From the sequence record SRR20825010_4284: a stretch of 64,000 nt of DNA. One strand, written 5' to 3'. The notes below the pieces were generated by a model. That model ran no database searches. It was not told where the DNA came from and saw only the letters and a program-made list of their open reading frames with translations. Of this stretch, positions 1-64,000 are shown piece by piece (the first letter of the stretch is position 1; each line of letters begins with the position of its first letter). The position numbers and the translations under genes were made by a program.

Positions 1-66
1 TCACTGTCCGGAATTAGTTGACCACTACAACCTACGCGACAAGAGACCTGTTTCAGAGAACGCTAA

Positions 67-1008
67 TCACGGCCAGAAGGCGCGGATACCCGCCACGCCC
101 ACCGCACCGTGATCACGGGCATTAGCCAAATCCTCCGGCGCCACCCCTCCCAGCGCATAACAGGCGAGCGGCGCCCCCTTCATTAGCAACTCCGCTTGCG
201 GCCAACCCAATGCAGGCTTACCCGGATGTGTCGGAGTGGGCAGGACAGGTGAAACCAGCGCCATATCCAGTCCCAGATTGCCTGCCTTATCCCGGGCCAC
301 CTGATCATGCACCGCCGCACTGATGATCCCATCAAATGCGGGACGCTCATCCAGCTGGGCCAGTGTTCTGCCTGAAAAATGCACGGCAAACACACCCAGC
401 GCTTTTGCTGTCGCCACACTCTGCGTGTCCACAGCACGCAACCAGACTCTTACGCCGCGTTGCTCGCATTGCGCCACAACCGCAGCCACCTCGGCATGGT
501 CACTCCACTGCCGCAAATACAGCCCCTGCTGCTGCCCATTCAACCGATCAATCCCGGCCAGCAACTCGTGAAGAGTGATATCTTCCGGTGCGACCACTAA
601 CTGTTCAGGCAGTTGTATGGCATTCACCACCGGCTGATTGGCCGCCGGGAAACGCAGGCCCGCCAACTCATCCGGGAAAAACCACTGCACCCGCTGCCCT
701 TCCCGTCCTTCAGGCTCACCCTGCCAGACGCGAACATCACGAAAATGCAGGGTCACGTGGAGATCATCGTACTGGTGGGCAATCGTCATAAAAGGGGCGG
801 ACTCCGCCCCTGCCATACCAAGCTCTTCTTCCAGCTCGCGAGCCAATGCTGCGCTCAACGCTTCACCCTGCTCCACCTTGCCACCGGGGAATTCCCAGCG
901 CCCACCCTGATGCTTATTGTCGGGGCGCTTGCTAAGACAAATACGGCCATCTTCGCCTCGGATGATGGCGGCGACGACGGTAATGGCGGGGGTTGAGCGT
1001 ATTGGCAT
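67..1008 (-). CDS. mutT: Nudix hydrolase (8-oxo-dGTP diphosphatase MutT) fused to a C-terminal thiamine-phosphate-synthase-like domain
   Basis: Nudix box WEFPGGKVEQGE...ARELEEELG. The C-terminal half has ThiE-like SPVLPTPTHP and YALGG motifs. Usual position downstream of secA-argJ. Confidence 0.88.
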   Translation of the reverse strand: MPIRSTPAITVVAAIIRGEDGRICLSKRPDNKHQGGRWEFPGGKVEQGEALSAALARELEEELGMAGAESAPFMTIAHQYDDLHVTLHFRDVRVWQGEPEGREGQRVQWFFPDELAGLRFPAANQPVVNAIQLPEQLVVAPEDITLHELLAGIDRLNGQQQGLYLRQWSDHAEVAAVVAQCEQRGVRVWLRAVDTQSVATAKALGVFAVHFSGRTLAQLDERPAFDGIISAAVHDQVARDKAGNLGLDMALVSPVLPTPTHPGKPALGWPQAELLMKGAPLACYALGGVAPEDLANARDHGAVGVAGIRAFWP

Positions 1009-1030
1009 GGAACTCTACTTTCCGAGTATC

Positions 1031-1057
1031 TGTGGGGCCTGCTTGCAGGCCCCTACA
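1031..1057. repeat. Short palindrome related to the GTGGG/GTAGG REP family
   Basis: TGTGGGGCCTGCTTGCAGGCCCCTACA; shares GCTTGCAGGC and GTRGG ends with the element at 36962-37022. Confidence 0.5.
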
Positions 1058-1063
1058 ACGGCT

Positions 1064-1145
1064 TGTCGGATTACGCCTTTCGGCTAATTCGACCTACTTA
1101 AAAATCGGTTTTGTAGGTTGAATTAGGCGTAGCCGTAATCCAACA
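1064..1145. repeat. Inverted pair of GTAG-type REP sequences (REPIN-like)
   Basis: Reverse complement of 1064-1097 is GTAGGTCGAATTAGCCGAAAGGCGTAATCCGACA; 1113-1145 is GTAGGTTGAATTAGGCGTAGCCGTAATCCAACA. Same family as 40177-40287. Confidence 0.8.
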
Positions 1146-1177
1146 CAACGCAGGGTCAATACGCAATCTGCGGGCTA

Positions 1178-1204
1178 GCATGGTGCGTGATGCGTGATGC
1201 GTCT
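1178..1204 (-). repeat. NNCACGC heptamer array directly after the argJ stop
   Basis: Minus strand: TAG AGACGC ATCACGC ATCACGC ACCATGC. Confidence 0.7.
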
Positions 1205-2407
1205 CTAGGTCCGATACTCCGCATTGATTTTCACGTAGTCATAGCTGAAATCACAGGTCCATACAGTGCACTGGGCATCCCCGGATGCCAGATCCGCGCG
1301 AATGGTAATTTCCGGTTTTGCCATCAGAGCCGCGCCCTGTGCTTCCTCGTAGCTGTCCGCCACGCCTCCCTGTTCTACCAGCGGCAAATCACCCAGCCAA
1401 ACACTGACTTTGTCCACATCCAGCGCCGCAATCGGCGCCCGGCCAATGGCAGCCAAAATACGGCCCCAATTAGGGTCCGAGGCAAACAGCGCCGTTTTCA
1501 CCAGAGGGGAATGGGCAATGGTTTCCGCCACTACGCGAGCGTCACTCTCGCTAGTAGCGCCAGTCACTGTAATTTCCACAAACTTGGTGGCCCCTTCACC
1601 GTCACGCACCAGTGCCTGGGCCAGTTCAGTGAAGACTTCTTCCAGCGCCTGATACAGCAACCGGCTGTGCTCATCCAGCGCGGTAATTTCACCCATTTCG
1701 GCCTGAGCCGTGCTGATCAACATGCAGGCATCATTGGTGGAGGTATCCCCGTCCACCGTCACCCGGTTGAAGGATTTATCCGCCAGGGCTTTCACCCACT
1801 CATCCAGCAGTGACTTGGCAATCGGGGCGTCGGTGGCGATAAAACCAAGCATGGTCGCCATGTTCGGTTTGATCATGCCGGAGCCTTTGGACATCCCTGT
1901 AATCGTCACGGGCACACCATCCATTTCTACCCGCCGACTGGTGAGCTTGGGGTAGGTATCGGTGGTCATGATGCCTTCCGACGCCCTCCCCCAGTGATGG
2001 GTATCCAGTGCATCCAACGCCTTGGGTAAACCGGAGGCAAAGGCATCCAGCGGAAATTGCTCCCCGATAACGCCAGTAGAATACGGCAAGATTTCATCCG
2101 CATCGCAGCCTGCCGCTTTCGCCAGCAACTCACAGCTGGCCAGGCAATTTTCCAGGCCTTTCTTGCCGGTGCCCGCATTCGCGTAGCCGGTATTAATCAT
2201 CAGGTACCGTGGTGTGGTCGCAGCCAAGCGAGCCTTGGCGACCTGTACCGGCGCCGCACAGAAACGGTTGAGCGTGAAGACACCGCTGACACGGCTACCT
2301 GCTGCCAGCTCCAGCACCACCAAATCCTTGCGATTGGCTTTTTTGATACCGGCTTCCACTGCAGCAAGCCGCACGCCGGGGACCGGCAACCACTCAGACT
2401 GTGTCAT
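1205..2407 (-). CDS. argJ: Bifunctional glutamate N-acetyltransferase/ornithine acetyltransferase ArgJ
   Basis: IMTTDT, KGSGMIKPNMATML, DGDTSTND and RDGEGATK motifs. ATG at 2407 has better RBS spacing than GTG at 2410. Confidence 0.96.
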   Translation of the reverse strand: MTQSEWLPVPGVRLAAVEAGIKKANRKDLVVLELAAGSRVSGVFTLNRFCAAPVQVAKARLAATTPRYLMINTGYANAGTGKKGLENCLASCELLAKAAGCDADEILPYSTGVIGEQFPLDAFASGLPKALDALDTHHWGRASEGIMTTDTYPKLTSRRVEMDGVPVTITGMSKGSGMIKPNMATMLGFIATDAPIAKSLLDEWVKALADKSFNRVTVDGDTSTNDACMLISTAQAEMGEITALDEHSRLLYQALEEVFTELAQALVRDGEGATKFVEITVTGATSESDARVVAETIAHSPLVKTALFASDPNWGRILAAIGRAPIAALDVDKVSVWLGDLPLVEQGGVADSYEEAQGAALMAKPEITIRADLASGDAQCTVWTCDFSYDYVKINAEYRT

Positions 2408-2425
2408 CACGCTTTCCTTAACATT

Positions 2426-2533
2426 CAGCGACTAGTTTCTAGCTGCGAGCGACTAGTCATCATAAAGAAAAGCACCGATTTTCACCGGTGCCTTTGTTTT
2501 TCTCGTAGCTGGAAGCTCGTCGCTAGCAGCTGC
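2426..2533. repeat. Inverted pair of NAGCKDC heptamer arrays around a central hairpin (secA-argJ intergenic)
   Basis: Plus arm CAGCGAC TAGTTTC TAGCTGC GAGCGAC TAG; hairpin GCACCG...CGGTGC; minus arm CAGCTGC TAGCGAC GAGCTTC CAGCTAC GAG. Confidence 0.72.
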
Positions 2534-2534
2534 T

Positions 2535-5249
2535 TTATTCAATCTTGCCGTGACACTGCTTGTACTTCTTGCCGGAACCACAAGGGCAAGGCTCATTACG
2601 CCCAACTTTACGGCCATCCCGGACCACCGTCTTGGGCTGCTCGCCCTGCTGACGGGGCTGGGCGTCGCCGTCAGTGCCCGGCTCGGCCACGGCCTGCATC
2701 TTCATTTTTTCCGCCTGCACGCGCGCTTCTTCCTCGCGCTGCTGCTCAAGGCGTTCCACCTCGTCGTCGCGACGCACCTGGAAGCTGTGCAGCACACGAA
2801 TCAGTTCGTGCTGGATCTGGTTAAGCAGGCCCTGGAATAACTCAAACGCTTCTTTCTTGTATTCCTGCTTGGGGTTTTTCTGGGCGTAGCCACGCAGATG
2901 AATACCCTGGCGCAGGTGGTCCATGCTCGCCAAATGTTCTTTCCAGTGGCGGTCCAGAATTTGCAGCATCAGGTGCTTCTCGATCTTGCGCAAATCTTCG
3001 GTGCCGATCTCGCCTTCTTTACGCTGGTAATCTTCGTCCATGCGCTCGACCAGCTTTTCGGTCAGGCCCTCGATGTGCAGCTGATTGTCTTCGTTGAGCC
3101 ACTGGCCAATCGGTGCATGGCACTGGAATTCCGCATCCAGGGTTTTCTCAAGACCCGGGATATCCCACTGATCTTCCACAGAGCCCGGCGCCATATAATC
3201 GTGAACCACTTCTGTCACCACGTCGCGACGAATCCCTTTCACGGAATTCACCAGATCCTCGGCTTCCAGAATCTGGTCACGCTGACCGTAGATGACCTGG
3301 CGTTGGTCGTTGGCCACGTCATCGTATTCCAGCAAGTTCTTGCGGATATCAAAGTTGCGCCCTTCCACCTTGCGCTGGGCATTCTCAATGGCACGGGTTA
3401 CCCAGCGATGCTCGATGGCCTCACCATTTTCCAGGCCCAGAGAGCGCATCAGGTTACGGATCTTGTCTGATGCGAAGATGCGCATCAGATCATCTTCCAT
3501 GGACAGGAAGAAACGGGTGTAACCCGGATCCCCCTGACGACCGGCACGACCGCGCAGCTGATTATCGATACGGCGGGACTCATGGCGCTCGGTACCGATA
3601 ATGTGCAAACCGCCGGCTTCCATGACGGTATCGTGGTTCGCCTGCCACTCGGCACGGATTTTCTCCGCTTCTGCCTCGGACGGGGTGTCCATGTGCTTGA
3701 TCTGCTCTTCGGGATTACCGCCGAGCACGATATCTGTCCCCCGACCCGCCATGTTGGTGGCAATGGTAACCGCTCTCGGCCGCCCGGCCTGGGCAATAAT
3801 CTGGGCTTCGCGCTGGTGGAACTTGGCGTTCAGTACCTCGTGAGCGATCTTGTCCTGCTTTAAACGCTTGGACAGATACTCGGATGCTTCAATGGTTGCC
3901 GTACCCACCAGCACCGGCGCGCCCTTGGCCACCGCCTCGGTCACTTCCTTGACGATAGCGTCGAATTTTTCTTGCAGGCTCAGGTACACCAGATCATTGG
4001 CGTCAATCCGCACCATGGGTTTGTTGGTGGGGACCACAACCACATCCATGCCGTAAATCTGGCGGAATTCCAATGCCTCGGTGTCTGCAGTACCGGTCAT
4101 GCCGGACAGCTTGTTATACAGACGGAAATAATTCTGGAAGGTGGTAGAAGCCAGCGTCTGGTTTTCCTGCTGGATATTCAGCCCTTCCTTCGCCTCGATG
4201 GCCTGGTGAATACCTTCGGACCAGCGACGCCCCGGCATGGTACGACCAGTGTGTTCATCTACGATCACAATCTGGTCGTTCTGTACGATGTAGTCCCGGT
4301 CGATATGGAACAGGGCATGGGCTTTCAGCGCCGCATGCACATGGTGGAGCAGCGCCAGATTATGGGCTGCGTACAGGCTTTCACCCTGCTCCAGCAACTG
4401 GTTGCTGACCAGTAGCGCTTCAATCTTCTGATGACCCGCCTCGGTCAGTTCAACCTGGCGCTGCTTTTCGTCAACAAAATAATCACCCTCACTCTCTTCC
4501 GTCTCTTTTTCCAGCTGCGGCATCAACTGGTTCACCGCCTGGTACAGCTCGGAAGAGTCCGCCGCCGGGCCGGAAATAATCAGTGGCGTTCTCGCTTCAT
4601 CGATAAGGATGGAATCCACCTCATCGACGATGGCGTAGTTCAATCCGCGCTGAACCCGGTCTTCCAGGCGGAACGCCATGTTGTCACGCAGATAATCGAA
4701 ACCGTATTCGTTGTTGGTTCCGTAGGTAATATCCGAGGCATACGCGGCACGTTTCTGCTCGGTGGGCTGTTGAGACAGAATAATGCCCACAGACAAGCCC
4801 AGGAATTCATACAGCGGGCGCATCCAGTTGGCATCACGCTCAGCAAGGTAGTCATTCACGGTGACCACATGCACGCCTTCACCGGAAAGCGCATTGAGAT
4901 ACGCCGGCAGCGTTGCCGTCAGTGTTTTACCTTCACCGGTACGCATCTCGGAGATGCGACCTTCATGCAGGGAGATCCCACCCATCATCTGCACGTCGAA
5001 ATGGCGCATCCCCATCACCCGGGTAGAGGCTTCGCGGACTACCGCAAAGGCTTCGGGCAACAATTCATCCAGGGTTTTGCCATCTTTAAAGGCCTGCCGG
5101 AAAGCGATCGTCTTGTGCTGCAGGTCGCCATCGGTAAGCTGCCCCATCGCTTCTGCGTGGCTATTAATGGCGTCGACCAGCTTTGCCATTCGCTTGATTT
5201 CACGATCATTCTTGGTGCCGATGATTTTTTTTACGATGGTACCCAGCAT
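2535..5249 (-). CDS. secA: Preprotein translocase ATPase SecA
   Basis: [27 protein letters not shown] and a C-terminal [19 protein letters not shown] zinc-binding motif. Confidence 0.99.
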
Positions 5250-5384
5250 AAAACTTCCGGTTCAGTAAAAGTCAGGACAAACAGCCCGATGGCGGCAAGG
5301 TTATTCCCCGCAAGGTGAGCCATTCTAAACACAATAGGATTGAGAGATAAGGTGGTATTCGCCGTAATCAAGGCCCGACAACGA

Positions 5385-5408
5385 AAAACGGCCCCATCGG
5401 GCCGTTTT
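5385..5408 (-). terminator. Rho-independent terminator after the M23 peptidase gene
   Basis: AAAACGGCCC-CATC-GGGCCGTTTT stem with flanking A/T runs. Confidence 0.7.
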
Positions 5409-5420
5409 GCATTTTCAGTT

Positions 5421-6353
5421 TTAGCGACGGGCGCGGTAAATATAAGGCTGCGGGTTCACTTGAGCGCCGCTCTTGAGCACTTCGTAGTGCACATGCGGGC
5501 CCGTGGAGCGGCCGGAGCTCCCCACCTTGCCCACGACATCACCGGTTCGAACAATTTCACCCGGCTCAACCAGCAACTCCTTGGCGTGCCCGTAGCGGGT
5601 GGACAAACCGTTACCGTGGTTGATCTCAACCATTTTGCCGTAGCCGGAACGCTCACCGGAATAAGTCACGACGCCGGCACCAGTGGCCACGATAGGCGTG
5701 CCTTCCTTGCCCGCGAAATCCACCCCTTTATGCCAGGCCACCCGGCCGGAAAAGGGATCAGAACGACGGCCAAAACGGCTGGACATCCAGCCCTTGGTCA
5801 GAGGGCGGCCAGACAGGTAGGTCTGATCTTCCAATTGTTTATCAGCCAGCAGATCTTCCAAGATATCCAGCTGCCGCTCACGGCGCTCCAGTGTGGCCGT
5901 CATTTGATCCAGCGCGCCCATAAAGGAAGGCAGCTCATAGCTGGCCCCCTCTTCCGGCGATTCCGGGCCACCGACACCCGGCACACTGCTGAAATCGAAT
6001 TCGTCACCGCCGATATCGGCCACTTCCACCAGCCGCTCACCCAGTGCATCCAGACGAACCAGCCGGGCCTGGGCCTGGGCCAGCTTGAGCGTCAAAGCCC
6101 GAAACTGCTCTTGGCTCTGCTGATCCAGCTGGGAAAGGACCTGCTGCTGCTGTTCCAACTGACCTGCGAAACGCTCCGTCATCACCGGAGTAAATTCAGG
6201 CTGACCGCCCACTCGATAGGCCAGAAGATAGGCGCTAACGCCAATAATCGCGGGAAACACCACCAACGCCGCAGCCAATAACCAGGGCCAATGGCGAGGA
6301 ACGGGCAGTGTGCGCGAATGGCCGCGCTTGCTGTTAAGGACTATGATGTTCAT
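5421..6353 (-). CDS. M23 family metallopeptidase (N-terminal membrane anchor, coiled coil)
   Basis: HKGVDF, YGH and GRSTGPHVHYEV M23 motifs; common between lpxC and secA. Confidence 0.93.
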   Translation of the reverse strand: MNIIVLNSKRGHSRTLPVPRHWPWLLAAALVVFPAIIGVSAYLLAYRVGGQPEFTPVMTERFAGQLEQQQQVLSQLDQQSQEQFRALTLKLAQAQARLVRLDALGERLVEVADIGGDEFDFSSVPGVGGPESPEEGASYELPSFMGALDQMTATLERRERQLDILEDLLADKQLEDQTYLSGRPLTKGWMSSRFGRRSDPFSGRVAWHKGVDFAGKEGTPIVATGAGVVTYSGERSGYGKMVEINHGNGLSTRYGHAKELLVEPGEIVRTGDVVGKVGSSGRSTGPHVHYEVLKSGAQVNPQPYIYRARR

Positions 6354-6453
6354 AAGATTTCGTAACGCACCGGCTAAAAGTCAGTCAATTCAAAATGTTA
6401 CGCAATTTTTTATAAATTTTTTTACAATCTGCAGGCTAGTCTAAGTAAAACTC

Positions 6454-6897
6454 ATGAGCAAGACAACGTCGCCCAAAGCCCTTCTCGCCCTGCTAAGCGG
6501 TCACCCCGCTTTGTCAGCCCTGGCGAAAGAAGCCCGGAAGACCCCTACCCAGGAGCAAAATGATCCTTTGCATTGCCTGCCTCCAGCCCTGCGTGAGCGC
6601 GTCACTCTGGTAGAAGACCAGCATCGCTGGCTGGCCATCGCGGAAACCAGTGCTACCGCGCAACTGCTACGCTTCCATCTCCCGAAACTGCAGCAGGCCA
6701 TGCCTGGGCAACAAATCAAGATCGTGGTGGGCGGCAAGCGCCAACCCATGTCGAGCAATAACCATGCCAGTAAGCCGGCGGGGCCGCATTTGGCCCAAGA
6801 AAGCGCTCGACACATCGAAGCTGTGGCCGAAGCCATTGAGGATGACGCGCTAAAAGCGTCATTGCAGCGGCTCGCAAGCCGCGGTGAACCCGATTGA
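6454..6897 (+). CDS. DUF721/DciA-like protein
   Basis: Position next to lpxC; ATAQLLRF...P.L motif and C-terminal 'LKASLQRLA' are typical of DUF721. Confidence 0.65.
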   Translation: MSKTTSPKALLALLSGHPALSALAKEARKTPTQEQNDPLHCLPPALRERVTLVEDQHRWLAIAETSATAQLLRFHLPKLQQAMPGQQIKIVVGGKRQPMSSNNHASKPAGPHLAQESARHIEAVAEAIEDDALKASLQRLASRGEPD

Positions 6898-6931
6898 GGA
6901 ACGCTAACCGTTCTATCTCCACCCTTGAAAC

Positions 6932-6967
6932 GAAAAGCCACCTGACTGCGGGAGACAGCCAGGTGGC
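6932..6967 (-). terminator. Rho-independent terminator for lpxC
   Basis: Minus strand GCCACCTGGCTG-TCTCCCG-CAGTCAGGTGGC-TTTTCG. Confidence 0.65.
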
Positions 6968-7075
6968 CAACAGGGCTTCGACGTACAGCCGAATCGCTTC
7001 GGCCAGAGTCAGCCATCCTTCCGGGTCATCCTGACCCGAAGCGGCCAACCACTATCTTTACGACTTTGCCGCCAC

Positions 7076-7990
7076 TTATTCTGCTGCCAGAACAGGGCGC
7101 ATATAGGACACAGGCGCATCGGTGGCATCTTCAAATGTCACCACCTCGTAGGAATCCTCCTGACGGAGAATTTCCCGCAACAGCGCATTGTTGAGTGCAT
7201 GGCCGGATTTGTGGCCGATGAACTCGCCAATCAGGCTGTGACCCAGCAGATACAGGTCGCCAATGGCATCCAGCATCTTGTGTTTGACGAACTCGTCGTC
7301 ATAACGCAGGCCGTCTTCGTTGAGGATACGATACTCGTCCACCACGATGGCGTTATCCACGCTGCCACCCAGGGCCAGGTTCTGGCTGCGCAGAAACTCA
7401 ATATCGCGCATAAAGCCAAAGGTCCGGGCACGGGCCACTTCTTTCACGAACGAGGTCGTGGAGAAGTCGATACTGGCCAGCTGGTTACGATCTTCAAACA
7501 CCGGGTGATCGAACTCGATGGAAAAAGTCACCTTAAAGCCGTCAAAAGGCACGAATGTCGCCGTTTTGTCGCCTTCACGCACCGTCACTTCTTTCTTGAT
7601 GCGGATGAACTTCTTGGCGGCCTCCTGCTCCTTGATACCGGCAGATTGCAACAGGAAGACGAACGGACCGGCACTGCCATCCATGATCGGCATTTCCGGG
7701 GCGGACAACTCCACAAAGGCGTTATCAATCCCCAGGCCCGCCATGGCGGACAGGAAGTGCTCTACCGTACCCACTTTCACGCCATCCTGAACCAGCGTGG
7801 AAGAGAGCGTGGTTTCGCCTACCGCGTCCGCGGCAGCCTTGATCTCCACCACCGGGTCCAGGTCCACACGCCGGAACACGATACCGGTATTCACCGGTGC
7901 CGGACGCACGGTCATGTAGACCTTTTCGCCGGTGTGAAGCCCTACGCCAGTGGCGCGGATCACGTTTTTTAGCGTTCGTTGTCTGATCAT
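7076..7990 (-). CDS. lpxC: UDP-3-O-acyl-N-acetylglucosamine deacetylase
   Basis: MIRQRTLK start, TVEH and [10 protein letters not shown] zinc motifs. Confidence 0.99.
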
Positions 7991-8100
7991 CAGTCTGTCA
8001 CACAGCTGCGGGTACCCTTGAGGATACCGCTTTCCTCAACACAAAATTAGGGCGCGATTATACTGGAACACCCCGATTTTGCACCAATCTCGCCAGACCG

Positions 8101-9267
8101 TTAGTCGGCCTGGCGGCGCAGGAAGGTCGGAATATCAATGAAATCCAGATCTTCTGCGGTGCTTACTGCCTGCTGGCCACGGCCACCGGCAGCCTGCTGG
8201 GCGGCGCGTTTACGCTCCACAGCCGGGCGATCCAGGTCGCTGTAGTCCACCCGTCCGTCTGCCGCGACAGGGGTCTGACGGCCACGTACCACTTTTAGTT
8301 CCTGTGCCGCCGCGCCCAGGCCAGTGGCTACCACGGTAACACTGATGCTTTCGCCCATATCCGGGTCGATAGCGGTACCGATGATCACGTTGGCATCATC
8401 ACTGGCCAGCTCGCTGACGATATCACCCACTTCAGAGAACTCATCCAGAGCGATGGACTCGTTAGCCGTGATATTGATCAGGATACCCCGCGCGCCGCGC
8501 AGATCCACATCTTCCAGCAGCGGGCTGGAGATAGCCGCCTGGGCCGCTTCTGCCGCCCGGCCTTCGCCGCTGGCAGTACCGGTACCCATCATGGCAGTAC
8601 CCATTTCGCTCATCACGGTGCGCACGTCAGCGAAATCCACGTTGATCATGCCGGGTCGAACGATCAGGTCCGCAATCCCTTTCACCGCGCCCTGCAGCAC
8701 TTCATTGGCCGCCTTGAAGGCGTCCAGCAGGCTGGTGGAGCCACCGAGAACCGCTTGCAGCTTCTCGTTGGGGATGGTGATCAGGGAGTGAACGTGCTCT
8801 TTCAGCTCTTCAATCCCTTGCTGGGCAGAGCGCATGCGCTTTTTGCCTTCGAAGGGGAACGGCTTGGTGACCACGGCCACGGTCAGGATGCCCAGTTCCT
8901 TGGCAATTTCAGCCACAACCGGCGCGGCACCGGTACCCGTGCCACCGCCCATGCCGGCGGTCACGAAGACCATATCTGCACCATCCAGCAGCTCGGCGAT
9001 GCGATCGCGATCTTCCTGAGCGGACTGACGGCCGATTTCCGGGTTTGCGCCGGCACCCAGCCCCTTGGTCACCTGGCTACCCAGCTGAATCACGGTCTTG
9101 GATGAGGCATTACGCAGGGCTTGGGCGTCGGTGTTGGCGCAGATGAAATCCACCCCTTCCACACCGGAACGCACCATGTGATCCACGGCGTTACCGCCGC
9201 CACCACCGACACCTACCACTTTGATTACCGCACCATGCGGTACGCTGTCTTCCAGTTTGAATTGCAT
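8101..9267 (-). CDS. ftsZ: Cell division protein FtsZ
   Basis: GGGTGTG tubulin motif and C-terminal [11 protein letters not shown]. Start chosen at ATG 9267 after the GGGAG RBS. Confidence 0.99.
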
Positions 9268-9368
9268 GGTTGATCTCCCGTTGTTGCTTCCCTGTTTACT
9301 ACTCATTACGTCGAAGTGTTCCGGTCATCTTGCCGCGGCCCGGAACCACCGCTTGCGCTCAATTTGAC

Positions 9369-9410
9369 GCTTCCCGCGTGTTGCCTGATGCGTGAAGCGC
9401 GCTGCGACTC
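9369..9410 (-). repeat. NNCACGC heptamer array after the ftsA stop
   Basis: Minus strand: TAA CAA GAGTCGC AGCGCGC TTCACGC ATCAGGC AACACGC GGGAAGC. Confidence 0.7.
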
Positions 9411-9413
9411 TTG

Positions 9414-10649
9414 TTAAAAATTGCCTTTGAACCAGCTCTTGATACGCTCTAGCCAGTCCAGCTCACCCCCGCCGGCCTGGGCCTTGGCGCTGGAGCCTTC
9501 CTTCTCCATGCGCTGGCCATACAACAGCAGCCCCACGGAGGTGGAATAAATCGGGTTCTTCACCACGTCGATCAGCCCGGAAATGCCCTGTGGCGCGCCC
9601 AGGCGCACCGGCATATGGAAGATTTCCTCGGCCAGATCCACGGCCCCTTCGATCTTCGAGGAACCACCGGTGAGCACGATGCCACCGGGAATCAGATCCT
9701 CGAAACCAGAGCGGCGAATTTCTGCCTGCACCAGGGTGAACAGCTCGTCGTAACGGGGCTCCACCACCTCCGCCAGGTTCTGGCGGCTGAGGGTGCGCGG
9801 CGGGCGGTCGCCCACGCTGGGCACCTTGATGGTCTCGTCCGCGCCGGCCAGCTGGGTCAGGGCGCAGGCGTACTTGATCTTGATTTCATCCGCATGTTGC
9901 TTGGGCGTGCGCAGAGCCATGGCGATATCGTTGGTCACCTGGTCCCCGGCGATGGGAATGTTGGCCGTGTGACGAATGGCGCCTTCGGTGAAGATGGCGA
10001 TATCCGTGGTACCACCGCCGATATCCACGATGCAGACACCCAGTTCACGCTCGTCTTCAGTAAGCACGGCGTGAGCACTCGCTAACTGCTCAAGGATGAC
10101 GTCATCGACTTCCAGGTTGCAGCGCCGCACGCATTTCTCGATGTTCTGCACCGCATTCACCGCACAGGTCACCAGATGCACCTTGGCTTCCAGGCGCACC
10201 CCGCTCATACCGATGGGCTCGCGCACCCCTTCCTGGTTGTCCACCACGTATTCCTGCGGCAGCACGTGCAGGGTTTTCTGGTCCGCCGGAATGGCCACCG
10301 CCTGGGCCGCGTCGATTACCCGGTCGATATCCGCCTGGGCCACTTCCCGGTCACGAATGGCAACGATGCCGTGGGAGTTGAGGCTGCGCACATGGGAACC
10401 GGCGATACCGGCGTATACCGTGTGAATATGACAACCCGCCATCAGCTCAGCTTCTTCCACGGCGCGCTGAATAGACCGCACAGTGGCCTCGATATCCACG
10501 ACTACGCCCTTTTTCATGCCCCGTGACGGTTGCGAGCCCAGCCCGACGATTTCCAAGGTGCCATCGGCTGCTGTCTGGCCGACGATGGCAACCACCTTGG
10601 AGGTGCCAATATCGAGTCCGACAATCATGTTTTCTGTTGCTGTCGCCAT
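9414..10649 (-). CDS. ftsA: Cell division protein FtsA
   Basis: GLDIGTSKV and DIGGGTTD motifs; C-terminal amphipathic helix. Confidence 0.99.
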   Translation of the reverse strand: MATATENMIVGLDIGTSKVVAIVGQTAADGTLEIVGLGSQPSRGMKKGVVVDIEATVRSIQRAVEEAELMAGCHIHTVYAGIAGSHVRSLNSHGIVAIRDREVAQADIDRVIDAAQAVAIPADQKTLHVLPQEYVVDNQEGVREPIGMSGVRLEAKVHLVTCAVNAVQNIEKCVRRCNLEVDDVILEQLASAHAVLTEDERELGVCIVDIGGGTTDIAIFTEGAIRHTANIPIAGDQVTNDIAMALRTPKQHADEIKIKYACALTQLAGADETIKVPSVGDRPPRTLSRQNLAEVVEPRYDELFTLVQAEIRRSGFEDLIPGGIVLTGGSSKIEGAVDLAEEIFHMPVRLGAPQGISGLIDVVKNPIYSTSVGLLLYGQRMEKEGSSAKAQAGGGELDWLERIKSWFKGNF

Positions 10650-10662
10650 GTCACCTTTTCTC

Positions 10663-11439
10663 CTAACTTTGCTGCTCGCGCCAGGTCACTGCCATGCCGT
10701 CCGCATAACGCAGATCGACCCGAGCTACCTGGCGGCTATCCGTGCTCAGCACGCCACGATAAAGCCGCACAAAACGGCGTAATTTGGTGGTGTAATGCTC
10801 ACGGTCAACCACCAGTTCCATGTCGTTATTCAGCGTCAGGCGCGCGGTCAGGCGCGCGTTGACGTCCATACTGCGAATGGTCAGATCCACATCCGCCAGC
10901 GTTTTGCCCATGCTGTGGTAGAAGCCCATGACTTCCTCCAACCGCTGCTCCGGGCCACTCAGATGGGGCAGATCGGTCAAATCGTACTGTTTCAGCGCCT
11001 TGAACGGCTGACCGCTATCCGACACCAGAACTGCCTCGTTCCACACTGCCACCGGGTGACGTTCTTCCACCGTCAGCACCACGGTATCGGGCCACTGGCG
11101 GCGTACTGAAACCTCTTCCACCCAGCTCAGCCCTTGTGACTGCTGGTAAATATCCTCCAGCGGCACCGAGAAATAATTTTCTTCGCGCACCAGCGCCGCC
11201 AAGGCGGTCTGGATTTGCTGCTGACGGCGCACATCAGTCACACCGTCCACGCCCACCTTGCGGATCGGGTAGCCATCCAGCGCCGCAGGCAAGTAGATCA
11301 CCGCCAGCAAAATGACCAAGGCCACCGAGCTCACTAGCATCCACGGCACCGCTGTTGCCACCCGCTCGCGCAGGGGAACACCGGCCTTTTTTACCGGCTT
11401 GCGGCGGGCGCCACGCGGCGCGGGGGCGTTTCTAGCCAC
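10663..11439 (-). CDS. ftsQ: Cell division protein FtsQ
   Basis: TM helix, POTRA-region VRRQWPD, DLRY motif; dcw position. GTG start overlaps the ddl stop. Confidence 0.93.
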
Positions 11440-12355
11440 GACCCCGTTCCAGTGCGTCCAGAAGGATCTCACCTACCAACACATCAAAATCACGACCAGT
11501 GGCTTTCGCCGCCATCGGCACCAAGGAGTGGTCGGTCATGCCGGGCACCGTATTCACTTCCAGCAACTGCCACTGGCCCTGCGCATCGCGCATCACATCG
11601 ACCCGACCCCAGCCACGGCAACCGGCAACCCGGAACGCCGTCAGCGCCAGCTGCCGCAGCGCCTGCTCATCAGCATCATCCAGCCCCGCCGGGCACAGGT
11701 ATTCGGTGCTGTCGGACTGGTACTTGGCTTCAAAGTCATAAAACGCATGGGGCGTTTGCAGGCGGATGGCCGGCAAGGCTTCATCGCCCAGCACCGCTAC
11801 GGTGTATTCCGGGCCGCTGACCCAGGCTTCCACCAGCACGTCCTGATCAAATTTTTCTGCGGCCACCAGCGCCTCGGCCAGCTCTTCAGCGTTATCCGCC
11901 TTGGCCATACCGATGGAGGAGCCTTCATGGGCCGGTTTCACGATGACCGGGAACCCCAGGTCCGCCTCATCGCGGCCGGACACATAAAATGCCGGGGTCG
12001 GCAAACCGGCCCCTTTCCACAATTGCTTGGTGCGCACCTTGTCCATGCCGATGGCCGATGCCATCACCCCGGACCCGGTGTAAGGAATATCCAGATGCTC
12101 CAGCACACCCTGAATCACGCCGTCTTCGCCGCCGCGACCGTGCAGGGCAATAAAAGCGGCATCAAACCCTTTCAGGGTCTCTACGCTCTTGTCCGCCGGG
12201 TCGACCAGCTCTGCGATCAGGCCCAGATTGCGCAGCCCCTGATGCACCGCCGCACCGCTTTTCAGTGACACCGGACGCTCTGCGGATTTACCGCCAGCCA
12301 GCACTGCCACACGGCCCACCCGGCTCAATCGTTGTTTCAATGCACGCTTATCCAT
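11432..12355 (-). CDS. ddlB: D-alanine--D-alanine ligase
   Basis: [26 protein letters not shown]. Confidence 0.97.
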
Positions 12356-13772
12356 GGCGGCCTCCCTGAGCGGCCAACTGCTTGGCAATGGTGCCGACGT
12401 TACCGGCACCCTGCGTAACGAGAAGGTCACCGTCCTGAAGCTGGTTAGCCAACAGCGCCGGCAGCTTGTCCGGGTCGTCCACAAACACCGGCTCCAGGCC
12501 ACGCTTACGCAGGCTGCGACACAATGCCCGGGCGTCCGCACCGGGAATCGGGTCTTCGCCGGCGGCATACACTTCCAGCATCAGCAACACGTCCACCCCG
12601 GAGAGCACTTCCACGAAGTCCTCGTACAAGTCCTGGGTGCGGGTGTAACGGTGCGGCTGGAACAGCATGGCCAGGCGCCGATCCGGCCAACCGTCGCGAA
12701 TGGCTGCAATGGTGGCGGCCACTTCACGGGGGTGGTGGCCATAGTCATCCACCAGCGTCGCGCTGCCGCCCTCGAAGTGGTACTCGCCCTGCACATCAAA
12801 GCGGCGCCCCACACCGGTAAAGTTATTCAAACCACGGATAATGGCTTCATCGTCTGCGCCTTCATCCGCGGACACCGCGATGGCAGCCAAGGCGTTCAAG
12901 ACGTTATGGCGACCCGGCATGTTCAGGGACACTTCCAGTGGCTCGCCTTCGGCACGCACTACCCGGAAATGGGTCACCATGCCGTCCTGGCGCACGTTCT
13001 CGGCACGCAGGTCTGCATCCTCGCTGAAGCCGTAGCGGATCACCTGACGGTTGACCCGGGGCAGCAACTTGCGCACCACCGGATCATCCACACACATCAC
13101 CGCCACACCGTAGAACGGCAGGTTGTGAAGAAACTCGATAAAGGTGTTTTCCAGCTGGGCGAAGTCACCACCGTAGGTGTGCATGTGGTCCGCATCGATA
13201 TTGGTGACGATGGCACTCATGGGCTGCAGGTGCAGGAAGCTGGCATCGGATTCATCCGCTTCGGCCACCAGGTAACGGCTCTGTCCCAAACGGGCATTGG
13301 TGCCAGCGCTATTCAGGCGCCCACCAATCACAAAGGTCGGATCCAGTCCGGCCTCAGCCATGATCGCCGCGGTCAGCGAAGTCGTGGTGGTCTTGCCGTG
13401 GGTACCGGCCACAGCGATGCCATGGCGAAAGCGCATCAGCTCCGCCAGCATCTGGGCACGCGGCACCACCGGAATACGCCGCTCATGGGCCGCCGCCACT
13501 TCCAGGTTTTCGGTATTCACCGCCGTGGAGGTCACCACCACATCTGCGCCATCGATATTCTCAGCACGGTGGCCAATCTCCACCCGCACGCCCAGGCTGC
13601 GCAGGCGCTCCACCACCGGCGATTCCTTGATGTCGCTGCCACTGATGGCATAGCCCTGGTTGGCCAGCACTTCCGCAATGCCGCACATGCCCACACCGCC
13701 AATACCCACGAAATGGATACCGCGAATGCGGCGCATCTCCGGCACCGTATGAATGTTGTCGTTATCGGCCAT
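12348..13772 (-). CDS. murC: UDP-N-acetylmuramate--L-alanine ligase
   Basis: [29 protein letters not shown]. Confidence 0.98.
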
Positions 13773-14835
13773 TGGCCACCTCCTCACACAGCGTGGCGGC
13801 ACGCTCTGCGCTATCCGCCATCGCCTGCTCACGGGCCCGCTCGGCGATTTGCGCCAGCAGGCCGCGCTCTGCAACCGGTTTCAGGGTGCCGGCAAGGCTT
13901 GCCGCACCCAGGTCCCGCTGGGGCAACAGCAGCGCGGCTCCGCGCTCTGACAACCAACGGGCATTCAATGTCTGGTGGTCGTCCACTGCGCTGGGCAGGG
14001 GCACAAACATGGCGGCCACACCTGCCGCCGCCACTTCTGCCACGGTCAGTGCACCAGCCCTGCAGATCACCAGATCCGCCCAGCCGTAGGCTTCCGCCAT
14101 GTCATCGATAAACTCGCTCACCTGTGCCTGCAGCCCCAGCGCCTGATAAATCGGCGCGGCTTCCGCCGTACGTCCGGCGCCACACTGATGACGCACCTGT
14201 ATATCGCGCCCCAGCACCGCCAACAGCAGCTCGGGCAAATCCTGGTTCAGCACCAAGGCCCCCTGGCTGCCGCCCAGTACCAGTACCCGCAAGCCGCCCT
14301 GATGTTGGGCATAGCGGCGAGCCGGCTCATCCAGGGCGGTAATTTCCGGGCGCACCGGATTGCCCACCCAGCAGGCCTGCGGATTACCAAAGGCACCCTG
14401 AAACCCTTCCAGGGTCACCGTGGCAAGACGGGACAACAGGCGATTGGTCAGCCCGGGAACCGCATTCTGCTCATGGACCACCACCGGCACCTTGCACAGC
14501 TTGGCTGCCAGTCCGCCGGGGCCGCTGGCAAACCCGCCAAAGCCCACCGCCAGCACCGGCTGACGGGCACGGATCAACTGGCGTGCCTGCAAGACAGCCC
14601 GCAGCAGATTGAAAGGGGCGGTCAGCTTGCGCTTGAGGCCACCACCGCGCAGACGGGACACGGACAGCTCGGCAATCTCGTAGCCGTACTGGCGCACCAG
14701 CTTGCCTTCCATGCCGTTTTCCGCGCCCAGCCAGAGAATCTCAAAACCGCGTTCACGCAGTTGGTCGGCCACAGCCAGCGCCGGGAATACATGGCCGCCG
14801 GTGCCACCCGCCATAATCAGGACAGTGCGACTCAT
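13762..14835 (-). CDS. murG: Undecaprenyldiphospho-muramoylpentapeptide beta-N-acetylglucosaminyltransferase
   Basis: [30 protein letters not shown]. Confidence 0.98.
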
Positions 14836-15989
14836 CGTGCTGCCCTCCCTCTGGCTTTCAGGTGGTCGGCTTCCGCCCCTGCGCGCAGGATCAAGCCAAT
14901 CATGGCGGCGGAGATCAACAACGAGGACCCGCCGTAGCTGATAAACGGCAGGGTCAAACCTTTGGTGGGCAACAGACCCATGTTCACGCCCAGGTTGATA
15001 AAGGCCTGGGAACAAAATACAAACGCGCAGCCATAAACCAGGTAGGCGTGATACAACAGCCCGCGCTCTTCCAAACGGTGGCCGACGCGAAACACCCGCC
15101 AGCCCAGCAAAATAAAGCCACTGATCAGTGCCACATTGCCGAGCAGACCCAACTCTTCAGACATCACCGCATAAACAAAATCCGTATGCGCTTCCGGCAG
15201 ATAAAACAGTTTCTGCACGCTGTTGCCCAAGCCCACGCCCAGCCAGTGACCACGGCCAAAGGCGATCAGACTCTGGGTAAGCTGATAACCAGAACCAAAC
15301 TGGTCTGCCCAGGGGTCCGTGAAGGTCATCAGTCGCGCCACCCGGTAGGGCTCGGCAAAGGCCACCAGCCCACCCAATGCCACCGCAATCAGGCCGATCA
15401 GCAAGAAGCGCAGGGTCGGCACGCCGGACAGGAACAACATGCCCATGGCGGTAATACCCAGCACCACCACTGCACCGAAGTCCGGTTCCAGCAACAGCAG
15501 CAGCATCAACACACCCAACAAGCCCAGCGGCAGCAGGAAGGCTTTCCATTCGGTTTCCAGCGCCGCCTTGCGTTGTGCGACATAGCCAGCCATGTAAAGC
15601 ACAAAGCACAGCTTGACGATTTCCGAAGCTTGAATCGTCAGGCCTGGCAAGGCGATCCAGCGGGTGGAGCCATTAACCGTTCGCCCCAGCCCGGGAATAA
15701 ACACCATCACCAATACCACCAGGGCCACTGGCAACATCACAAAACGCAAACGCTCCAGCAACGCCAGCGGCACCGCGTAATAGACAAAGGTGCCAACACC
15801 CAGCCCCAGCGCCAGATAAATGCCATGGCGCATGGCGTAATAGAAGGGGTCACCCAGGCGCGTTTCTGCAATCTGCAAACTGGCGGAGGACACCATCACC
15901 AGCCCCGCCAGCGCCAGCAAAATAGCAGTCCACAACAACGGCTGGTCGATACCCGTGCGGTCCACTTTCAGGATCATGCGCTCAGTCAT
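14832..15989 (-). CDS. ftsW: Peptidoglycan glycosyltransferase FtsW (SEDS family)
   Basis: Polytopic membrane protein with YLPEAHTDF and LPFISYGGSS. Confidence 0.97.
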   Translation of the reverse strand: MTERMILKVDRTGIDQPLLWTAILLALAGLVMVSSASLQIAETRLGDPFYYAMRHGIYLALGLGVGTFVYYAVPLALLERLRFVMLPVALVVLVMVFIPGLGRTVNGSTRWIALPGLTIQASEIVKLCFVLYMAGYVAQRKAALETEWKAFLLPLGLLGVLMLLLLLEPDFGAVVVLGITAMGMLFLSGVPTLRFLLIGLIAVALGGLVAFAEPYRVARLMTFTDPWADQFGSGYQLTQSLIAFGRGHWLGVGLGNSVQKLFYLPEAHTDFVYAVMSEELGLLGNVALISGFILLGWRVFRVGHRLEERGLLYHAYLVYGCAFVFCSQAFINLGVNMGLLPTKGLTLPFISYGGSSLLISAAMIGLILRAGAEADHLKARGRAAR

Positions 15990-17307
15990 GGCACACCTCC
16001 CGGGCACGGGCGGAGAAATCATCGCCGCGGGCAGCAAAGCCGCTGAACATGTCAAAAGAGGCGCATGCTGGCGACAACAACACCGCGTCACCCGGCTGTG
16101 CCAACGCATGGGCACGGGCAACGGCAGCAGCCATGTCAGCTACCAGTTCGCAGGGGGCAGCGGACATGCCCTGGGCCACGGTATTGCGGTCTTCTCCCAT
16201 CAACAGGGCGGCGCGTAAATATTGGCGAGCGGGTTCGGCTAGCGGGGAAAAATCCTGCCCTTTACCCTGGCCGCCCGCCACCAAAATGACTTTGCCTTGG
16301 ATGCTTTCGCCGATACCGGTGAGCGCGGCTAGCGTGGCCCCCACATTGGTGGCCTTGGAATCGTTGAACCAGCGCACGCCTCCGGCTTCTGCCACCAGCT
16401 GACAACGGTGGGGCAGACCGGTAAACGCTTTCACCGTGGCCAGTGCCTTGTCGCGATTCAGGGACAGCGCATCGCTGATCGCCAGTACCGAGAGAATGTT
16501 CATGGCATTGTGGTGGCCGGTCAACGCCAGCTCAGACAGCGACAGCAACGGCTCGCCCCGGCACAGCAGTTGGCCGTTTTCGCTATCCAGACGGTAATCC
16601 GCTTCCGGGTGGGCACCAAAACTGATCTGCCGCGCCACGGTGGCCGGCGGACGGGTAGCCAGATCATCGCGGTTCCAGACCGCCACCTGACAGCCGTCGT
16701 AAACACGCTGCTTGGCGGCCAGGTAATCCGCAAAGCTGGCATAGCGGTCCAGATGGTCCTGGGACACATTGAGAATCGTGGCCACTTCTGCACTCAGGCT
16801 GTAAGTGGTTTCCAGCTGGAAGCTGGACAATTCCAACACATACAAGCGGGCCTGATCGTCCAGCAATTCCAGCGCCGCCACACCCAGGTTGCCGCCGATG
16901 CCCGGGTTCATCCCACAGGCATCTGCTACCTGACCCAGCAGGGTTGTCACTGTGCTCTTGGCGTTGGAGCCGGTGATCGCCACCAGCGGCTCGCTGGCCG
17001 CACGGGCGAACAGCTCAATGTCGCCAATCACTTCTTTGCCATCCACGACCTGCTCGGCGATGGCCGGGGTCGATACCGCCACACCCGGGCTCACGATCAG
17101 GCGACGGGCCTTGCCCATCCAGCCTTTTTTGAAGCTACCGGTGTGAACTTTCAGGTCCGGAAATTCAGCGCACAGGGCATCCAGCCCGGCCGGCTCAGCA
17201 CGGGTGTCAATGGCGCGCACGGGCATCCCCTGATCCGTTAGATAACGGATCACGGAGCGGCCTGTTACACCCAGACCAATGACCAGATCAAACCCGTCTT
17301 TCGCCAT
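15982..17307 (-). CDS. murD: UDP-N-acetylmuramoyl-L-alanine--D-glutamate ligase
   Basis: ITGSNAKSTVT, ELSSFQLE, NDSKATN, SPACASFD. Start is ATG 17307 or TTG 17319. Confidence 0.97.
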   Translation of the reverse strand: MAKDGFDLVIGLGVTGRSVIRYLTDQGMPVRAIDTRAEPAGLDALCAEFPDLKVHTGSFKKGWMGKARRLIVSPGVAVSTPAIAEQVVDGKEVIGDIELFARAASEPLVAITGSNAKSTVTTLLGQVADACGMNPGIGGNLGVAALELLDDQARLYVLELSSFQLETTYSLSAEVATILNVSQDHLDRYASFADYLAAKQRVYDGCQVAVWNRDDLATRPPATVARQISFGAHPEADYRLDSENGQLLCRGEPLLSLSELALTGHHNAMNILSVLAISDALSLNRDKALATVKAFTGLPHRCQLVAEAGGVRWFNDSKATNVGATLAALTGIGESIQGKVILVAGGQGKGQDFSPLAEPARQYLRAALLMGEDRNTVAQGMSAAPCELVADMAAAVARAHALAQPGDAVLLSPACASFDMFSGFAARGDDFSARAREVCHD

Positions 17308-17323
17308 AAATTGACTCAATCCC

Positions 17324-18406
17324 CTATCGGATTTTCAGGGTCGCCAGACCCACCAGTACGAGAATTACGGTGATAATCCAGAACCGCACAATGATCTTCG
17401 GCTCCGGCCACCCCTTCAGTTCAAAATGGTGATGAATGGGGGCCATGCGGAAAATCCGCCGACCGGTGAGCTTGTACGAGCCCACCTGCAACATCACCGA
17501 TACCGTTTCCATCACGAACACACCGCCCATGATGAAAAGCACAATTTCCTGGCGCACGATTACCGCCATCACGCCCAGCACCGCCCCCAGAGACAGCGCG
17601 CCCACATCGCCCATAAACACCTGGGCGGGATACGCGTTGAACCACAGAAACCCGAGGCCCGCACCACACAGTGCAGCGGAAATAATCACCAGCTCACCAG
17701 CACCGGCCACATAAGGAATCTGCAAGTAAGTCGCAAATTCCGTATGCCCCCCGGCGTAGGCAAAGATGCCCAAAGCGCCCCCCACCAGCACGGTGGGCAT
17801 GATGGCCAGGCCATCCAGTCCGTCAGTCAGGTTCACCGCGTTGCTGGTGCCGTTAATCACAAAATAGGTAAGCACGATGTAGAACCAACCCATGTTGATG
17901 GCCACACTCTTGAAGAAGGGCACGATCAACTGGGTTTCCACCGGGCTTTGCGCGGAGAAGAACAAGGCACAACCGGCACCAAGCGCACCCACCGACAACC
18001 ACAGGTATTTCCAGCGGGCGGGCAAGCCGCGCGGGTTCTTTTCCACCACCTTGCGCCAGTCATCCACCCAGCCCACGGCGCCGAAAATGAACAGCACACC
18101 CAGGGTGATCCACACAAACCGGTTTTCCAGATCGCCCCACAACAGGGTGGAGATCACAATGGCCACCAGAATCAACGCGCCGCCCATGGTGGGGGTACCC
18201 GCCTTGCTCAGGTGGCTCTTCGGGCCGTCATCACGAATGGCCTGACCCACCTGCTTTTCCTGCAGTTTGCGAATCATGATCGGGCCGACCCAGAACGCGA
18301 TAAACAGCGCCGTCAGCACACTCAAGATGCCGCGCAGGGTGATGTACTGCACCACCAGAAAACCGCTGTGGTATTGCGCCAGATATTCCGCCAGCCAAAG
18401 CAGCAT
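17324..18406 (-). CDS. mraY: Phospho-N-acetylmuramoyl-pentapeptide transferase
   Basis: [29 protein letters not shown]. Confidence 0.99.
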
Positions 18407-19767
18407 CAGTGTGCCCCCCCTGTGTGTGTGCGTTCCTGTGTAAGCCGCTGCACCACCGCTTCCATACCGGCGCTACGGGATCCTTTCACCAACACCGTGC
18501 CGCCTTCTGCCAGCACCGGGGCACTCCAGCTCGCCGCCTGTTGATAGTCCTCGGCAATTTTTGCTGCGTCGCCATAACCCCGTGCGGCGGCCGCTGCACC
18601 GGTCATGGCAACCAAACCGGAAAGCCCGGCCTGACGAGCGTATTCACCCAGTTCCTCTACCAGCGAATCGGCCTGCGGGCCCAACTCGCCCATGGCGCCC
18701 AGCACCAGCATTTGTGGTGCCGGCTGCGCGGCCAGCCAGTCAATGGCGGCGCGCACTGAACCCGGGTTGGCGTTGTAGGTGTCATCAACCACGGCGCCGG
18801 CACCGGCAGCCTGGATATGCATTCGTCCGGGAACCGGTTTCAGTGCTGCCAGACGCGGCAACACCTGAGGCAGATTTGCGCCCAAGGCACGCACCGCCGC
18901 GCAGGCCATCAAGGCATTACTCACCTGATGCGCGCCGGGCAGCGGTACCGTCACGGTTTCGCCCAGCGGCTGAAGCACAAACTCCGCGCGATCGCGATGC
19001 AGGGTGATGTTTTCGGCATACAGGTCAGCACCGTTTCGCGTGCTTTCATCCATGCTGACCCGCACCACCGTCAAACCCGCGGCACGGGCTTCTTCAGTAA
19101 AGAAATCCGCGAAGCTGTCATCATTGTTGATGATCGCCTGACCACCCGGCGTACAACCGGTGAAAATCTCCGCCTTGGCATCGGCAATGCCCTGCATGGA
19201 ACCAAAGCCTTCCAGGTGCGCGCCGGTCACGTTAGTGACCAGCACCACCTGCGGGCGCGTCAGCGAACTGGTCCAGGCGATTTCGCCCGGCGCATTGGCA
19301 CCCAGTTCGATCACCGCGTAACGGTGCTCTGCACGCAAACGCAACAGAGTCAGCGGTACGCCCACGTCATTATTGAAGTTGCCATGGGTGGCCAGGGTAC
19401 CGTCACCCAGCATGGCCGCCGCCATTTCCTTCACCGTGGTTTTGCCGGCATTGCCGGTGACCGCCAGACGGGGCATATCGAACTGGGCGGCATAACCACC
19501 GGCAAGACGGCCCAGGCCTTCACGGCTATCGGCAACGCGCACCGCGCTCTCGAAGCAGTCCTGCTCACGCTCCACCAAGGCCGCAATGGCGCCACCGGTT
19601 TTGGCCGAGGCCAGAAAATCATGGGCGTCAAAACGGTCACCGCGCAAAGCAGCAAACAGGCAGCCCGGTTCGATGGCTCTGGTATCGGTGGCCACGGCAT
19701 TGACCTTCAGGTCTTCACCCTGCAAGGCACCACCGGTCCACTCAGCGATTTGTGACAGCCACATCAT
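18406..19767 (-). CDS. murF: UDP-N-acetylmuramoyl-tripeptide--D-alanyl-D-alanine ligase
   Basis: [30 protein letters not shown]. Confidence 0.97.
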
Positions 19768-21236
19768 TGCGCACCTCCCCGGGCGTTTAACGCCTTGCGG
19801 GCCAGGTCGCGATCATCACTGGGGTAACGCACGCCATCCACTTCCTGATAATCCTCGTGGCCCTTGCCAGCGAGCAAAATCACATCGCCGTCACTGGCCG
19901 CTTGCACGGTATCCATTACCGCCTGGGCACGTTCAACAATGACCTGCACCGACGCCGGGTCAGTAAGGCCTGAGCGCATGTCGTCGATAATCTTTTGCGG
20001 GTCTTCGCTGCGCGGGTTATCGCTGGTCAGCACTACCCGGTCGGCGCCGCGCTCGGCGACCGCCGCCATCTGCGGGCGCTTGCCGGTGTCCCGGTCTCCA
20101 CCACACCCTACGATGCAGAACAATCGGCCATGGAAATGAGCACGGCACGCCTGCAAGGCTTTTTCCAGCCCATCCGGGGTGTGGGCATAATCAACGATCA
20201 CGGTGGGACAGCCTGTTTGCTGTACCGGTTCCATGCGACCGGGCACCGGTGTTACCGTCGCCAGCGCACCGCCCAGTGAAGCAGTGCTAACGCCCTGACC
20301 GTGCAGAATCCCGGCAACGGCCATCACATTGCTGAGGTTAAAACGACCAAACAGCGGCAGCGTGACCGTCAGAGGGTCACCGCCCACGGCCAGTTCGGCA
20401 CGCATACCGTCGGCGGCAAAGGTGACAGCGGCACAGCGCACGGTGGCCCCCGGCTGATCGCCGAAGGTGACACAGCGCACCCCGTCGGCCAGGCAGCCGA
20501 TCAACGAATACGCCACTGGATCATCGCAATTGATCACCGCCAGCTTGACGCCGTCGCGGGTGAACAGCACGGATTTGGCTGCCAGGTAGGCTTCCATGTC
20601 GCCGTGGTAGTCCAGATGATCCCGGCTCAGATTACTGAACACGGCCACTGGCACCGGCGTGGAACCAAGGCGGTGCTGGTCCAGCGCATGGGATGACACT
20701 TCCATGGCCACACAATCTGCGCCCGCATCACGCACCCGGGCCAGACCGGCCTGCAGGGTAATCGGATCCGGCGTGGTATGACCGGTAATTTGTTCGCTAC
20801 CTTTCAGCCCCAGGCCCAGGGTGCCGACCAGGGCACAACGGTGGCCCAAGGCATTGAGTGCATCGCGCAGGAACCAGGTAATGCTGGTTTTGCCGTTGGT
20901 ACCGGTCACACCGACCACATTCATGGCCGCACCGGGCTCGCCATACCAGCGGGCCGCCAACGCACCAACCTGACGGCCCAGCCCTGGCAACGCCACACAG
21001 GGCACCACCTGGTCCTGCTGAATCTCAAACGTGTCTGCCTCCGCCAACACCGCCACCGCGCCAGCGGCAATCGCCTGACTAACAAACTGGCGACCATCGC
21101 TGGCCACGCCCGGCACGGCCAAAAACAGATCGCCGGGGGCAACGTTACGGCTATCGAGCTGTAGCCCTGAAAGCACAACACCCGCCGTAGAAGCTGGCAG
21201 GGTGACATCGGGTAGCAGTTGCTGGAGGGTCATCAT
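19764..21236 (-). CDS. murE: UDP-N-acetylmuramoyl-L-alanyl-D-glutamate--2,6-diaminopimelate ligase
   Basis: GTNGKTS, MEVSSH, DYAHTPD, DNPR (meso-DAP specificity), AGKGHE. Confidence 0.98.
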
Positions 21237-22954
21237 GAGCGATCCTCCGCATCCGGGCCGCCGGCCAGCAGCCCGTCAGGCTTGTCCGGTGGCACATGCA
21301 GTGAACGCAACACGCCACCCATGATGTTGGAAAATGCGGGCGCCGCGACCAGACCACCGTAATAGGCATCGCCGCCCGGATCATCGATCACCACCACGGT
21401 GACAATGCGCGGATCCGTTGCCGGGGCCAACCCGGCGAACAAACCGATGTAATTGTCATCGGCATAACCGCCGGCCATCACCTTGTGCACCGTGCCGGTC
21501 TTACCCGCCACCTGATAACCCGGCACCTGTGCACGGCGCGCAGTGCCCACACGGCTGACCACGGTTTCCAGCATCTGAACCAACTGTCGAGCCGTGCCCT
21601 TGCCGATCACCTGCTCACCCTGCGGCAGACCATCCACCTTTTTCAGGGTCAACGGCACTTTGACGCCATCGTTGGCGATCACGGCATAGGCCTGGGCCAA
21701 CTGCACCGCAGACACGCTCAAGCCATAACCATAGGACAGCGCCGCCCGCTCCACATCCCGCCACTTGCTGCGCAGCGGCAGCAAGCCGTTGCTCTCACCG
21801 GGGAAAGCAATATGGGTGGACTGGCCAAAGCCGAAACGCTCCAGGTACCCCGGCAAGGCCAGCGGATCCATGGCTAGCGCCAGCTTGCTGGTGCCCACGT
21901 TGGAGCTTTTGGTCAGCACCGTGGTGATGTCGATGACACCATAATCACGGTGATCGCGAATGGTTTTGCTGCCCACCCGCAAGGTCCCCGGGTGGGTATT
22001 GATGGTGGTGGACGGTGTCACCATGCCCATTTCCAGGGCCGCCGCCACGGTAAACGGCTTCATGGTGGAACCCGGCTCGAACAGGTCCGTCACGGCCCGA
22101 TTACGCAGCGCGCCAGTATCCAGATTGCCGCGATTGTTGGGGTTGTAGGCTGGCTGATTGACCATGGCCAACACTTCCCCGGTGCGCACATCCAGCACTA
22201 CCGCACTGCCACCCTTGGCCTTGAATTTTTGCACAGCACCCAGCAATTCCCGGTAGGCCAGGTATTGCAGGCGCAGGTCGATGCTCAGGGTGACATCTTC
22301 ACCGGGCTCTGCCGGCTCCAGCACTTCAATATCCTGAATTACCCGGCCCAGCAGATCGCGCACCACTTTCTTGCGCCCGGAATGGCCGGACAGATGGTCT
22401 TCCATGGACAGTTCAATGCCTTCCTGCCCCTGATCATCAATATTGGTAAAGCCCACCACATGGCTGGCCACTTCGCCGGCCGGGTAATAACGACGGTACT
22501 CTGTCAGCGAATAAACGCCGGGCACATTCAGATTCAACACCGTCTTGGCCGCTTCCGGGGCCAAGCCACGCTCCAGGTAGATAAACTCGCGGGATTCATG
22601 CCGGCGGACTTTGCGGGCAAACGCTTTCGGGTCGATCACCGGGTTGCCAGCCAGGCGACCCCACTGATCCTGATGCTCCATGGCTTCGCGGGGATTCACC
22701 CACAATGTCACCACCGGCGTGCTCACCGCCAGCGGCTTGCCGGCACGGTCCCGGATCACACCACGGTGCGCAGCCAGCGGCTCCACACGCAGGTTACGAA
22801 TGTCGCCCTGGTGCGCCAGAAAATCATGCTGAATAACCTGCAGATCCACCGCCCGAACCAACAACAGACAGGCACACACCGTCCAGAAGCCCAGCACAAA
22901 GCGCCAGCGCATCGGGTGATTCGGTTGCCGTGTCTTGCGGGCCTGCTTCTTCAT
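21233..22954 (-). CDS. ftsI: Penicillin-binding protein 3 (division transpeptidase)
   Basis: EPGSTMK (SxxK), KSSN and KTGT motifs. Confidence 0.97.
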
Positions 22955-23217
22955 GGCCGGATCAGCACTCTCTCATCGGTCTTGGGTAATTTCATGCCCA
23001 GCTTTTCCCTGGCCAGGCGCTCCACCCGGGCATAGCTGCCCCAGGTGCTGTGCTCCAGCAACAACTGACTCCACTGGCTTTCCAGGCGAGTCTGGCGCTG
23101 CTGCAAGCGTTGACTTTCATCGGTAAAACGGCGCGCCTGATGCACGCTGTAACTGACCGCCAGCGCGGACATAACCACCAGCACCACCAGGATGCGAATC
23201 ATCCACGGGGCCACCAT
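22951..23217 (-). CDS. ftsL: Cell division protein FtsL
   Basis: Short TM helix plus coiled coil (LLLEHSTW...RVERLA) between rsmH and ftsI. Confidence 0.92.
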   Translation of the reverse strand: MVAPWMIRILVVLVVMSALAVSYSVHQARRFTDESQRLQQRQTRLESQWSQLLLEHSTWGSYARVERLAREKLGMKLPKTDERVLIRP

Positions 23218-24155
23218 CAGGCCACCTTCTCCGCGACGCGCAGCACCGCACTGCGCGAACGCACATTTACTTTCAATTCCGCTTTACTGGCATGCAGGGC
23301 TTTGCCCACTGGCTCCAGCCGCTGAGGCATTTCATCGCCCAACGGCAAACCGCCACGCCCCTTCGGCGCCCGGCCGGAATGGTCACGAATAAACAATTTC
23401 ACGATCCGGTCTTCCAAAGAATGGAAGCTGATAATGGCGAGACGCCCGCCGATGGCGAGCGTCTCGAGGGACTGTTCCAGCACTTGATCCAGCGCATCCA
23501 GTTCCCCGTTTATATGTATCCGCAACGCCTGAAAGCTGCGCGTGGCCGGATGCTTGCCCTTCTCGTTACGCCCCAGCACGGACTCAATCAAATTGGCCAG
23601 CTGCAAGGTGCGAGTAATCGGCTGCTCTTTGCGGGTTTCGCAAATGCGCTTGGCAATCCAGCGGGACTTTCGCTCCTCGCCGTAGCGATACAGCACATTG
23701 GCGATGTCTTTTTCCGCCGCGTGAGCCAACCACTGCGCCACGCTCTCGCCCTGGGTCGGGTCCATGCGCATATCCAGCGGCCCATCGCGGAGAAAACTGA
23801 AGCCGCGCGCCGCATCGTCCAGCTGTGGCGAGGACACGCCCAGATCCAGCAACAAACCATCAATGGGCCGGCCGGCTTGCTCCACCACTTCTGGCAGACA
23901 ATCAAAACGGTTGGCGACCATATGAAAGCGGCTGTCGCTGGCTGCCAGTTCCTGCCCGGCGGCAATGGCTTGCGGATCACGATCAATGCCGGTCAGGCGA
24001 CCGCTGTCGCCAAGGCGCGCGAGCAAGGCACGGCTATGGCCACCGCGACCAAAGGTGCCGTCCACATAAAAGCCTTCGCTCTGGCTGAACCACATATCCA
24101 GCACCTCTTCCAGCATGACCGGCTGGTGTGCGTACTGCGTGCCTTCGCTCGTCAT
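23217..24155 (-). CDS. rsmH: 16S rRNA (cytosine1402-N4)-methyltransferase
   Basis: DGTFGRGGHS, DLGVSSPQLD, SFHSLEDR. Confidence 0.98.
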   Translation of the reverse strand: MTSEGTQYAHQPVMLEEVLDMWFSQSEGFYVDGTFGRGGHSRALLARLGDSGRLTGIDRDPQAIAAGQELAASDSRFHMVANRFDCLPEVVEQAGRPIDGLLLDLGVSSPQLDDAARGFSFLRDGPLDMRMDPTQGESVAQWLAHAAEKDIANVLYRYGEERKSRWIAKRICETRKEQPITRTLQLANLIESVLGRNEKGKHPATRSFQALRIHINGELDALDQVLEQSLETLAIGGRLAIISFHSLEDRIVKLFIRDHSGRAPKGRGGLPLGDEMPQRLEPVGKALHASKAELKVNVRSRSAVLRVAEKVA

Positions 24156-24595
24156 CAGAACGACAGCTCCTGCACACTTTCCGGCAAGGCTGCCGGATCC
24201 AGGGTGCCATCCACGTCGGACCAGCTTTCCTCTTTCCAGATTTCGAACCGGTGCATCTGACCGATCAGCATGGCGCGTTTTTCCAGGCTGATGGCCGCCC
24301 GCAACTCCGGCGGCACCAGCAGACGGCCATTGCTGTCCATCTCGATTTCAGCAGCCTGACCCAGGAAGCGTCGCTTGAGCTGGCGCACCTGCGGGTTGGA
24401 ATCACGCTGCTCGGACAGCTTCTTGGCGGTATCCATGAATTCGGCACGTGGGTAAAGCGCCAGGCAGTCGTCGAACGGGTGCAACGTGAGCACAAGCTGG
24501 CCGCCGCACGTGTCGATTAACGACGCACGGTACCGGGTCGGCATGGTTAGCCGCCCTTTGGCATCCAGATTGAGTGCTGCGCTCCCAGTAAACAC
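24155..24595 (-). CDS. mraZ: Division/cell wall cluster transcriptional repressor MraZ
   Basis: Two DxxGR motifs (DAKGRL, DSNGRL); first gene of the dcw cluster. Confidence 0.97.
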   Translation of the reverse strand: MFTGSAALNLDAKGRLTMPTRYRASLIDTCGGQLVLTLHPFDDCLALYPRAEFMDTAKKLSEQRDSNPQVRQLKRRFLGQAAEIEMDSNGRLLVPPELRAAISLEKRAMLIGQMHRFEIWKEESWSDVDGTLDPAALPESVQELSF

Positions 24596-24644
24596 TGGCC
24601 GTCCTCTTGCTCTTGGTTATGCGGTTCCTTCCCAGGGCCTTTCG

Positions 24645-24739
24645 TCCCACTTCGTGACACCTGTCACGACGGAATTCCCACTTTTTCCCACTTTTCACCA
24701 CATTGAGACACTCTAGGGCCACTGCAAAGCCCAAGTCAA
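24645..24739 (-). promoter_or_regulatory. dcw promoter with MraZ-binding direct repeats
   Basis: TTGACT (24739-24734), 18 nt spacer, TAGAGT (24715-24710), then GTGGTG/GTGGGA/GTGGGA at 10-nt period and a fourth GTGGGA at 24650-24645. Confidence 0.75.
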
Positions 24740-24951
24740 GCGTGACGACATCGGGAAACGTAAAAGAATTTCCAAATAAATCAGACTGTTAGCAGGCTAT
24801 TTGAGCAGAAAAGAGGGAGCCGGGAAGCGATAAACGGAAGGAGTTCCGTGACGAATCAGAGCGCTGGGACGCGCAGGTGAGAAAGCACTTTAAGTGTTAG
24901 ACAGATTAGTTATTAATATTTTTATTTATATATCACTATTCGCGAAATGCA

Positions 24952-25740
24952 TTACCAATCTGCAGAGGGAAGCCGATAGTTACCGCTATCCAGCAAGTCC
25001 ACGCCGCACTCCAGCTGGGCCAGCCAGTCAAGAAACCGCCCCACATTGTCGCCCTGAAAGTACCCACCATGCTGGGGCACAATCATCCGCGGCGCGAGCT
25101 TGCGCACCATCGCCACCCACAGCCGACAGGCTCGATTGCTGGCCATGTAGCGGCGATGAAACCCCTGCATGCTGTGGCAATGATCCGCAAAGTTATCCAC
25201 GCACCCTTCTTCCCCGCCCAGGCTGGCGCCCACATCGCCGGAAAAAAGGATACCGCTGAGCGGATCATAGAAGCTGAAGTTGCCCACGGAATGCAGAAAA
25301 TGCGCCGGCAACACCCACAGCTCGGTACCGGCAAACGGCAACACCTTGCCTTCGTCGGCGATACCCAGAATCCGCGCCTGCAGTTGCTCCCCCATCTTGC
25401 CGGTGACATAGGACGATGCCAGGTGCGGCAAAAAGCGGGACCACAAACGACTGACCACCACCTGGCAGCGGGTATGCATTAACCAACGCGGCAGCGATGC
25501 GATGATGTCCGGATCCTGGTGGGACGCCAGGATATACTCCAGGCCGTCCAGATTAACGCGACGACTGAGCGCAATGGTCAAAGGGGTGTAGGTCAGGTCG
25601 CCACCGGGGTCGATCAGCGCGGCCCGGTCGTTATGGCGGATACAGAACTGGTTGGCCTGCACGCCCTCGCCCACCACCAGGTCAGCAAAGCGCAGAACCT
25701 CATGGCCATTTTCACTGAAGAGGGTATCCACCTGTGCCAT
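24952..25740 (-). CDS. Metallo-beta-lactamase-fold protein, ODP (oxygen-binding di-iron protein)-like
   Basis: LIDPGG, SHQDPD, PAHFLHS, LFSGD, FHRRYM, PQHG motifs; no flavodoxin domain. Confidence 0.8.
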   Translation of the reverse strand: MAQVDTLFSENGHEVLRFADLVVGEGVQANQFCIRHNDRAALIDPGGDLTYTPLTIALSRRVNLDGLEYILASHQDPDIIASLPRWLMHTRCQVVVSRLWSRFLPHLASSYVTGKMGEQLQARILGIADEGKVLPFAGTELWVLPAHFLHSVGNFSFYDPLSGILFSGDVGASLGGEEGCVDNFADHCHSMQGFHRRYMASNRACRLWVAMVRKLAPRMIVPQHGGYFQGDNVGRFLDWLAQLECGVDLLDSGNYRLPSADW

Positions 25741-25768
25741 GCCGAGCTCCGAACTGCGTGAGCGGGCA

Positions 25769-25809
25769 AGCCTAGCGGCGCACGATTATTGAATCATGAC
25801 CCAGGTCAA
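25769..25809 (-). promoter_or_regulatory. Putative Fnr/Anr-type class II promoter of the ODP-like gene
   Basis: Minus strand TTGAC-CTGG-GTCAT centred at about 25802.5, with TAGGCT -10 at 25774-25769. Confidence 0.55.
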
Positions 25810-25895
25810 CAAGGAGTGCGATTGCGAAAAACAAACAACGAGACACGAAGCCCTTTCAGGTCATCGCACTCGTCGCTTGCGTCGCATATGGAAAA

Positions 25896-26273
25896 AGGTG
25901 GACCGGTCGATAAGCCGGGTTCTGTCGTGGACAGTCATTCATCTCGGGTTTGCGTCGCCACAAACCTCTAGCAACCTACCCGGATCCAGCGCGGGCCACG
26001 CCAACGGATCCCTATTTGGTCTTGCTCCGGGTGGGGTTTACCCTGCCACCACTGTTACCAGCGGCGCGGTGCGCTCTTACCGCACCTTTTCACCCTTACC
26101 GATTCCGACACAAGGAAGGAACAGGCGGTATCTTCTCTGTGGCACTAGCCGTAGCCACACCGTTCCCAGTGTGGCCCCCAGGCGTTACCTGGCACCCTGC
26201 CCTGTGGAGCCCGGACTTTCCTCCAACGGCCATCCTTAAAAAGAATCGCCGCCAGCGACTGCCTGACCGGTCC
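25896..26273 (-). ncRNA. rnpB: RNase P RNA, bacterial class A
   Basis: Minus strand has GAGGAAAGTCCGGGCTCCACAGGGCAGGGTGCCAGGTAACGCCTGGGGG, AAGGGTGAAAAGGTGCGGTAAGAGCGCACCGC and ACAGAACCCGGCTTAT; P1 GGACCGGTC/GACCGGTCC closes the ends. Confidence 0.98.
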
Positions 26274-26280
26274 GGGGCGA

Positions 26281-26310
26281 ATTCTAGTTGAAGCCGTTGA
26301 TAGTTGACAG
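26281..26310 (-). promoter_or_regulatory. Putative sigma70 promoter of rnpB
   Basis: TAGAAT -10 followed by GC-rich TCGCCCC just before the RNA 5' end; candidate -35 CTGTCA lies inside the repeat arm. Confidence 0.55.
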
Positions 26311-26410
26311 CGGAGAGTTGATAGCCAAGAGAAAAAATCGTACCCAAACCCCTCCCGGCAAGCGGTTTCCGGTTTTTCGCTATCAACTGTCAATTATCAA
26401 CTCTCAACTG
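26285..26410. repeat. Inverted pair of NAGTTGA heptamer arrays between rsmI and rnpB
   Basis: Plus arm TAGTTGA ag CCGTTGA TAGTTGA CAGCGGA GAGTTGA TAGC; minus arm CAGTTGA GAGTTGA TAATTGA CAGTTGA TAGC. Confidence 0.8.
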
Positions 26411-27227
26411 ATTGCAGCAGCGCATACAACTCCTGGCGCTTCAACCCGGTATGGACCGCCATGATTTTGGCCACCCGTGACACCGGCAACTCAGCCAGCA
26501 GGCTTTTCGCCAACGCCCTGTCCTTGTCTGTCCACGACGAAGACTGCGCCACCGGCGACAGCACCAGCACCAGCTCACCGCGCCGCTGGTTGCTGTCCGA
26601 GGCCACCCAATCGCAAATCTCATCCACCGGACCGCGCCGAATCGTTTCAAATTGCTTGGTCAGCTCACGGCACAGGGTAATTTCACGATCTTTTTCAACC
26701 AGTGCTTTCAGGGCTTCCAGGAAGGACAGCACCCGGTGAGGCGCCTCATAAATAATACTGGTGACTGAGAGCCCGGCCAGACGCGCAATGGCTTGCTGGC
26801 GCGGCGCGCCCTTGGCAGGCACAAAACCTTCGAACAGGAACCGGTCGGAGGGCTGCCCCGCGGCCGCAAGCGCGGCCAGCAACGCCGACGCCCCCGGAAC
26901 CGGCACTACATTTACCTGAGCCTTCTGACAGGCGCGCACCAGCCTGTAGCCGGGATCACTGACCAACGGCGTCCCGGCATCACTGATCAACGCCCCCTGC
27001 TCACCACTCTGCAAACGTGCCACCAACTCATCACTGCGCTGGCTTTCATTATGGTCATGGCAACTGATCATGCGATTGCGGATACCCAACTGATCAAGCA
27101 TCCGCTGGCTATGCCGGGTATCCTCCGCCGCAATCCAGTCCACTGCCGCCAGTACGTCAATTGCCCGACGGGTAATGTCATCCAAATGACCGATCGGAGT
27201 ACTGACAATAAACAAAGTCCCGCTCAT
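26397..27227 (-). CDS. rsmI: 16S rRNA (cytidine1402-2'-O)-methyltransferase
   Basis: STPIG, AAEDTRH, SDAGTPLVSDPG, RELTKQFE. Confidence 0.97.
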   Translation of the reverse strand: MSGTLFIVSTPIGHLDDITRRAIDVLAAVDWIAAEDTRHSQRMLDQLGIRNRMISCHDHNESQRSDELVARLQSGEQGALISDAGTPLVSDPGYRLVRACQKAQVNVVPVPGASALLAALAAAGQPSDRFLFEGFVPAKGAPRQQAIARLAGLSVTSIIYEAPHRVLSFLEALKALVEKDREITLCRELTKQFETIRRGPVDEICDWVASDSNQRRGELVLVLSPVAQSSSWTDKDRALAKSLLAELPVSRVAKIMAVHTGLKRQELYALLQSVES

Positions 27228-27306
27228 ATTCGTGCACTACTCAAGTGTTAAGACGCCCGGAAAGCGCCTACAATAGCCGCTTCATTCTGGTAATACGAAC
27301 CTCGCC

Positions 27307-29181
27307 ATGGAATTTAGAAAGGCTTATCTGGCAGCATTTCTGGCTGCCGCTGTTGTGGCCGGCTGCTCCACCACTCCTTCATCAAAGACCAAGGTCTATG
27401 AAACGCCCGCCGTTGCCACGCCCCGCGCACCGACAGAGGCGCCCGCTGCGCTTTCTGCCGCCCGCAACCAACTCGCCGGCATGGATGCCGACGAACGCAT
27501 TACCTCAACGCTGTCCTGGGCCTCTACCTATCTGGGCGAAAAACGGGCCGCTGATGCAAACCAATTGCTCGCCGACCTGAACCCCGGACAACTCAGCAGT
27601 GAGCAGCGTTTCACCTGGTTGCTACTCAGTGGCCGCGCCCAGCTCGGCCAACAGCAAGCGGACAAGACCCTGACGCTGCTACAGCAATACCAGGACGAAA
27701 TACTGCAATATCCCGCCGAGCATCAGGCCCAACTGGATCTGTTGCGCGCCGACGCCCTGGCCATGCAAGGCAAACTGCTGGACAGCCTGCAGCAACGCGT
27801 CGCTGCGCACCCGCTACTCAGCGATGATGATCAGGGCTACAACCACAACATGATCTGGCAACTGCTGATGCAGCTGCCCAACACCGATCTGGCCGACGCC
27901 ATTGACGGTAGCAGTGGCGATCTGCGTGGCTGGCTGACCCTGGCCCAACTGTACCGCGATCCCATTGCCGATCTGGATGCCCAGGTGACCCGCCTGAACC
28001 AATGGAGCGCCCAGTGGCGCACCCACCCGGCCATCGACGATGTGCCACAAATGCTGAAAGCGCTGGAAGAAGCCGCCAGCCAGCGCCCCAGCCAGGTCGC
28101 CATCCTGCTGCCAACCACCGGCACACTGCAAACCGCCGGCAAGGCCCTGCAGGAAGGCATTATGACCGCCTTTTACCAGCAGCAGAAAAACGGCCAGCCG
28201 CCGACCCTGCGTTTTTACGACTCCGGTGGCGACGATGTCCTCGCCGTATACCAGCAGGCCGTGGCCGATGGCGCTGATTTCATTCTTGGCCCCCTGGCCA
28301 AGGACAAGGCCGCCACCATTGCCGCCCAAGGCACACTGCCAGTGACTACCCTGGCACTGAACTACATCGACACCGATAACCGCGCCGACAATTTTTTCCA
28401 GTTCGGCCTGGCCCCGGAAGATGAAGCTCGCCAGATCGCCAATCATGGTGCCAGCAGCGGCGCCTTGCAGGCCGGCATCCTCTACCCGGAAGGGGAATGG
28501 GGCGACCGCGTCGCCCAGGCCTTCGTCGATCGCTGGCAGGAACTGGGCGGCTCAGTCACCATCACCCGCACCTACCAGGAAGGGCCCAGCATCGGAGAAA
28601 CCGTCAAGGAAATGCTGCTGGTGGCACAAAGCCAGAAGCGCGGTAATGCGGTCAGCCGTTTCACCAGCCTAAAGATGGATAACCAGCCTCGCCGTCGCCA
28701 AGACATGGATTTCCTGTTCCTGCTCGCCGACCCCAATCAAGGGCGCCAGGTGAAACCGGCCCTGAATTTCCACTACGCAAAAGATTTGCCCGTCTACGCC
28801 ACCTCCTTGATCTACAGTGGTGAAGATCCGCGCCGGAATCAGGACCTGAACGGCATCCGCTTTGTGGATATGCCCTGGATTCTCTCCGACGATAACCAGG
28901 CCCTGCACGACGCCGCCAACGAACAATGGCCGGATGGGCATGGCCGCTACGAGCGCCTGTTTGCCATGGGCATCGACGCCTATCGACTGCAGGGCCGTCT
29001 ATACCTGCTGAATGCCCTGCCTTCCAGCGAGCTCCCCGGCGTGACGGGCCGACTGCATATGGAAAACCAGCGCATCGTTCGCCAGCTTAACTGGGCCGTC
29101 TTTGTAGGCGGCAAGGCTCAGACGCTGCCACAAGTGGCCGAACCAGGCCAGAACAGCCCCCGTGCCATTACTTCGCAGTAA
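27307..29181 (+). CDS. lpoA: Penicillin-binding protein activator LpoA (LppC family lipoprotein)
   Basis: Lipobox VAGC; VAILLP, GPLAK, TLALNY, RLFAMGIDAY, GVTGRL; divergent from rsmI. Confidence 0.9.
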   Translation: MEFRKAYLAAFLAAAVVAGCSTTPSSKTKVYETPAVATPRAPTEAPAALSAARNQLAGMDADERITSTLSWASTYLGEKRAADANQLLADLNPGQLSSEQRFTWLLLSGRAQLGQQQADKTLTLLQQYQDEILQYPAEHQAQLDLLRADALAMQGKLLDSLQQRVAAHPLLSDDDQGYNHNMIWQLLMQLPNTDLADAIDGSSGDLRGWLTLAQLYRDPIADLDAQVTRLNQWSAQWRTHPAIDDVPQMLKALEEAASQRPSQVAILLPTTGTLQTAGKALQEGIMTAFYQQQKNGQPPTLRFYDSGGDDVLAVYQQAVADGADFILGPLAKDKAATIAAQGTLPVTTLALNYIDTDNRADNFFQFGLAPEDEARQIANHGASSGALQAGILYPEGEWGDRVAQAFVDRWQELGGSVTITRTYQEGPSIGETVKEMLLVAQSQKRGNAVSRFTSLKMDNQPRRRQDMDFLFLLADPNQGRQVKPALNFHYAKDLPVYATSLIYSGEDPRRNQDLNGIRFVDMPWILSDDNQALHDAANEQWPDGHGRYERLFAMGIDAYRLQGRLYLLNALPSSELPGVTGRLHMENQRIVRQLNWAVFVGGKAQTLPQVAEPGQNSPRAITSQ

Positions 29182-29539
29182 ACAAGACACCGGCCGCGAC
29201 GCGGAAAAACGTGCCGCGAAATGGCTGGTTGAACAGGGGCTGACCGTTGTGGAGCGCAATTTCCACTGCCGTCAGGGGGAAATTGATCTGATCCTGCTGG
29301 ATCAGGACACCCTAGTCTTCACCGAAGTGCGCTGGCGCAAACACCAGAGCCATGGTGGCGCGCTCGCCTCGGTGGATCAGCATAAACAACGGCGACTGAT
29401 CAACGCGGCCCAGCACTTTCTGGCCCGCCACCCGGAACATCACCACCGGCCCTGCCGCTTCGATGTACTGGGCATGGAACCGGACAGCCAGCAGGCTGTC
29501 CTTTACCAATGGATACAAAACGCCTTTTATAGCGAATAA
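29162..29539 (+). CDS. yraN: YraN family (UPF0102) putative endonuclease
   Basis: ERNFHCRQGEIDLI, LVFTEVRWR, CRFDV. Confidence 0.93.
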   Translation: MPLLRSKQDTGRDAEKRAAKWLVEQGLTVVERNFHCRQGEIDLILLDQDTLVFTEVRWRKHQSHGGALASVDQHKQRRLINAAQHFLARHPEHHHRPCRFDVLGMEPDSQQAVLYQWIQNAFYSE

Positions 29540-29566
29540 GCTACACAGCAGAATGTGAAAGATTGA

Positions 29567-30195
<629 letters not shown>

Positions 30196-30196
<1 letters not shown>

Positions 30197-30774
30197 TGGT
30201 CGCACGCTTCATCCGTTTATCCGTCCTTGCCCTGCTGCTGTCGCTGACGGCCGGATGCGCCTCTCTGTCCAAGGGCATGTCCGACCAGCCCACTGACCAG
30301 GATCACGGTTCTCGGACTTTTGGTGCCTTCGTTGAAGATGGCAACATCGAGCGAAAAGTCGCCGTCAACCTGTCGCGCGCCAGCGCCGAGCTGGACGAGT
30401 CCCGTATCGTGGTGGTCAGTTACAACGGCAACGTCTTGCTTGCCGGCCAGGTGGCCAGCGAAGACCTCAGCACCCAAGCGGAAAATATCGCCAGCCAGGT
30501 ACGCCATGTGCGCAACGTGCACAACGAACTACAGGTCGTGGGCTCCGGCTCCTTCCTGGCGCGCACCAATGACACCTGGCTCACCAGCAAGGTCAAAAGC
30601 CGCCTGCTGATCAACGGCGACGCGCCGGGCTGGCGCACCAAGGTGGTTACGGAAAACGGCGTGGTCTACCTGATGGGCCTGCTCACCCATGCCGAAGCCG
30701 ACGCAGTGGTCGCTCAGGTACAGAAGGTGTATGGCGTACAGAAGATCGTGAAGATCATTGAATATATAGATTAG
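30196..30774 (+). CDS. dolP: BON-domain lipoprotein DolP (YraP)
   Basis: Lipobox TAGC; two BON domains (VLLAGQV, DTWLTSKVKS, VVYLMG). Confidence 0.88.
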
Positions 30775-30882
30775 GCGCTGCGCGTCGGCAACACGGCCGA
30801 CGCCTCACGCAGGCCCCACGAAAAACAAAAAGCCCGCTCAATGAGCGGGCTTTTGCGTGTTGCATGCAGCGTGCTGCGTCTC
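30775..30882. repeat. NNCACGC heptamer arms on both sides of the dolP/sspB terminator
   Basis: Plus arm AACACGG CCGACGC CTCACGC; minus arm GAGACGC AGCACGC TGCATGC AACACGC. Confidence 0.68.
30827..30854. terminator. Bidirectional Rho-independent terminator
   Basis: AAAAAGCCCGCTCA-A-TGAGCGGGCTTTT between convergent genes. Confidence 0.85.
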
Positions 30883-30888
30883 ACTTTC

Positions 30889-31293
30889 TCACTTCACCAC
30901 CTTAAGGTGACTGACCTTGCCTTTGCCTTCCTCTTTCTTCTCAGGTTCCGGGGTAGTAGTCGGTGGCTCAGGCGGGTCCACCGGATCAAACGCCATACCT
31001 TGCCCGTTCTCACGAGCAAAGATCGCCACCACCGCATTCACCGGCACCCGGATCGTCATGGGCATGCCACCAAAGCGGGCAGAGAAGGCAATTTCCTCGT
31101 TATCCGCCACAAACTGGGTGACGGCGCGCGGCGCAATGTTCAGCACGATCTGGCCGTCCTGCACAAAGTCCTGCGGCACTTCCACACCCGGGAAACTGGC
31201 ATTTACCGCCAAATGGGTGGTCAGTCCGTTATCGCAGATCCATTCGTGGATCGCCCGTATCAGATACGGGCGATTGGAGGTCATTTCGGACAT
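30889..31293 (-). CDS. sspB: ClpXP specificity-enhancing factor SspB
   Basis: RPYLIRAIHEWICDN, IFARENGQGM, C-terminal HLKVVK. Confidence 0.97.
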   Translation of the reverse strand: MSEMTSNRPYLIRAIHEWICDNGLTTHLAVNASFPGVEVPQDFVQDGQIVLNIAPRAVTQFVADNEEIAFSARFGGMPMTIRVPVNAVVAIFARENGQGMAFDPVDPPEPPTTTPEPEKKEEGKGKVSHLKVVK

Positions 31294-31295
31294 GA

Positions 31296-31934
31296 TTACA
31301 GCGGGTTACGCAGTTCGCGCTCGGCGTCCGTCAGGCTGGCCTGGAACGCATCACGATCAAACAGCCGCTCGGCGTAGTCCAGCAGCGGTTTCACCTGCTT
31401 GGCTGGCAGCTCAATCCCCAGAGCCGGCAAGCGCCACAGGATCGGCGCCACCACGCAATCCACCAGAGTGAACTCTTCACTCATGAAGTACGGCAGCTCG
31501 CTGAAGATCGGCGCGGTGGCAATGATCGCCTCACGCAGCTCCTTGCGGCGCTTGTTCAGGCTGGCTTCTTTCTCTTCACCGGCCAGAATCGCATCAACAT
31601 GGCCACACCAGTCACGCTCCACGCGGTGAATCAGCAGGCGACTCTGGGCACGCGCCACCGGGTAAACCGGCAACAACGGCGGATGCGGGAAACGCTCATC
31701 CAGATACTCCATGATCACCGTGGACTGAAACAAGGTCAGCTCACGATCAACCAGCGTGGGCACTTCGTTGTACGGGTTTAGCGAGGCCAGATCTTCCGGC
31801 TTGTTGCTGCTATCCACATCAACGATATCGACCGTGACCCCTTTTTCTGCCAGCACGATACGCACGCGATGGCTGTAATGATCTTCCGGGGAAGAAAAGA
31901 AAGTCATTGAAGAACGCTTGGTCACCACACCCAT
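31296..31934 (-). CDS. sspA: Stringent starvation protein A (GST-like)
   Basis: [29 protein letters not shown]. Confidence 0.97.
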
Positions 31935-31970
31935 TGTCGAGTCATCTCCGCACTAGTGATCTATAACAGA

Positions 31971-32002
31971 AACAGGGTAACCGCTTACGCGGATACCCTG
32001 TT
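31971..32002 (-). terminator. Hairpin / possible terminator after petC
   Basis: AACAGGGTA...TACCCTGTT inverted repeat; weak U tract. Confidence 0.5.
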
Positions 32003-32028
32003 CAACGCTGGAATCCTACACTGAAGGA

Positions 32029-32685
32029 TCAGTGTACGTCTTTCCAGTATTCCTTTTTGAGCAGGTAAGCCGGGATCAACAGGATACCCAGGAAGACCAG
32101 CACATAAACCCCCAGACGTTCACGCTGCGGGCGAATCGGCTCCGCGGTGTAGGTCAGGAAGTTAGTGAGATCACCCATGGCCTGCTTGAACTCGTCTTCG
32201 CCCAACTCTTCTTCCAGGCCCGCCATCACGTGGGGCATCCCCACGCTCGGGAACACATGGTTGTTGTAACCGAACGGACGGGACTCATCTTCGTAGAAGT
32301 TGGTCAGGTACGAATACACCCAGTCGGAAGAACGGTACCGGGTCACCATGGTGAGATCCGGCGGCGCATTACCAAACCACTTCTTCGCGTCATCTTGGTC
32401 CATGGCGTTATGCATCTGGTCACCGAACTTGTCACTGACGAAGTTCAGGTTCTCCATCACCAGCTCTTCCGGCATTTCCAGATCTTCCGCCATGCGGCTG
32501 TAGCGCTGGTACTGCAGAGTATGACAACCCAGACAGTAGTTCACGAACAGCTTGGCACCGTTTTGCAGGCCAACCTTGTCTTGCAGGTTTACCGGCGCTT
32601 TAACCACGTACTCGTTGTGGCCACCGCCAGCCGCAAACGCGACCAACGGCAGGCAGCTGAAAAGAATAACCGCTAGTTTCTTCAT
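32029..32685 (-). CDS. petC: Cytochrome c1 of the bc1 complex
   Basis: Signal peptide, CLGCH haem motif, PPDL, MPHV, C-terminal TM and EYWKDVH. Confidence 0.96.
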   Translation of the reverse strand: MKKLAVILFSCLPLVAFAAGGGHNEYVVKAPVNLQDKVGLQNGAKLFVNYCLGCHTLQYQRYSRMAEDLEMPEELVMENLNFVSDKFGDQMHNAMDQDDAKKWFGNAPPDLTMVTRYRSSDWVYSYLTNFYEDESRPFGYNNHVFPSVGMPHVMAGLEEELGEDEFKQAMGDLTNFLTYTAEPIRPQRERLGVYVLVFLGILLIPAYLLKKEYWKDVH

Positions 32686-33968
32686 CAGTGTCCCCCCGTT
32701 ACCCGTTCCGGAACCGGCTTGGATTTCTCGAATTTATGCACGAACGGCATGATCAGCAGGAAGTAGCTGAAATAATAGATCGTGCCGAACTGCGCCATCA
32801 TCGTCTTGCCTGGTGTTGCCGGCTGGGTACCGAAATAGCCCAGCATCAGGAAGTCCAGCACGAAGAGCGTCATGAAGATCTTGCTCCAGATACCGCGATA
32901 GCGGATGGACTTCACCGGATGACGATCCAGCCACGGGATCACGAACAGGATCACGATCGCGCCGCCCATGGCCACCAGACCCCATGCCTTGGAAGACATG
33001 ATGAAGTCGATGGTTGTGGCACGCAGCATGGCGTAATACGGACCGTAATACCAAACCGGTGCAATATGATCAGGGGTTTTCAGCGGGTTGGCCGGTTCGA
33101 AGTTCGGCTTCTCCAGCAGGTAACCACCACCATCCGGGAAGAAGAAGATCACCACGGCAAAGATCATCAGGAACACGATCACGCCGGGCAGGTCCTTCAC
33201 GGTGTAGTAAGGGTGGAACGGGATGCCGTCTACCGGTACGCCGTTTTCATCCTTGTTCTGCTTGATTTCCACGCCATCCGGGTTGTTGGAGCCCACTTCG
33301 TGCAGCGCCAGAATGTGCAGCACAACCAGCGCCAGCAGCACAATCGGAATCGCCACAACGTGCAGCGCGAAGAACTTGTTCACCGTGGCAGTGGACAGCA
33401 GGTAGTCGCCGCGCACCCAGGTCGTCAGGCCTTCACCGATTTCCTTGGCGTCTGCCGCGCTAATGAACGGCAGCAGATCAAACGGGATCGCGCCCGCCAG
33501 GGAGATAATTACCTGGGCACCCCAGTAGGACATGTTGCCCCAGGGCAATACGTAACCAAGGAAGCCCTCAGCCATCAGCGCCAGGTAGATCAGCATACCG
33601 AAGATCCACACCAGCTCCCGCGGCGGCTTGTAGGAGCCGTACATGAGGCCACGGAACATGTGGAGGTACACCACAGCAAAGAACGCAGACGCGCCCACTG
33701 CGTGCATGTAACGGATCAACCAGCCCCACTCCACATCACGCATGATGTATTCAACGGAGGCAAAACCTTCGTTGGGAGAGAAGAACATGGTCAGCCAGAT
33801 GCCGGTGAGCAGCTGGTTTACCAGTACCACGATAGAGAGCACACCAAAGTAGTACCAGAAGTTGAAGTTCTTCGGCGCATAGTATTCGGACATGTGACGC
33901 TTGTAGGCGTCCACCACGGGCAGACGGGCATCTACCCAATCGACAACGCGATTCACCATTCCCATCAT
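32685..33968 (-). CDS. petB: Cytochrome b of the bc1 complex
   Basis: YAPKNFNFWY, RYMH, GYVLPWG, PVWY Qo-site motif. Confidence 0.98.
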   Translation of the reverse strand: MMGMVNRVVDWVDARLPVVDAYKRHMSEYYAPKNFNFWYYFGVLSIVVLVNQLLTGIWLTMFFSPNEGFASVEYIMRDVEWGWLIRYMHAVGASAFFAVVYLHMFRGLMYGSYKPPRELVWIFGMLIYLALMAEGFLGYVLPWGNMSYWGAQVIISLAGAIPFDLLPFISAADAKEIGEGLTTWVRGDYLLSTATVNKFFALHVVAIPIVLLALVVLHILALHEVGSNNPDGVEIKQNKDENGVPVDGIPFHPYYTVKDLPGVIVFLMIFAVVIFFFPDGGGYLLEKPNFEPANPLKTPDHIAPVWYYGPYYAMLRATTIDFIMSSKAWGLVAMGGAIVILFVIPWLDRHPVKSIRYRGIWSKIFMTLFVLDFLMLGYFGTQPATPGKTMMAQFGTIYYFSYFLLIMPFVHKFEKSKPVPERVTGGH

Positions 33969-34552
33969 GCCTTGGTCTCCCCTTCCTCAGAGCCGACGAT
34001 AACGACAGCTTCGCTCAGGTAAGAATGCGGCGGAACCACCAGGTTGGTGGGTGCCGGAACGCTCTTGTACACCCGGCCGGCCAGATCGAACTTGGAGCCA
34101 TGACAGGGGCAGAAGAAGCCACCGTGCTCCAGCTCTACCGTCGGCTGATCCTCAAACAACGGGGAGCAGCCCAGGTGGGTACAAGTACCGACCAGAACCA
34201 GGTATTCCTTCTTGATAGAACGCCATTCGTTCCTGGCGTATTCCGGCTGCTGATCCGCTTCGGACGCAGGGTCACGCAGCTTCTCGTCCAGCTTCGGCAA
34301 GGTATCCAGCATTTCGTGCGTGCGACGCACCACCCAAATGGGCTGGCCCCGCCATTCTTCTACTACGCGCTGCCCTGCTTCCAACCGGCCAATATCCACT
34401 TTTACCGGCGCACCGGCATTTTTGGCTTTGGCACTGGGTTGCCAGGACTTAACGAAAGGTACAGCCACGCCAACGGCCCCTGCGGCACCAATCGCCGAAG
34501 TCAAGCCGATCAGGAAAGTGCGGCGGCTGCTATTAACGCCGTCGTTGCTCAT
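33965..34552 (-). CDS. petA: Ubiquinol-cytochrome c reductase Rieske iron-sulfur subunit
   Basis: Tat SRRTFL signal; CTHLGC and CPCHGS. Confidence 0.98.
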   Translation of the reverse strand: MSNDGVNSSRRTFLIGLTSAIGAAGAVGVAVPFVKSWQPSAKAKNAGAPVKVDIGRLEAGQRVVEEWRGQPIWVVRRTHEMLDTLPKLDEKLRDPASEADQQPEYARNEWRSIKKEYLVLVGTCTHLGCSPLFEDQPTVELEHGGFFCPCHGSKFDLAGRVYKSVPAPTNLVVPPHSYLSEAVVIVGSEEGETKA

Positions 34553-34712
34553 TGAGTTATTCTCCCCTTAGATCCCACGCTCGGGGTTAGTCCGAGACTC
34601 GAGGCTTATCCCCAAGTTACGGGCGGAGTAAGGCGGCGCAAATGGTAAAGAAAAAGCCCACACCTGACAACCGGTTATTATCCCGTCAGGATCGCTAAAC
34701 ACCTGATTTGAA

Positions 34713-34747
34713 CACAAAAAAGCCCAGCAATGCTGGGCTTTTTTGTG
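34713..34747 (-). terminator. Terminator of rplM-rpsI
   Basis: ACAAAAAAGCCCAGCA-A-TGCTGGGCTTTTTTGT. Confidence 0.85.
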
Positions 34748-34766
34748 TAACTGTAGTGCTTGAAGC

Positions 34767-35162
34767 TTAACGCTTGGAGAACTGCGGACGACGACGCGCC
34801 TTGCGCAGACCCACTTTCTTACGTTCCACTTCACGAGCATCACGTGTCACGTAACCGGCACGACGCAGCTGACCACGCAGCTCACCGTCATACTCCATCA
34901 GCGCACGGGTAATACCGTGACGAATGGCGCCAGCCTGACCGTTGTTGCCGCCACCGCTAACGGTAACCAGCACATCAAACTTGTCAGTCGCTTCCACCAG
35001 CTCCAGAGGCTGACGAACTACCATCTGGTTGGTTTTACGGCCGAAATACACATCCAGCGGGCGACCATTAACGCTGATCTTGCCACTGCCCGGACGCAGA
35101 AAAACGCGAGCGGAAGAGGTCTTGCGGCGACCGGTTCCGTAGTTGGTTTCTACAGTTGCCAT
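34767..35162 (-). CDS. rpsI: 30S ribosomal protein S9
   Basis: [18 protein letters not shown]-terminal RRPQFSKR. Confidence 0.99.
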
Positions 35163-35173
35163 CGACAAACCCC

Positions 35174-35602
35174 TTAAATTTCCAGCTGCTGCGGCTGTTG
35201 AGCGGTATGCGGATGCTCAGTGCCGGCGTAAACTTTCAGTTTGCGGAACATGGCGCGACCCAGCGGATTACGCGGCAGCATGCCCTTGATCGCCTTCTCA
35301 ATGATCATCTCAGGCTTTTCCGCCTGCAGAGTCGCAAAGTTGGCTTCTTTCAGGCCACCCGGGTAACCGGTGTGACGGTAATACATTTTGTCCGACGCTT
35401 TGTTACCGGTAACGGCCACTTTATCGGCATTGATCACAACAATGTAATCACCGGTATCGACATGTGGAGTAAACTCCGGCTTGTGCTTACCGCGCAGACG
35501 GCTGGCGACTTCAGTAGCCAACCGACCCAACGTTTTGCCGGAGGCGTCTACCACATACCAGTCGCGCTTTACGCTTTCCGGTTTTGCGCTGTAGGTCTTC
35601 AT
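35174..35602 (-). CDS. rplM: 50S ribosomal protein L13
   Basis: [33 protein letters not shown]. Confidence 0.99.
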
Positions 35603-35680
35603 GGGATTCTGCCCTAAATTCAATATGTTACGGGTAGTAAACACCCGCCGGCGACGGTTACGCCGGGCAAGAGAGCGCGA

Positions 35681-35709
35681 ATTCTACCCAAGCCCCCAAA
35701 AGAACACAA
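35681..35709 (-). promoter_or_regulatory. sigma70 promoter of rplM-rpsI
   Basis: TTGTGT, 17 nt spacer, TAGAAT, then GC-rich discriminator TCGCGC. Confidence 0.65.
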
Positions 35710-35864
35710 GCCATTCAGGGGCATTTGTTGTCATGGCGCCAAATGGTCCCTAACCACCCCTGCTCCCGGCCTGAATAAAACGGGGCATTGTGTAGCGCCC
35801 GGCGCCATGTTGAGATTGAACGCGATTCTACACCCTAGCCCCTCCCCCTTTAAAGGAGCAGACA

Positions 35865-36902
35865 ATGCAGTACCGTCGTCTTGGACGTACCGACCTTGAG
35901 GTAAGCGCCCTGTGTCTGGGCACCATGACCTGGGGAAGCCAGAATACCGCCGAACAAGGCCATGCCCAGATGGACATGGCGCTGGAGCATGGCATCAATT
36001 TTTTTGATACCGCCGAAATGTACGCCGTGCCCGCCAGCCCGGAGACTTCTTTTCGCACCGAAACCATCATCGGTGAATGGTTCGCTCGGACCGGGAATCG
36101 CAACAAGGTAGTACTGGCTACCAAGGCAGCCGGCCCCGGCGAGTACGTGAAGCATATCCGTGGCGGCCCACGTTTCAGCGCCGACAGCCTGCAAAGCGCC
36201 ATTGAAGGCAGCCTGAAGCGCCTGCAAACCGACGTAATCGACGTCTACCAACTGCACTGGCCAGAGCGCACCACCAACTTCTTTGGCCGCCTGGGTTATA
36301 AACACCGGGACGGCGAGGATGGCATTGCCATCAGCGAAACCGTTGCCGGGCTGAAAGCACTGGTGGATGCAGGGAAAATCCGCCACTGGGGCCTGTCCAA
36401 CGAAACCCCCTGGGGCACCATGCGCTTTATCCATGAAGCAGAAAAAATCGGCCTGACACCACCGGTCAGCATCCAGAACCCGTATTCGCTACTCAATCGC
36501 AGCTTCGAGGTGGGCCTGGCGGAAGTGGCCCACCGCGAGCAGGTAGGGCTACTGGCCTACTCGCCACTGGCATTCGGCATGCTCAGCGGCAAGTACCGCA
36601 ACGATCAGTGGCCGGAAGGCGCCCGCCTCACCCTGTTCAAGCAGTTCGCGCGCTACACCAACCCCCAGGCCATCGCAGCCACCGAGGCTTACTGCGAGCT
36701 GGCCAGTGAGCGAGGCATCAGCCCGACCCAACTGGCCCTGCAGTTCGTCACCACACGCCCTTTCGTGACCAGCAACATTATTGGCGCTACCAACCTGACA
36801 CAGCTGGAAGAAAACCTGAAAAGTATCGATGTGGCCTGGGACAAGAATCTGGAAAAGGCCCTGGAAGCCATCCACACCCGCTTCCCGTACCCTGCTCCGT
36901 AG
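35865..36902 (+). CDS. tas: NADP(H)-dependent aldo-keto reductase (Tas family)
   Basis: LGTMTWG, DTAEMY, YQLHWP, GLSNETPWG, SIQNPY. Confidence 0.92.
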   Translation: MQYRRLGRTDLEVSALCLGTMTWGSQNTAEQGHAQMDMALEHGINFFDTAEMYAVPASPETSFRTETIIGEWFARTGNRNKVVLATKAAGPGEYVKHIRGGPRFSADSLQSAIEGSLKRLQTDVIDVYQLHWPERTTNFFGRLGYKHRDGEDGIAISETVAGLKALVDAGKIRHWGLSNETPWGTMRFIHEAEKIGLTPPVSIQNPYSLLNRSFEVGLAEVAHREQVGLLAYSPLAFGMLSGKYRNDQWPEGARLTLFKQFARYTNPQAIAATEAYCELASERGISPTQLALQFVTTRPFVTSNIIGATNLTQLEENLKSIDVAWDKNLEKALEAIHTRFPYPAP

Positions 36903-36905
36903 AAA

Positions 36906-36940
36906 GAGACGCAGCACGCTTCACGCGGCATGCAACACGC
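36906..36940 (+). repeat. NNCACGC heptamer array after the tas stop
   Basis: TAG AAA GAGACGC AGCACGC TTCACGC GGCATGC AACACGC. Confidence 0.78.
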
Positions 36941-36961
36941 CGAAATGATTGCCCCCTCCCC

Positions 36962-37022
36962 TGTGGGAACTTGCCTGCAAGCGATGCACATGAGAAACAT
37001 CGCTTGCAGGCAAGCTCCCACA
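36962..37022. repeat. GTGGGA-type REP doublet (REPIN-like)
   Basis: TGTGGGAACTTGCCTGCAAGCGATG...CATCGCTTGCAGGCAAGCTCCCACA, a near-perfect inverted repeat. Confidence 0.8.
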
Positions 37023-37084
37023 ACACCCAAGCCAAGGCCCAACCTGCTAGTCCACGTTGACGCGAGCATTTCATGTATGCCAAT

Positions 37085-37099
37085 GTTAACACCGTTAAC
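37085..37099. promoter_or_regulatory. Putative TetR operator
   Basis: GTTAAC-ACC-GTTAAC palindrome 16 nt upstream of the tetR ATG, downstream of a TTGACG hexamer (37057-37062). Confidence 0.55.
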
Positions 37100-37115
37100 T
37101 TAACCCGGATGCAAC

Positions 37116-37742
37116 ATGGCCAGAGCAGCATATCACCACGGCGACCTCCACCAGCAGGCCCACGATCAGGCCCTGGCAGCGCTTCGCCTTGAAGGCGACA
37201 GTGCCATCAGCCTGCGCGCCATTGCCAAGCAGATTGGCGTCAGCGCCCCTGCGCTCTATCGCCACTATGCGGACCGGGAAAGCCTGCTGGCTGAACTGGC
37301 TATTAGTGGTTTTGCCGCTCTGCGCCAGCAGTTGCTCAGCGTGGATCAACATGCCCCCCGTGCAGCGCTGATCGGCATCGGTCTGGCCTATGTGGCGTTT
37401 GCCCAATCCGAGCCCAACCTGTACCGGCTGATGTTTGGCGGCCGGGTGCTTCCCAAAGGCGCTCACCCACGGCTCGATCAGGCCGGACTCGACGCGTTCA
37501 ACGTACTACAGGACACCATCGCCCGAGGCCAACGGGCCGGCTATCTGAAGCCCGCACCGCTCCCGCTGATGACCGCCACCGCCTGGTCGCTGGTTCACGG
37601 CCTTTCACAACTGACGATCGACGGCCATCTGCCCAATGCGGATGCCGAGCCCCAACTCGCCGAAGGCATCACCAGCCTGTTGCTGGAAGGTGCCATTACC
37701 CCTACTCACCCCCATATTGATAACAACGAGGACACCCCATGA
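37116..37742 (+). CDS. TetR/AcrR family transcriptional regulator (WHG-type C-terminal domain)
   Basis: YHHGDL, SLRAIAKQIGVSAPALYRHY HTH, WSLVHG. Confidence 0.93.
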   Translation: MARAAYHHGDLHQQAHDQALAALRLEGDSAISLRAIAKQIGVSAPALYRHYADRESLLAELAISGFAALRQQLLSVDQHAPRAALIGIGLAYVAFAQSEPNLYRLMFGGRVLPKGAHPRLDQAGLDAFNVLQDTIARGQRAGYLKPAPLPLMTATAWSLVHGLSQLTIDGHLPNADAEPQLAEGITSLLLEGAITPTHPHIDNNEDTP

Positions 37743-39364
37743 GCAGCCCAACTCCCAGCACCCTCCGTGTCGGCCGTCGCTACCGCGCCAAACGACTCAA
37801 CGGCCCCTATGACGCCATCGTCATCGGTTCCGGCATTGGCGGCCTCACCGCTGCCGCCTGCCTGAGCAAAATGGGCAAGAAAGTGGTGGTGTTTGAGCAG
37901 CACTACACCGCCGGGGGCTTTACCCACAGCTATGACCGCAATGGCTACGAATGGGATGTGGGCGTGCACTACATCGGCGACATGGGCGCCGACCACACCA
38001 TGGCCAAACGCCTGTTCGACCACGTCACCGACGGTGAGCTGAAATGGGCCCCCATGGACGCCAACTACGACCGTCTGTTTATTGGCGACCGCCAGATCGA
38101 CCTGATGGCCGGCCCCAAGGCCTTCGTGGACAGCCTAAAAAACGACTTCCCGGATGAACATCAGGCCATCGATACCTACATGAGTTATCTCAACCAGGTC
38201 GCCAAGGCCCTGCCCGGTGTGACCCTGGCAAAGGTGCTGCCCAATCTGCTGGCCGGCCCTTTCCGCCACCTGGCCAACCGCAAGGCGCCCGCCTTTCTGA
38301 ATCGTCCCACCCAGGAAGTGCTCGAAGGCCTCACCGGCAACCAGGAACTAATTGCCGCCCTCACCGGCCAATGGGGCGATAACGGCCTGGTTCCCACCGA
38401 ATCCAGCTTTATCATTCACTCGCTGATTGCCCGCCACTATCTTTATGGTGGCTACTACCCGATCGGTGGCGCCTCGGAAATGGCCAAGACCATCATTCCC
38501 GTCATACAGCAAAGCGGCGGCGAGGTGTTTACCTACGCAGACGTGAAAGAAATCCTTGTTGAGAAAGGCCGCGCTGTCGGCGTGCTGATGGCCGACGGAG
38601 AAACCGTCCGCGCCCCGGCAGTAATCAGCAACGCAGGGGTCTACAACACCTTCGGCCCACTGTTGGCCGACAGCGCACCGCACAAGGCCTTCTACCAGAT
38701 GAAACTGGGCAACGTGCAACGCTCCATGGCCAGCGTCTGCCTGTACATCGGCATTCAGGACACGGCGGAAAACCTGCAGCTCCCGAAGACCAACTTCTGG
38801 ATTTATCCGGGCACCGACCACGCCAAACAAGTGGACAACTTCCTCAAGGCGCCGGATGAGCACGACATTCCGCTCACCTATATTTCCTTTCCCTCTGCCA
38901 AGGATCCCAGCTTCGAGGCACGCTACCCCGGCCGCGCCACCGTGGAAATTGTCGCGCCCGGTCCGTTCGAGTGGTATGCCGACTGGGCAGACAAGCCCTG
39001 GGGCAAACGCGGTGAGGATTACGAAGCCAAAAAGGAAGCGTACTCGCAGCGTCTGCTGGAAAAACTGTACGAGAAGATGCCGCAACTGCGCGGCAAGGTG
39101 GACTACTATGAATTGTCCACGCCGCTCTCCACCGACTACTTTTGCCGTTACAGCACCGGTGAGATTTATGGCCTGGATCACAACCCCGAACGGTTCGAAC
39201 AGGATTGGCTGAAACCGAAAACACGCATCCCCGGCCTGTACCTTACCGGGCAGGACGTGATGACCTGCGGCGTGGTCGGTGCCATGGTCGGCGGCCTGCT
39301 CACCACCGTAGCGATCAGCGGCCTGAAAGGCCTGCCGCTGGCCAAGAAAATGTTTGTGGGCTAA
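37739..39364 (+). CDS. FAD-dependent oxidoreductase, phytoene desaturase / retinol saturase-like (COG1233)
   Basis: IGSGIGGL, EQHYTAGGFTH, WDVGVHYIG, STPLST, GLYLTGQD. Confidence 0.85.
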   Translation: MSSPTPSTLRVGRRYRAKRLNGPYDAIVIGSGIGGLTAAACLSKMGKKVVVFEQHYTAGGFTHSYDRNGYEWDVGVHYIGDMGADHTMAKRLFDHVTDGELKWAPMDANYDRLFIGDRQIDLMAGPKAFVDSLKNDFPDEHQAIDTYMSYLNQVAKALPGVTLAKVLPNLLAGPFRHLANRKAPAFLNRPTQEVLEGLTGNQELIAALTGQWGDNGLVPTESSFIIHSLIARHYLYGGYYPIGGASEMAKTIIPVIQQSGGEVFTYADVKEILVEKGRAVGVLMADGETVRAPAVISNAGVYNTFGPLLADSAPHKAFYQMKLGNVQRSMASVCLYIGIQDTAENLQLPKTNFWIYPGTDHAKQVDNFLKAPDEHDIPLTYISFPSAKDPSFEARYPGRATVEIVAPGPFEWYADWADKPWGKRGEDYEAKKEAYSQRLLEKLYEKMPQLRGKVDYYELSTPLSTDYFCRYSTGEIYGLDHNPERFEQDWLKPKTRIPGLYLTGQDVMTCGVVGAMVGGLLTTVAISGLKGLPLAKKMFVG

Positions 39365-39367
39365 GCC

Positions 39368-40090
39368 ATGCATTTGCCGTTCTGGCTCAGCGTTGGCGTG
39401 CTCAGCCCCGTGGTGATACCACTGGCACTCTACACCCGCCGCACTACCGTGCGGCTCCCGGAGGCCAGCGGCGAACCCCGGGGGCAATGGGGGCAAGGGG
39501 CGCCGGCAACACGCCTGCTGGTCGTCGGCGAGTCCACGGCGGCCGGTGTTGGCACCCTGCATCATCGCCAGGGGCTGGCCAGCCAGCTGGCCCTGCAGCT
39601 GCACCAGCACTCCGGCCAAGCCGTCGCCTGGCACACCCTCGGCGTTAATGGCATTCGCCTGGAGGCACTGCTCGCCAACCTTGCCGACATCGCTCTGCCA
39701 GAGGTGGATGAGGTTTTCATTAGCATGGGCGTCAATGACACCACCGGGCTGACCTCCCGGCGACGCTATCGGACAGGGCTACTTCACCTGGTTCAAGCAC
39801 TGCGCAAGCAGCACCCCGCTGCCCGCGTCACCCTGCTGGCCGTCCCTCCCATGCACCGCTTTACCGCCCTGCCCACCCCGTTAAGACAACTGCTCGGGTG
39901 GCGCGCCAGACAACTGGATCAACAACACCGCCATGTGGTCGCCTGCGATAACACCCTGCTCTATCTCGGCTACCCCGCCCTGCAAGATCCCACCCTGCTC
40001 GCCGAAGACGGCTACCACCCCAGCGCCAGCGGTTACCGCGCCATGGCGCTCGCACTGGCAGAGCAACTGCGCAGCAAACAAGAAACGTGA
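39368..40090 (+). CDS. SGNH/GDSL hydrolase
   Basis: Block I GEST, block III GVND, block V DGYHP; hydrophobic N-terminus. Confidence 0.85.
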   Translation: MHLPFWLSVGVLSPVVIPLALYTRRTTVRLPEASGEPRGQWGQGAPATRLLVVGESTAAGVGTLHHRQGLASQLALQLHQHSGQAVAWHTLGVNGIRLEALLANLADIALPEVDEVFISMGVNDTTGLTSRRRYRTGLLHLVQALRKQHPAARVTLLAVPPMHRFTALPTPLRQLLGWRARQLDQQHRHVVACDNTLLYLGYPALQDPTLLAEDGYHPSASGYRAMALALAEQLRSKQET

Positions 40091-40176
40091 CCTCGAAAGA
40101 GACTCAGGCAAGGGGGAGACAGGAAAGGCGCCAAGAGTGCGCACCGTCCGGAAAGACTGGGCACTACACTCCTAAC

Positions 40177-40287
40177 GTAGGTCGCATTAGCCGTAGGCGT
40201 AATCCGACAGATTTACCGGGCTTATTTCAAAAACGCAGGGCCGCAATGCACACCTGTCGGGTTACGCCTACGGCTAACACGACCTAC
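40177..40287. repeat. Inverted pair of GTAG-type REP sequences (REPIN-like)
   Basis: GTAGGTCGCATTAGCCGTAGGCGTAATCCGACA (40177-40209); reverse complement of 40255-40287 is GTAGGTCGTGTTAGCCGTAGGCGTAACCCGACA. Confidence 0.85.
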
Positions 40288-40297
40288 ACGACTATTA

Positions 40298-40960
40298 CTA
40301 CTGGAAGAGCATCCCAAAGCCAACGCGCCACAGGCCCTGGTCGACCGTGCCCGCACTGCGGTCCACATCCAACCACTGTTGGCTGTAACCACCACGCATA
40401 AAAAATTGATCATTCACATCCAGGCGCACACCCGCGCCCACTTCATAACTGAATACCGTATCGTTCAACGTCGGCGTATCCAGACCGCAGTAATAGCCCC
40501 ACCAGGGGTCCCACCAGCACACCGGCGTGGACGGCCCGGTTGGTACATTTGTGTCCAGGTATGTGGCACCCATGGCCCCATGCACGTAGGGCGTTAGCGC
40601 TTTGCGGAAAAAATGGTAGGTGCCGTTCACGTTCATGGTGGTCATTTCCAGGTCACCACGGCCATCAAAGGCGGTGCCCCCGGCCACCGGCTGCGTGGTG
40701 GTCCTGAAATCCGTATCCACCCACTCCAGCGCAAAGCCCAGCGACAGTCTTTCATCCAGGTTATAGGCAAAATCAAACCCGAACCCGATATCGTCATCCA
40801 CCTTCGCTTGAGACCCGCCATCCCCCGTGAATGATTGCCCCTCAAGGCCAATCACACGAAAGCTGCCTTCCCAGCGCTCCGCCCGGTAGCTATTGGGAAT
40901 TTCCGCTAATGCCGGCAGTGATAACAGGCATGCCGTGCCTATCCATACAACTCGTTTCAT
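40298..40960 (-). CDS. Outer membrane beta-barrel protein (OmpA/OmpW-like membrane domain)
   Basis: Signal peptide MKRVVWIG...ALA, amphipathic strands (TPYVHGAMG, VGAGVRL), aromatic C-terminal strand. Confidence 0.75.
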   Translation of the reverse strand: MKRVVWIGTACLLSLPALAEIPNSYRAERWEGSFRVIGLEGQSFTGDGGSQAKVDDDIGFGFDFAYNLDERLSLGFALEWVDTDFRTTTQPVAGGTAFDGRGDLEMTTMNVNGTYHFFRKALTPYVHGAMGATYLDTNVPTGPSTPVCWWDPWWGYYCGLDTPTLNDTVFSYEVGAGVRLDVNDQFFMRGGYSQQWLDVDRSAGTVDQGLWRVGFGMLFQ

Positions 40961-41232
40961 CCCGCGCCCCTGTGATCTATCTAGCTTTTCCCAAGCAGCA
41001 TACCACCACCAAAGTGATTCGCGTATATCGGCACGACTTCGCCATCCCCCATCCTTGCCCCGCCAACGCCAGGCGTTTACGGGAGGCAAGCCATGCTTGC
41101 ATGACGCAGACGCTGGCCCATCAATACGAATCCCGCTTGAATCGCATTACGGCTTTATCGCCGCGCGGAACCTGGCCACGAAAGCCCCCATTGCTCAACT
41201 ACTACTTCTGTTGTGAAACAAAACGAAAGCCA

Positions 41233-41263
41233 AAAAAAAGCGAGCCCGAAGGCCCGCTTTTTC
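41233..41263 (-). terminator. Terminator after the fadL-like gene
   Basis: Minus strand AAAAAGCGGGCC-TTC-GGGCTCGC-TTTTTTTT. Confidence 0.75.
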
Positions 41264-41285
41264 TGCTTTCACTATTACGTTTGAT

Positions 41286-42515
41286 TTAGAAGCGGTAGCT
41301 CAGCTGAGCACCGATGATATCAGCATCCAGCTCGTAGGTGCCAAGCAATGGCACACCTTTATCTACACGATTAATATCTGCGTCATCTACAAATACATGA
41401 GCGTACGCCACATCAATCAGCATATTTTCCATAGGCTCGAAGCCCGCACCGATTGTCGCCCAAACCTTTTCAGAGTCTGGGGAGATAGCAGAACGATTGT
41501 CGGTTCCCTGAGTGGACTCTTCCATCGCCACGCCGAAACGTAGCACCGTAGACTCGCTTACCCCATGGCGCAGGCCCAGGGAATAACGCGCAGTGTTCTC
41601 CCAATCAAAGTTTTCTACTGCAGGATTGGGGAGAGGAGCAGGAGCAACATGATCAATGGAGAGCTCATCCAGGCTACTCCACTCCATCCATTCCACACCC
41701 AACAGGATCTGTGTGCGGTCAGAGAGATCACCCGCATAGGACAACTGCAACGAAGCAGGCAGATCCACATCAGCCGAACCGGAATAGGTGCCCGCCAAAG
41801 GCCCTGCTACAGCAGGCTTAAAGGTGATATCACCATCCACTTCAAACTTCATTTTGGAACGGTAAGCGACACCAAAGTGATTGTTATCGTCCGGGCTATA
41901 GGTCAAGCCCAGATTCCAGCCATAGGTGTCATCATCACCTTCAAGACGGGTACCGGCATTCTCGATATCAGCGTCGAGAGTCTGGTAACTAACACCAAGC
42001 CCCACATTCAGATTATCGGTCAGCTGAATACCCAACGACGGGTTAATATTAATGGTTTGAAGGTCAGATTCGGTGGAGTAAAAATCACCGGAGAAAGGGC
42101 CAACCGGGGACAGAGCATTACCCCAATTGTTCTCATACTCCACTTTCGTGCCAAAAGGCGATGTTATCGCCAGACCAAAGGTCATGGTTTCGCCAATTGG
42201 GACCGCAAGAAAACCACTCCCGATGAAAGGTTCAATATCATCCAAGTTGCCAGGGCCTGCCGCACCATCAGCTTCAAAGTTGGTGTCTACCCATACCTGG
42301 TGCAACGCCAAAGACAACTCCGTCTTTTTCAGACCAGCCAACGTAGCCGGGTTGTACCATTGATTTGAGGCATTTTCGCTGAGTACCGCTGCACCCGCAT
42401 AGGCCGTCCCCATCGCAGAGACAGACTGATAAGACACACCAAAACCACTGGCCATGGTCTGGCCGGCAGCCAGCCCCAGAGCGGAACCGATAAGTAGCGC
42501 ACCTGTTTTTTTCAT
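41286..42515 (-). CDS. fadL: OmpP1/FadL family long-chain fatty acid/hydrocarbon outer membrane transporter
   Basis: ASGF...QSVSAMGTAYAG, YNPA, PFG, ININPSL, C-terminal SYRF. Confidence 0.88.
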   Translation of the reverse strand: MKKTGALLIGSALGLAAGQTMASGFGVSYQSVSAMGTAYAGAAVLSENASNQWYNPATLAGLKKTELSLALHQVWVDTNFEADGAAGPGNLDDIEPFIGSGFLAVPIGETMTFGLAITSPFGTKVEYENNWGNALSPVGPFSGDFYSTESDLQTININPSLGIQLTDNLNVGLGVSYQTLDADIENAGTRLEGDDDTYGWNLGLTYSPDDNNHFGVAYRSKMKFEVDGDITFKPAVAGPLAGTYSGSADVDLPASLQLSYAGDLSDRTQILLGVEWMEWSSLDELSIDHVAPAPLPNPAVENFDWENTARYSLGLRHGVSESTVLRFGVAMEESTQGTDNRSAISPDSEKVWATIGAGFEPMENMLIDVAYAHVFVDDADINRVDKGVPLLGTYELDADIIGAQLSYRF

Positions 42516-42678
42516 TGTTGCTCTCCCTCTTCCTGAATGTTTTAAAATTATGGGCGTATACGCCAGATCATTCCTCGATCTGACTCCACTTATACACAAC
42601 TTAGGCCGATAACAGCAAGACCAGAAAAAGGCTCATACTTTTCCATTAGCGCTCAGTATTTGTAAAATCTTCAGCCAT

Positions 42679-42708
42679 AAAAAAAGGGCTGCCAAAGCAG
42701 CCCTTTTT
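42679..42708 (-). terminator. Terminator after the acyl-CoA dehydrogenase gene
   Basis: AAAAAAGGGCTGC-CAAA-GCAGCCCTTTTT. Confidence 0.82.
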
Positions 42709-42727
42709 GTGCAGCACCTGCATGCCT

Positions 42728-43888
42728 CTAATCGGCCAACACCGCCTTGGCAACAATGCCCTTCATGATTTCATTGGTGCCGCCATAAATCCGCTGAACC
42801 CGTGAATCCGCAAACATGCGGGCAATCGGGTATTCCCACATGTAGCCATAACCACCGTGCAACTGCAGGCACTCGTCGATCACTTCACACTGCAGGTCGG
42901 TAATGTAGTATTTACCGGCCGCCGCGGTAGGAATATCCAGCTCTTTCTTCAGGTGCAATTCCAGGCAACGGTCCACATAGGCGCGCGCCACTTCAAGCTT
43001 GGTGTGCATCTCGGCAATCTTGAACTGGGTGTTCTGGAAGCCGGCGATCGGTTTACCAAAGGCTTTTCTTTCCTTCACGTATTCAATGGTGTGTGCCAGT
43101 GCAGACTCGGCCATGGCCAGGCCACCAATGGAAATACCAAGACGCTCCTGGGGCAATTCTTTCATCAGGTAAATAAAGCCCATGCCTTCTTCACCCAACA
43201 GGTTTTCTGCGGGTACTCGCACGTCCTGGAAAAAAAGCTCAGAAGTGTCCTGGGCTTTCATGCCCACTTTCTTCAGGTTCTTGCCTTTCTCGAACCCTTC
43301 GGAATCGGTTTCCACCACAAACAGGCTGATGCCCTTGGCGCCTTTGGTCGGGTCGGTTTTTGCCACCACAATCACGATGTCCGCGTTCTGGCCATTGGTG
43401 ATGAAGGTCTTGGAGCCGTTCAGCACGTAATGATCGCCGTCTTTCACGGCGGTGGTTTTCACGCCCTGCAGGTCAGAACCGGCACCAGGCTCGGTCATGG
43501 CAATGGCGCCAATCATTTCACCGGTCACCATTTTCGGCAGGTATTTCTGCTTCAGTACTTCAGAACCATTGTGCTCAATGTAGGGGGCAACGATTTCCGT
43601 GTGCAGCCCCCAGCCGATACCGGTGAGGCCCAGCTTGGAAATTTCTTCGTTGATCACCACGCTGTACAGGAAGTCGGCACCAATGCCGCCGTACTCTTCG
43701 CCAACCATGGGGCAGAGGAAACCCTGCTCGCCGGCCTTGCGCCATACGTCTTTGGGCACCACACCTTGTTGTTCCCATTCTTCATTGAAGGGAACCGCTT
43801 CGTTTTCCAGGAATTTACGGACGGTATCGCGGAAGGTTTCGTGGTCAGAACTAAACAGCGTACGGGGAATCATTATGCTCTCCGGCAT
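42728..43888 (-). CDS. Long-chain-type acyl-CoA dehydrogenase
   Basis: AMTEPGAGSD, NGSKTFITNG, QLHGGYGY, IYGGTNEI. Confidence 0.95.
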   Translation of the reverse strand: MPESIMIPRTLFSSDHETFRDTVRKFLENEAVPFNEEWEQQGVVPKDVWRKAGEQGFLCPMVGEEYGGIGADFLYSVVINEEISKLGLTGIGWGLHTEIVAPYIEHNGSEVLKQKYLPKMVTGEMIGAIAMTEPGAGSDLQGVKTTAVKDGDHYVLNGSKTFITNGQNADIVIVVAKTDPTKGAKGISLFVVETDSEGFEKGKNLKKVGMKAQDTSELFFQDVRVPAENLLGEEGMGFIYLMKELPQERLGISIGGLAMAESALAHTIEYVKERKAFGKPIAGFQNTQFKIAEMHTKLEVARAYVDRCLELHLKKELDIPTAAAGKYYITDLQCEVIDECLQLHGGYGYMWEYPIARMFADSRVQRIYGGTNEIMKGIVAKAVLAD

Positions 43889-44038
43889 CAGGTTATCGGG
43901 AGTGGCCCCAACGCCGGACTGGCAGGGGCACAGAATGCCCCATGATGTTCACTGTCGCCGCCATCGGGCAATGACCGAAACGCTCAGGCCCCTGCCCAGC
44001 TGGGAAACCCAGCCAATGACCCTGTTGGCGGAAGCTGA

Positions 44039-45121
44039 TCAGGCGCGGTGTTCACGGCCCAGATATTCGGAGGACTGCATCTCCTGCAGTCGCGAGCGGG
44101 TACGCTCGAATTCGAAATCCAGCCGTCCACCGGCGTAGATGTCCTCGATGGGCACCTCGGCGGCAACCACCAGCTTGACGGCACGGTCGTAGAATTCATC
44201 TACCAGGTTAATAAAGCGCCGGGCCATATCGTCCTTGCCAGCCCCCATCTGCTCCACATTGGCCAGCAGCACCGTGTGGAACTCCCGGGCGATCTCAATG
44301 TAATCGGTCTGGCTGCGCGGGCCATCACACAGCTCCTTGAACTCAAACCAGACCACATCATCCGCACAGATGACGGTGGCAATCTTGCGGCCTTCAATAA
44401 GCACATTGCCACGATCCCGGTGGCGGGAATGGTCCGGCTCCAGGGTCTGAAACCGTTCCTTCAGAAAAGCATCGGCCCCTTTTCCCAGCGGGCAGTGATA
44501 AAGCTCGGCCTGTTCCAGCAAGCGCAGGCGGTAGTCATTCCCCCCGTCCACATTCATTACCTGAGTGTGCTCTTTCAGCAGCTCAATGGCAGGGAGAAAA
44601 CGGGCCCGTTGCAGGCCATCCTTGTACAAACCATCTGGCTCGATATTGGACGTGGCCACCAGGGTAACGCCATTGGCAAACAGCTCCTGCATCAGGCCGG
44701 CCAGAATCATGGCGTCAGTGATGTCGGTAACAAAGAATTCGTCGAAACACAGCACCCTCGCCTGGCTGGCGAATCTGCGGGCAATACTGATCAACGGATT
44801 CTTTTCCCCCTGGCGCTCACGCATTTCCCGATGCACTTTCTGCATGAAACGGTGAAAGTGCATGCGGCGCTTTTCCTTGAACGGCAGCGCCTTGAAAAAC
44901 ACATCCATGAGGTAGGTTTTGCCACGCCCCACACCGCCCCACATATACAACCCCGTCAGGGGACGGGGTTTGCGAAAGCGCCCAAACAAGCCGCCCGATG
45001 AGGGTTCCGCCAACAAACGATGGTACAGGTCGTCCAGCGCGGCGACAGCTCGCTCCTGGGCCGGGTCCTGGAAAAAATCATCGCGCTGAAGATCGGCCTT
45101 ATATTGCTCAAGAGGGGTCAT
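44039..45121 (-). CDS. zapE: Cell division ATPase ZapE (AFG1 family)
   Basis: GLYMWGGVGRGKT, HFHRFM, CFDEF, SRLQEMQS. An alternative GTG start is at 45139. Confidence 0.95.
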   Translation of the reverse strand: MTPLEQYKADLQRDDFFQDPAQERAVAALDDLYHRLLAEPSSGGLFGRFRKPRPLTGLYMWGGVGRGKTYLMDVFFKALPFKEKRRMHFHRFMQKVHREMRERQGEKNPLISIARRFASQARVLCFDEFFVTDITDAMILAGLMQELFANGVTLVATSNIEPDGLYKDGLQRARFLPAIELLKEHTQVMNVDGGNDYRLRLLEQAELYHCPLGKGADAFLKERFQTLEPDHSRHRDRGNVLIEGRKIATVICADDVVWFEFKELCDGPRSQTDYIEIAREFHTVLLANVEQMGAGKDDMARRFINLVDEFYDRAVKLVVAAEVPIEDIYAGGRLDFEFERTRSRLQEMQSSEYLGREHRA

Positions 45122-45252
45122 GGGTCGCGGACCTGCCACTGTGTAGTTGAAACCGGCTCAGGGCCTGAAACAAGCCCGGCAAGGGCGGGCCAATGTAGCG
45201 CCGGGGTCGCCAGCTGACAACCGTCCGGGGAAAATCCACTCGCAGTGCAAAG

Positions 45253-45885
45253 CTAACCCGGCAGGTGGCTGGCCGCTACCTCCTTCAGCTCCACCAGCTT
45301 GCCGTGGAAAAAATGGCCACAATCGGGGAAGCGGACCAGATCGGGGACCAGGGGGGTTTGCTCTGCCCAACGAAACACCTGCTCCGCCGGCACCACCTCG
45401 TCGTCTTCACCCTGCACCACCGTCACCGGACAGCCGGTATTTTCAATGTCGTCAAACGGGTAATGGTGCACCGGCGGCGCCACCAGCAGCAGCTCCCGGG
45501 CGGGCATGCCGTTGGCCTTGAGAATTTCTGCTCCACGGGCCGCCACAAAACTGCCAAAGGAAAAGCCCGACAGCCACAGCGGCAATTGCGGAAATTGGTG
45601 AGTCAGCCAGCTGTGGATAGCCAACAGATCTTCGGTTTCACCGATACCGTCGCTATAGGCCCCCTGGCTCTCACCGACACCACGGAAGTTGAAACGCACC
45701 ACCACAGCCCCTTCATCCCGGGCCAGGCGAGTCAGTGTGGTCACCACCTTGTTGTCCATGGTGCCACCAAACAGCGGATGCGGATGACAGACAATGGCCA
45801 CGAACGGTGGCGTGTCACTGCCCTGTTCCACGACGACCTCCAGTTGCCCAGCTGGACCGGATAAGGTTTGCCGTTGTACTGCCAT
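45253..45885 (-). CDS. Alpha/beta hydrolase (COG2945-like)
   Basis: CHPHPLFGGTMDNKVV, RFNFRGVG, GFSFG, HFFHG. Confidence 0.9.
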   Translation of the reverse strand: MAVQRQTLSGPAGQLEVVVEQGSDTPPFVAIVCHPHPLFGGTMDNKVVTTLTRLARDEGAVVVRFNFRGVGESQGAYSDGIGETEDLLAIHSWLTHQFPQLPLWLSGFSFGSFVAARGAEILKANGMPARELLLVAPPVHHYPFDDIENTGCPVTVVQGEDDEVVPAEQVFRWAEQTPLVPDLVRFPDCGHFFHGKLVELKEVAASHLPG

Positions 45886-46001
45886 TTTCTACTCCTATCG
45901 CATCCTGTTACGCCTTTCACCCTTGGCGGCCGCGCAGCTCTGTGCTGCAATAGCCTCAGCGTTATCGCCAGCGTCTTGGCGATACCTTACAGGAGTATGC
46001 C

Positions 46002-46526
46002 ATGGATATGCTGACAACTGGGGTGCTGTGCTTTGCTGCCGGCGTGGTAGTAGGTGCAGGACTGCTTTTCTGGTTGTTACCGGCACGGCGGCAAGCCGGC
46101 CAACTGATTCGTGACCGTGACGAAGCCCGTCAGGCGCTGAATCATTATCGGGACAAGGTGGACGATCATTTTCTGCAGACCGCCGACCTGGTCAACGATA
46201 TGACCCAGGCGTACCGCTCCGTGCATGAGCATTTGTCCAAGGGCGCCCAGGTACTCTGCTCTGAAGTGGGCCGCAAACGGGCCGTGGCCAAATCTCTGGA
46301 TTCCGCACCGGACAAGGAGAATAGCGAACCCATGGCGCCACCGCTGGATTATGCCCCCAGCGCCAAGGGCACGCTCTCGGAAGACTTTGGCCTGCAGCAA
46401 AACCCCACCGGCCCTTTTGCGCCGGTGGACGTGGCGGATAACCCGATTCCTGACACCGTGGTCGAACCACCCCGGGATTATGCCGAGGGAAATGACGACA
46501 CGGCGGATGACAAGAAACCCCGTTGA
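46002..46526 (+). CDS. zapG: ZapG/YhcB (DUF1043) family membrane protein
   Basis: N-terminal TM helix, coiled coil, HFLQTA...YRSVHEHL, PLDYAP; near zapE. Confidence 0.85.
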   Translation: MDMLTTGVLCFAAGVVVGAGLLFWLLPARRQAGQLIRDRDEARQALNHYRDKVDDHFLQTADLVNDMTQAYRSVHEHLSKGAQVLCSEVGRKRAVAKSLDSAPDKENSEPMAPPLDYAPSAKGTLSEDFGLQQNPTGPFAPVDVADNPIPDTVVEPPRDYAEGNDDTADDKKPR

Positions 46527-46554
46527 TTGCAGCCCCCTCACCGTAAGCAACGAC

Positions 46555-46582
46555 AAAAAAGCCCGCATCAGCGGGCTTTTTT
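46555..46582 (+). terminator. Bidirectional terminator after zapG
   Basis: AAAAAAGCCCGC-ATCA-GCGGGCTTTTTT. Confidence 0.85.
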
Positions 46583-46741
46583 GGTTTCATCACGTATTGG
46601 ATTGAATGACGCGCAACACGCTTCTCGCCATTTGACTGGTGGTTTATCGTTACTGCTCCACGCTTTGCCAAACGCTCGACCCCGGATACCTGACGTAAAA
46701 CCCCATAGCCCGGGAGGCCTTTCAAGGCTTATGGCAAAGCC

Positions 46742-47617
46742 TTATGAATCAAACAGGAGCGCTACCCGCATGGGTACCGGCGCGTCTTCCACTTCAATTT
46801 CCGCAGGCAGGTTGCCGGCCGGGTCGCCGTCCGCCTGAATCGGCTCATCGCCGTTCTCACAACGTATATGGACCCGCTGGGCTCGCAGGCTGGCCACGCC
46901 ATCCACCCGCTCCATACGCCCAAATAGCAAGGCAATCAGGCAGCGCAGCAAAAACCGCACGCCCGGCTTCTGGAATAACAGCACTTGCACCTGTGGGCGC
47001 AGGATATTGGCCTCGTTACTCAACACGAAGCTGCCACCGTAATGGCGGCCATTGGTGATAATGGCAGAAAAACAATCCAGTGGCCGGCCATCCACTTCCA
47101 CTCGATAGTGACGTTGCCCATAACGGCCAATCTGGCCGAGCATGGACTGCACATAGGCCAGTTTGCCGAAGCGCTCCTTGATGCCCAGATTAACCCCATT
47201 GACCACCCAGGCGTCATAGCCGATGCCGCACATCATGATAAACCGCCGGCCGTTCAGACGGGCCGGCGTCACGGATACGCTTTTGCCCTTCACTACCACC
47301 TGCGCGGCCTGCTCCGGCTTTTTCGGCAACCCCAGCTCTTTGGCCAGCACATTGGCCGTGCCGGTGGCAAACACGCCCAGCGCCACCCCGGCAGCCAACC
47401 CGTTGAGCACTTCGTTGGTGGTGCCATCACCCCCTACGGCCACCACGCAATCACCCTGGTCAGAAAGCCCATTGAGGTAGTCCGTGGCGTCGTTGGGGCC
47501 TTTGGTGTAATACAGGCGCACGCTGGCCCCCTGGCGCTCCAGCTCGGCCACAAAACGGCAAAGCAACGCCTCCCGACCGCCACCGGCAGTCGGGTTATAA
47601 ATCACAGTGACTTTCAT
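46742..47617 (-). CDS. Diacylglycerol/lipid kinase family protein (YegS/DAGKc)
   Basis: YNPTAG, GGDGT, GTANVLA, QADGD. Confidence 0.9.
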   Translation of the reverse strand: MKVTVIYNPTAGGGREALLCRFVAELERQGASVRLYYTKGPNDATDYLNGLSDQGDCVVAVGGDGTTNEVLNGLAAGVALGVFATGTANVLAKELGLPKKPEQAAQVVVKGKSVSVTPARLNGRRFIMMCGIGYDAWVVNGVNLGIKERFGKLAYVQSMLGQIGRYGQRHYRVEVDGRPLDCFSAIITNGRHYGGSFVLSNEANILRPQVQVLLFQKPGVRFLLRCLIALLFGRMERVDGVASLRAQRVHIRCENGDEPIQADGDPAGNLPAEIEVEDAPVPMRVALLFDS

Positions 47618-47647
47618 CAGACAGGAAACCCTCGTACTGCTCCCGGT

Positions 47648-48403
47648 TTAGGCCGGGTTATCGATATCAATAAAGGTATGCTCAATGCCGTAATGGTCGC
47701 TGAGCCACTGCCCCAGCGCCATGGCACCGTAACGTTCAGTTGCATGATGGCCACAGGCGAAATAATGCATGCCGGTTTCCCGGGCAAAATGGGTGGTCGG
47801 TTCAGAAATTTCGCCGCTCAGGTAGGCATCCACGCCCTTGCTCTGGGCCTTTTCGATAAAGCCCTGGGCTCCGCCGGTACACCAGCCGACGGTTTCAATT
47901 TCGTCGCCGGGATCGCCGATATGCAAGGGCGTTCGGCCCAATACCGCTTCTACATGGGCAGCAAATTCTGACGCACTCATGGGGCTGTCCAGCCGACCCA
48001 CATTGCCGATAGGCCGGGGCGAATCATCCAGCCCGCCTTCGGTGGTCAGCCCCAGACGGAGCGCCAACTGGGCATTGTTACCCAGCGTGGGATGGGCATC
48101 CAGCGGCAGGTGATAGGCAAACAGGTTGATGTCATGGCGCAACAGGGTCTGCAAGCGCTGCTTCTTCATGCCCCGGACCTGCTGGCTTTCGCCTTTCCAG
48201 AAATAGCCGTGGTGGACCAGAATCGCATCTGCCTCTTCCACGATGGCCGCGTCGATCAAGGCCTGACAGGCGGTCACGCCGGACACCACCCGGTGGATCT
48301 GCTCCCGGCCTTCCACCTGAAGTCCATTGGGGCAGAAATCCTGGAAACGGTCCGTGGCCAGTTCCTGATCGAGCAAAGACAACATGTAATCGCGCTTGAG
48401 CAT
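47648..48403 (-). CDS. Nif3-like dinuclear metal center protein (YbgI)
   Basis: PNGLQVEG, VHHG, YHLPLDAH, GHHATERYG. Confidence 0.93.
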   Translation of the reverse strand: MLKRDYMLSLLDQELATDRFQDFCPNGLQVEGREQIHRVVSGVTACQALIDAAIVEEADAILVHHGYFWKGESQQVRGMKKQRLQTLLRHDINLFAYHLPLDAHPTLGNNAQLALRLGLTTEGGLDDSPRPIGNVGRLDSPMSASEFAAHVEAVLGRTPLHIGDPGDEIETVGWCTGGAQGFIEKAQSKGVDAYLSGEISEPTTHFARETGMHYFACGHHATERYGAMALGQWLSDHYGIEHTFIDIDNPA

Positions 48404-48714
48404 GACACCTACCGGATAAAGGTCGGAACAATAAAAAGTGATCCATTTGGTCACGAAACCCGTGAACCCGGATCACCGCGCCAATCCGCTCGGGGAGAGT
48501 TCGGTGTATCCTGTTTCCCACGCAAACCGCAGGAGAGAGCCGCGCCAAGCCTTGCAATGTGGCCATGGCCCACAGCCGGGCGGCAGTAGCAATCAGTATT
48601 CACAGGTTCTACTATTGCGCGCAGTTTACCTATCTGACCCCGCACTTGTCTCGCCGGGCGCCCTTCACCAGGCCCTGACGAGACCGGGGAACAGCATTAA
48701 CGGGGGCATTACCG

Positions 48715-49812
48715 GTGATCAAACTGCTTCGTTTTCTGGCCGGCCCGGTGATTACCGGCCTGGCCGTCGGCCTTGTCGCCCTGTGGTGGTACCAGTGGGG
48801 ACCCAACGCCGAACCCGCACAGCACGACACCGGCGTAGCCAGCTATGCCGGTGCGGTGAACCATGCGGCTCCGGCGGTGGTGAACATCTACACCACCCAG
48901 ATCATCACCAATGAAGACGTGGCCGAAGACCCGCTGTTCAACCGCTTCATGGAGCAACCCCGCCGCGAACGCGCCCTGAGCAGCCTGGGTTCAGGGGTGA
49001 TCGTCGACGACGGCGGCTATGTGCTGACCAGTTACCACGTCATCCGCGATGCGGATGAAATTCTGGTGGCCCTGCGCGATGGCCGTGATGCGCCCGCCCG
49101 GGTGGTGGGCACGGACCCGGAAACTGACCTGGCGCTGCTGCATATTGCCCTGGAAAACTTGCCCGAAGTGGAACTGAACGGCAATGGCCCGGTGCAGGTG
49201 GGCGACGTGGTACTGGCCATCGGCAACCCGCTGGGCGTCGGGCAGACCGTGTCCATGGGCATTGTCAGCGCCACCGGCCGCAGCCACCTGGGTATCGCCA
49301 CCTTCGAAAACTTTATCCAGACCGATGCGGCGATCAATCGGGGCAACTCCGGCGGCGCACTGATTGATACCCGTGGCCACCTGATCGGCATTAACACTGC
49401 CATCCTTTCTGCGGACGGCAGCTGGCAGGGCATCGGCTTCGCCACTCCCGCCTCGATTGCCAAGGAAGTGATGAGCGACCTGATCGAGCATGGCCGGGTG
49501 ATTCGTGGATACCTGGGCGTCACCGTGCAGGATATGACCCCGTCACTGGCCGACACCTTTGGCATGGAAGAGGTGCGCGGGGGCGTGGTCACCGAAGTGG
49601 TGGTCGACAGCCCGGCCCATAAAGGCGGCCTGCAGCCCGGCGACGTCCTGGTAGGCATCAACGGCGATGTGATGGCCGATGGCTACGAAGCCATGAATCG
49701 GATTGCCGGTATGAAACCGGACGATAACGTGACGCTGGAAGTCATCCGCAACCGTCAGCCCCTGTCCGTGGACGTGGTTATCGGCACCCGCCCACCAGCG
49801 GAAACCGATTAA
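48715..49812 (+). CDS. algW: Periplasmic serine protease DegS/AlgW (trypsin plus PDZ)
   Basis: N-terminal TM helix, LGSGVI, TDLA, QTDAAINRGNSGGAL, single PDZ; nif3-algW-hisC synteny. Confidence 0.88.
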   Translation: MIKLLRFLAGPVITGLAVGLVALWWYQWGPNAEPAQHDTGVASYAGAVNHAAPAVVNIYTTQIITNEDVAEDPLFNRFMEQPRRERALSSLGSGVIVDDGGYVLTSYHVIRDADEILVALRDGRDAPARVVGTDPETDLALLHIALENLPEVELNGNGPVQVGDVVLAIGNPLGVGQTVSMGIVSATGRSHLGIATFENFIQTDAAINRGNSGGALIDTRGHLIGINTAILSADGSWQGIGFATPASIAKEVMSDLIEHGRVIRGYLGVTVQDMTPSLADTFGMEEVRGGVVTEVVVDSPAHKGGLQPGDVLVGINGDVMADGYEAMNRIAGMKPDDNVTLEVIRNRQPLSVDVVIGTRPPAETD

Positions 49813-49970
49813 GAGACGCAACACGTGACAGGCTTCACGCAACAACGCGGACAATGCCTGTCTTTGAGCCGATAGCAAGAGGCCGCGCCCAACGCTTGGG
49901 CGCGGCCTCTTCGGTTAAAAACAACACGGCATAGCTACACGTTTAAACTTTCAACTTTCAACTCCGCTCA
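49813..49970. repeat. Composite element: NNCACGC arm, GC hairpin, GTTGAAA arm
   Basis: TAA GAGACGC AACACGT GACAGGC TTCACGC; AAGAGGCCGCGCCCAA-CGC-TTGGGCGCGGCCTCTT (49877-49911); TTTAAAC TTTCAAC TTTCAAC abutting the DUF4139 stop. Confidence 0.75.
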
Positions 49971-51566
49971 CAATCCCTCTACACCGCTCAGGGTAGTCTC
50001 TTCCGGGTAACGAATTTCGAAACCTTGTTTGAACCTTTCCTCGCCCCCGGCGGGCAAAGTGAACAGCCAGCGTTGCAGCCCTTTCACATCATCCACATCG
50101 CGGGCATCTGCGGCCTTGCCCTTGGCCGTGACGGTAATATCCTCGTTGCCGGCCACCGGCAGACGATCCAGCAGATCCACCGTCACCGCCTTGTCGTAAT
50201 GTGACGTCAGAGTGATGTTCTTCAAGGCAGACAGGGTGCTCTCCTTGCTGATCAGGCCGACCTCCCCTTGCTGTGATGGTTCGCGAACCACCGCAATCTG
50301 CAGGCGCGGGTCATCACCGAAACTCATCTTCACCTGCTCGCCCTGCTTGATGCTGTCGCCGCGGTGATAACGGGCCAAACGCTGACCGTCACGTAACAGC
50401 GTGACGCGCCCCGCCAGCCAGGGCAGCGCGCTGGTATTCGTCCATTCCCCCACCAACAACACCGCCGGCTGCTGCCAGAGATAACTTTCGCGGCTGAGCG
50501 TCACCGGCAGTTCAGCCTGCTGATAGGGCACCCGGGCACTGGCGTTACCACTGGCCAGCGACAGCGGAGACGAAAGCGGCACGCGCATATCAAAACCGTG
50601 AGCCACCGGAGCGGCCACCGGCATCGCCTCCACGTGCTCTGCCATATCGGCTTCAAAGGCGGCCGGTTCCGCCATCACGCTGCGCAAGGACTGTTTGCGC
50701 ATTTCCGGTTGCGGCGTCGCCAGACGCACAATCCAGGGCTGCGGATCCGGCAGGTGACGATAACCGGCCGGCACCAAGCCCAGGGTGGCACTGACATTCT
50801 GCCAGTCCTCCCCGGTGCGGTTATGAATCAGAGCAATACCGGTAACGGCTACCGTTTCACTGCCGCTATCCAGATCGACCCGCAGTTGATTCTGCCAGCC
50901 GGCCTGGCCGGTGAAATATTGCAACTCAACCTGCGCGGTGGACGGCGTTTCGGCACCGACAGTGAGCACCAGTTCGCGGCTGCGAGTCTGCCCCTGTCCC
51001 AGCTGCTGCCGCTCCTGCCGCAGCGCCTCCAGCTTGCGTTGCTGTTCTTCTCGGGTCACCACACGCTGATTAATCGCCACCTGTCGTTGCGCCACCGCCT
51101 TGCCAATGGACTCCCAGGCACTGGCCCATTTTTCCACCGGCACCTGGGCAAACACGGCCTCACCTTGTGGCGCCTGCCCCATCAGGGATTGCAGATGATT
51201 AATCTGTTGCTGGTCCAGGCTGTCTGCTGCCCGGGCGGCGGCCATGGCCTGCTCCAGTTCGAGAATCGCCGCATCCAGCTGGGCACGACGGGCCGACACA
51301 TCGTCCTCGGCAATGGCGAATCCTTGTCGCATCCCCAGCAAATCGGCACCTTTCACTGCCACTTGCAGACTATCCAGATCCAGCTCCGGCAGCCCTCTCA
51401 CCACCAGCTGGTGCTCACCGGTGGGCAAGGCCTGAGAGAAAGTACGGCTGAGATGGGCCTGGGCGGGAAACAACACCGCCTTGCTCACCGGAGCGGTAAC
51501 AGCAAAGTCAGCGGCAAAAAGGGGAACAGGGATCAGGGCACAGGCAAGCAGTAACGAACGTTTCAT
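49968..51566 (-). CDS. Secreted DUF4140/DUF4139 domain protein (MuiA-like)
   Basis: Signal peptide, V(L)FP.QA start, coiled coil, NRTGEDWQNV, LLDRLPV...EDITV. Confidence 0.78.
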   Translation of the reverse strand: MKRSLLLACALIPVPLFAADFAVTAPVSKAVLFPAQAHLSRTFSQALPTGEHQLVVRGLPELDLDSLQVAVKGADLLGMRQGFAIAEDDVSARRAQLDAAILELEQAMAAARAADSLDQQQINHLQSLMGQAPQGEAVFAQVPVEKWASAWESIGKAVAQRQVAINQRVVTREEQQRKLEALRQERQQLGQGQTRSRELVLTVGAETPSTAQVELQYFTGQAGWQNQLRVDLDSGSETVAVTGIALIHNRTGEDWQNVSATLGLVPAGYRHLPDPQPWIVRLATPQPEMRKQSLRSVMAEPAAFEADMAEHVEAMPVAAPVAHGFDMRVPLSSPLSLASGNASARVPYQQAELPVTLSRESYLWQQPAVLLVGEWTNTSALPWLAGRVTLLRDGQRLARYHRGDSIKQGEQVKMSFGDDPRLQIAVVREPSQQGEVGLISKESTLSALKNITLTSHYDKAVTVDLLDRLPVAGNEDITVTAKGKAADARDVDDVKGLQRWLFTLPAGGEERFKQGFEIRYPEETTLSGVEGL

Positions 51567-51673
51567 TATCGGGTCCTTTCCGTTGGACTAATGCCTGTTA
51601 GTACCTCGGCGATGGGCAAAGGTTCAAGCCCGTGAGGTCACATCCCGGGCCAGGGGTCGGCACAGGAGGGGCG

Positions 51674-51839
51674 GTGAGCTCAAAGTTGAAAGTATAAAGT
51701 TGAAACGCAGAAAAGCATCGGCTGTAGCTGTGAACGCAAAGAGGCCGCGCCCAGAATGCATGTGGGCGCGGCCTCTTTGTCTCAATGTGGCAACACTTAG
51801 CTCGCGCTTTTCAACTTTGGACTTTGAACTTTTCACTCA
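51674..51839. repeat. MITE-like element: inverted GTTGAAA heptamer arms around a GC hairpin
   Basis: Plus arm GCTCAAA GTTGAAA GTATAAA GTTGAAA; hairpin CAAAGAGGCCGCGCCCA...TGGGCGCGGCCTCTTTG; minus arm GTGAAAA GTTCAAA GTCCAAA GTTGAAA. Confidence 0.8.
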
Positions 51840-52938
51840 AGCCATCCAGAGCCGTAATCAGCGCCTGGTTCTGTTCTGGCGTGCCAACGGTGATACGCAG
51901 GTAGTCTGCAATACGTTCAGGCTTACCAAAGTGACGCACGATCACACCCTGCTCGCGCAGCCCCCGGGCAAGAGTTGCACCGCTGTACTGCCCATGGCGG
52001 GTAAAGAGAAAATTCGCCGCCGACGGCAGGCTCTCAAAGCCGCGCTGCGCCAGCTGTTCATTGAGCCACTCGCGCTGTCCGACCACCTGCTCGCAGCCTT
52101 TTTCAAACCACTCCTGATCCTCAAAAGCAGCCACGCCGGCGGCAATAGCCAGACGGTCCAGCGGGTAGGAATTAAAGCTGTCCTTGATCCGGTTCAATCC
52201 ATCAATCAACGCTTCATCACCCACAGCCAGCCCGATACGCAAACCGGCCAGGGAGCGGGATTTTGACAAGGTCTGGGTGACCAGCAGATTTGGATAGCGA
52301 TTGACCAGCGCAATGGCAGTGTCACGGCCCTGTCCCGGGCTACCGGCAAAATCGATGTACGCCTCATCAATCACCACCAGGGTTTCCGTATTGATCTGTA
52401 ACAGGCGTTCAATCTCACCCAGCGGCAACAGCTTGCCGGTGGGCGCATTGGGATTGGGAAAAATGATACCGCCGTTGGCGCGCGGCTTGTCGCCCTCAAG
52501 ATAATCGTCCACCGCAATGCCCAGCGCATCATCGAGCGGCACCGGCTGATAGTCGATTTGATACAGGCCGCAGTAGACCTTGTAGAAGCTGTAGGTGATA
52601 TCCGGGAACAACAGCGGCTGCTCCTGTTTGAAAAACGCCATAAACAGGTGCGCCAGCACTTCGTCGGAGCCATTGCCAACAAACACCTGGGAGCGCTTGA
52701 TCCCGTAGCCTTGATTGGAATAGTAATCGGCGATGGCCTGCTTGAGCTGGCTGCTGTCCGGGTCCGGGTACAGCCGCAGCCGGTCGTCCGCTTCAGCGCG
52801 GATCGCCTCAATCACTTTCGGCGACGGGCCGAGCGGGTGCTCATTGGTGTTCAGCTTTACCAACTTGTCCATCTTGGGCTGCTCACCGGGCACATAAGGC
52901 TCCAGCCCATGAACGAAGTCGCTCCAGTATTTACTCAT
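51811..52938 (-). CDS. hisC: Histidinol-phosphate aminotransferase
   Basis: [43 protein letters not shown]. Confidence 0.97.
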
Positions 52939-52950
52939 AGTGGTTCCGCC

Positions 52951-53010
52951 TGCATGCATCAGGCAACACGCAACACGCGTGAAGGCGTGGTGCGTGAGGC
53001 GTGTTAGCGT
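52951..53010. repeat. Head-to-head NNCACGC heptamer arms filling the hisD-hisC gap
   Basis: Plus arm TGCATGC ATCAGGC AACACGC AACACGC; minus arm AACACGC CTCACGC ACCACGC (C)TTCACGC. Confidence 0.78.
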
Positions 53011-54329
53011 TTCTTGATTCTATATTCCGCACTGCGGGCGTGGGCCGTGAGGCTTTCGCCGCGCGCCAGCGGGGAGGCGATTTTTGCCAGGGTGCTGGCC
53101 CCTTCCGGGGAGCAGCCAATCAACGAGCTGCGTTTCTGGAAATCGTACACGCCCAGCGGCGACGAAAAGCGCGCGGTAGCGCTGGTAGGCAGGACGTGAT
53201 TTGGCCCGGCACAGTAATCACCCAGCGCTTCCGGGGTGTGACGGCCCAGAAAAATCGCACCGGCATGGCGAATTTTTTTTGCCCACTGCTCCGCGTCATC
53301 AATGGATAATTCCAGGTGTTCCGAGGCAATGCGGTTGGCGATCTCGATGGCCTGATCCAGGTCTTTCACCTGAATCAGTGCACCGCGATGCTTCATGGAG
53401 GTACGAATAATGGTCTCGCGCTCCAGTGTCGTCGCCAGGCTTTCCATGGATTCGGCCACCTGATTCAGGAACGCCGCATCCGGGGACACCAGAATCGCCT
53501 GGGCTTCCTCATCGTGCTCCGCCTGAGAAAACAGGTCCATGGCAATCCAGTCCGGGTCGGTCTTGCCGTCACAAACCACCAGAATTTCCGAGGGACCGGC
53601 AATCATGTCGATGCCCACTTTGCCAAACACCTGCCGCTTGGCTTCGGCCACATAGATGTTGCCGGGGCCGACAATTTTGTCCACCGCGGGCACGGTTTCG
53701 GTGCCGTAGGCCAACGCGGCCACCGCTTGCCCGCCGCCCAGGGTAAAGAGCTTGTCGACCCCGGCGATGGCCGCCGCCGCCAGCACCATGTCATTGATAA
53801 TGCCGTCCGGGGCGGGCGAAACCATAATGATTTCGCCGACACCGGCCACCTTTGCCGGCAGCGCATTCATCAACACGGAACTGGGATACGCCGCCTTGCC
53901 ACCGGGCACATAGATGCCGGCCCGATCCAGTGGCGTCACCTGCTGGCCCAGCAAGGTGCCATCGGCTTCGCGGTAGTGCCAGGAATCCTGTTTCTGCTTT
54001 TCATGGTAGCGACGTACGCGCTCGGCGGCGGCTTCCAGAGCCTCACGCTGCTCGGCAGGAATACGCGACAGCGCGGCTTGCAGTTGGGCGTGATCCACCA
54101 CCAGTTCATCCATGCTGGCCACGTCACGACGATCAAAGCGGTTGGTGTATTCCACCAGTGCCGCGTCGCCGCGCCGGGCCACATCCTTGAGAATGCCGCG
54201 CACACGATCGGCCACTTCTTCGTCGCGCTCTTCCGACCAGGCGGTGAGCGCAGCCAGCTTGGCATCGAAGTCCGCGTCTTGGGCATTAAGCCAGGTGGTT
54301 TCCATGGTTGGCACCGTTTTAAAAGTCAC
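53004..54329 (-). CDS. hisD: Histidinol dehydrogenase
   Basis: [42 protein letters not shown]. Start may be ATG 54305. Confidence 0.98.
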
Positions 54330-54335
54330 AATCTA

Positions 54336-54478
54336 TTTTTACCACAGAGGGCACAGGATTCACTGAGGAAAAGACCAGGCTTTTTCTATCACACAGATCA
54401 ACGGCGACTCTCGCTCAACACCACATCAACCGGCGTTAGCGGTTTACTCTGGGAGTGCCGTGACCTCGGTGATAAAAA
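54336..54478. repeat. Inverted pair of 9-nt-period arrays (CACNGAGNN) between hisG and hisD
   Basis: Plus arm TTTTTAC CACAGAGGG CACAGGATT CACTGAGGA; minus arm TTTTTAT CACCGAGGT CACGGCACT CCCAGAGTA. Confidence 0.65.
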
Positions 54479-54481
54479 ACA

Positions 54482-55126
54482 CTAACCGGCCTTGCGGGCA
54501 TCCACCGCCTCGGCCAACTTGTCCAGGATCGTCTGGATATCACTGTGACGGGTCTTCATGCTGGCCCGGTTGACGATCACACGGGTGGAAATATGCGCAA
54601 TCAGTTCCGTGGGCTCCAAGCCATTGGCGCGCAGGGTATTGCCGGTATCGACGATATCCACGATGCGGTCCGCCAGCCCCACCAACGGGGCCAATTCCAT
54701 GGCGCCATACAGCTTGATCACTTCTGCCTGTTTGCCCTGCTGGGCGTAATAGGCTTTGGCCACATTCACAAACTTGGTGGCCACGCGCAGGCGGCTTCCG
54801 GTTTCCGGGGCGTCCTTCATGGCCGCCACCATCAATTTGCAGCGGGCGATATCCAGGTCCACTGGCTCAAAGACCCCGTCACCGCCGTGCTCCATGAGCA
54901 CGTCTTTGCCTGCCACACCGATATCCGCCGCGCCATGCTGCACATAGGGCGGCACGTCTGTGGCGCGGATGATGATGATTTTCACATCCTCACGGGTGGT
55001 ATCGAAAATCAGCTTGCGTGAGGCCGCCGGGTCTTCCAGCAGCTCAATACCCGCCGCTTTCAGCAGAGGCAGGGTTTCCTTGAGAATGCGCCCTTTGGAG
55101 AGGGCGATGGTCAATGGCTTGCTCAT
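54482..55126 (-). CDS. hisG: ATP phosphoribosyltransferase, short form (needs HisZ)
   Basis: [43 protein letters not shown]; 214 aa. Confidence 0.97.
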
Positions 55127-55143
55127 CACAGGTCCCGATCCGA

Positions 55144-56415
<1,272 letters not shown>

Positions 56416-56461
56416 CTAGATGGTTGCGTTCTTCCAACCCGTTTTCGGCCTGGGGCCGGGG

Positions 56462-56716
56462 TCAGGACAGGCCCTGATTCTGGGCTTTTTCCCACTCCGC
56501 CGGAGTAAAGGCAATAATCTGCACGGCATGGATGGTGTTACTTTTGATCTGCTCGTCGATGGTGGCGTATACCAGCTGCTGGCGTTTCACCGGCATCAGG
56601 CCGGCAAAGGCCTCTGACACCACACGAATCTGGAACCGGTCACCACCGCCTTCCACTGCCACATCGGCATTGTCAAAACCGGCATCAACTAATGCCTGAA
56701 CTTCTTCCGGATTCAT
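56462..56716 (-). CDS. ibaG: BolA/IbaG family protein
   Basis: VVSEAFAG...VKRQQLVY, IHAV, TPAEW; directly upstream of murA. Confidence 0.9.
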   Translation of the reverse strand: MNPEEVQALVDAGFDNADVAVEGGGDRFQIRVVSEAFAGLMPVKRQQLVYATIDEQIKSNTIHAVQIIAFTPAEWEKAQNQGLS

Positions 56717-56843
56717 CTTTGCTCCTCATCAGGGCCTTGGTCAGGCCCAAACAGCACTGGAGCGGCCTGCAGCCGCTCCATCAAATCGTCATCAAGGGCG
56801 TAATAATACGCGAGCACGCTGCCCCTTACCACGGCAGGCGGGT

Positions 56844-57500
56844 TCACTCGCCCTGTTTGGCCTCGTCGATCCCGGCATCAATCTTGGCATCCGCAGACCA
56901 GTTATCGATCACCTTGTCGATATCGTTGTACTGCTGCATGCCCTGGGCGAACTGGCTCTTGAAGGTATCGCGCAAATCCAGGCCATTCACATACACGTTG
57001 ATCACTTTCCACTGATCATCACGCAAGAACAGGGTGTAGTAGATCGGCACCACCTGCCCTGAGTTGGTTTTCACCTCCATGCGCACCCGTGCATAGTCGC
57101 CTTTACGATCACCGTCCTGCATGGGCAGAGTTTCGATTTTCTGGCCGTCATACAGGGTAATGCCGGATGCATAGGTGTTAATCAGGCTGTTTTTGAACAC
57201 ATCCAGAAAACGGTATTTCTGCTCCTTGCTGGACGGGCCAAAGTAGTCCCCCATAACCATGCGGGTGATGCGCTTGAAATCCACCAGGTCAGCCAGCTCT
57301 TCACGGACCAGCGCCTTGGCTTTGTCCGGATCCGCCTTGAGCGCCTCGCGCTCCGCCTCGATGCGGGATGTCATGCGTTCCACGGCGTCCGACACCACTT
57401 GGCGCGGGTCGCTCTCGGCATGAGCCAATGTGGCCATGCCTGCCAGCAGAACCACCAGACCGGCGTGCAGCCACGTTCGAATATACCGTTGCAAATGCAT
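56844..57500 (-). CDS. mlaC: Phospholipid-binding periplasmic protein MlaC/Ttg2D
   Basis: Signal peptide, VDFKRITRMVMG, FKNSLINTY, WKVINVYVNG; upstream of ibaG-murA. Confidence 0.88.
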   Translation of the reverse strand: MHLQRYIRTWLHAGLVVLLAGMATLAHAESDPRQVVSDAVERMTSRIEAEREALKADPDKAKALVREELADLVDFKRITRMVMGDYFGPSSKEQKYRFLDVFKNSLINTYASGITLYDGQKIETLPMQDGDRKGDYARVRMEVKTNSGQVVPIYYTLFLRDDQWKVINVYVNGLDLRDTFKSQFAQGMQQYNDIDKVIDNWSADAKIDAGIDEAKQGE

Positions 57501-57707
57501 AGATTACTCCCTGTTAGTCTCCGGCGGTTTTACGGTGTTCTTTACCCCCTGTCCAGTCATCAACAGCGGCAACATCGTGAACCTTGATTGTTTTATTGGA
57601 GTCACAGAGTTCGATACGGTTCCCGCGCAGAAGGCCAGGGTACCGATTACGGGTCAACGTGAAGGGGGCAACCGGTGTATAATCGCCGCCAACGCCAAGG
57701 AGAACGC

Positions 57708-58676
57708 ATGAGTCACGACCATATCAGCGTCGGTCAACGGGTGCTGGATATCGAAGCCCGGGCCGTGGATGCCCTGAAAGACAGCCTGGACACCAGCTTT
57801 TCTGCTGCCTGCGATCTGATGCTGAATGCCAAAGGCCGCGTGATCGTCACCGGCATGGGCAAGAGCGGTCATGTGGGCAGCAAACTGGCGGCCACCCTGG
57901 CCAGCACCGGCACACCCTCTTTCTTTGTCCATCCCGGCGAAGCGTCCCACGGGGATCTGGGCATGATCACTCCGGATGACGTGGTACTGGCGCTCTCCAA
58001 TTCCGGCGAAACCGCCGAAGTGCTGGCCATTCTGCCGGTGATCAAACGCAAGGGCACCAGCCTGGTCGGGATGACCGGCCGCCCACAATCTGCGCTGGCA
58101 CAACTTTCCGATGTACACCTGACCGTCGCGGTCGCAGAAGAGGCCTGTCCCCATAACCTGGCGCCGACCTCCTCCACCACGGCCGCTCTGGCCATGGGCG
58201 ACGCTCTGGCCATCGCCCTGCTGGAAGCCCGCGGCTTCACCCCGGAAGACTTCGCCCTCAGCCACCCCGGTGGCAGCCTGGGCCGGCGCCTGCTGCTGAA
58301 AGTGGATGACATCATGCACGCCGGCGAACAGCTTCCCGTGGTCAGCGCAGACACGTCGCTCAGCGAAGCCCTGCTGGAAATGACCCATAAGGGCTTGGGC
58401 ATGACCGCCGTCACTCAGGACGACGGCACCCTGGCGGGCATCTTTACGGATGGGGATCTGCGCCGCATATTCGACCGGGACATTGATATTCGCAAAGCCA
58501 CCATTGCCGAGGTCATGGTCACCGACCCGATCACCATCGCCCAGGGCCATCTGGCGGCAGAAGCGCTGCAAATCATGGAAAGCCGCAAAATCAACGGCCT
58601 GATGGTTTGCGATAATGCAGGCAGGCCCCTTGGCGCCTTCAACATGCAGGACCTGCTACGCGCGGGGGTGGTATAA
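57708..58676 (+). CDS. kdsD: Arabinose 5-phosphate isomerase KdsD (KpsF/GutQ family)
   Basis: GMGKSGH, HPGEASHGDLG, APTSST, HPGGSLG, CBS pair. TATAAT at 57678-57683 and AAGGAG RBS upstream. Confidence 0.97.
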   Translation: MSHDHISVGQRVLDIEARAVDALKDSLDTSFSAACDLMLNAKGRVIVTGMGKSGHVGSKLAATLASTGTPSFFVHPGEASHGDLGMITPDDVVLALSNSGETAEVLAILPVIKRKGTSLVGMTGRPQSALAQLSDVHLTVAVAEEACPHNLAPTSSTTAALAMGDALAIALLEARGFTPEDFALSHPGGSLGRRLLLKVDDIMHAGEQLPVVSADTSLSEALLEMTHKGLGMTAVTQDDGTLAGIFTDGDLRRIFDRDIDIRKATIAEVMVTDPITIAQGHLAAEALQIMESRKINGLMVCDNAGRPLGAFNMQDLLRAGVV

Positions 58677-59180
58677 ATGCCCATGCAATTTTCCTCCGTT
58701 GATGCCCAGAACCTGCGCCTGATGGCGTTCGACGTGGACGGCGTAATGACCGACGGACGCCTACTGTTCGGCCCCCAAGGCGAAGAACTGAAAGTCTTCA
58801 ACACCCTGGACGGCCACGGCCTGAAAAAGCTGGCCGCCAGCGGCGTGACCCTGGCAATCATCACCGGTCGCAACTCCCCCATGGTGGCCAAACGCGCGGC
58901 AGATCTGGGTATTGAACACGTGATTCAGGGTCGCGAAGACAAAGGAGTGGCACTGGAAGCGCTGGCTGAATCACTGAGTATCGCAGCCCACGAAACCGGC
59001 TATGCCGGCGACGACGAACCCGATGTGAGCGCCCTGCTCTGGGCCCGCCTGAGCTTTGCCCCGGCCAATGCCCACGACTGCGCCAAAAGCGCCGCCGATC
59101 ACGTTACCGAACGACGTGGTGGTGAAGGCGCCGTCCGGGAAATCTGCGACGCCATTCTCGCCCTGCGGAGCCAGGCATGA
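58677..59180 (+). CDS. kdsC: 3-deoxy-D-manno-octulosonate 8-phosphate phosphatase
   Basis: FDVDGVMTDG, IITGR, GDD, GGEGAVREICD. Confidence 0.95.
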   Translation: MPMQFSSVDAQNLRLMAFDVDGVMTDGRLLFGPQGEELKVFNTLDGHGLKKLAASGVTLAIITGRNSPMVAKRAADLGIEHVIQGREDKGVALEALAESLSIAAHETGYAGDDEPDVSALLWARLSFAPANAHDCAKSAADHVTERRGGEGAVREICDAILALRSQA

Positions 59181-59734
59181 AACGTCAGGGACTATTAAGC
59201 GCAACCGGCATCTTGCTGCTGGGGCTGGTCATGCTGATGACGCTCCACGAGTGGGACAGTACCCTGCCCGGTCAGGATAACGCTGTAATGCAGGCGCCGG
59301 CGATCATTGCCGACGACGTGACCGCCCGGGCTTTCAGTGAAAAGGACGGCACCCTGCAATACCACCTGACCGCCAACAACCTGGTGCAGTTTGATCACAA
59401 CCCGCTTACCGAAATGGAAGCGCCGGTGCTGGTCATGGCCAACGACAAGGGCAGCTGGACCATCACCAGCGAGCAAGGCACCGTGGAAGGCGACGGCAAC
59501 CTGATTACTTTTTTCGGCAAGGTCAATGTGGACAACCCCACCCAGAAAGTGAACCTGGATACCGACGAATTGCGCTTCGATAGCGAAACCAACATTGCCA
59601 CCACCCCAGGCGATGTGGAAATGACATTCGACTCCGGCCAGACTCGTGCCGGCGCCCTGGAAGCCGATCTCGACAAGGGCATTCTGAACCTGAAACAAGG
59701 AGTAAAGAGTGAGTTTGAAGCACCGGCTTCATAG
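59177..59734 (+). CDS. lptC: LPS export protein LptC
   Basis: N-terminal TM helix plus beta-rich domain between kdsC and lptA. Confidence 0.85.
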   Translation: MKRQGLLSATGILLLGLVMLMTLHEWDSTLPGQDNAVMQAPAIIADDVTARAFSEKDGTLQYHLTANNLVQFDHNPLTEMEAPVLVMANDKGSWTITSEQGTVEGDGNLITFFGKVNVDNPTQKVNLDTDELRFDSETNIATTPGDVEMTFDSGQTRAGALEADLDKGILNLKQGVKSEFEAPAS

Positions 59735-60314
59735 CACCCGCCGCCTCGCCGCACTGGCCTTGCTGGCGACATTGCCCCTGGGCGTTCAGGCCGCCCCCAT
59801 GGACGGCCCCATCCAGGTCACGGCAGACAGTGGCCGCTTCGAACAGGACGCTGGCAGCGGCCTGTACCGGGGCAACGTGGAACTGATTCAGGGCAAGCGC
59901 AAACTGTTTGCTGACGAAATGCGCCTGTTCACCAGAAATGGCGACCTGGTCCGGGTGGAAGCCACCGGCTCCCCCGTGCGCATGGAAGAAGGCGAGGGGC
60001 TGAATGCCCACGCCGAAAACCTGGTATACGACATTAACGCGCGCACCCTGGTCCTCACCGGCGACGCTTACATCGAGCATCAGGGCAATACGTTTGAAGG
60101 CGCCAAGGTGGAATACAGCCTGGACTCCAAACGCGTGGACGCCAGCAGTGAAGGCGACCAACGTGTTCGACTGGTGATCCCGGCCGAGAATCAGACCAAC
60201 GCCACCCGCAACGACGACGATGCAGCCGGTGACGAAGACACCAGCAGCTCAAACGACACCCCCGGTGACGGCAACGACACCGCCTCACCCGACGCGGAGC
60301 CGAGTACACCATGA
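59709..60314 (+). CDS. lptA: LPS export periplasmic protein LptA
   Basis: Signal peptide, [34 protein letters not shown]; acidic tail. Confidence 0.88.
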
Positions 60315-61036
60315 GCCACTTACGCGCCCACCACCTGGCAAAAAGCTACAAAGGCCGCCGGGTCATCGAGGATGTCTCCCTAGACGTGGAAGCCGGCCAG
60401 ATTGTCGGGCTGCTGGGCCCCAACGGCGCCGGCAAAACCACCTGCTTCTACATGATTGTCGGGCTGGTGGAAGCCGATGCCGGCCGCATTGAGATCAATG
60501 ACAGCGACATCACCCACCTGCCCATGCACGGTCGCGCCCAGCGCGGGATCGGCTACCTGCCCCAGGAGGCCAGCATCTTCCGTCGCCTGACGGTGGAAGA
60601 AAACATCATGGCGATTCTGGAAACCCGCAAGGAGCTGAGCAAGGCAGAGCGCCACGAGCGCATGGAGAGCCTGCTCAAGGAATTCCACATCGGCCACATT
60701 CGCGATTCGCTGGGGATGAGCCTGTCCGGCGGCGAGCGGCGCCGGGCGGAGATTGCCCGTGGCCTGGCCACTGACCCGGACTTTATCCTGCTGGACGAAC
60801 CTTTTGCCGGGGTGGATCCGATCTCGGTCAACGACATCAAGGGCATCATTCGCCACCTGAAAGACCGTGGTATTGGCGTCCTGATCACTGACCACAATGT
60901 GCGTGAAACGCTGGATATCTGCGACACCGCCTATATCGTCAGCGCCGGCCACATCATTGCCTCCGGCGATGCGGACATCATCCTCGCCAACCAGCAGGTG
61001 CGGGATGTGTACCTGGGCGCCGATTTCAGGCTCTAA
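60311..61036 (+). CDS. lptB: LPS export ABC transporter ATP-binding protein LptB
   Basis: [36 protein letters not shown]. Confidence 0.98.
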
Positions 61037-61210
61037 ACAGATTGCCAGCGACGCAGTGAAAGCACGAACCAGCCTGAAAGCAAAGCAGCCGTGCCCAATG
61101 CCTGGACGCGGCTGCTTGCTGGCACACCCACAACCCACATTGCTGCTCGCCTCGCCACCAACGGCCCACCACCACCTGCCAACGCCATTCACCTAGCACA
61201 CAAAGACCAA

Positions 61211-61226
61211 TGGCACAATTATTGCT
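61211..61226 (+). promoter_or_regulatory. sigma54 -24/-12 site upstream of rpoN
   Basis: TGGCAC-AATTA-TTGCT matches TGGCAC-N5-TTGCW. Confidence 0.75.
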
Positions 61227-61284
61227 AGTTGCATGATTAGCTTGGTATTCTCGTGTTTTGGGGATCCGCAGAATACCGAGCAGT

Positions 61285-62748
61285 ATGAAACCCACACTAC
61301 AACTACAAATTGGCCAGCAGCTCACCATGACGCCGCAGCTGCAGCAGGCCATCCGCCTCTTGCAACTGTCCACGCTGGACCTGCGCCAGGAAATCCAGCA
61401 GGCCGTGGAGAGCAACCCCCTACTGGAGCTGGCCGACGATTTCGGTGACGACAGCCTGCCCGAACATGACGAAGAACGTCAGGACGAGGAGCTGGACACC
61501 GAGCGTGACGACGCCCTGGAAGAGCTGGTGCAGGACGAACCCGGCGCAGAAACCGAGTGGGACGATGTCTATTCCGGCCAGACCAGCAGCGCCACCGCCT
61601 CCCTCCCCGACGATGCAGACGAATGGCAGCAACGCCACGCGGTCTCCGGCAATCTCCAGGACCACCTGCTCTGGCAACTGAACTTGACCCCCATGAGCGA
61701 TGTGGACCGCATTATCGCCATGACAATCATTGAATCCCTGGACGACCGCGGTTATATCACCGTGCCCCTGGACGACATCGTCGACATGGTGAACGCCCAG
61801 CCGGAGCTGCTCACCGAAGGCGATGAACTGGAGCGCGACGAAGTGCTTGCCGTGCAGCACCGTCTGCAACAGTTCGACCCCGTCGGCGTCGCCAGCATCG
61901 ATCTGGCGGACTGCCTGGGCGTGCAACTACGCCAATTGCCCGCCGATACCGCCCTGCGCGACGAAGCCTGTGCCCTGCTGGCTCACCTGGACCTGCTGGA
62001 AAAACACGACTACGCCGCCCTGCGTCGCACCCTGCAGACCAGCGAAGACGTCCTGCTGGAGGCCCTGTCCCTGCTACGCACCCTGGACCCGGCCCCCGGC
62101 GAGCAGATCGGCGAGCCCCAGGTGGACTACGCGGTTCCCGACGTGATCGTGCGTCAGCATCAAGGCCGCTGGCAGGTCAGCCTCAACGACGACGTCCTTC
62201 CCCGGGTCAATCTGCAACAGCAATACGCCAACATCGCCCGCACCACCAGCGGTGAAGACGGGCAATATCTGCGCAATTGTGTCCAGGAAGCCAAATGGTT
62301 CATCAAGAGCCTGCAGAGCCGCCATGACACCCTGCTCAAGGTGGCCACCCGCATCGTCGATGTGCAACAAGGGTTCTTCGATTATGGCGATGAAGCCATG
62401 AAACCCCTGGTTCTGGCGGATATCGCCGACGCCGTTGAGATGCATGAATCGACCATCAGTCGGGTCACCAACCAGAAATACATGATGACACCCCGCGGTG
62501 TCTTTGAGCTGAAATATTTCTTTTCCAGTCACGTGGGAACCGACGGCGGCGGTGAGTGTTCCTCCACCGCTATTCGTGCCATTATTAAGAAGCTGGTCGC
62601 TGCCGAGAATCCCCGCAAGCCGCTCAGCGATAACAAGCTGGCCAGCTTGCTGAATGAGCAGGGAATCAATGTAGCGCGCCGGACCGTCGCCAAATACAGA
62701 GAGGCGATGCGAATACCGTCTTCCAGCGCCCGCAAGCGTTTGGTGTAG
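61285..62748 (+). CDS. rpoN: RNA polymerase sigma-54 factor
   Basis: MTPQLQQAIRLLQL, HESTISR, ARRTVAKYRE RpoN box. Confidence 0.99.
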   Translation: MKPTLQLQIGQQLTMTPQLQQAIRLLQLSTLDLRQEIQQAVESNPLLELADDFGDDSLPEHDEERQDEELDTERDDALEELVQDEPGAETEWDDVYSGQTSSATASLPDDADEWQQRHAVSGNLQDHLLWQLNLTPMSDVDRIIAMTIIESLDDRGYITVPLDDIVDMVNAQPELLTEGDELERDEVLAVQHRLQQFDPVGVASIDLADCLGVQLRQLPADTALRDEACALLAHLDLLEKHDYAALRRTLQTSEDVLLEALSLLRTLDPAPGEQIGEPQVDYAVPDVIVRQHQGRWQVSLNDDVLPRVNLQQQYANIARTTSGEDGQYLRNCVQEAKWFIKSLQSRHDTLLKVATRIVDVQQGFFDYGDEAMKPLVLADIADAVEMHESTISRVTNQKYMMTPRGVFELKYFFSSHVGTDGGGECSSTAIRAIIKKLVAAENPRKPLSDNKLASLLNEQGINVARRTVAKYREAMRIPSSSARKRLV

Positions 62749-62787
62749 GGCGCCAGGACGGATCCCAAACAGGTAAAGGAGCCAGCC

Positions 62788-63087
62788 ATGCAAATTAATA
62801 TCAGCGGTCATCACCTGGATATTACCGATGCCTTGCGTGCCTATGTGGGTGACAAATTTTCCCGCCTGGAGCGCCATTTCGATCAAATCACCAGCGTCCA
62901 GGTGATTCTCTCTCCGGAACCGAAAACCCATAAAGCCGAATCCACGATTCATATTTCCGGAGCCGATGTCTTCGCCACCGCTGAGGCCGGAGACATGTAT
63001 GCAGCGATCGACAAGCTGACGGACAAGCTGGACCGCCAGATTCTCAAACACAAGGAAAAGGCCGTCAGCCACAAGCACGGTCACTAA
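62788..63087 (+). CDS. hpf: Ribosome hibernation promoting factor
   Basis: MQINISGHH, DMYAAID, DRQILKHKEK. Confidence 0.96.
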   Translation: MQINISGHHLDITDALRAYVGDKFSRLERHFDQITSVQVILSPEPKTHKAESTIHISGADVFATAEAGDMYAAIDKLTDKLDRQILKHKEKAVSHKHGH

Positions 63088-63102
63088 CCCAAAGCGACAA
63101 TT

Positions 63103-63576
63103 ATGCGAGTTCGCGAACTACTGACTCTGGCCCGCACCCATCATGGCGTGCAGGCCAGCAGCAAGAAACAACTGCTGGATCAGGTTGCACAGCTGGCCGC
63201 GGCCAGCTGTGACAGCCTCAATGAACAGGAGGTCTTCGATGCGCTGGTGGCCCGGGAAAAACTCGGTTCCACCGGCATTGGCGAAGGCATTGCCATTCCC
63301 CACTGCCGGCTCGGACACTGCCAGCAAGCGGTCGGCCTGTTATTGAAACTGGAAAACCCCATCGATTTCGACGCCGTTGACGGACACCCCGTGGACCTGG
63401 TGTTTGTGTTGCTGGTCCCCCAGGACAACCCGGAACAGCATCTCAAGACACTCAGCCACCTGGCATCCCTGTTCAACGACGACAGCTACCGTGCGGAACT
63501 GCGCCACAGCACCGATAACCAACACCTCTATCAAACAGCCGTAGAGTCCGAAGCGGAGTTGCGACTGGCATCATGA
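63103..63576 (+). CDS. ptsN: PTS IIA-like nitrogen regulatory protein
   Basis: REKLGSTGIGEGIAIPH, IDFDAVDG.PVDL. Confidence 0.95.
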   Translation: MRVRELLTLARTHHGVQASSKKQLLDQVAQLAAASCDSLNEQEVFDALVAREKLGSTGIGEGIAIPHCRLGHCQQAVGLLLKLENPIDFDAVDGHPVDLVFVLLVPQDNPEQHLKTLSHLASLFNDDSYRAELRHSTDNQHLYQTAVESEAELRLAS

Positions 63577-63577
63577 A

Positions 63578-63673
63578 GGAACGCAACAAGCTTTCACGCA
63601 TCATGCAACACGCCCTAAACACCCCCTTGTCTATCGATTTTGCGTGCCAGCGTGCTGCGTGTGGCGTGCCAGC
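63578..63673. repeat. Inverted pair of NNCACGC heptamer arms between ptsN and rapZ
   Basis: Plus arm GGAACGC AACAAGC (T)TTCACGC ATCATGC AACACGC; minus arm GGCACGC CACACGC AGCACGC (T)GGCACGC. Confidence 0.75.
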
Positions 63674-63682
63674 GGTGAAACC

Positions 63683-64000
63683 ATGAAACTCACCATTATC
63701 AGTGGCCGTTCCGGGTCCGGGAAAACCACCGCGCTGCAAGCGCTGGAGGACCAGGGTTTTTATTGTGTCGACAACCTGCCCGCCGGCATGCTGCCGACAC
63801 TGGCGAAACAGCTCAGCGAGGGCGAACCGCCGATTGAGCGGGTCGCTGTGGGCATTGATGCCCGCAACCTCCCCGCCCAGCTACTGGCTTTCGACAACAT
63901 CCTTGAAGCCTTGAACGAACAGCAGGTGGGCAGTGAAATCATCTACCTGGACGCAGATGACCACACCCTGCAGACCCGCTTCAGCGCCACCCGTCGCCGC
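63683..64000 (+). CDS. rapZ: RNase adapter RapZ (5' part, runs off the window end)
   Basis: My translation: MKLTIISGRSGSGKTTALQALEDQGFYCVDNLP...VAVGIDARN; follows ptsN. Not in the ORF track. Confidence 0.95.
   Translation, partial: MKLTIISGRSGSGKTTALQALEDQGFYCVDNLPAGMLPTLAKQLSEGEPPIERVAVGIDARNLPAQLLAFDNILEALNEQQVGSEIIYLDADDHTLQTRFSATRRR

Follow-up and report, generated by a model that had tools for sequence, protein, structure and literature searches.

The 7-nt repeats that follow stop codons in the window, a 64,000-nucleotide stretch of Alcanivorax DNA analysed at its full length, are on balance best read as gene-less ('solo' or 'empty') arms of a genus-wide repeat system with IVS-like four-helix-bundle cassettes, and the arrays are probably binding sites of a ring protein. 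In Alcanivorax such arrays number in the hundreds and fall into several families by sequence, and how abundant a family is goes with whether a gene framed by its arrays is present. Heptamers were already noted when the first genomes of cyanobacteria and Xanthomonas appeared, and to our knowledge neither a function nor a partner had been found for them. These long-unexplained bacterial repeats thereby gain a candidate partner protein. The genus also provides a natural comparison of many close genomes, among which the copy number of array families climbs from a few into the hundreds, in company with the gene of a small ring-forming protein framed by the same arrays.

Stop-proximal heptamer arrays in the window

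Lag-7 self-matching and unit listing showed that the 7-nt repeat runs reported 3' of stop codons in the first-pass annotation are real, and NCBIfam upheld its gene names (argJ, secA, ftsA, rsmI, dolP, sspB, the tas-like reductase, algW/degS, DUF4139/MuiA, hisC, hisD, hisG, lptB and ptsN). The window holds 14 listed arm or spacer features (Table 1, in which some partner arms have lines of their own). Sense-strand arrays of the CACGC type lie 1–9 nt past the stops of argJ, ftsA, sspB, tas, algW, hisD and ptsN, with a common unit order of GACGCA / GCACGCT / TCACGCR / NCATGCA / ACACGCS. The sense-strand array 3' of secA is of the AGCWGCT type, and those 3' of rsmI, DUF4139 and hisC are of the AGTTGAN type; NAGTTGA and GTTGAAA, formerly kept apart as two families, are a single one. 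At dolP and lptB there are only weak, decayed tracts. The 9-nt analogue described after hisG is present as two inverted arms in the hisG-hisD spacer, and a motif of the same CACAGAGNN type is also found 3' of the hisG stop in relatives. When the window was searched with Rfam, RNase P RNA alone scored above threshold, and the arrays were covered by no family. An ORF beside rsmI was rejected as a protein gene, since it corresponds to this RNase P RNA gene; the rsmI element thus has the rsmI stop on one side and the rnpB 5' end on the other.

Table 1. Heptamer arms and array-bearing spacers in the window
Feature	Coordinates	Strand	Remarks
argJ CACGC-type arm	1176..1204	-	~4 units; 1 nt past stop (1205-1207); lag-7 self-match 16/21
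secA AGCWGCT-type arm	2499..2534	-	abuts stop; lag-7 13/21
weak inverted partner of secA arm	2432-2459
ftsA CACGC-type arm	9370..9410	-	5 nt past stop; lag-7 15/21
rsmI AGTTGAN arm	26372..26410	-	overlaps rsmI end; stop 26397-26399 within a unit
inverted partner arm of rsmI element	26290..26335	+	adjoins rnpB 5' end
sspB CACGC-type arm	30851..30882	-	3' of sspB stop; lag-7 15/21
decayed dolP partner arm	30778-30820	+	3' of dolP stop; shares terminator hairpin with sspB arm
tas-like reductase CACGC-type single arm	36906..36941	+	5 units; 5 nt past stop; lag-7 14/21
algW/degS CACGC-type arm	49813..49850	+	abuts stop
DUF4139 AGTTGAA arm	49941..49967	-	3' of stop; lag-7 16/21
AGTTGAA-type arm upstream of DUF4139	51683..51709	+	lag-7 15/21; inverted partner of hisC arm across hairpin
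hisC AGTKNAA arm	51795..51835	-	overlaps hisC end; encodes last residues SEKFKVQS and stop
hisD-hisC spacer	52960..53003	-	CACGC arm and its inverted arm form hairpin; -22 kcal/mol, z -4.1
hisG-hisD spacer	54335..54481	.	two inverted arms; 9-nt-period analogue, CACAGAGNN type
ptsN decaying CACGC-type arm	63580..63616	+	3 nt past stop
inverted partner of ptsN arm	63645-63680		before rapZ

The arrays of rsmI and hisC overlap the coding ends and provide the stop codon. For annotation, this means that housekeeping proteins can owe their final residues, and their genes the stop codon, to an arm, as for hisC. In another explanation, arrays act as three-frame stop traps or else form non-B DNA, for which a G-quadruplex has been suggested in the case of the Xanthomonas heptamers. 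Units of the AGTTGAA, YAGTKAA and GCCTGAC kinds do hold a stop triplet, which a 7-nt period places in all three frames, an argument already made for TAACTGA (PMC4679880). However, CACGC and AGCTACR units contain no sense-strand stop triplet, and neither G-tracts nor the G-runs of a quadruplex occur in the units of any family here. We consider both forms of this explanation extremely unlikely.

Paired arms fold with z scores of −4 to −6.5. The two rsmI arms pair on folding (z −5.1), as do those of dolP and sspB (z −4.3), and the single arm of the tas-like reductase is unstructured when folded alone (z −0.2). Between algW and DUF4139, a single hairpin is bordered by a hybrid pair, with CACGC on one arm and AGTTGAA on the other, and hence arm pairing cannot be the sole role of the arrays.

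The stability of paired arms is one argument for host cis-acting elements of the 3' UTR, selected as spacers, as stems beside terminators, or as signals for processing and stability, and acting independently of the four-helix-bundle protein, whose genes would merely lie inside such structures. Sense-strand arms do lie directly past stops and adjoin terminator-like hairpins, and 18/20 species keep some array on the 3' side of algW despite its belonging to different heptamer families in different species. Contigs from four metatranscriptome-type libraries cover the region and one spans the algW and DUF4139 arms, although such contigs give no ends, strand or level and cannot prove a transcript. 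On the other hand, selection of this kind leaves unexplained the recurrence of a few fixed heptamer families at hundreds of sites, the tracking of family abundance with a gene framed by that family and the near-lack of arrays in 29 gene-less genomes. Genes without arrays have terminators 17–27 nt from the stop, so a spacer is not needed, and decay of the ptsN array by point mutation across species argues against strong constraint. Host 3' UTR elements are thus an unlikely account of the arrays. One RNA run contains a 77-nt skip at the hisD-hisC spacer, which may represent an allele of another strain.

Period, orientation and turnover across the genus

Period 7 had been expected to be enriched over shuffled sequence and over other periods, and in 50-nt 3' flanks this was borne out. 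Six of the 36 flanks in the window reached a lag-7 self-match of at least 14/21, compared to 0.2 in shuffles. At the same threshold, none of the other lags from 4 to 12 was seen in more than one 3' flank, and lag 7 was seen in 0/38 of the 5' flanks. With the threshold at 13/21, the window contained 12 regions in 5,473 non-coding bases versus 15 in 58,527 coding bases. Period 7 alone is likewise enriched in the 50 nt past stops in two related genomes (58/222 and 28/245; shuffles ∼0). In G001, the nearest genome, a search for three CAYGC units spaced 7 nt apart gave 151 matches, and the reversed control gave 2. A search with AGTTGANAGTTGA gave 28 matches versus ∼0.4 estimated by chance, its control being uninformative because the pattern is its own reverse.

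The bias toward stop codons and the facing of arms also held up. In G058, 52 of 81 oriented arrays are at most 15 nt from a same-strand stop, and array pairs are convergent in 15 cases and divergent in none. Single arms in co-directional spacers show sense:antisense counts of 24:6 in G058 and 5:6 in G041; this sense bias, present mostly but not always, is counted against the reading that we favour. The number of units peaks at 4–5 (66/89 arrays in G058 and 41/51 in G041), and perfect arrays of at least 15 units exist.

These long perfect arrays are among the points in favour of ordinary slippage-made simple-sequence repeats, which would have no partner protein or function and whose link to a gene would be a by-product of permissive spacers. 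Heptanucleotides are reported to be the commonest class of long simple-sequence repeat in many prokaryotes (Mrazek 2007, via PMC4679880). Slippage does act on the arrays: unit number differs between near-identical genomes, in that a 7-nt unit indel at 49964, in the DUF4139 arm, distinguishes the window from G001. An origin in situ predicts site-specific heptamers, however, and instead about five families recur, with leaders, CGCG trailers and an unvarying order of units. Moreover, length is capped at 4–5 units, orientation is tied to genes, and arrays frame 62/64 and 36/40 genes of one small family, with other lags near zero. Slippage as the whole explanation is therefore quite improbable.

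Across related genomes we found the presence/absence variation and family turnover at orthologous sites that had been anticipated. One and the same site can carry different array families in different species, and the glyA-nrdR site is bare, empty-armed or gene-loaded, depending on the genome. AATKGAY arrays give 3–13 matches in each of the four genomes that have a gene with AATKGAY arms and none in G041, and GGGACTC arrays are found at 7 loci, all in G115, whose gene is framed by GGGACTC. The Xanthomonas-type motif, three units of GGGRATY, was not found in 401 genomes of the class.

This turnover, together with the spread in copy number between species of the one genus (5 to 412), would also suit MITE- or REPIN-like elements mobilised by a transposase, such as a RAYT, whose gene lies elsewhere. 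Matches to Y1 transposases number 0 in array-poor G046 and 5–6 in array-rich G044 and G058. Yet heptamer arrays flank 0/15 Y1_Tnp loci, and RAYT was rejected as the mobiliser on this ground; the repeats beside the RAYT-like genes in these genomes are of other kinds, in most of the 15 loci classical palindromic REPs of the GTAGGAGC, GTGGGAGC and GTAGGTCG types. In addition, no target-site duplication was seen, and one hairpin can be common to arms of different families. Mobilisation of this kind seems to us very unlikely.

Four-helix-bundle genes between inverted arrays

The reading of the window arrays as solo arms draws on the genes found between paired arms elsewhere. The first-pass annotation had proposed listing such genes with an eye to four-helix-bundle (TIGR02436/PF05635) members, and the list does contain them. 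Among G001, G058, G041 and G044, 10/10 strong TIGR02436 matches are framed by inverted heptamer arrays, two of them in G001, and no TIGR02436 gene was found in array-poor G046. A cultivable Alcanivorax strain close to the window has two such proteins, one with CACGC arms around its gene and the other with AGTTNCG arms. The window itself lacks a four-helix-bundle gene, as had been stated, and none of its arm pairs encloses a PF05635/TIGR02436 ORF.

The association, which the first-pass annotation had cited as a parallel, holds as an empirical rule in family, class and metagenome samples. In the family sample of 61 genomes, an array lies upstream of 62/64 genes and on both sides of 56/64. A lag-7 array is present at 36 of 40 class loci (from 38 genomes), with other lags at no more than 2. 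For 72 metagenome loci, lag 7 was detected upstream at 42, downstream at 47 and on both sides at 35, compared to at most 8 for any other lag. The arms around these genes are reverse complements of each other. By profile match the framed protein is PF05635; relatives in the PDB (2gsc and 2rld) have 5 chains each, and Xanthomonas S23p has been described as a homopentameric toroid (PMC4990558).

To quantify co-occurrence, we tallied CACGC plus YAGTKRA matches over the 61 genomes and scored the gene at E ≤ 1e-10; the genomes are related and hence not independent, and all the following counts overstate the support. Matches range from 0 to 24 (median 0) in the 29 genomes without the gene and from 0 to 791 (median ∼95) in the 32 genomes with it. 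The relationship also holds by family. CACGC matches number 70 or more in 8 genomes, of which 4 by a strict rule, or 7 by eye, have a CACGC-framed gene, compared to 2 of the other 53. Similarly, YAGTKRA matches number 20 or more in 20 genomes, 17 of which have a YAGTKRA-framed gene (19 with two weaker cases), compared to 3 of the other 41. The contrast was repeated within two separate clades of the genus, grouped by hisD identity.

Array family and gene do not match one to one, which counts against the reading that we favour. In G010 there are 201 YAGTKRA matches, but the arms around its two genes are AATTGAT and ACGAGCT, and just 1 AATKGAY locus is an orphan; G037 has 99 CACGC matches and no CACGC-framed gene. 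Arrays are present in G049 (24 matches) and G047 (5 matches), with no gene at E ≤ 1e-10, and G003, G008 and G022 have the gene and neither CACGC nor YAGTKRA arrays. In G218, arrays occur solely at its own gene, with zero orphans.

A proposed ring-protein system and its relatives

The sequence comparisons show the anatomy of the arrays, their enrichment, their association and co-occurrence with the gene, and slippage. A complete unit is a cassette made of a heptamer array, a PF05635/TIGR02436 gene and an inverted array, and an arm is a motif of ∼30–35 nt made of 4–5 units of 7 nt in fixed order. As to binding, stoichiometry, spread and RNA processing, we infer the following. The four-helix-bundle protein, a homopentameric ring in a solved relative, would take one heptamer per subunit, on RNA or DNA. 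Its gene would be framed by its own putative sites, and the hundreds of stop-proximal arms would be further sites for the same or a sister protein. Gene 3' ends may be favoured because an insert is tolerated there, and an arm can replace the last codons and donate a stop. Unit number shifts by slippage, old arms decay through point mutation, and new ones would be made by some copy process. A point against the proposal is that no nuclease or transposase domain by which arms could spread is known in the protein. By analogy with IVS stems, paired arms, as long interrupted stems, might be RNase III-type processing sites or 3'-end structures. The first-pass annotation had offered two alternatives, empty sites or non-autonomous copies at gene 3' ends and sites of an oligomeric protein, and each is still something that we infer. 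The proposal opens testable questions: whether a ring takes 4–5 heptamers, whether its target is RNA or DNA, and what the effect is on transcript ends.

Several known systems resemble parts of this one. REPs and REPINs are short extragenic repeats with a bias for gene 3' ends, frequent inverted pairs and a copy number that varies between relatives, and the RAYT gene, inherited vertically in a single copy, sits between repeats of its own type. The arrays here share the 3'-end bias, the inverted pairs, the variable copy number and a gene flanked by its own repeats. Unlike in REP/REPIN systems, the partner is a four-helix bundle without a known nuclease, and the arms are 7-nt periodic rather than palindromic.

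Cyanobacterial STRR are heptamer repeats, grouped as a parallel with the TAACTGA heptamers. The latter occur in Beggiatoaceae, cyanobacteria and Bacteroidetes in sets of 2–6 at many intergenic sites, some overlapping stops, and a multimeric RNA-binding protein has been proposed as their partner (MacGregor 2015, PMC4679880). Our arrays likewise form small sets at many intergenic sites, some over stop codons. In contrast, most TAACTGA sets face a downstream start codon, there is one exact heptamer rather than degenerate families, and a four-helix-bundle partner is not proposed in the accessible part of that paper (PMC4679880).

That stop-proximal heptamers exist in Xanthomonas, and heptamers in S23p IVSs, is already published. 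The GGGAATC / GGGGAYT heptamers of Xanthomonas and Nostoc are mostly intergenic, with 70–75 inverted pairs per genome and a preference for ∼4 units, and their length and sequence differ at the same sites between related species (Rehm et al. 2015, PMC4692102). The arrays described here are also mostly intergenic, of ∼4 units and variable at orthologous sites, and consist of enriched 7-nt tandem units at most 50 bp from a sense-strand stop, in inverted pairs. The differences are that Xanthomonas and Nostoc have one G-rich family, read as a G-quadruplex former, whereas one genus here has at least five families without G-tracts, and that our arrays are linked to a gene family, whereas PMC4692102 connects its repeats with no protein.

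In the 23S rRNA IVS with an S23p gene (PF05635), terminal inverted repeats form a stem that is cut by RNase III, and the ORF is preceded by tandem heptameric repeats whose number differs between strains (Warrier et al. 2016, PMC4990558). The resemblance lies in a small four-helix-bundle gene between stem-forming inverted repeats with heptamers upstream. In the window, such stem-forming repeats are seen at the hisD-hisC, rsmI and dolP/sspB pairs; the ORF between arms is absent there and present in G001 (2 genes) and other relatives. Unlike the IVS, none of the window sites or relatives' cassettes lies in a 23S rRNA gene: they are between protein genes or beside rnpB, and hundreds of arms at gene 3' ends have no ORF. 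In the literature on these proteins and heptamers, we found the single-IVS observation only and no general link.

More tentatively, bacterial heptanucleotide arrays in general, including Xanthomonas GGGAATC, cyanobacterial STRR and TAACTGA, could be populations of putative sites at which cognate four-helix-bundle proteins of the S23p/Avd-like kind bind as pentamers, each subunit taking one heptamer. This would be a possible transposase-free counterpart of REPIN-RAYT that seeds gene 3' ends, donates stops and protein tails, and gives mRNAs RNase III-type stems.

Avd, the accessory protein of diversity-generating retroelements, is PF05635-like (PMC10053308), and the framed proteins belong to the same fold family. 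Unlike Avd, the framed genes of array-rich G041 and G044 have no reverse transcriptase partner; a profile search found no RVT_1 in either genome, and this candidate partner was rejected. The Pfam family bAvd weakly matches one framed protein.

Stop-proximal heptamer arrays in the window

The gene names assigned earlier to the window agree with NCBIfam (argJ, secA, the dcw cluster, rsmI, sspAB, petABC, a tas-like reductase, algW/degS, the DUF4139/MuiA gene, hisCDG, murA, lpt genes, rpoN, hpf and ptsN). We inspected the sense-strand flank 3' of every stop codon. CACGC-type arrays follow argJ, ftsA, sspB, tas, algW, hisD and ptsN, with the first unit 1-9 nt past the stop. Because a unit order is common to them (GACGCA / GCACGCT / TCACGCR / NCATGCA / ACACGCS), these arrays are copies of a ∼35-nt motif that repeats internally every 7 nt rather than plain microsatellites; pure slippage would leave recurrent families with fixed unit order unexplained. 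Stop-trap and quadruplex readings both fail for the CACGC family. An AGCWGCT array follows secA, AGTTGAN arrays follow rsmI, the DUF4139 gene and hisC, and the dolP and lptB flanks hold decayed traces only.

The coding ends of rsmI and hisC are overlapped by their arrays. In the window's clade, array units supply C-terminal residues and the stop of HisC; HisC of other species ends differently. As rsmI neighbors the RNase P RNA gene, the rsmI element is two-armed and lies between the rsmI stop and rnpB. A 147-aa ORF adjoining rsmI, which overlaps the RNA gene on its other strand, is consequently no gene. Paired window arms fold into interrupted stems (z of -4.1, -4.3, -5.1 and -6.5); single arms showed no folding in the same test. 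The DUF4139/MuiA-family gene, found in only 12/20 syntenic genomes of the genus, has GAGGCCGCGCCC hairpin copies and AGTTGAA arms on either side.

Coordinates of features in the window and in comparison genome G058
Feature	Location	Strand	Remarks
RNase P RNA gene (rnpB)	25895-26274	-	Rfam, bacterial class A, 326.9 bits
DUF4139/MuiA-family gene	49968-51566		
TGGCAC-N5-TTGC motif	∼61200-61225		sigma-54 promoter-like; upstream of rpoN
Classical palindromic REP pairs, two families	1040-1150; 40185-40290; 36960-37040		
Repeated block, G058:C1	∼14,000-33,000; 200,000-219,000		offset 186,206 bases
Heptamer array in locus L196 (G058:C1:3764432-3767734)	240-342 of the locus		perfect, ∼13 units, GAGCCCG-type

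Periodicity, position and turnover of the arrays

The first-pass annotation had claimed period-7 arrays past stop codons, with stop-anchored arms that often face each other. We scored self-matches (≥14/21 positions) at lags 4 to 12 in the first 50 nt past stops, with 5' flanks and shuffled flanks as controls. In the window, 6/36 3' flanks scored at lag 7, compared to at most 1 at any other lag, 0/38 5' flanks and 0.2 shuffled flanks. In 400-kb samples of two comparison genomes of the genus, lag 7 was found in 58/222 3' versus 12/211 5' flanks (G058, where a duplicated block within this first 400 kb adds about five arrays to the count) and in 28/245 versus 7/252 (G041), with other lags at ≤3. 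Enrichment over shuffles and other lags is thus seen for lag 7 alone, confirming the array observation. The G058 block, with the same genes and arrays in both copies, represents a large duplication or else an assembly repeat.

Position and orientation also bear out the claim: 52/81 oriented intergenic arrays in G058 begin ≤15 nt from a same-strand stop, and neighboring arrays pair convergently rather than divergently (15 versus 0 in G058, 14 versus 0 in G041). Unit number has its mode at 4-5 (66/89 arrays in G058, 41/51 in G041), with long perfect arrays forming a small tail; since detection requires ∼4 units, shorter arrays are under-counted in this census.

Three CAYGC units at 7-nt spacing gave 151 matches, versus 2 for the control, in G001, the genome nearest to the window (85% of sampled words in common, 99.2% identity across 17 kb). 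AlgW identity to the window is 98% for Alcanivorax and 79% for Alloalcanivorax. In a 61-genome family sample, the CAYGC pattern occurs in 17/17 genomes of the genus (5 to 412 matches each) and 9/17 of a second genus, and is at chance level or not found in the remainder. YAGTKRA arrays have a different profile across the sample (0 to 379 matches).

Across 20 orthologous 17-kb loci, synteny is conserved, yet the array family at a given site varies. Some array lies past the algW stop in 18/20 species, be it CACGC-type, at least 15 perfect GACGCCT units, AGTTGAA, YAGTKAA or TAATTGA. The hisD-hisC spacer appears, by species, as a CACGC hairpin or a GCCAGAC hairpin, or is absent, and the DUF4139 arm differs by one 7-nt unit between the window and G001. 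At the glyA-nrdR site, G046 and G056 have no element, G001, G054 and G047 have an AGTTGAA element of two arms that is empty, and further genomes have an element loaded with a four-helix-bundle gene. Presence/absence variation among related genomes, proposed earlier as a check, was thus found at the hisD-hisC and glyA-nrdR sites. Alignment of the lptB-rpoN spacer places the limits of the variable block precisely at the stop codon and at a conserved promoter-like motif. This motif, TGGCAC-N5-TTGC, forms the right boundary of the variable spacer and is kept in 7/7 aligned genomes. CACGC arrays also occur in G001 in a second setting, not adjoining a stop codon (L002, L019, L022, L024, L029), where a T-run terminator hairpin is followed by a small GCCGC-ttcg-GCGGC hairpin and then the array.

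Four-helix-bundle genes between paired arms

Profile searches found two TIGR02436 genes in G001 and three each in G058, G041 and G044, and none in array-poor G046. All strong matches (10/10) have an array on one side and its inverted copy on the other, the arrangement that the first-pass annotation had suggested looking for. Three gene loci are conserved, each with its own heptamer family: beside coaBC, in a transporter gene/cysC interval and in the glyA/nrdR interval. In the family sample, 15/17 genomes of each of the two array-bearing genera carry the gene, as do 2/4 of a third genus; it was not found in the six other genera (23 genomes). The 64 matches have an upstream array in 62 cases and arrays on both sides in 56. 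Class-wide, the gene occurs in 63/401 genomes, a tally that counts one unpublished genome whose sequence was not inspected. For 40 loci from 38 class genomes, a lag-7 array lies near the gene in 36 and on both sides in 23, with other lags at ≤2. In metagenomes, 72 loci had flanks long enough to score: 42 had lag 7 upstream, 47 had it downstream and 35 had it on both sides. Lag 8 turned up in 8 of these loci and lag 9 in 4, in keeping with the 9-nt analogue in the window. This association supports the earlier reading of arrays as gene-less copies of an element or protein-binding sites; the molecular mechanism behind it is inferred.

Array families also track the genes. CACGC plus YAGTKRA matches number 0-24 (median 0) in gene-less genomes (n = 29) and 0-791 (median ∼95) in gene-bearing ones (n = 32). 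A CACGC-framed gene is found in 4/8 (strict rule) or 7/8 (by eye) genomes with ≥70 CACGC matches versus 2/53 others, and a YAGTKRA-like-framed gene in 17/20 genomes with ≥20 YAGTKRA matches (19/20 including two weaker cases) versus 3/41 others; related genomes are not independent in these counts, and the match between family and gene has exceptions. The contrast is seen again inside two clades of the genus, set by hisD identity. AATKGAY arrays (3-13 matches) occur in the four genomes with an AATKGAY-framed gene, with 0 in G041; G115 alone carries GGGACTC arrays, at 7 loci; and G218 has arrays at its four-helix-bundle gene only. G022, of another genus of the family, has 31 matches when CGYAC, the reversed control, is searched at 7-nt spacing, which points to a further heptamer family; its one four-helix-bundle gene has arms of a different heptamer, GCAAGGR.

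Known systems and other repeats

The proteins encoded by array-framed genes belong to PF05635, whose solved relatives 2gsc and 2rld have five chains each. The Xanthomonas member, S23p, is described as a toroidal homopentamer whose subunits are four-helix bundles (PMC4990558). Because the ring has five subunits and arms have 4-5 heptamers, we suggest that one heptamer unit would correspond to each ring subunit. As described in the same source, the S23p ORF in the 23S rRNA intervening sequence has tandem heptameric repeats, variable in number, upstream, and terminal inverted repeats form a stem cleaved by RNase III; the loci described here similarly join a PF05635 gene with heptamer and inverted repeats. 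Stop-proximal heptamer arrays in inverted pairs, with four units preferred, are reported for Xanthomonas and Nostoc, with no function assigned (PMC4692102), and the Alcanivorax arrays resemble them in stop proximity, inverted pairing and unit number (∼4). TAACTGA sets are known from Beggiatoaceae and others (PMC4679880). Our literature search, which left supplements aside, found no paper stating a general link of four-helix-bundle proteins with heptamer arrays.

A RAYT-type transposase as partner was rejected: among 15 Y1_Tnp loci, none had flanking heptamer arrays and most had classical REPs. Reverse transcriptase showed no co-occurrence with the arrays, RVT_1 not being found in array-rich G041 or G044. 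The REP families in the window are of the GTAGGTCG...GGATTACGCC and GTGGGA.CTTGCCTGCAAGCGAT types, and both also flank RAYT-like Y1-transposase genes in related genomes (L189, L195, L196). The heptamer array in L196 adjoins a Y1_Tnp-like ORF.
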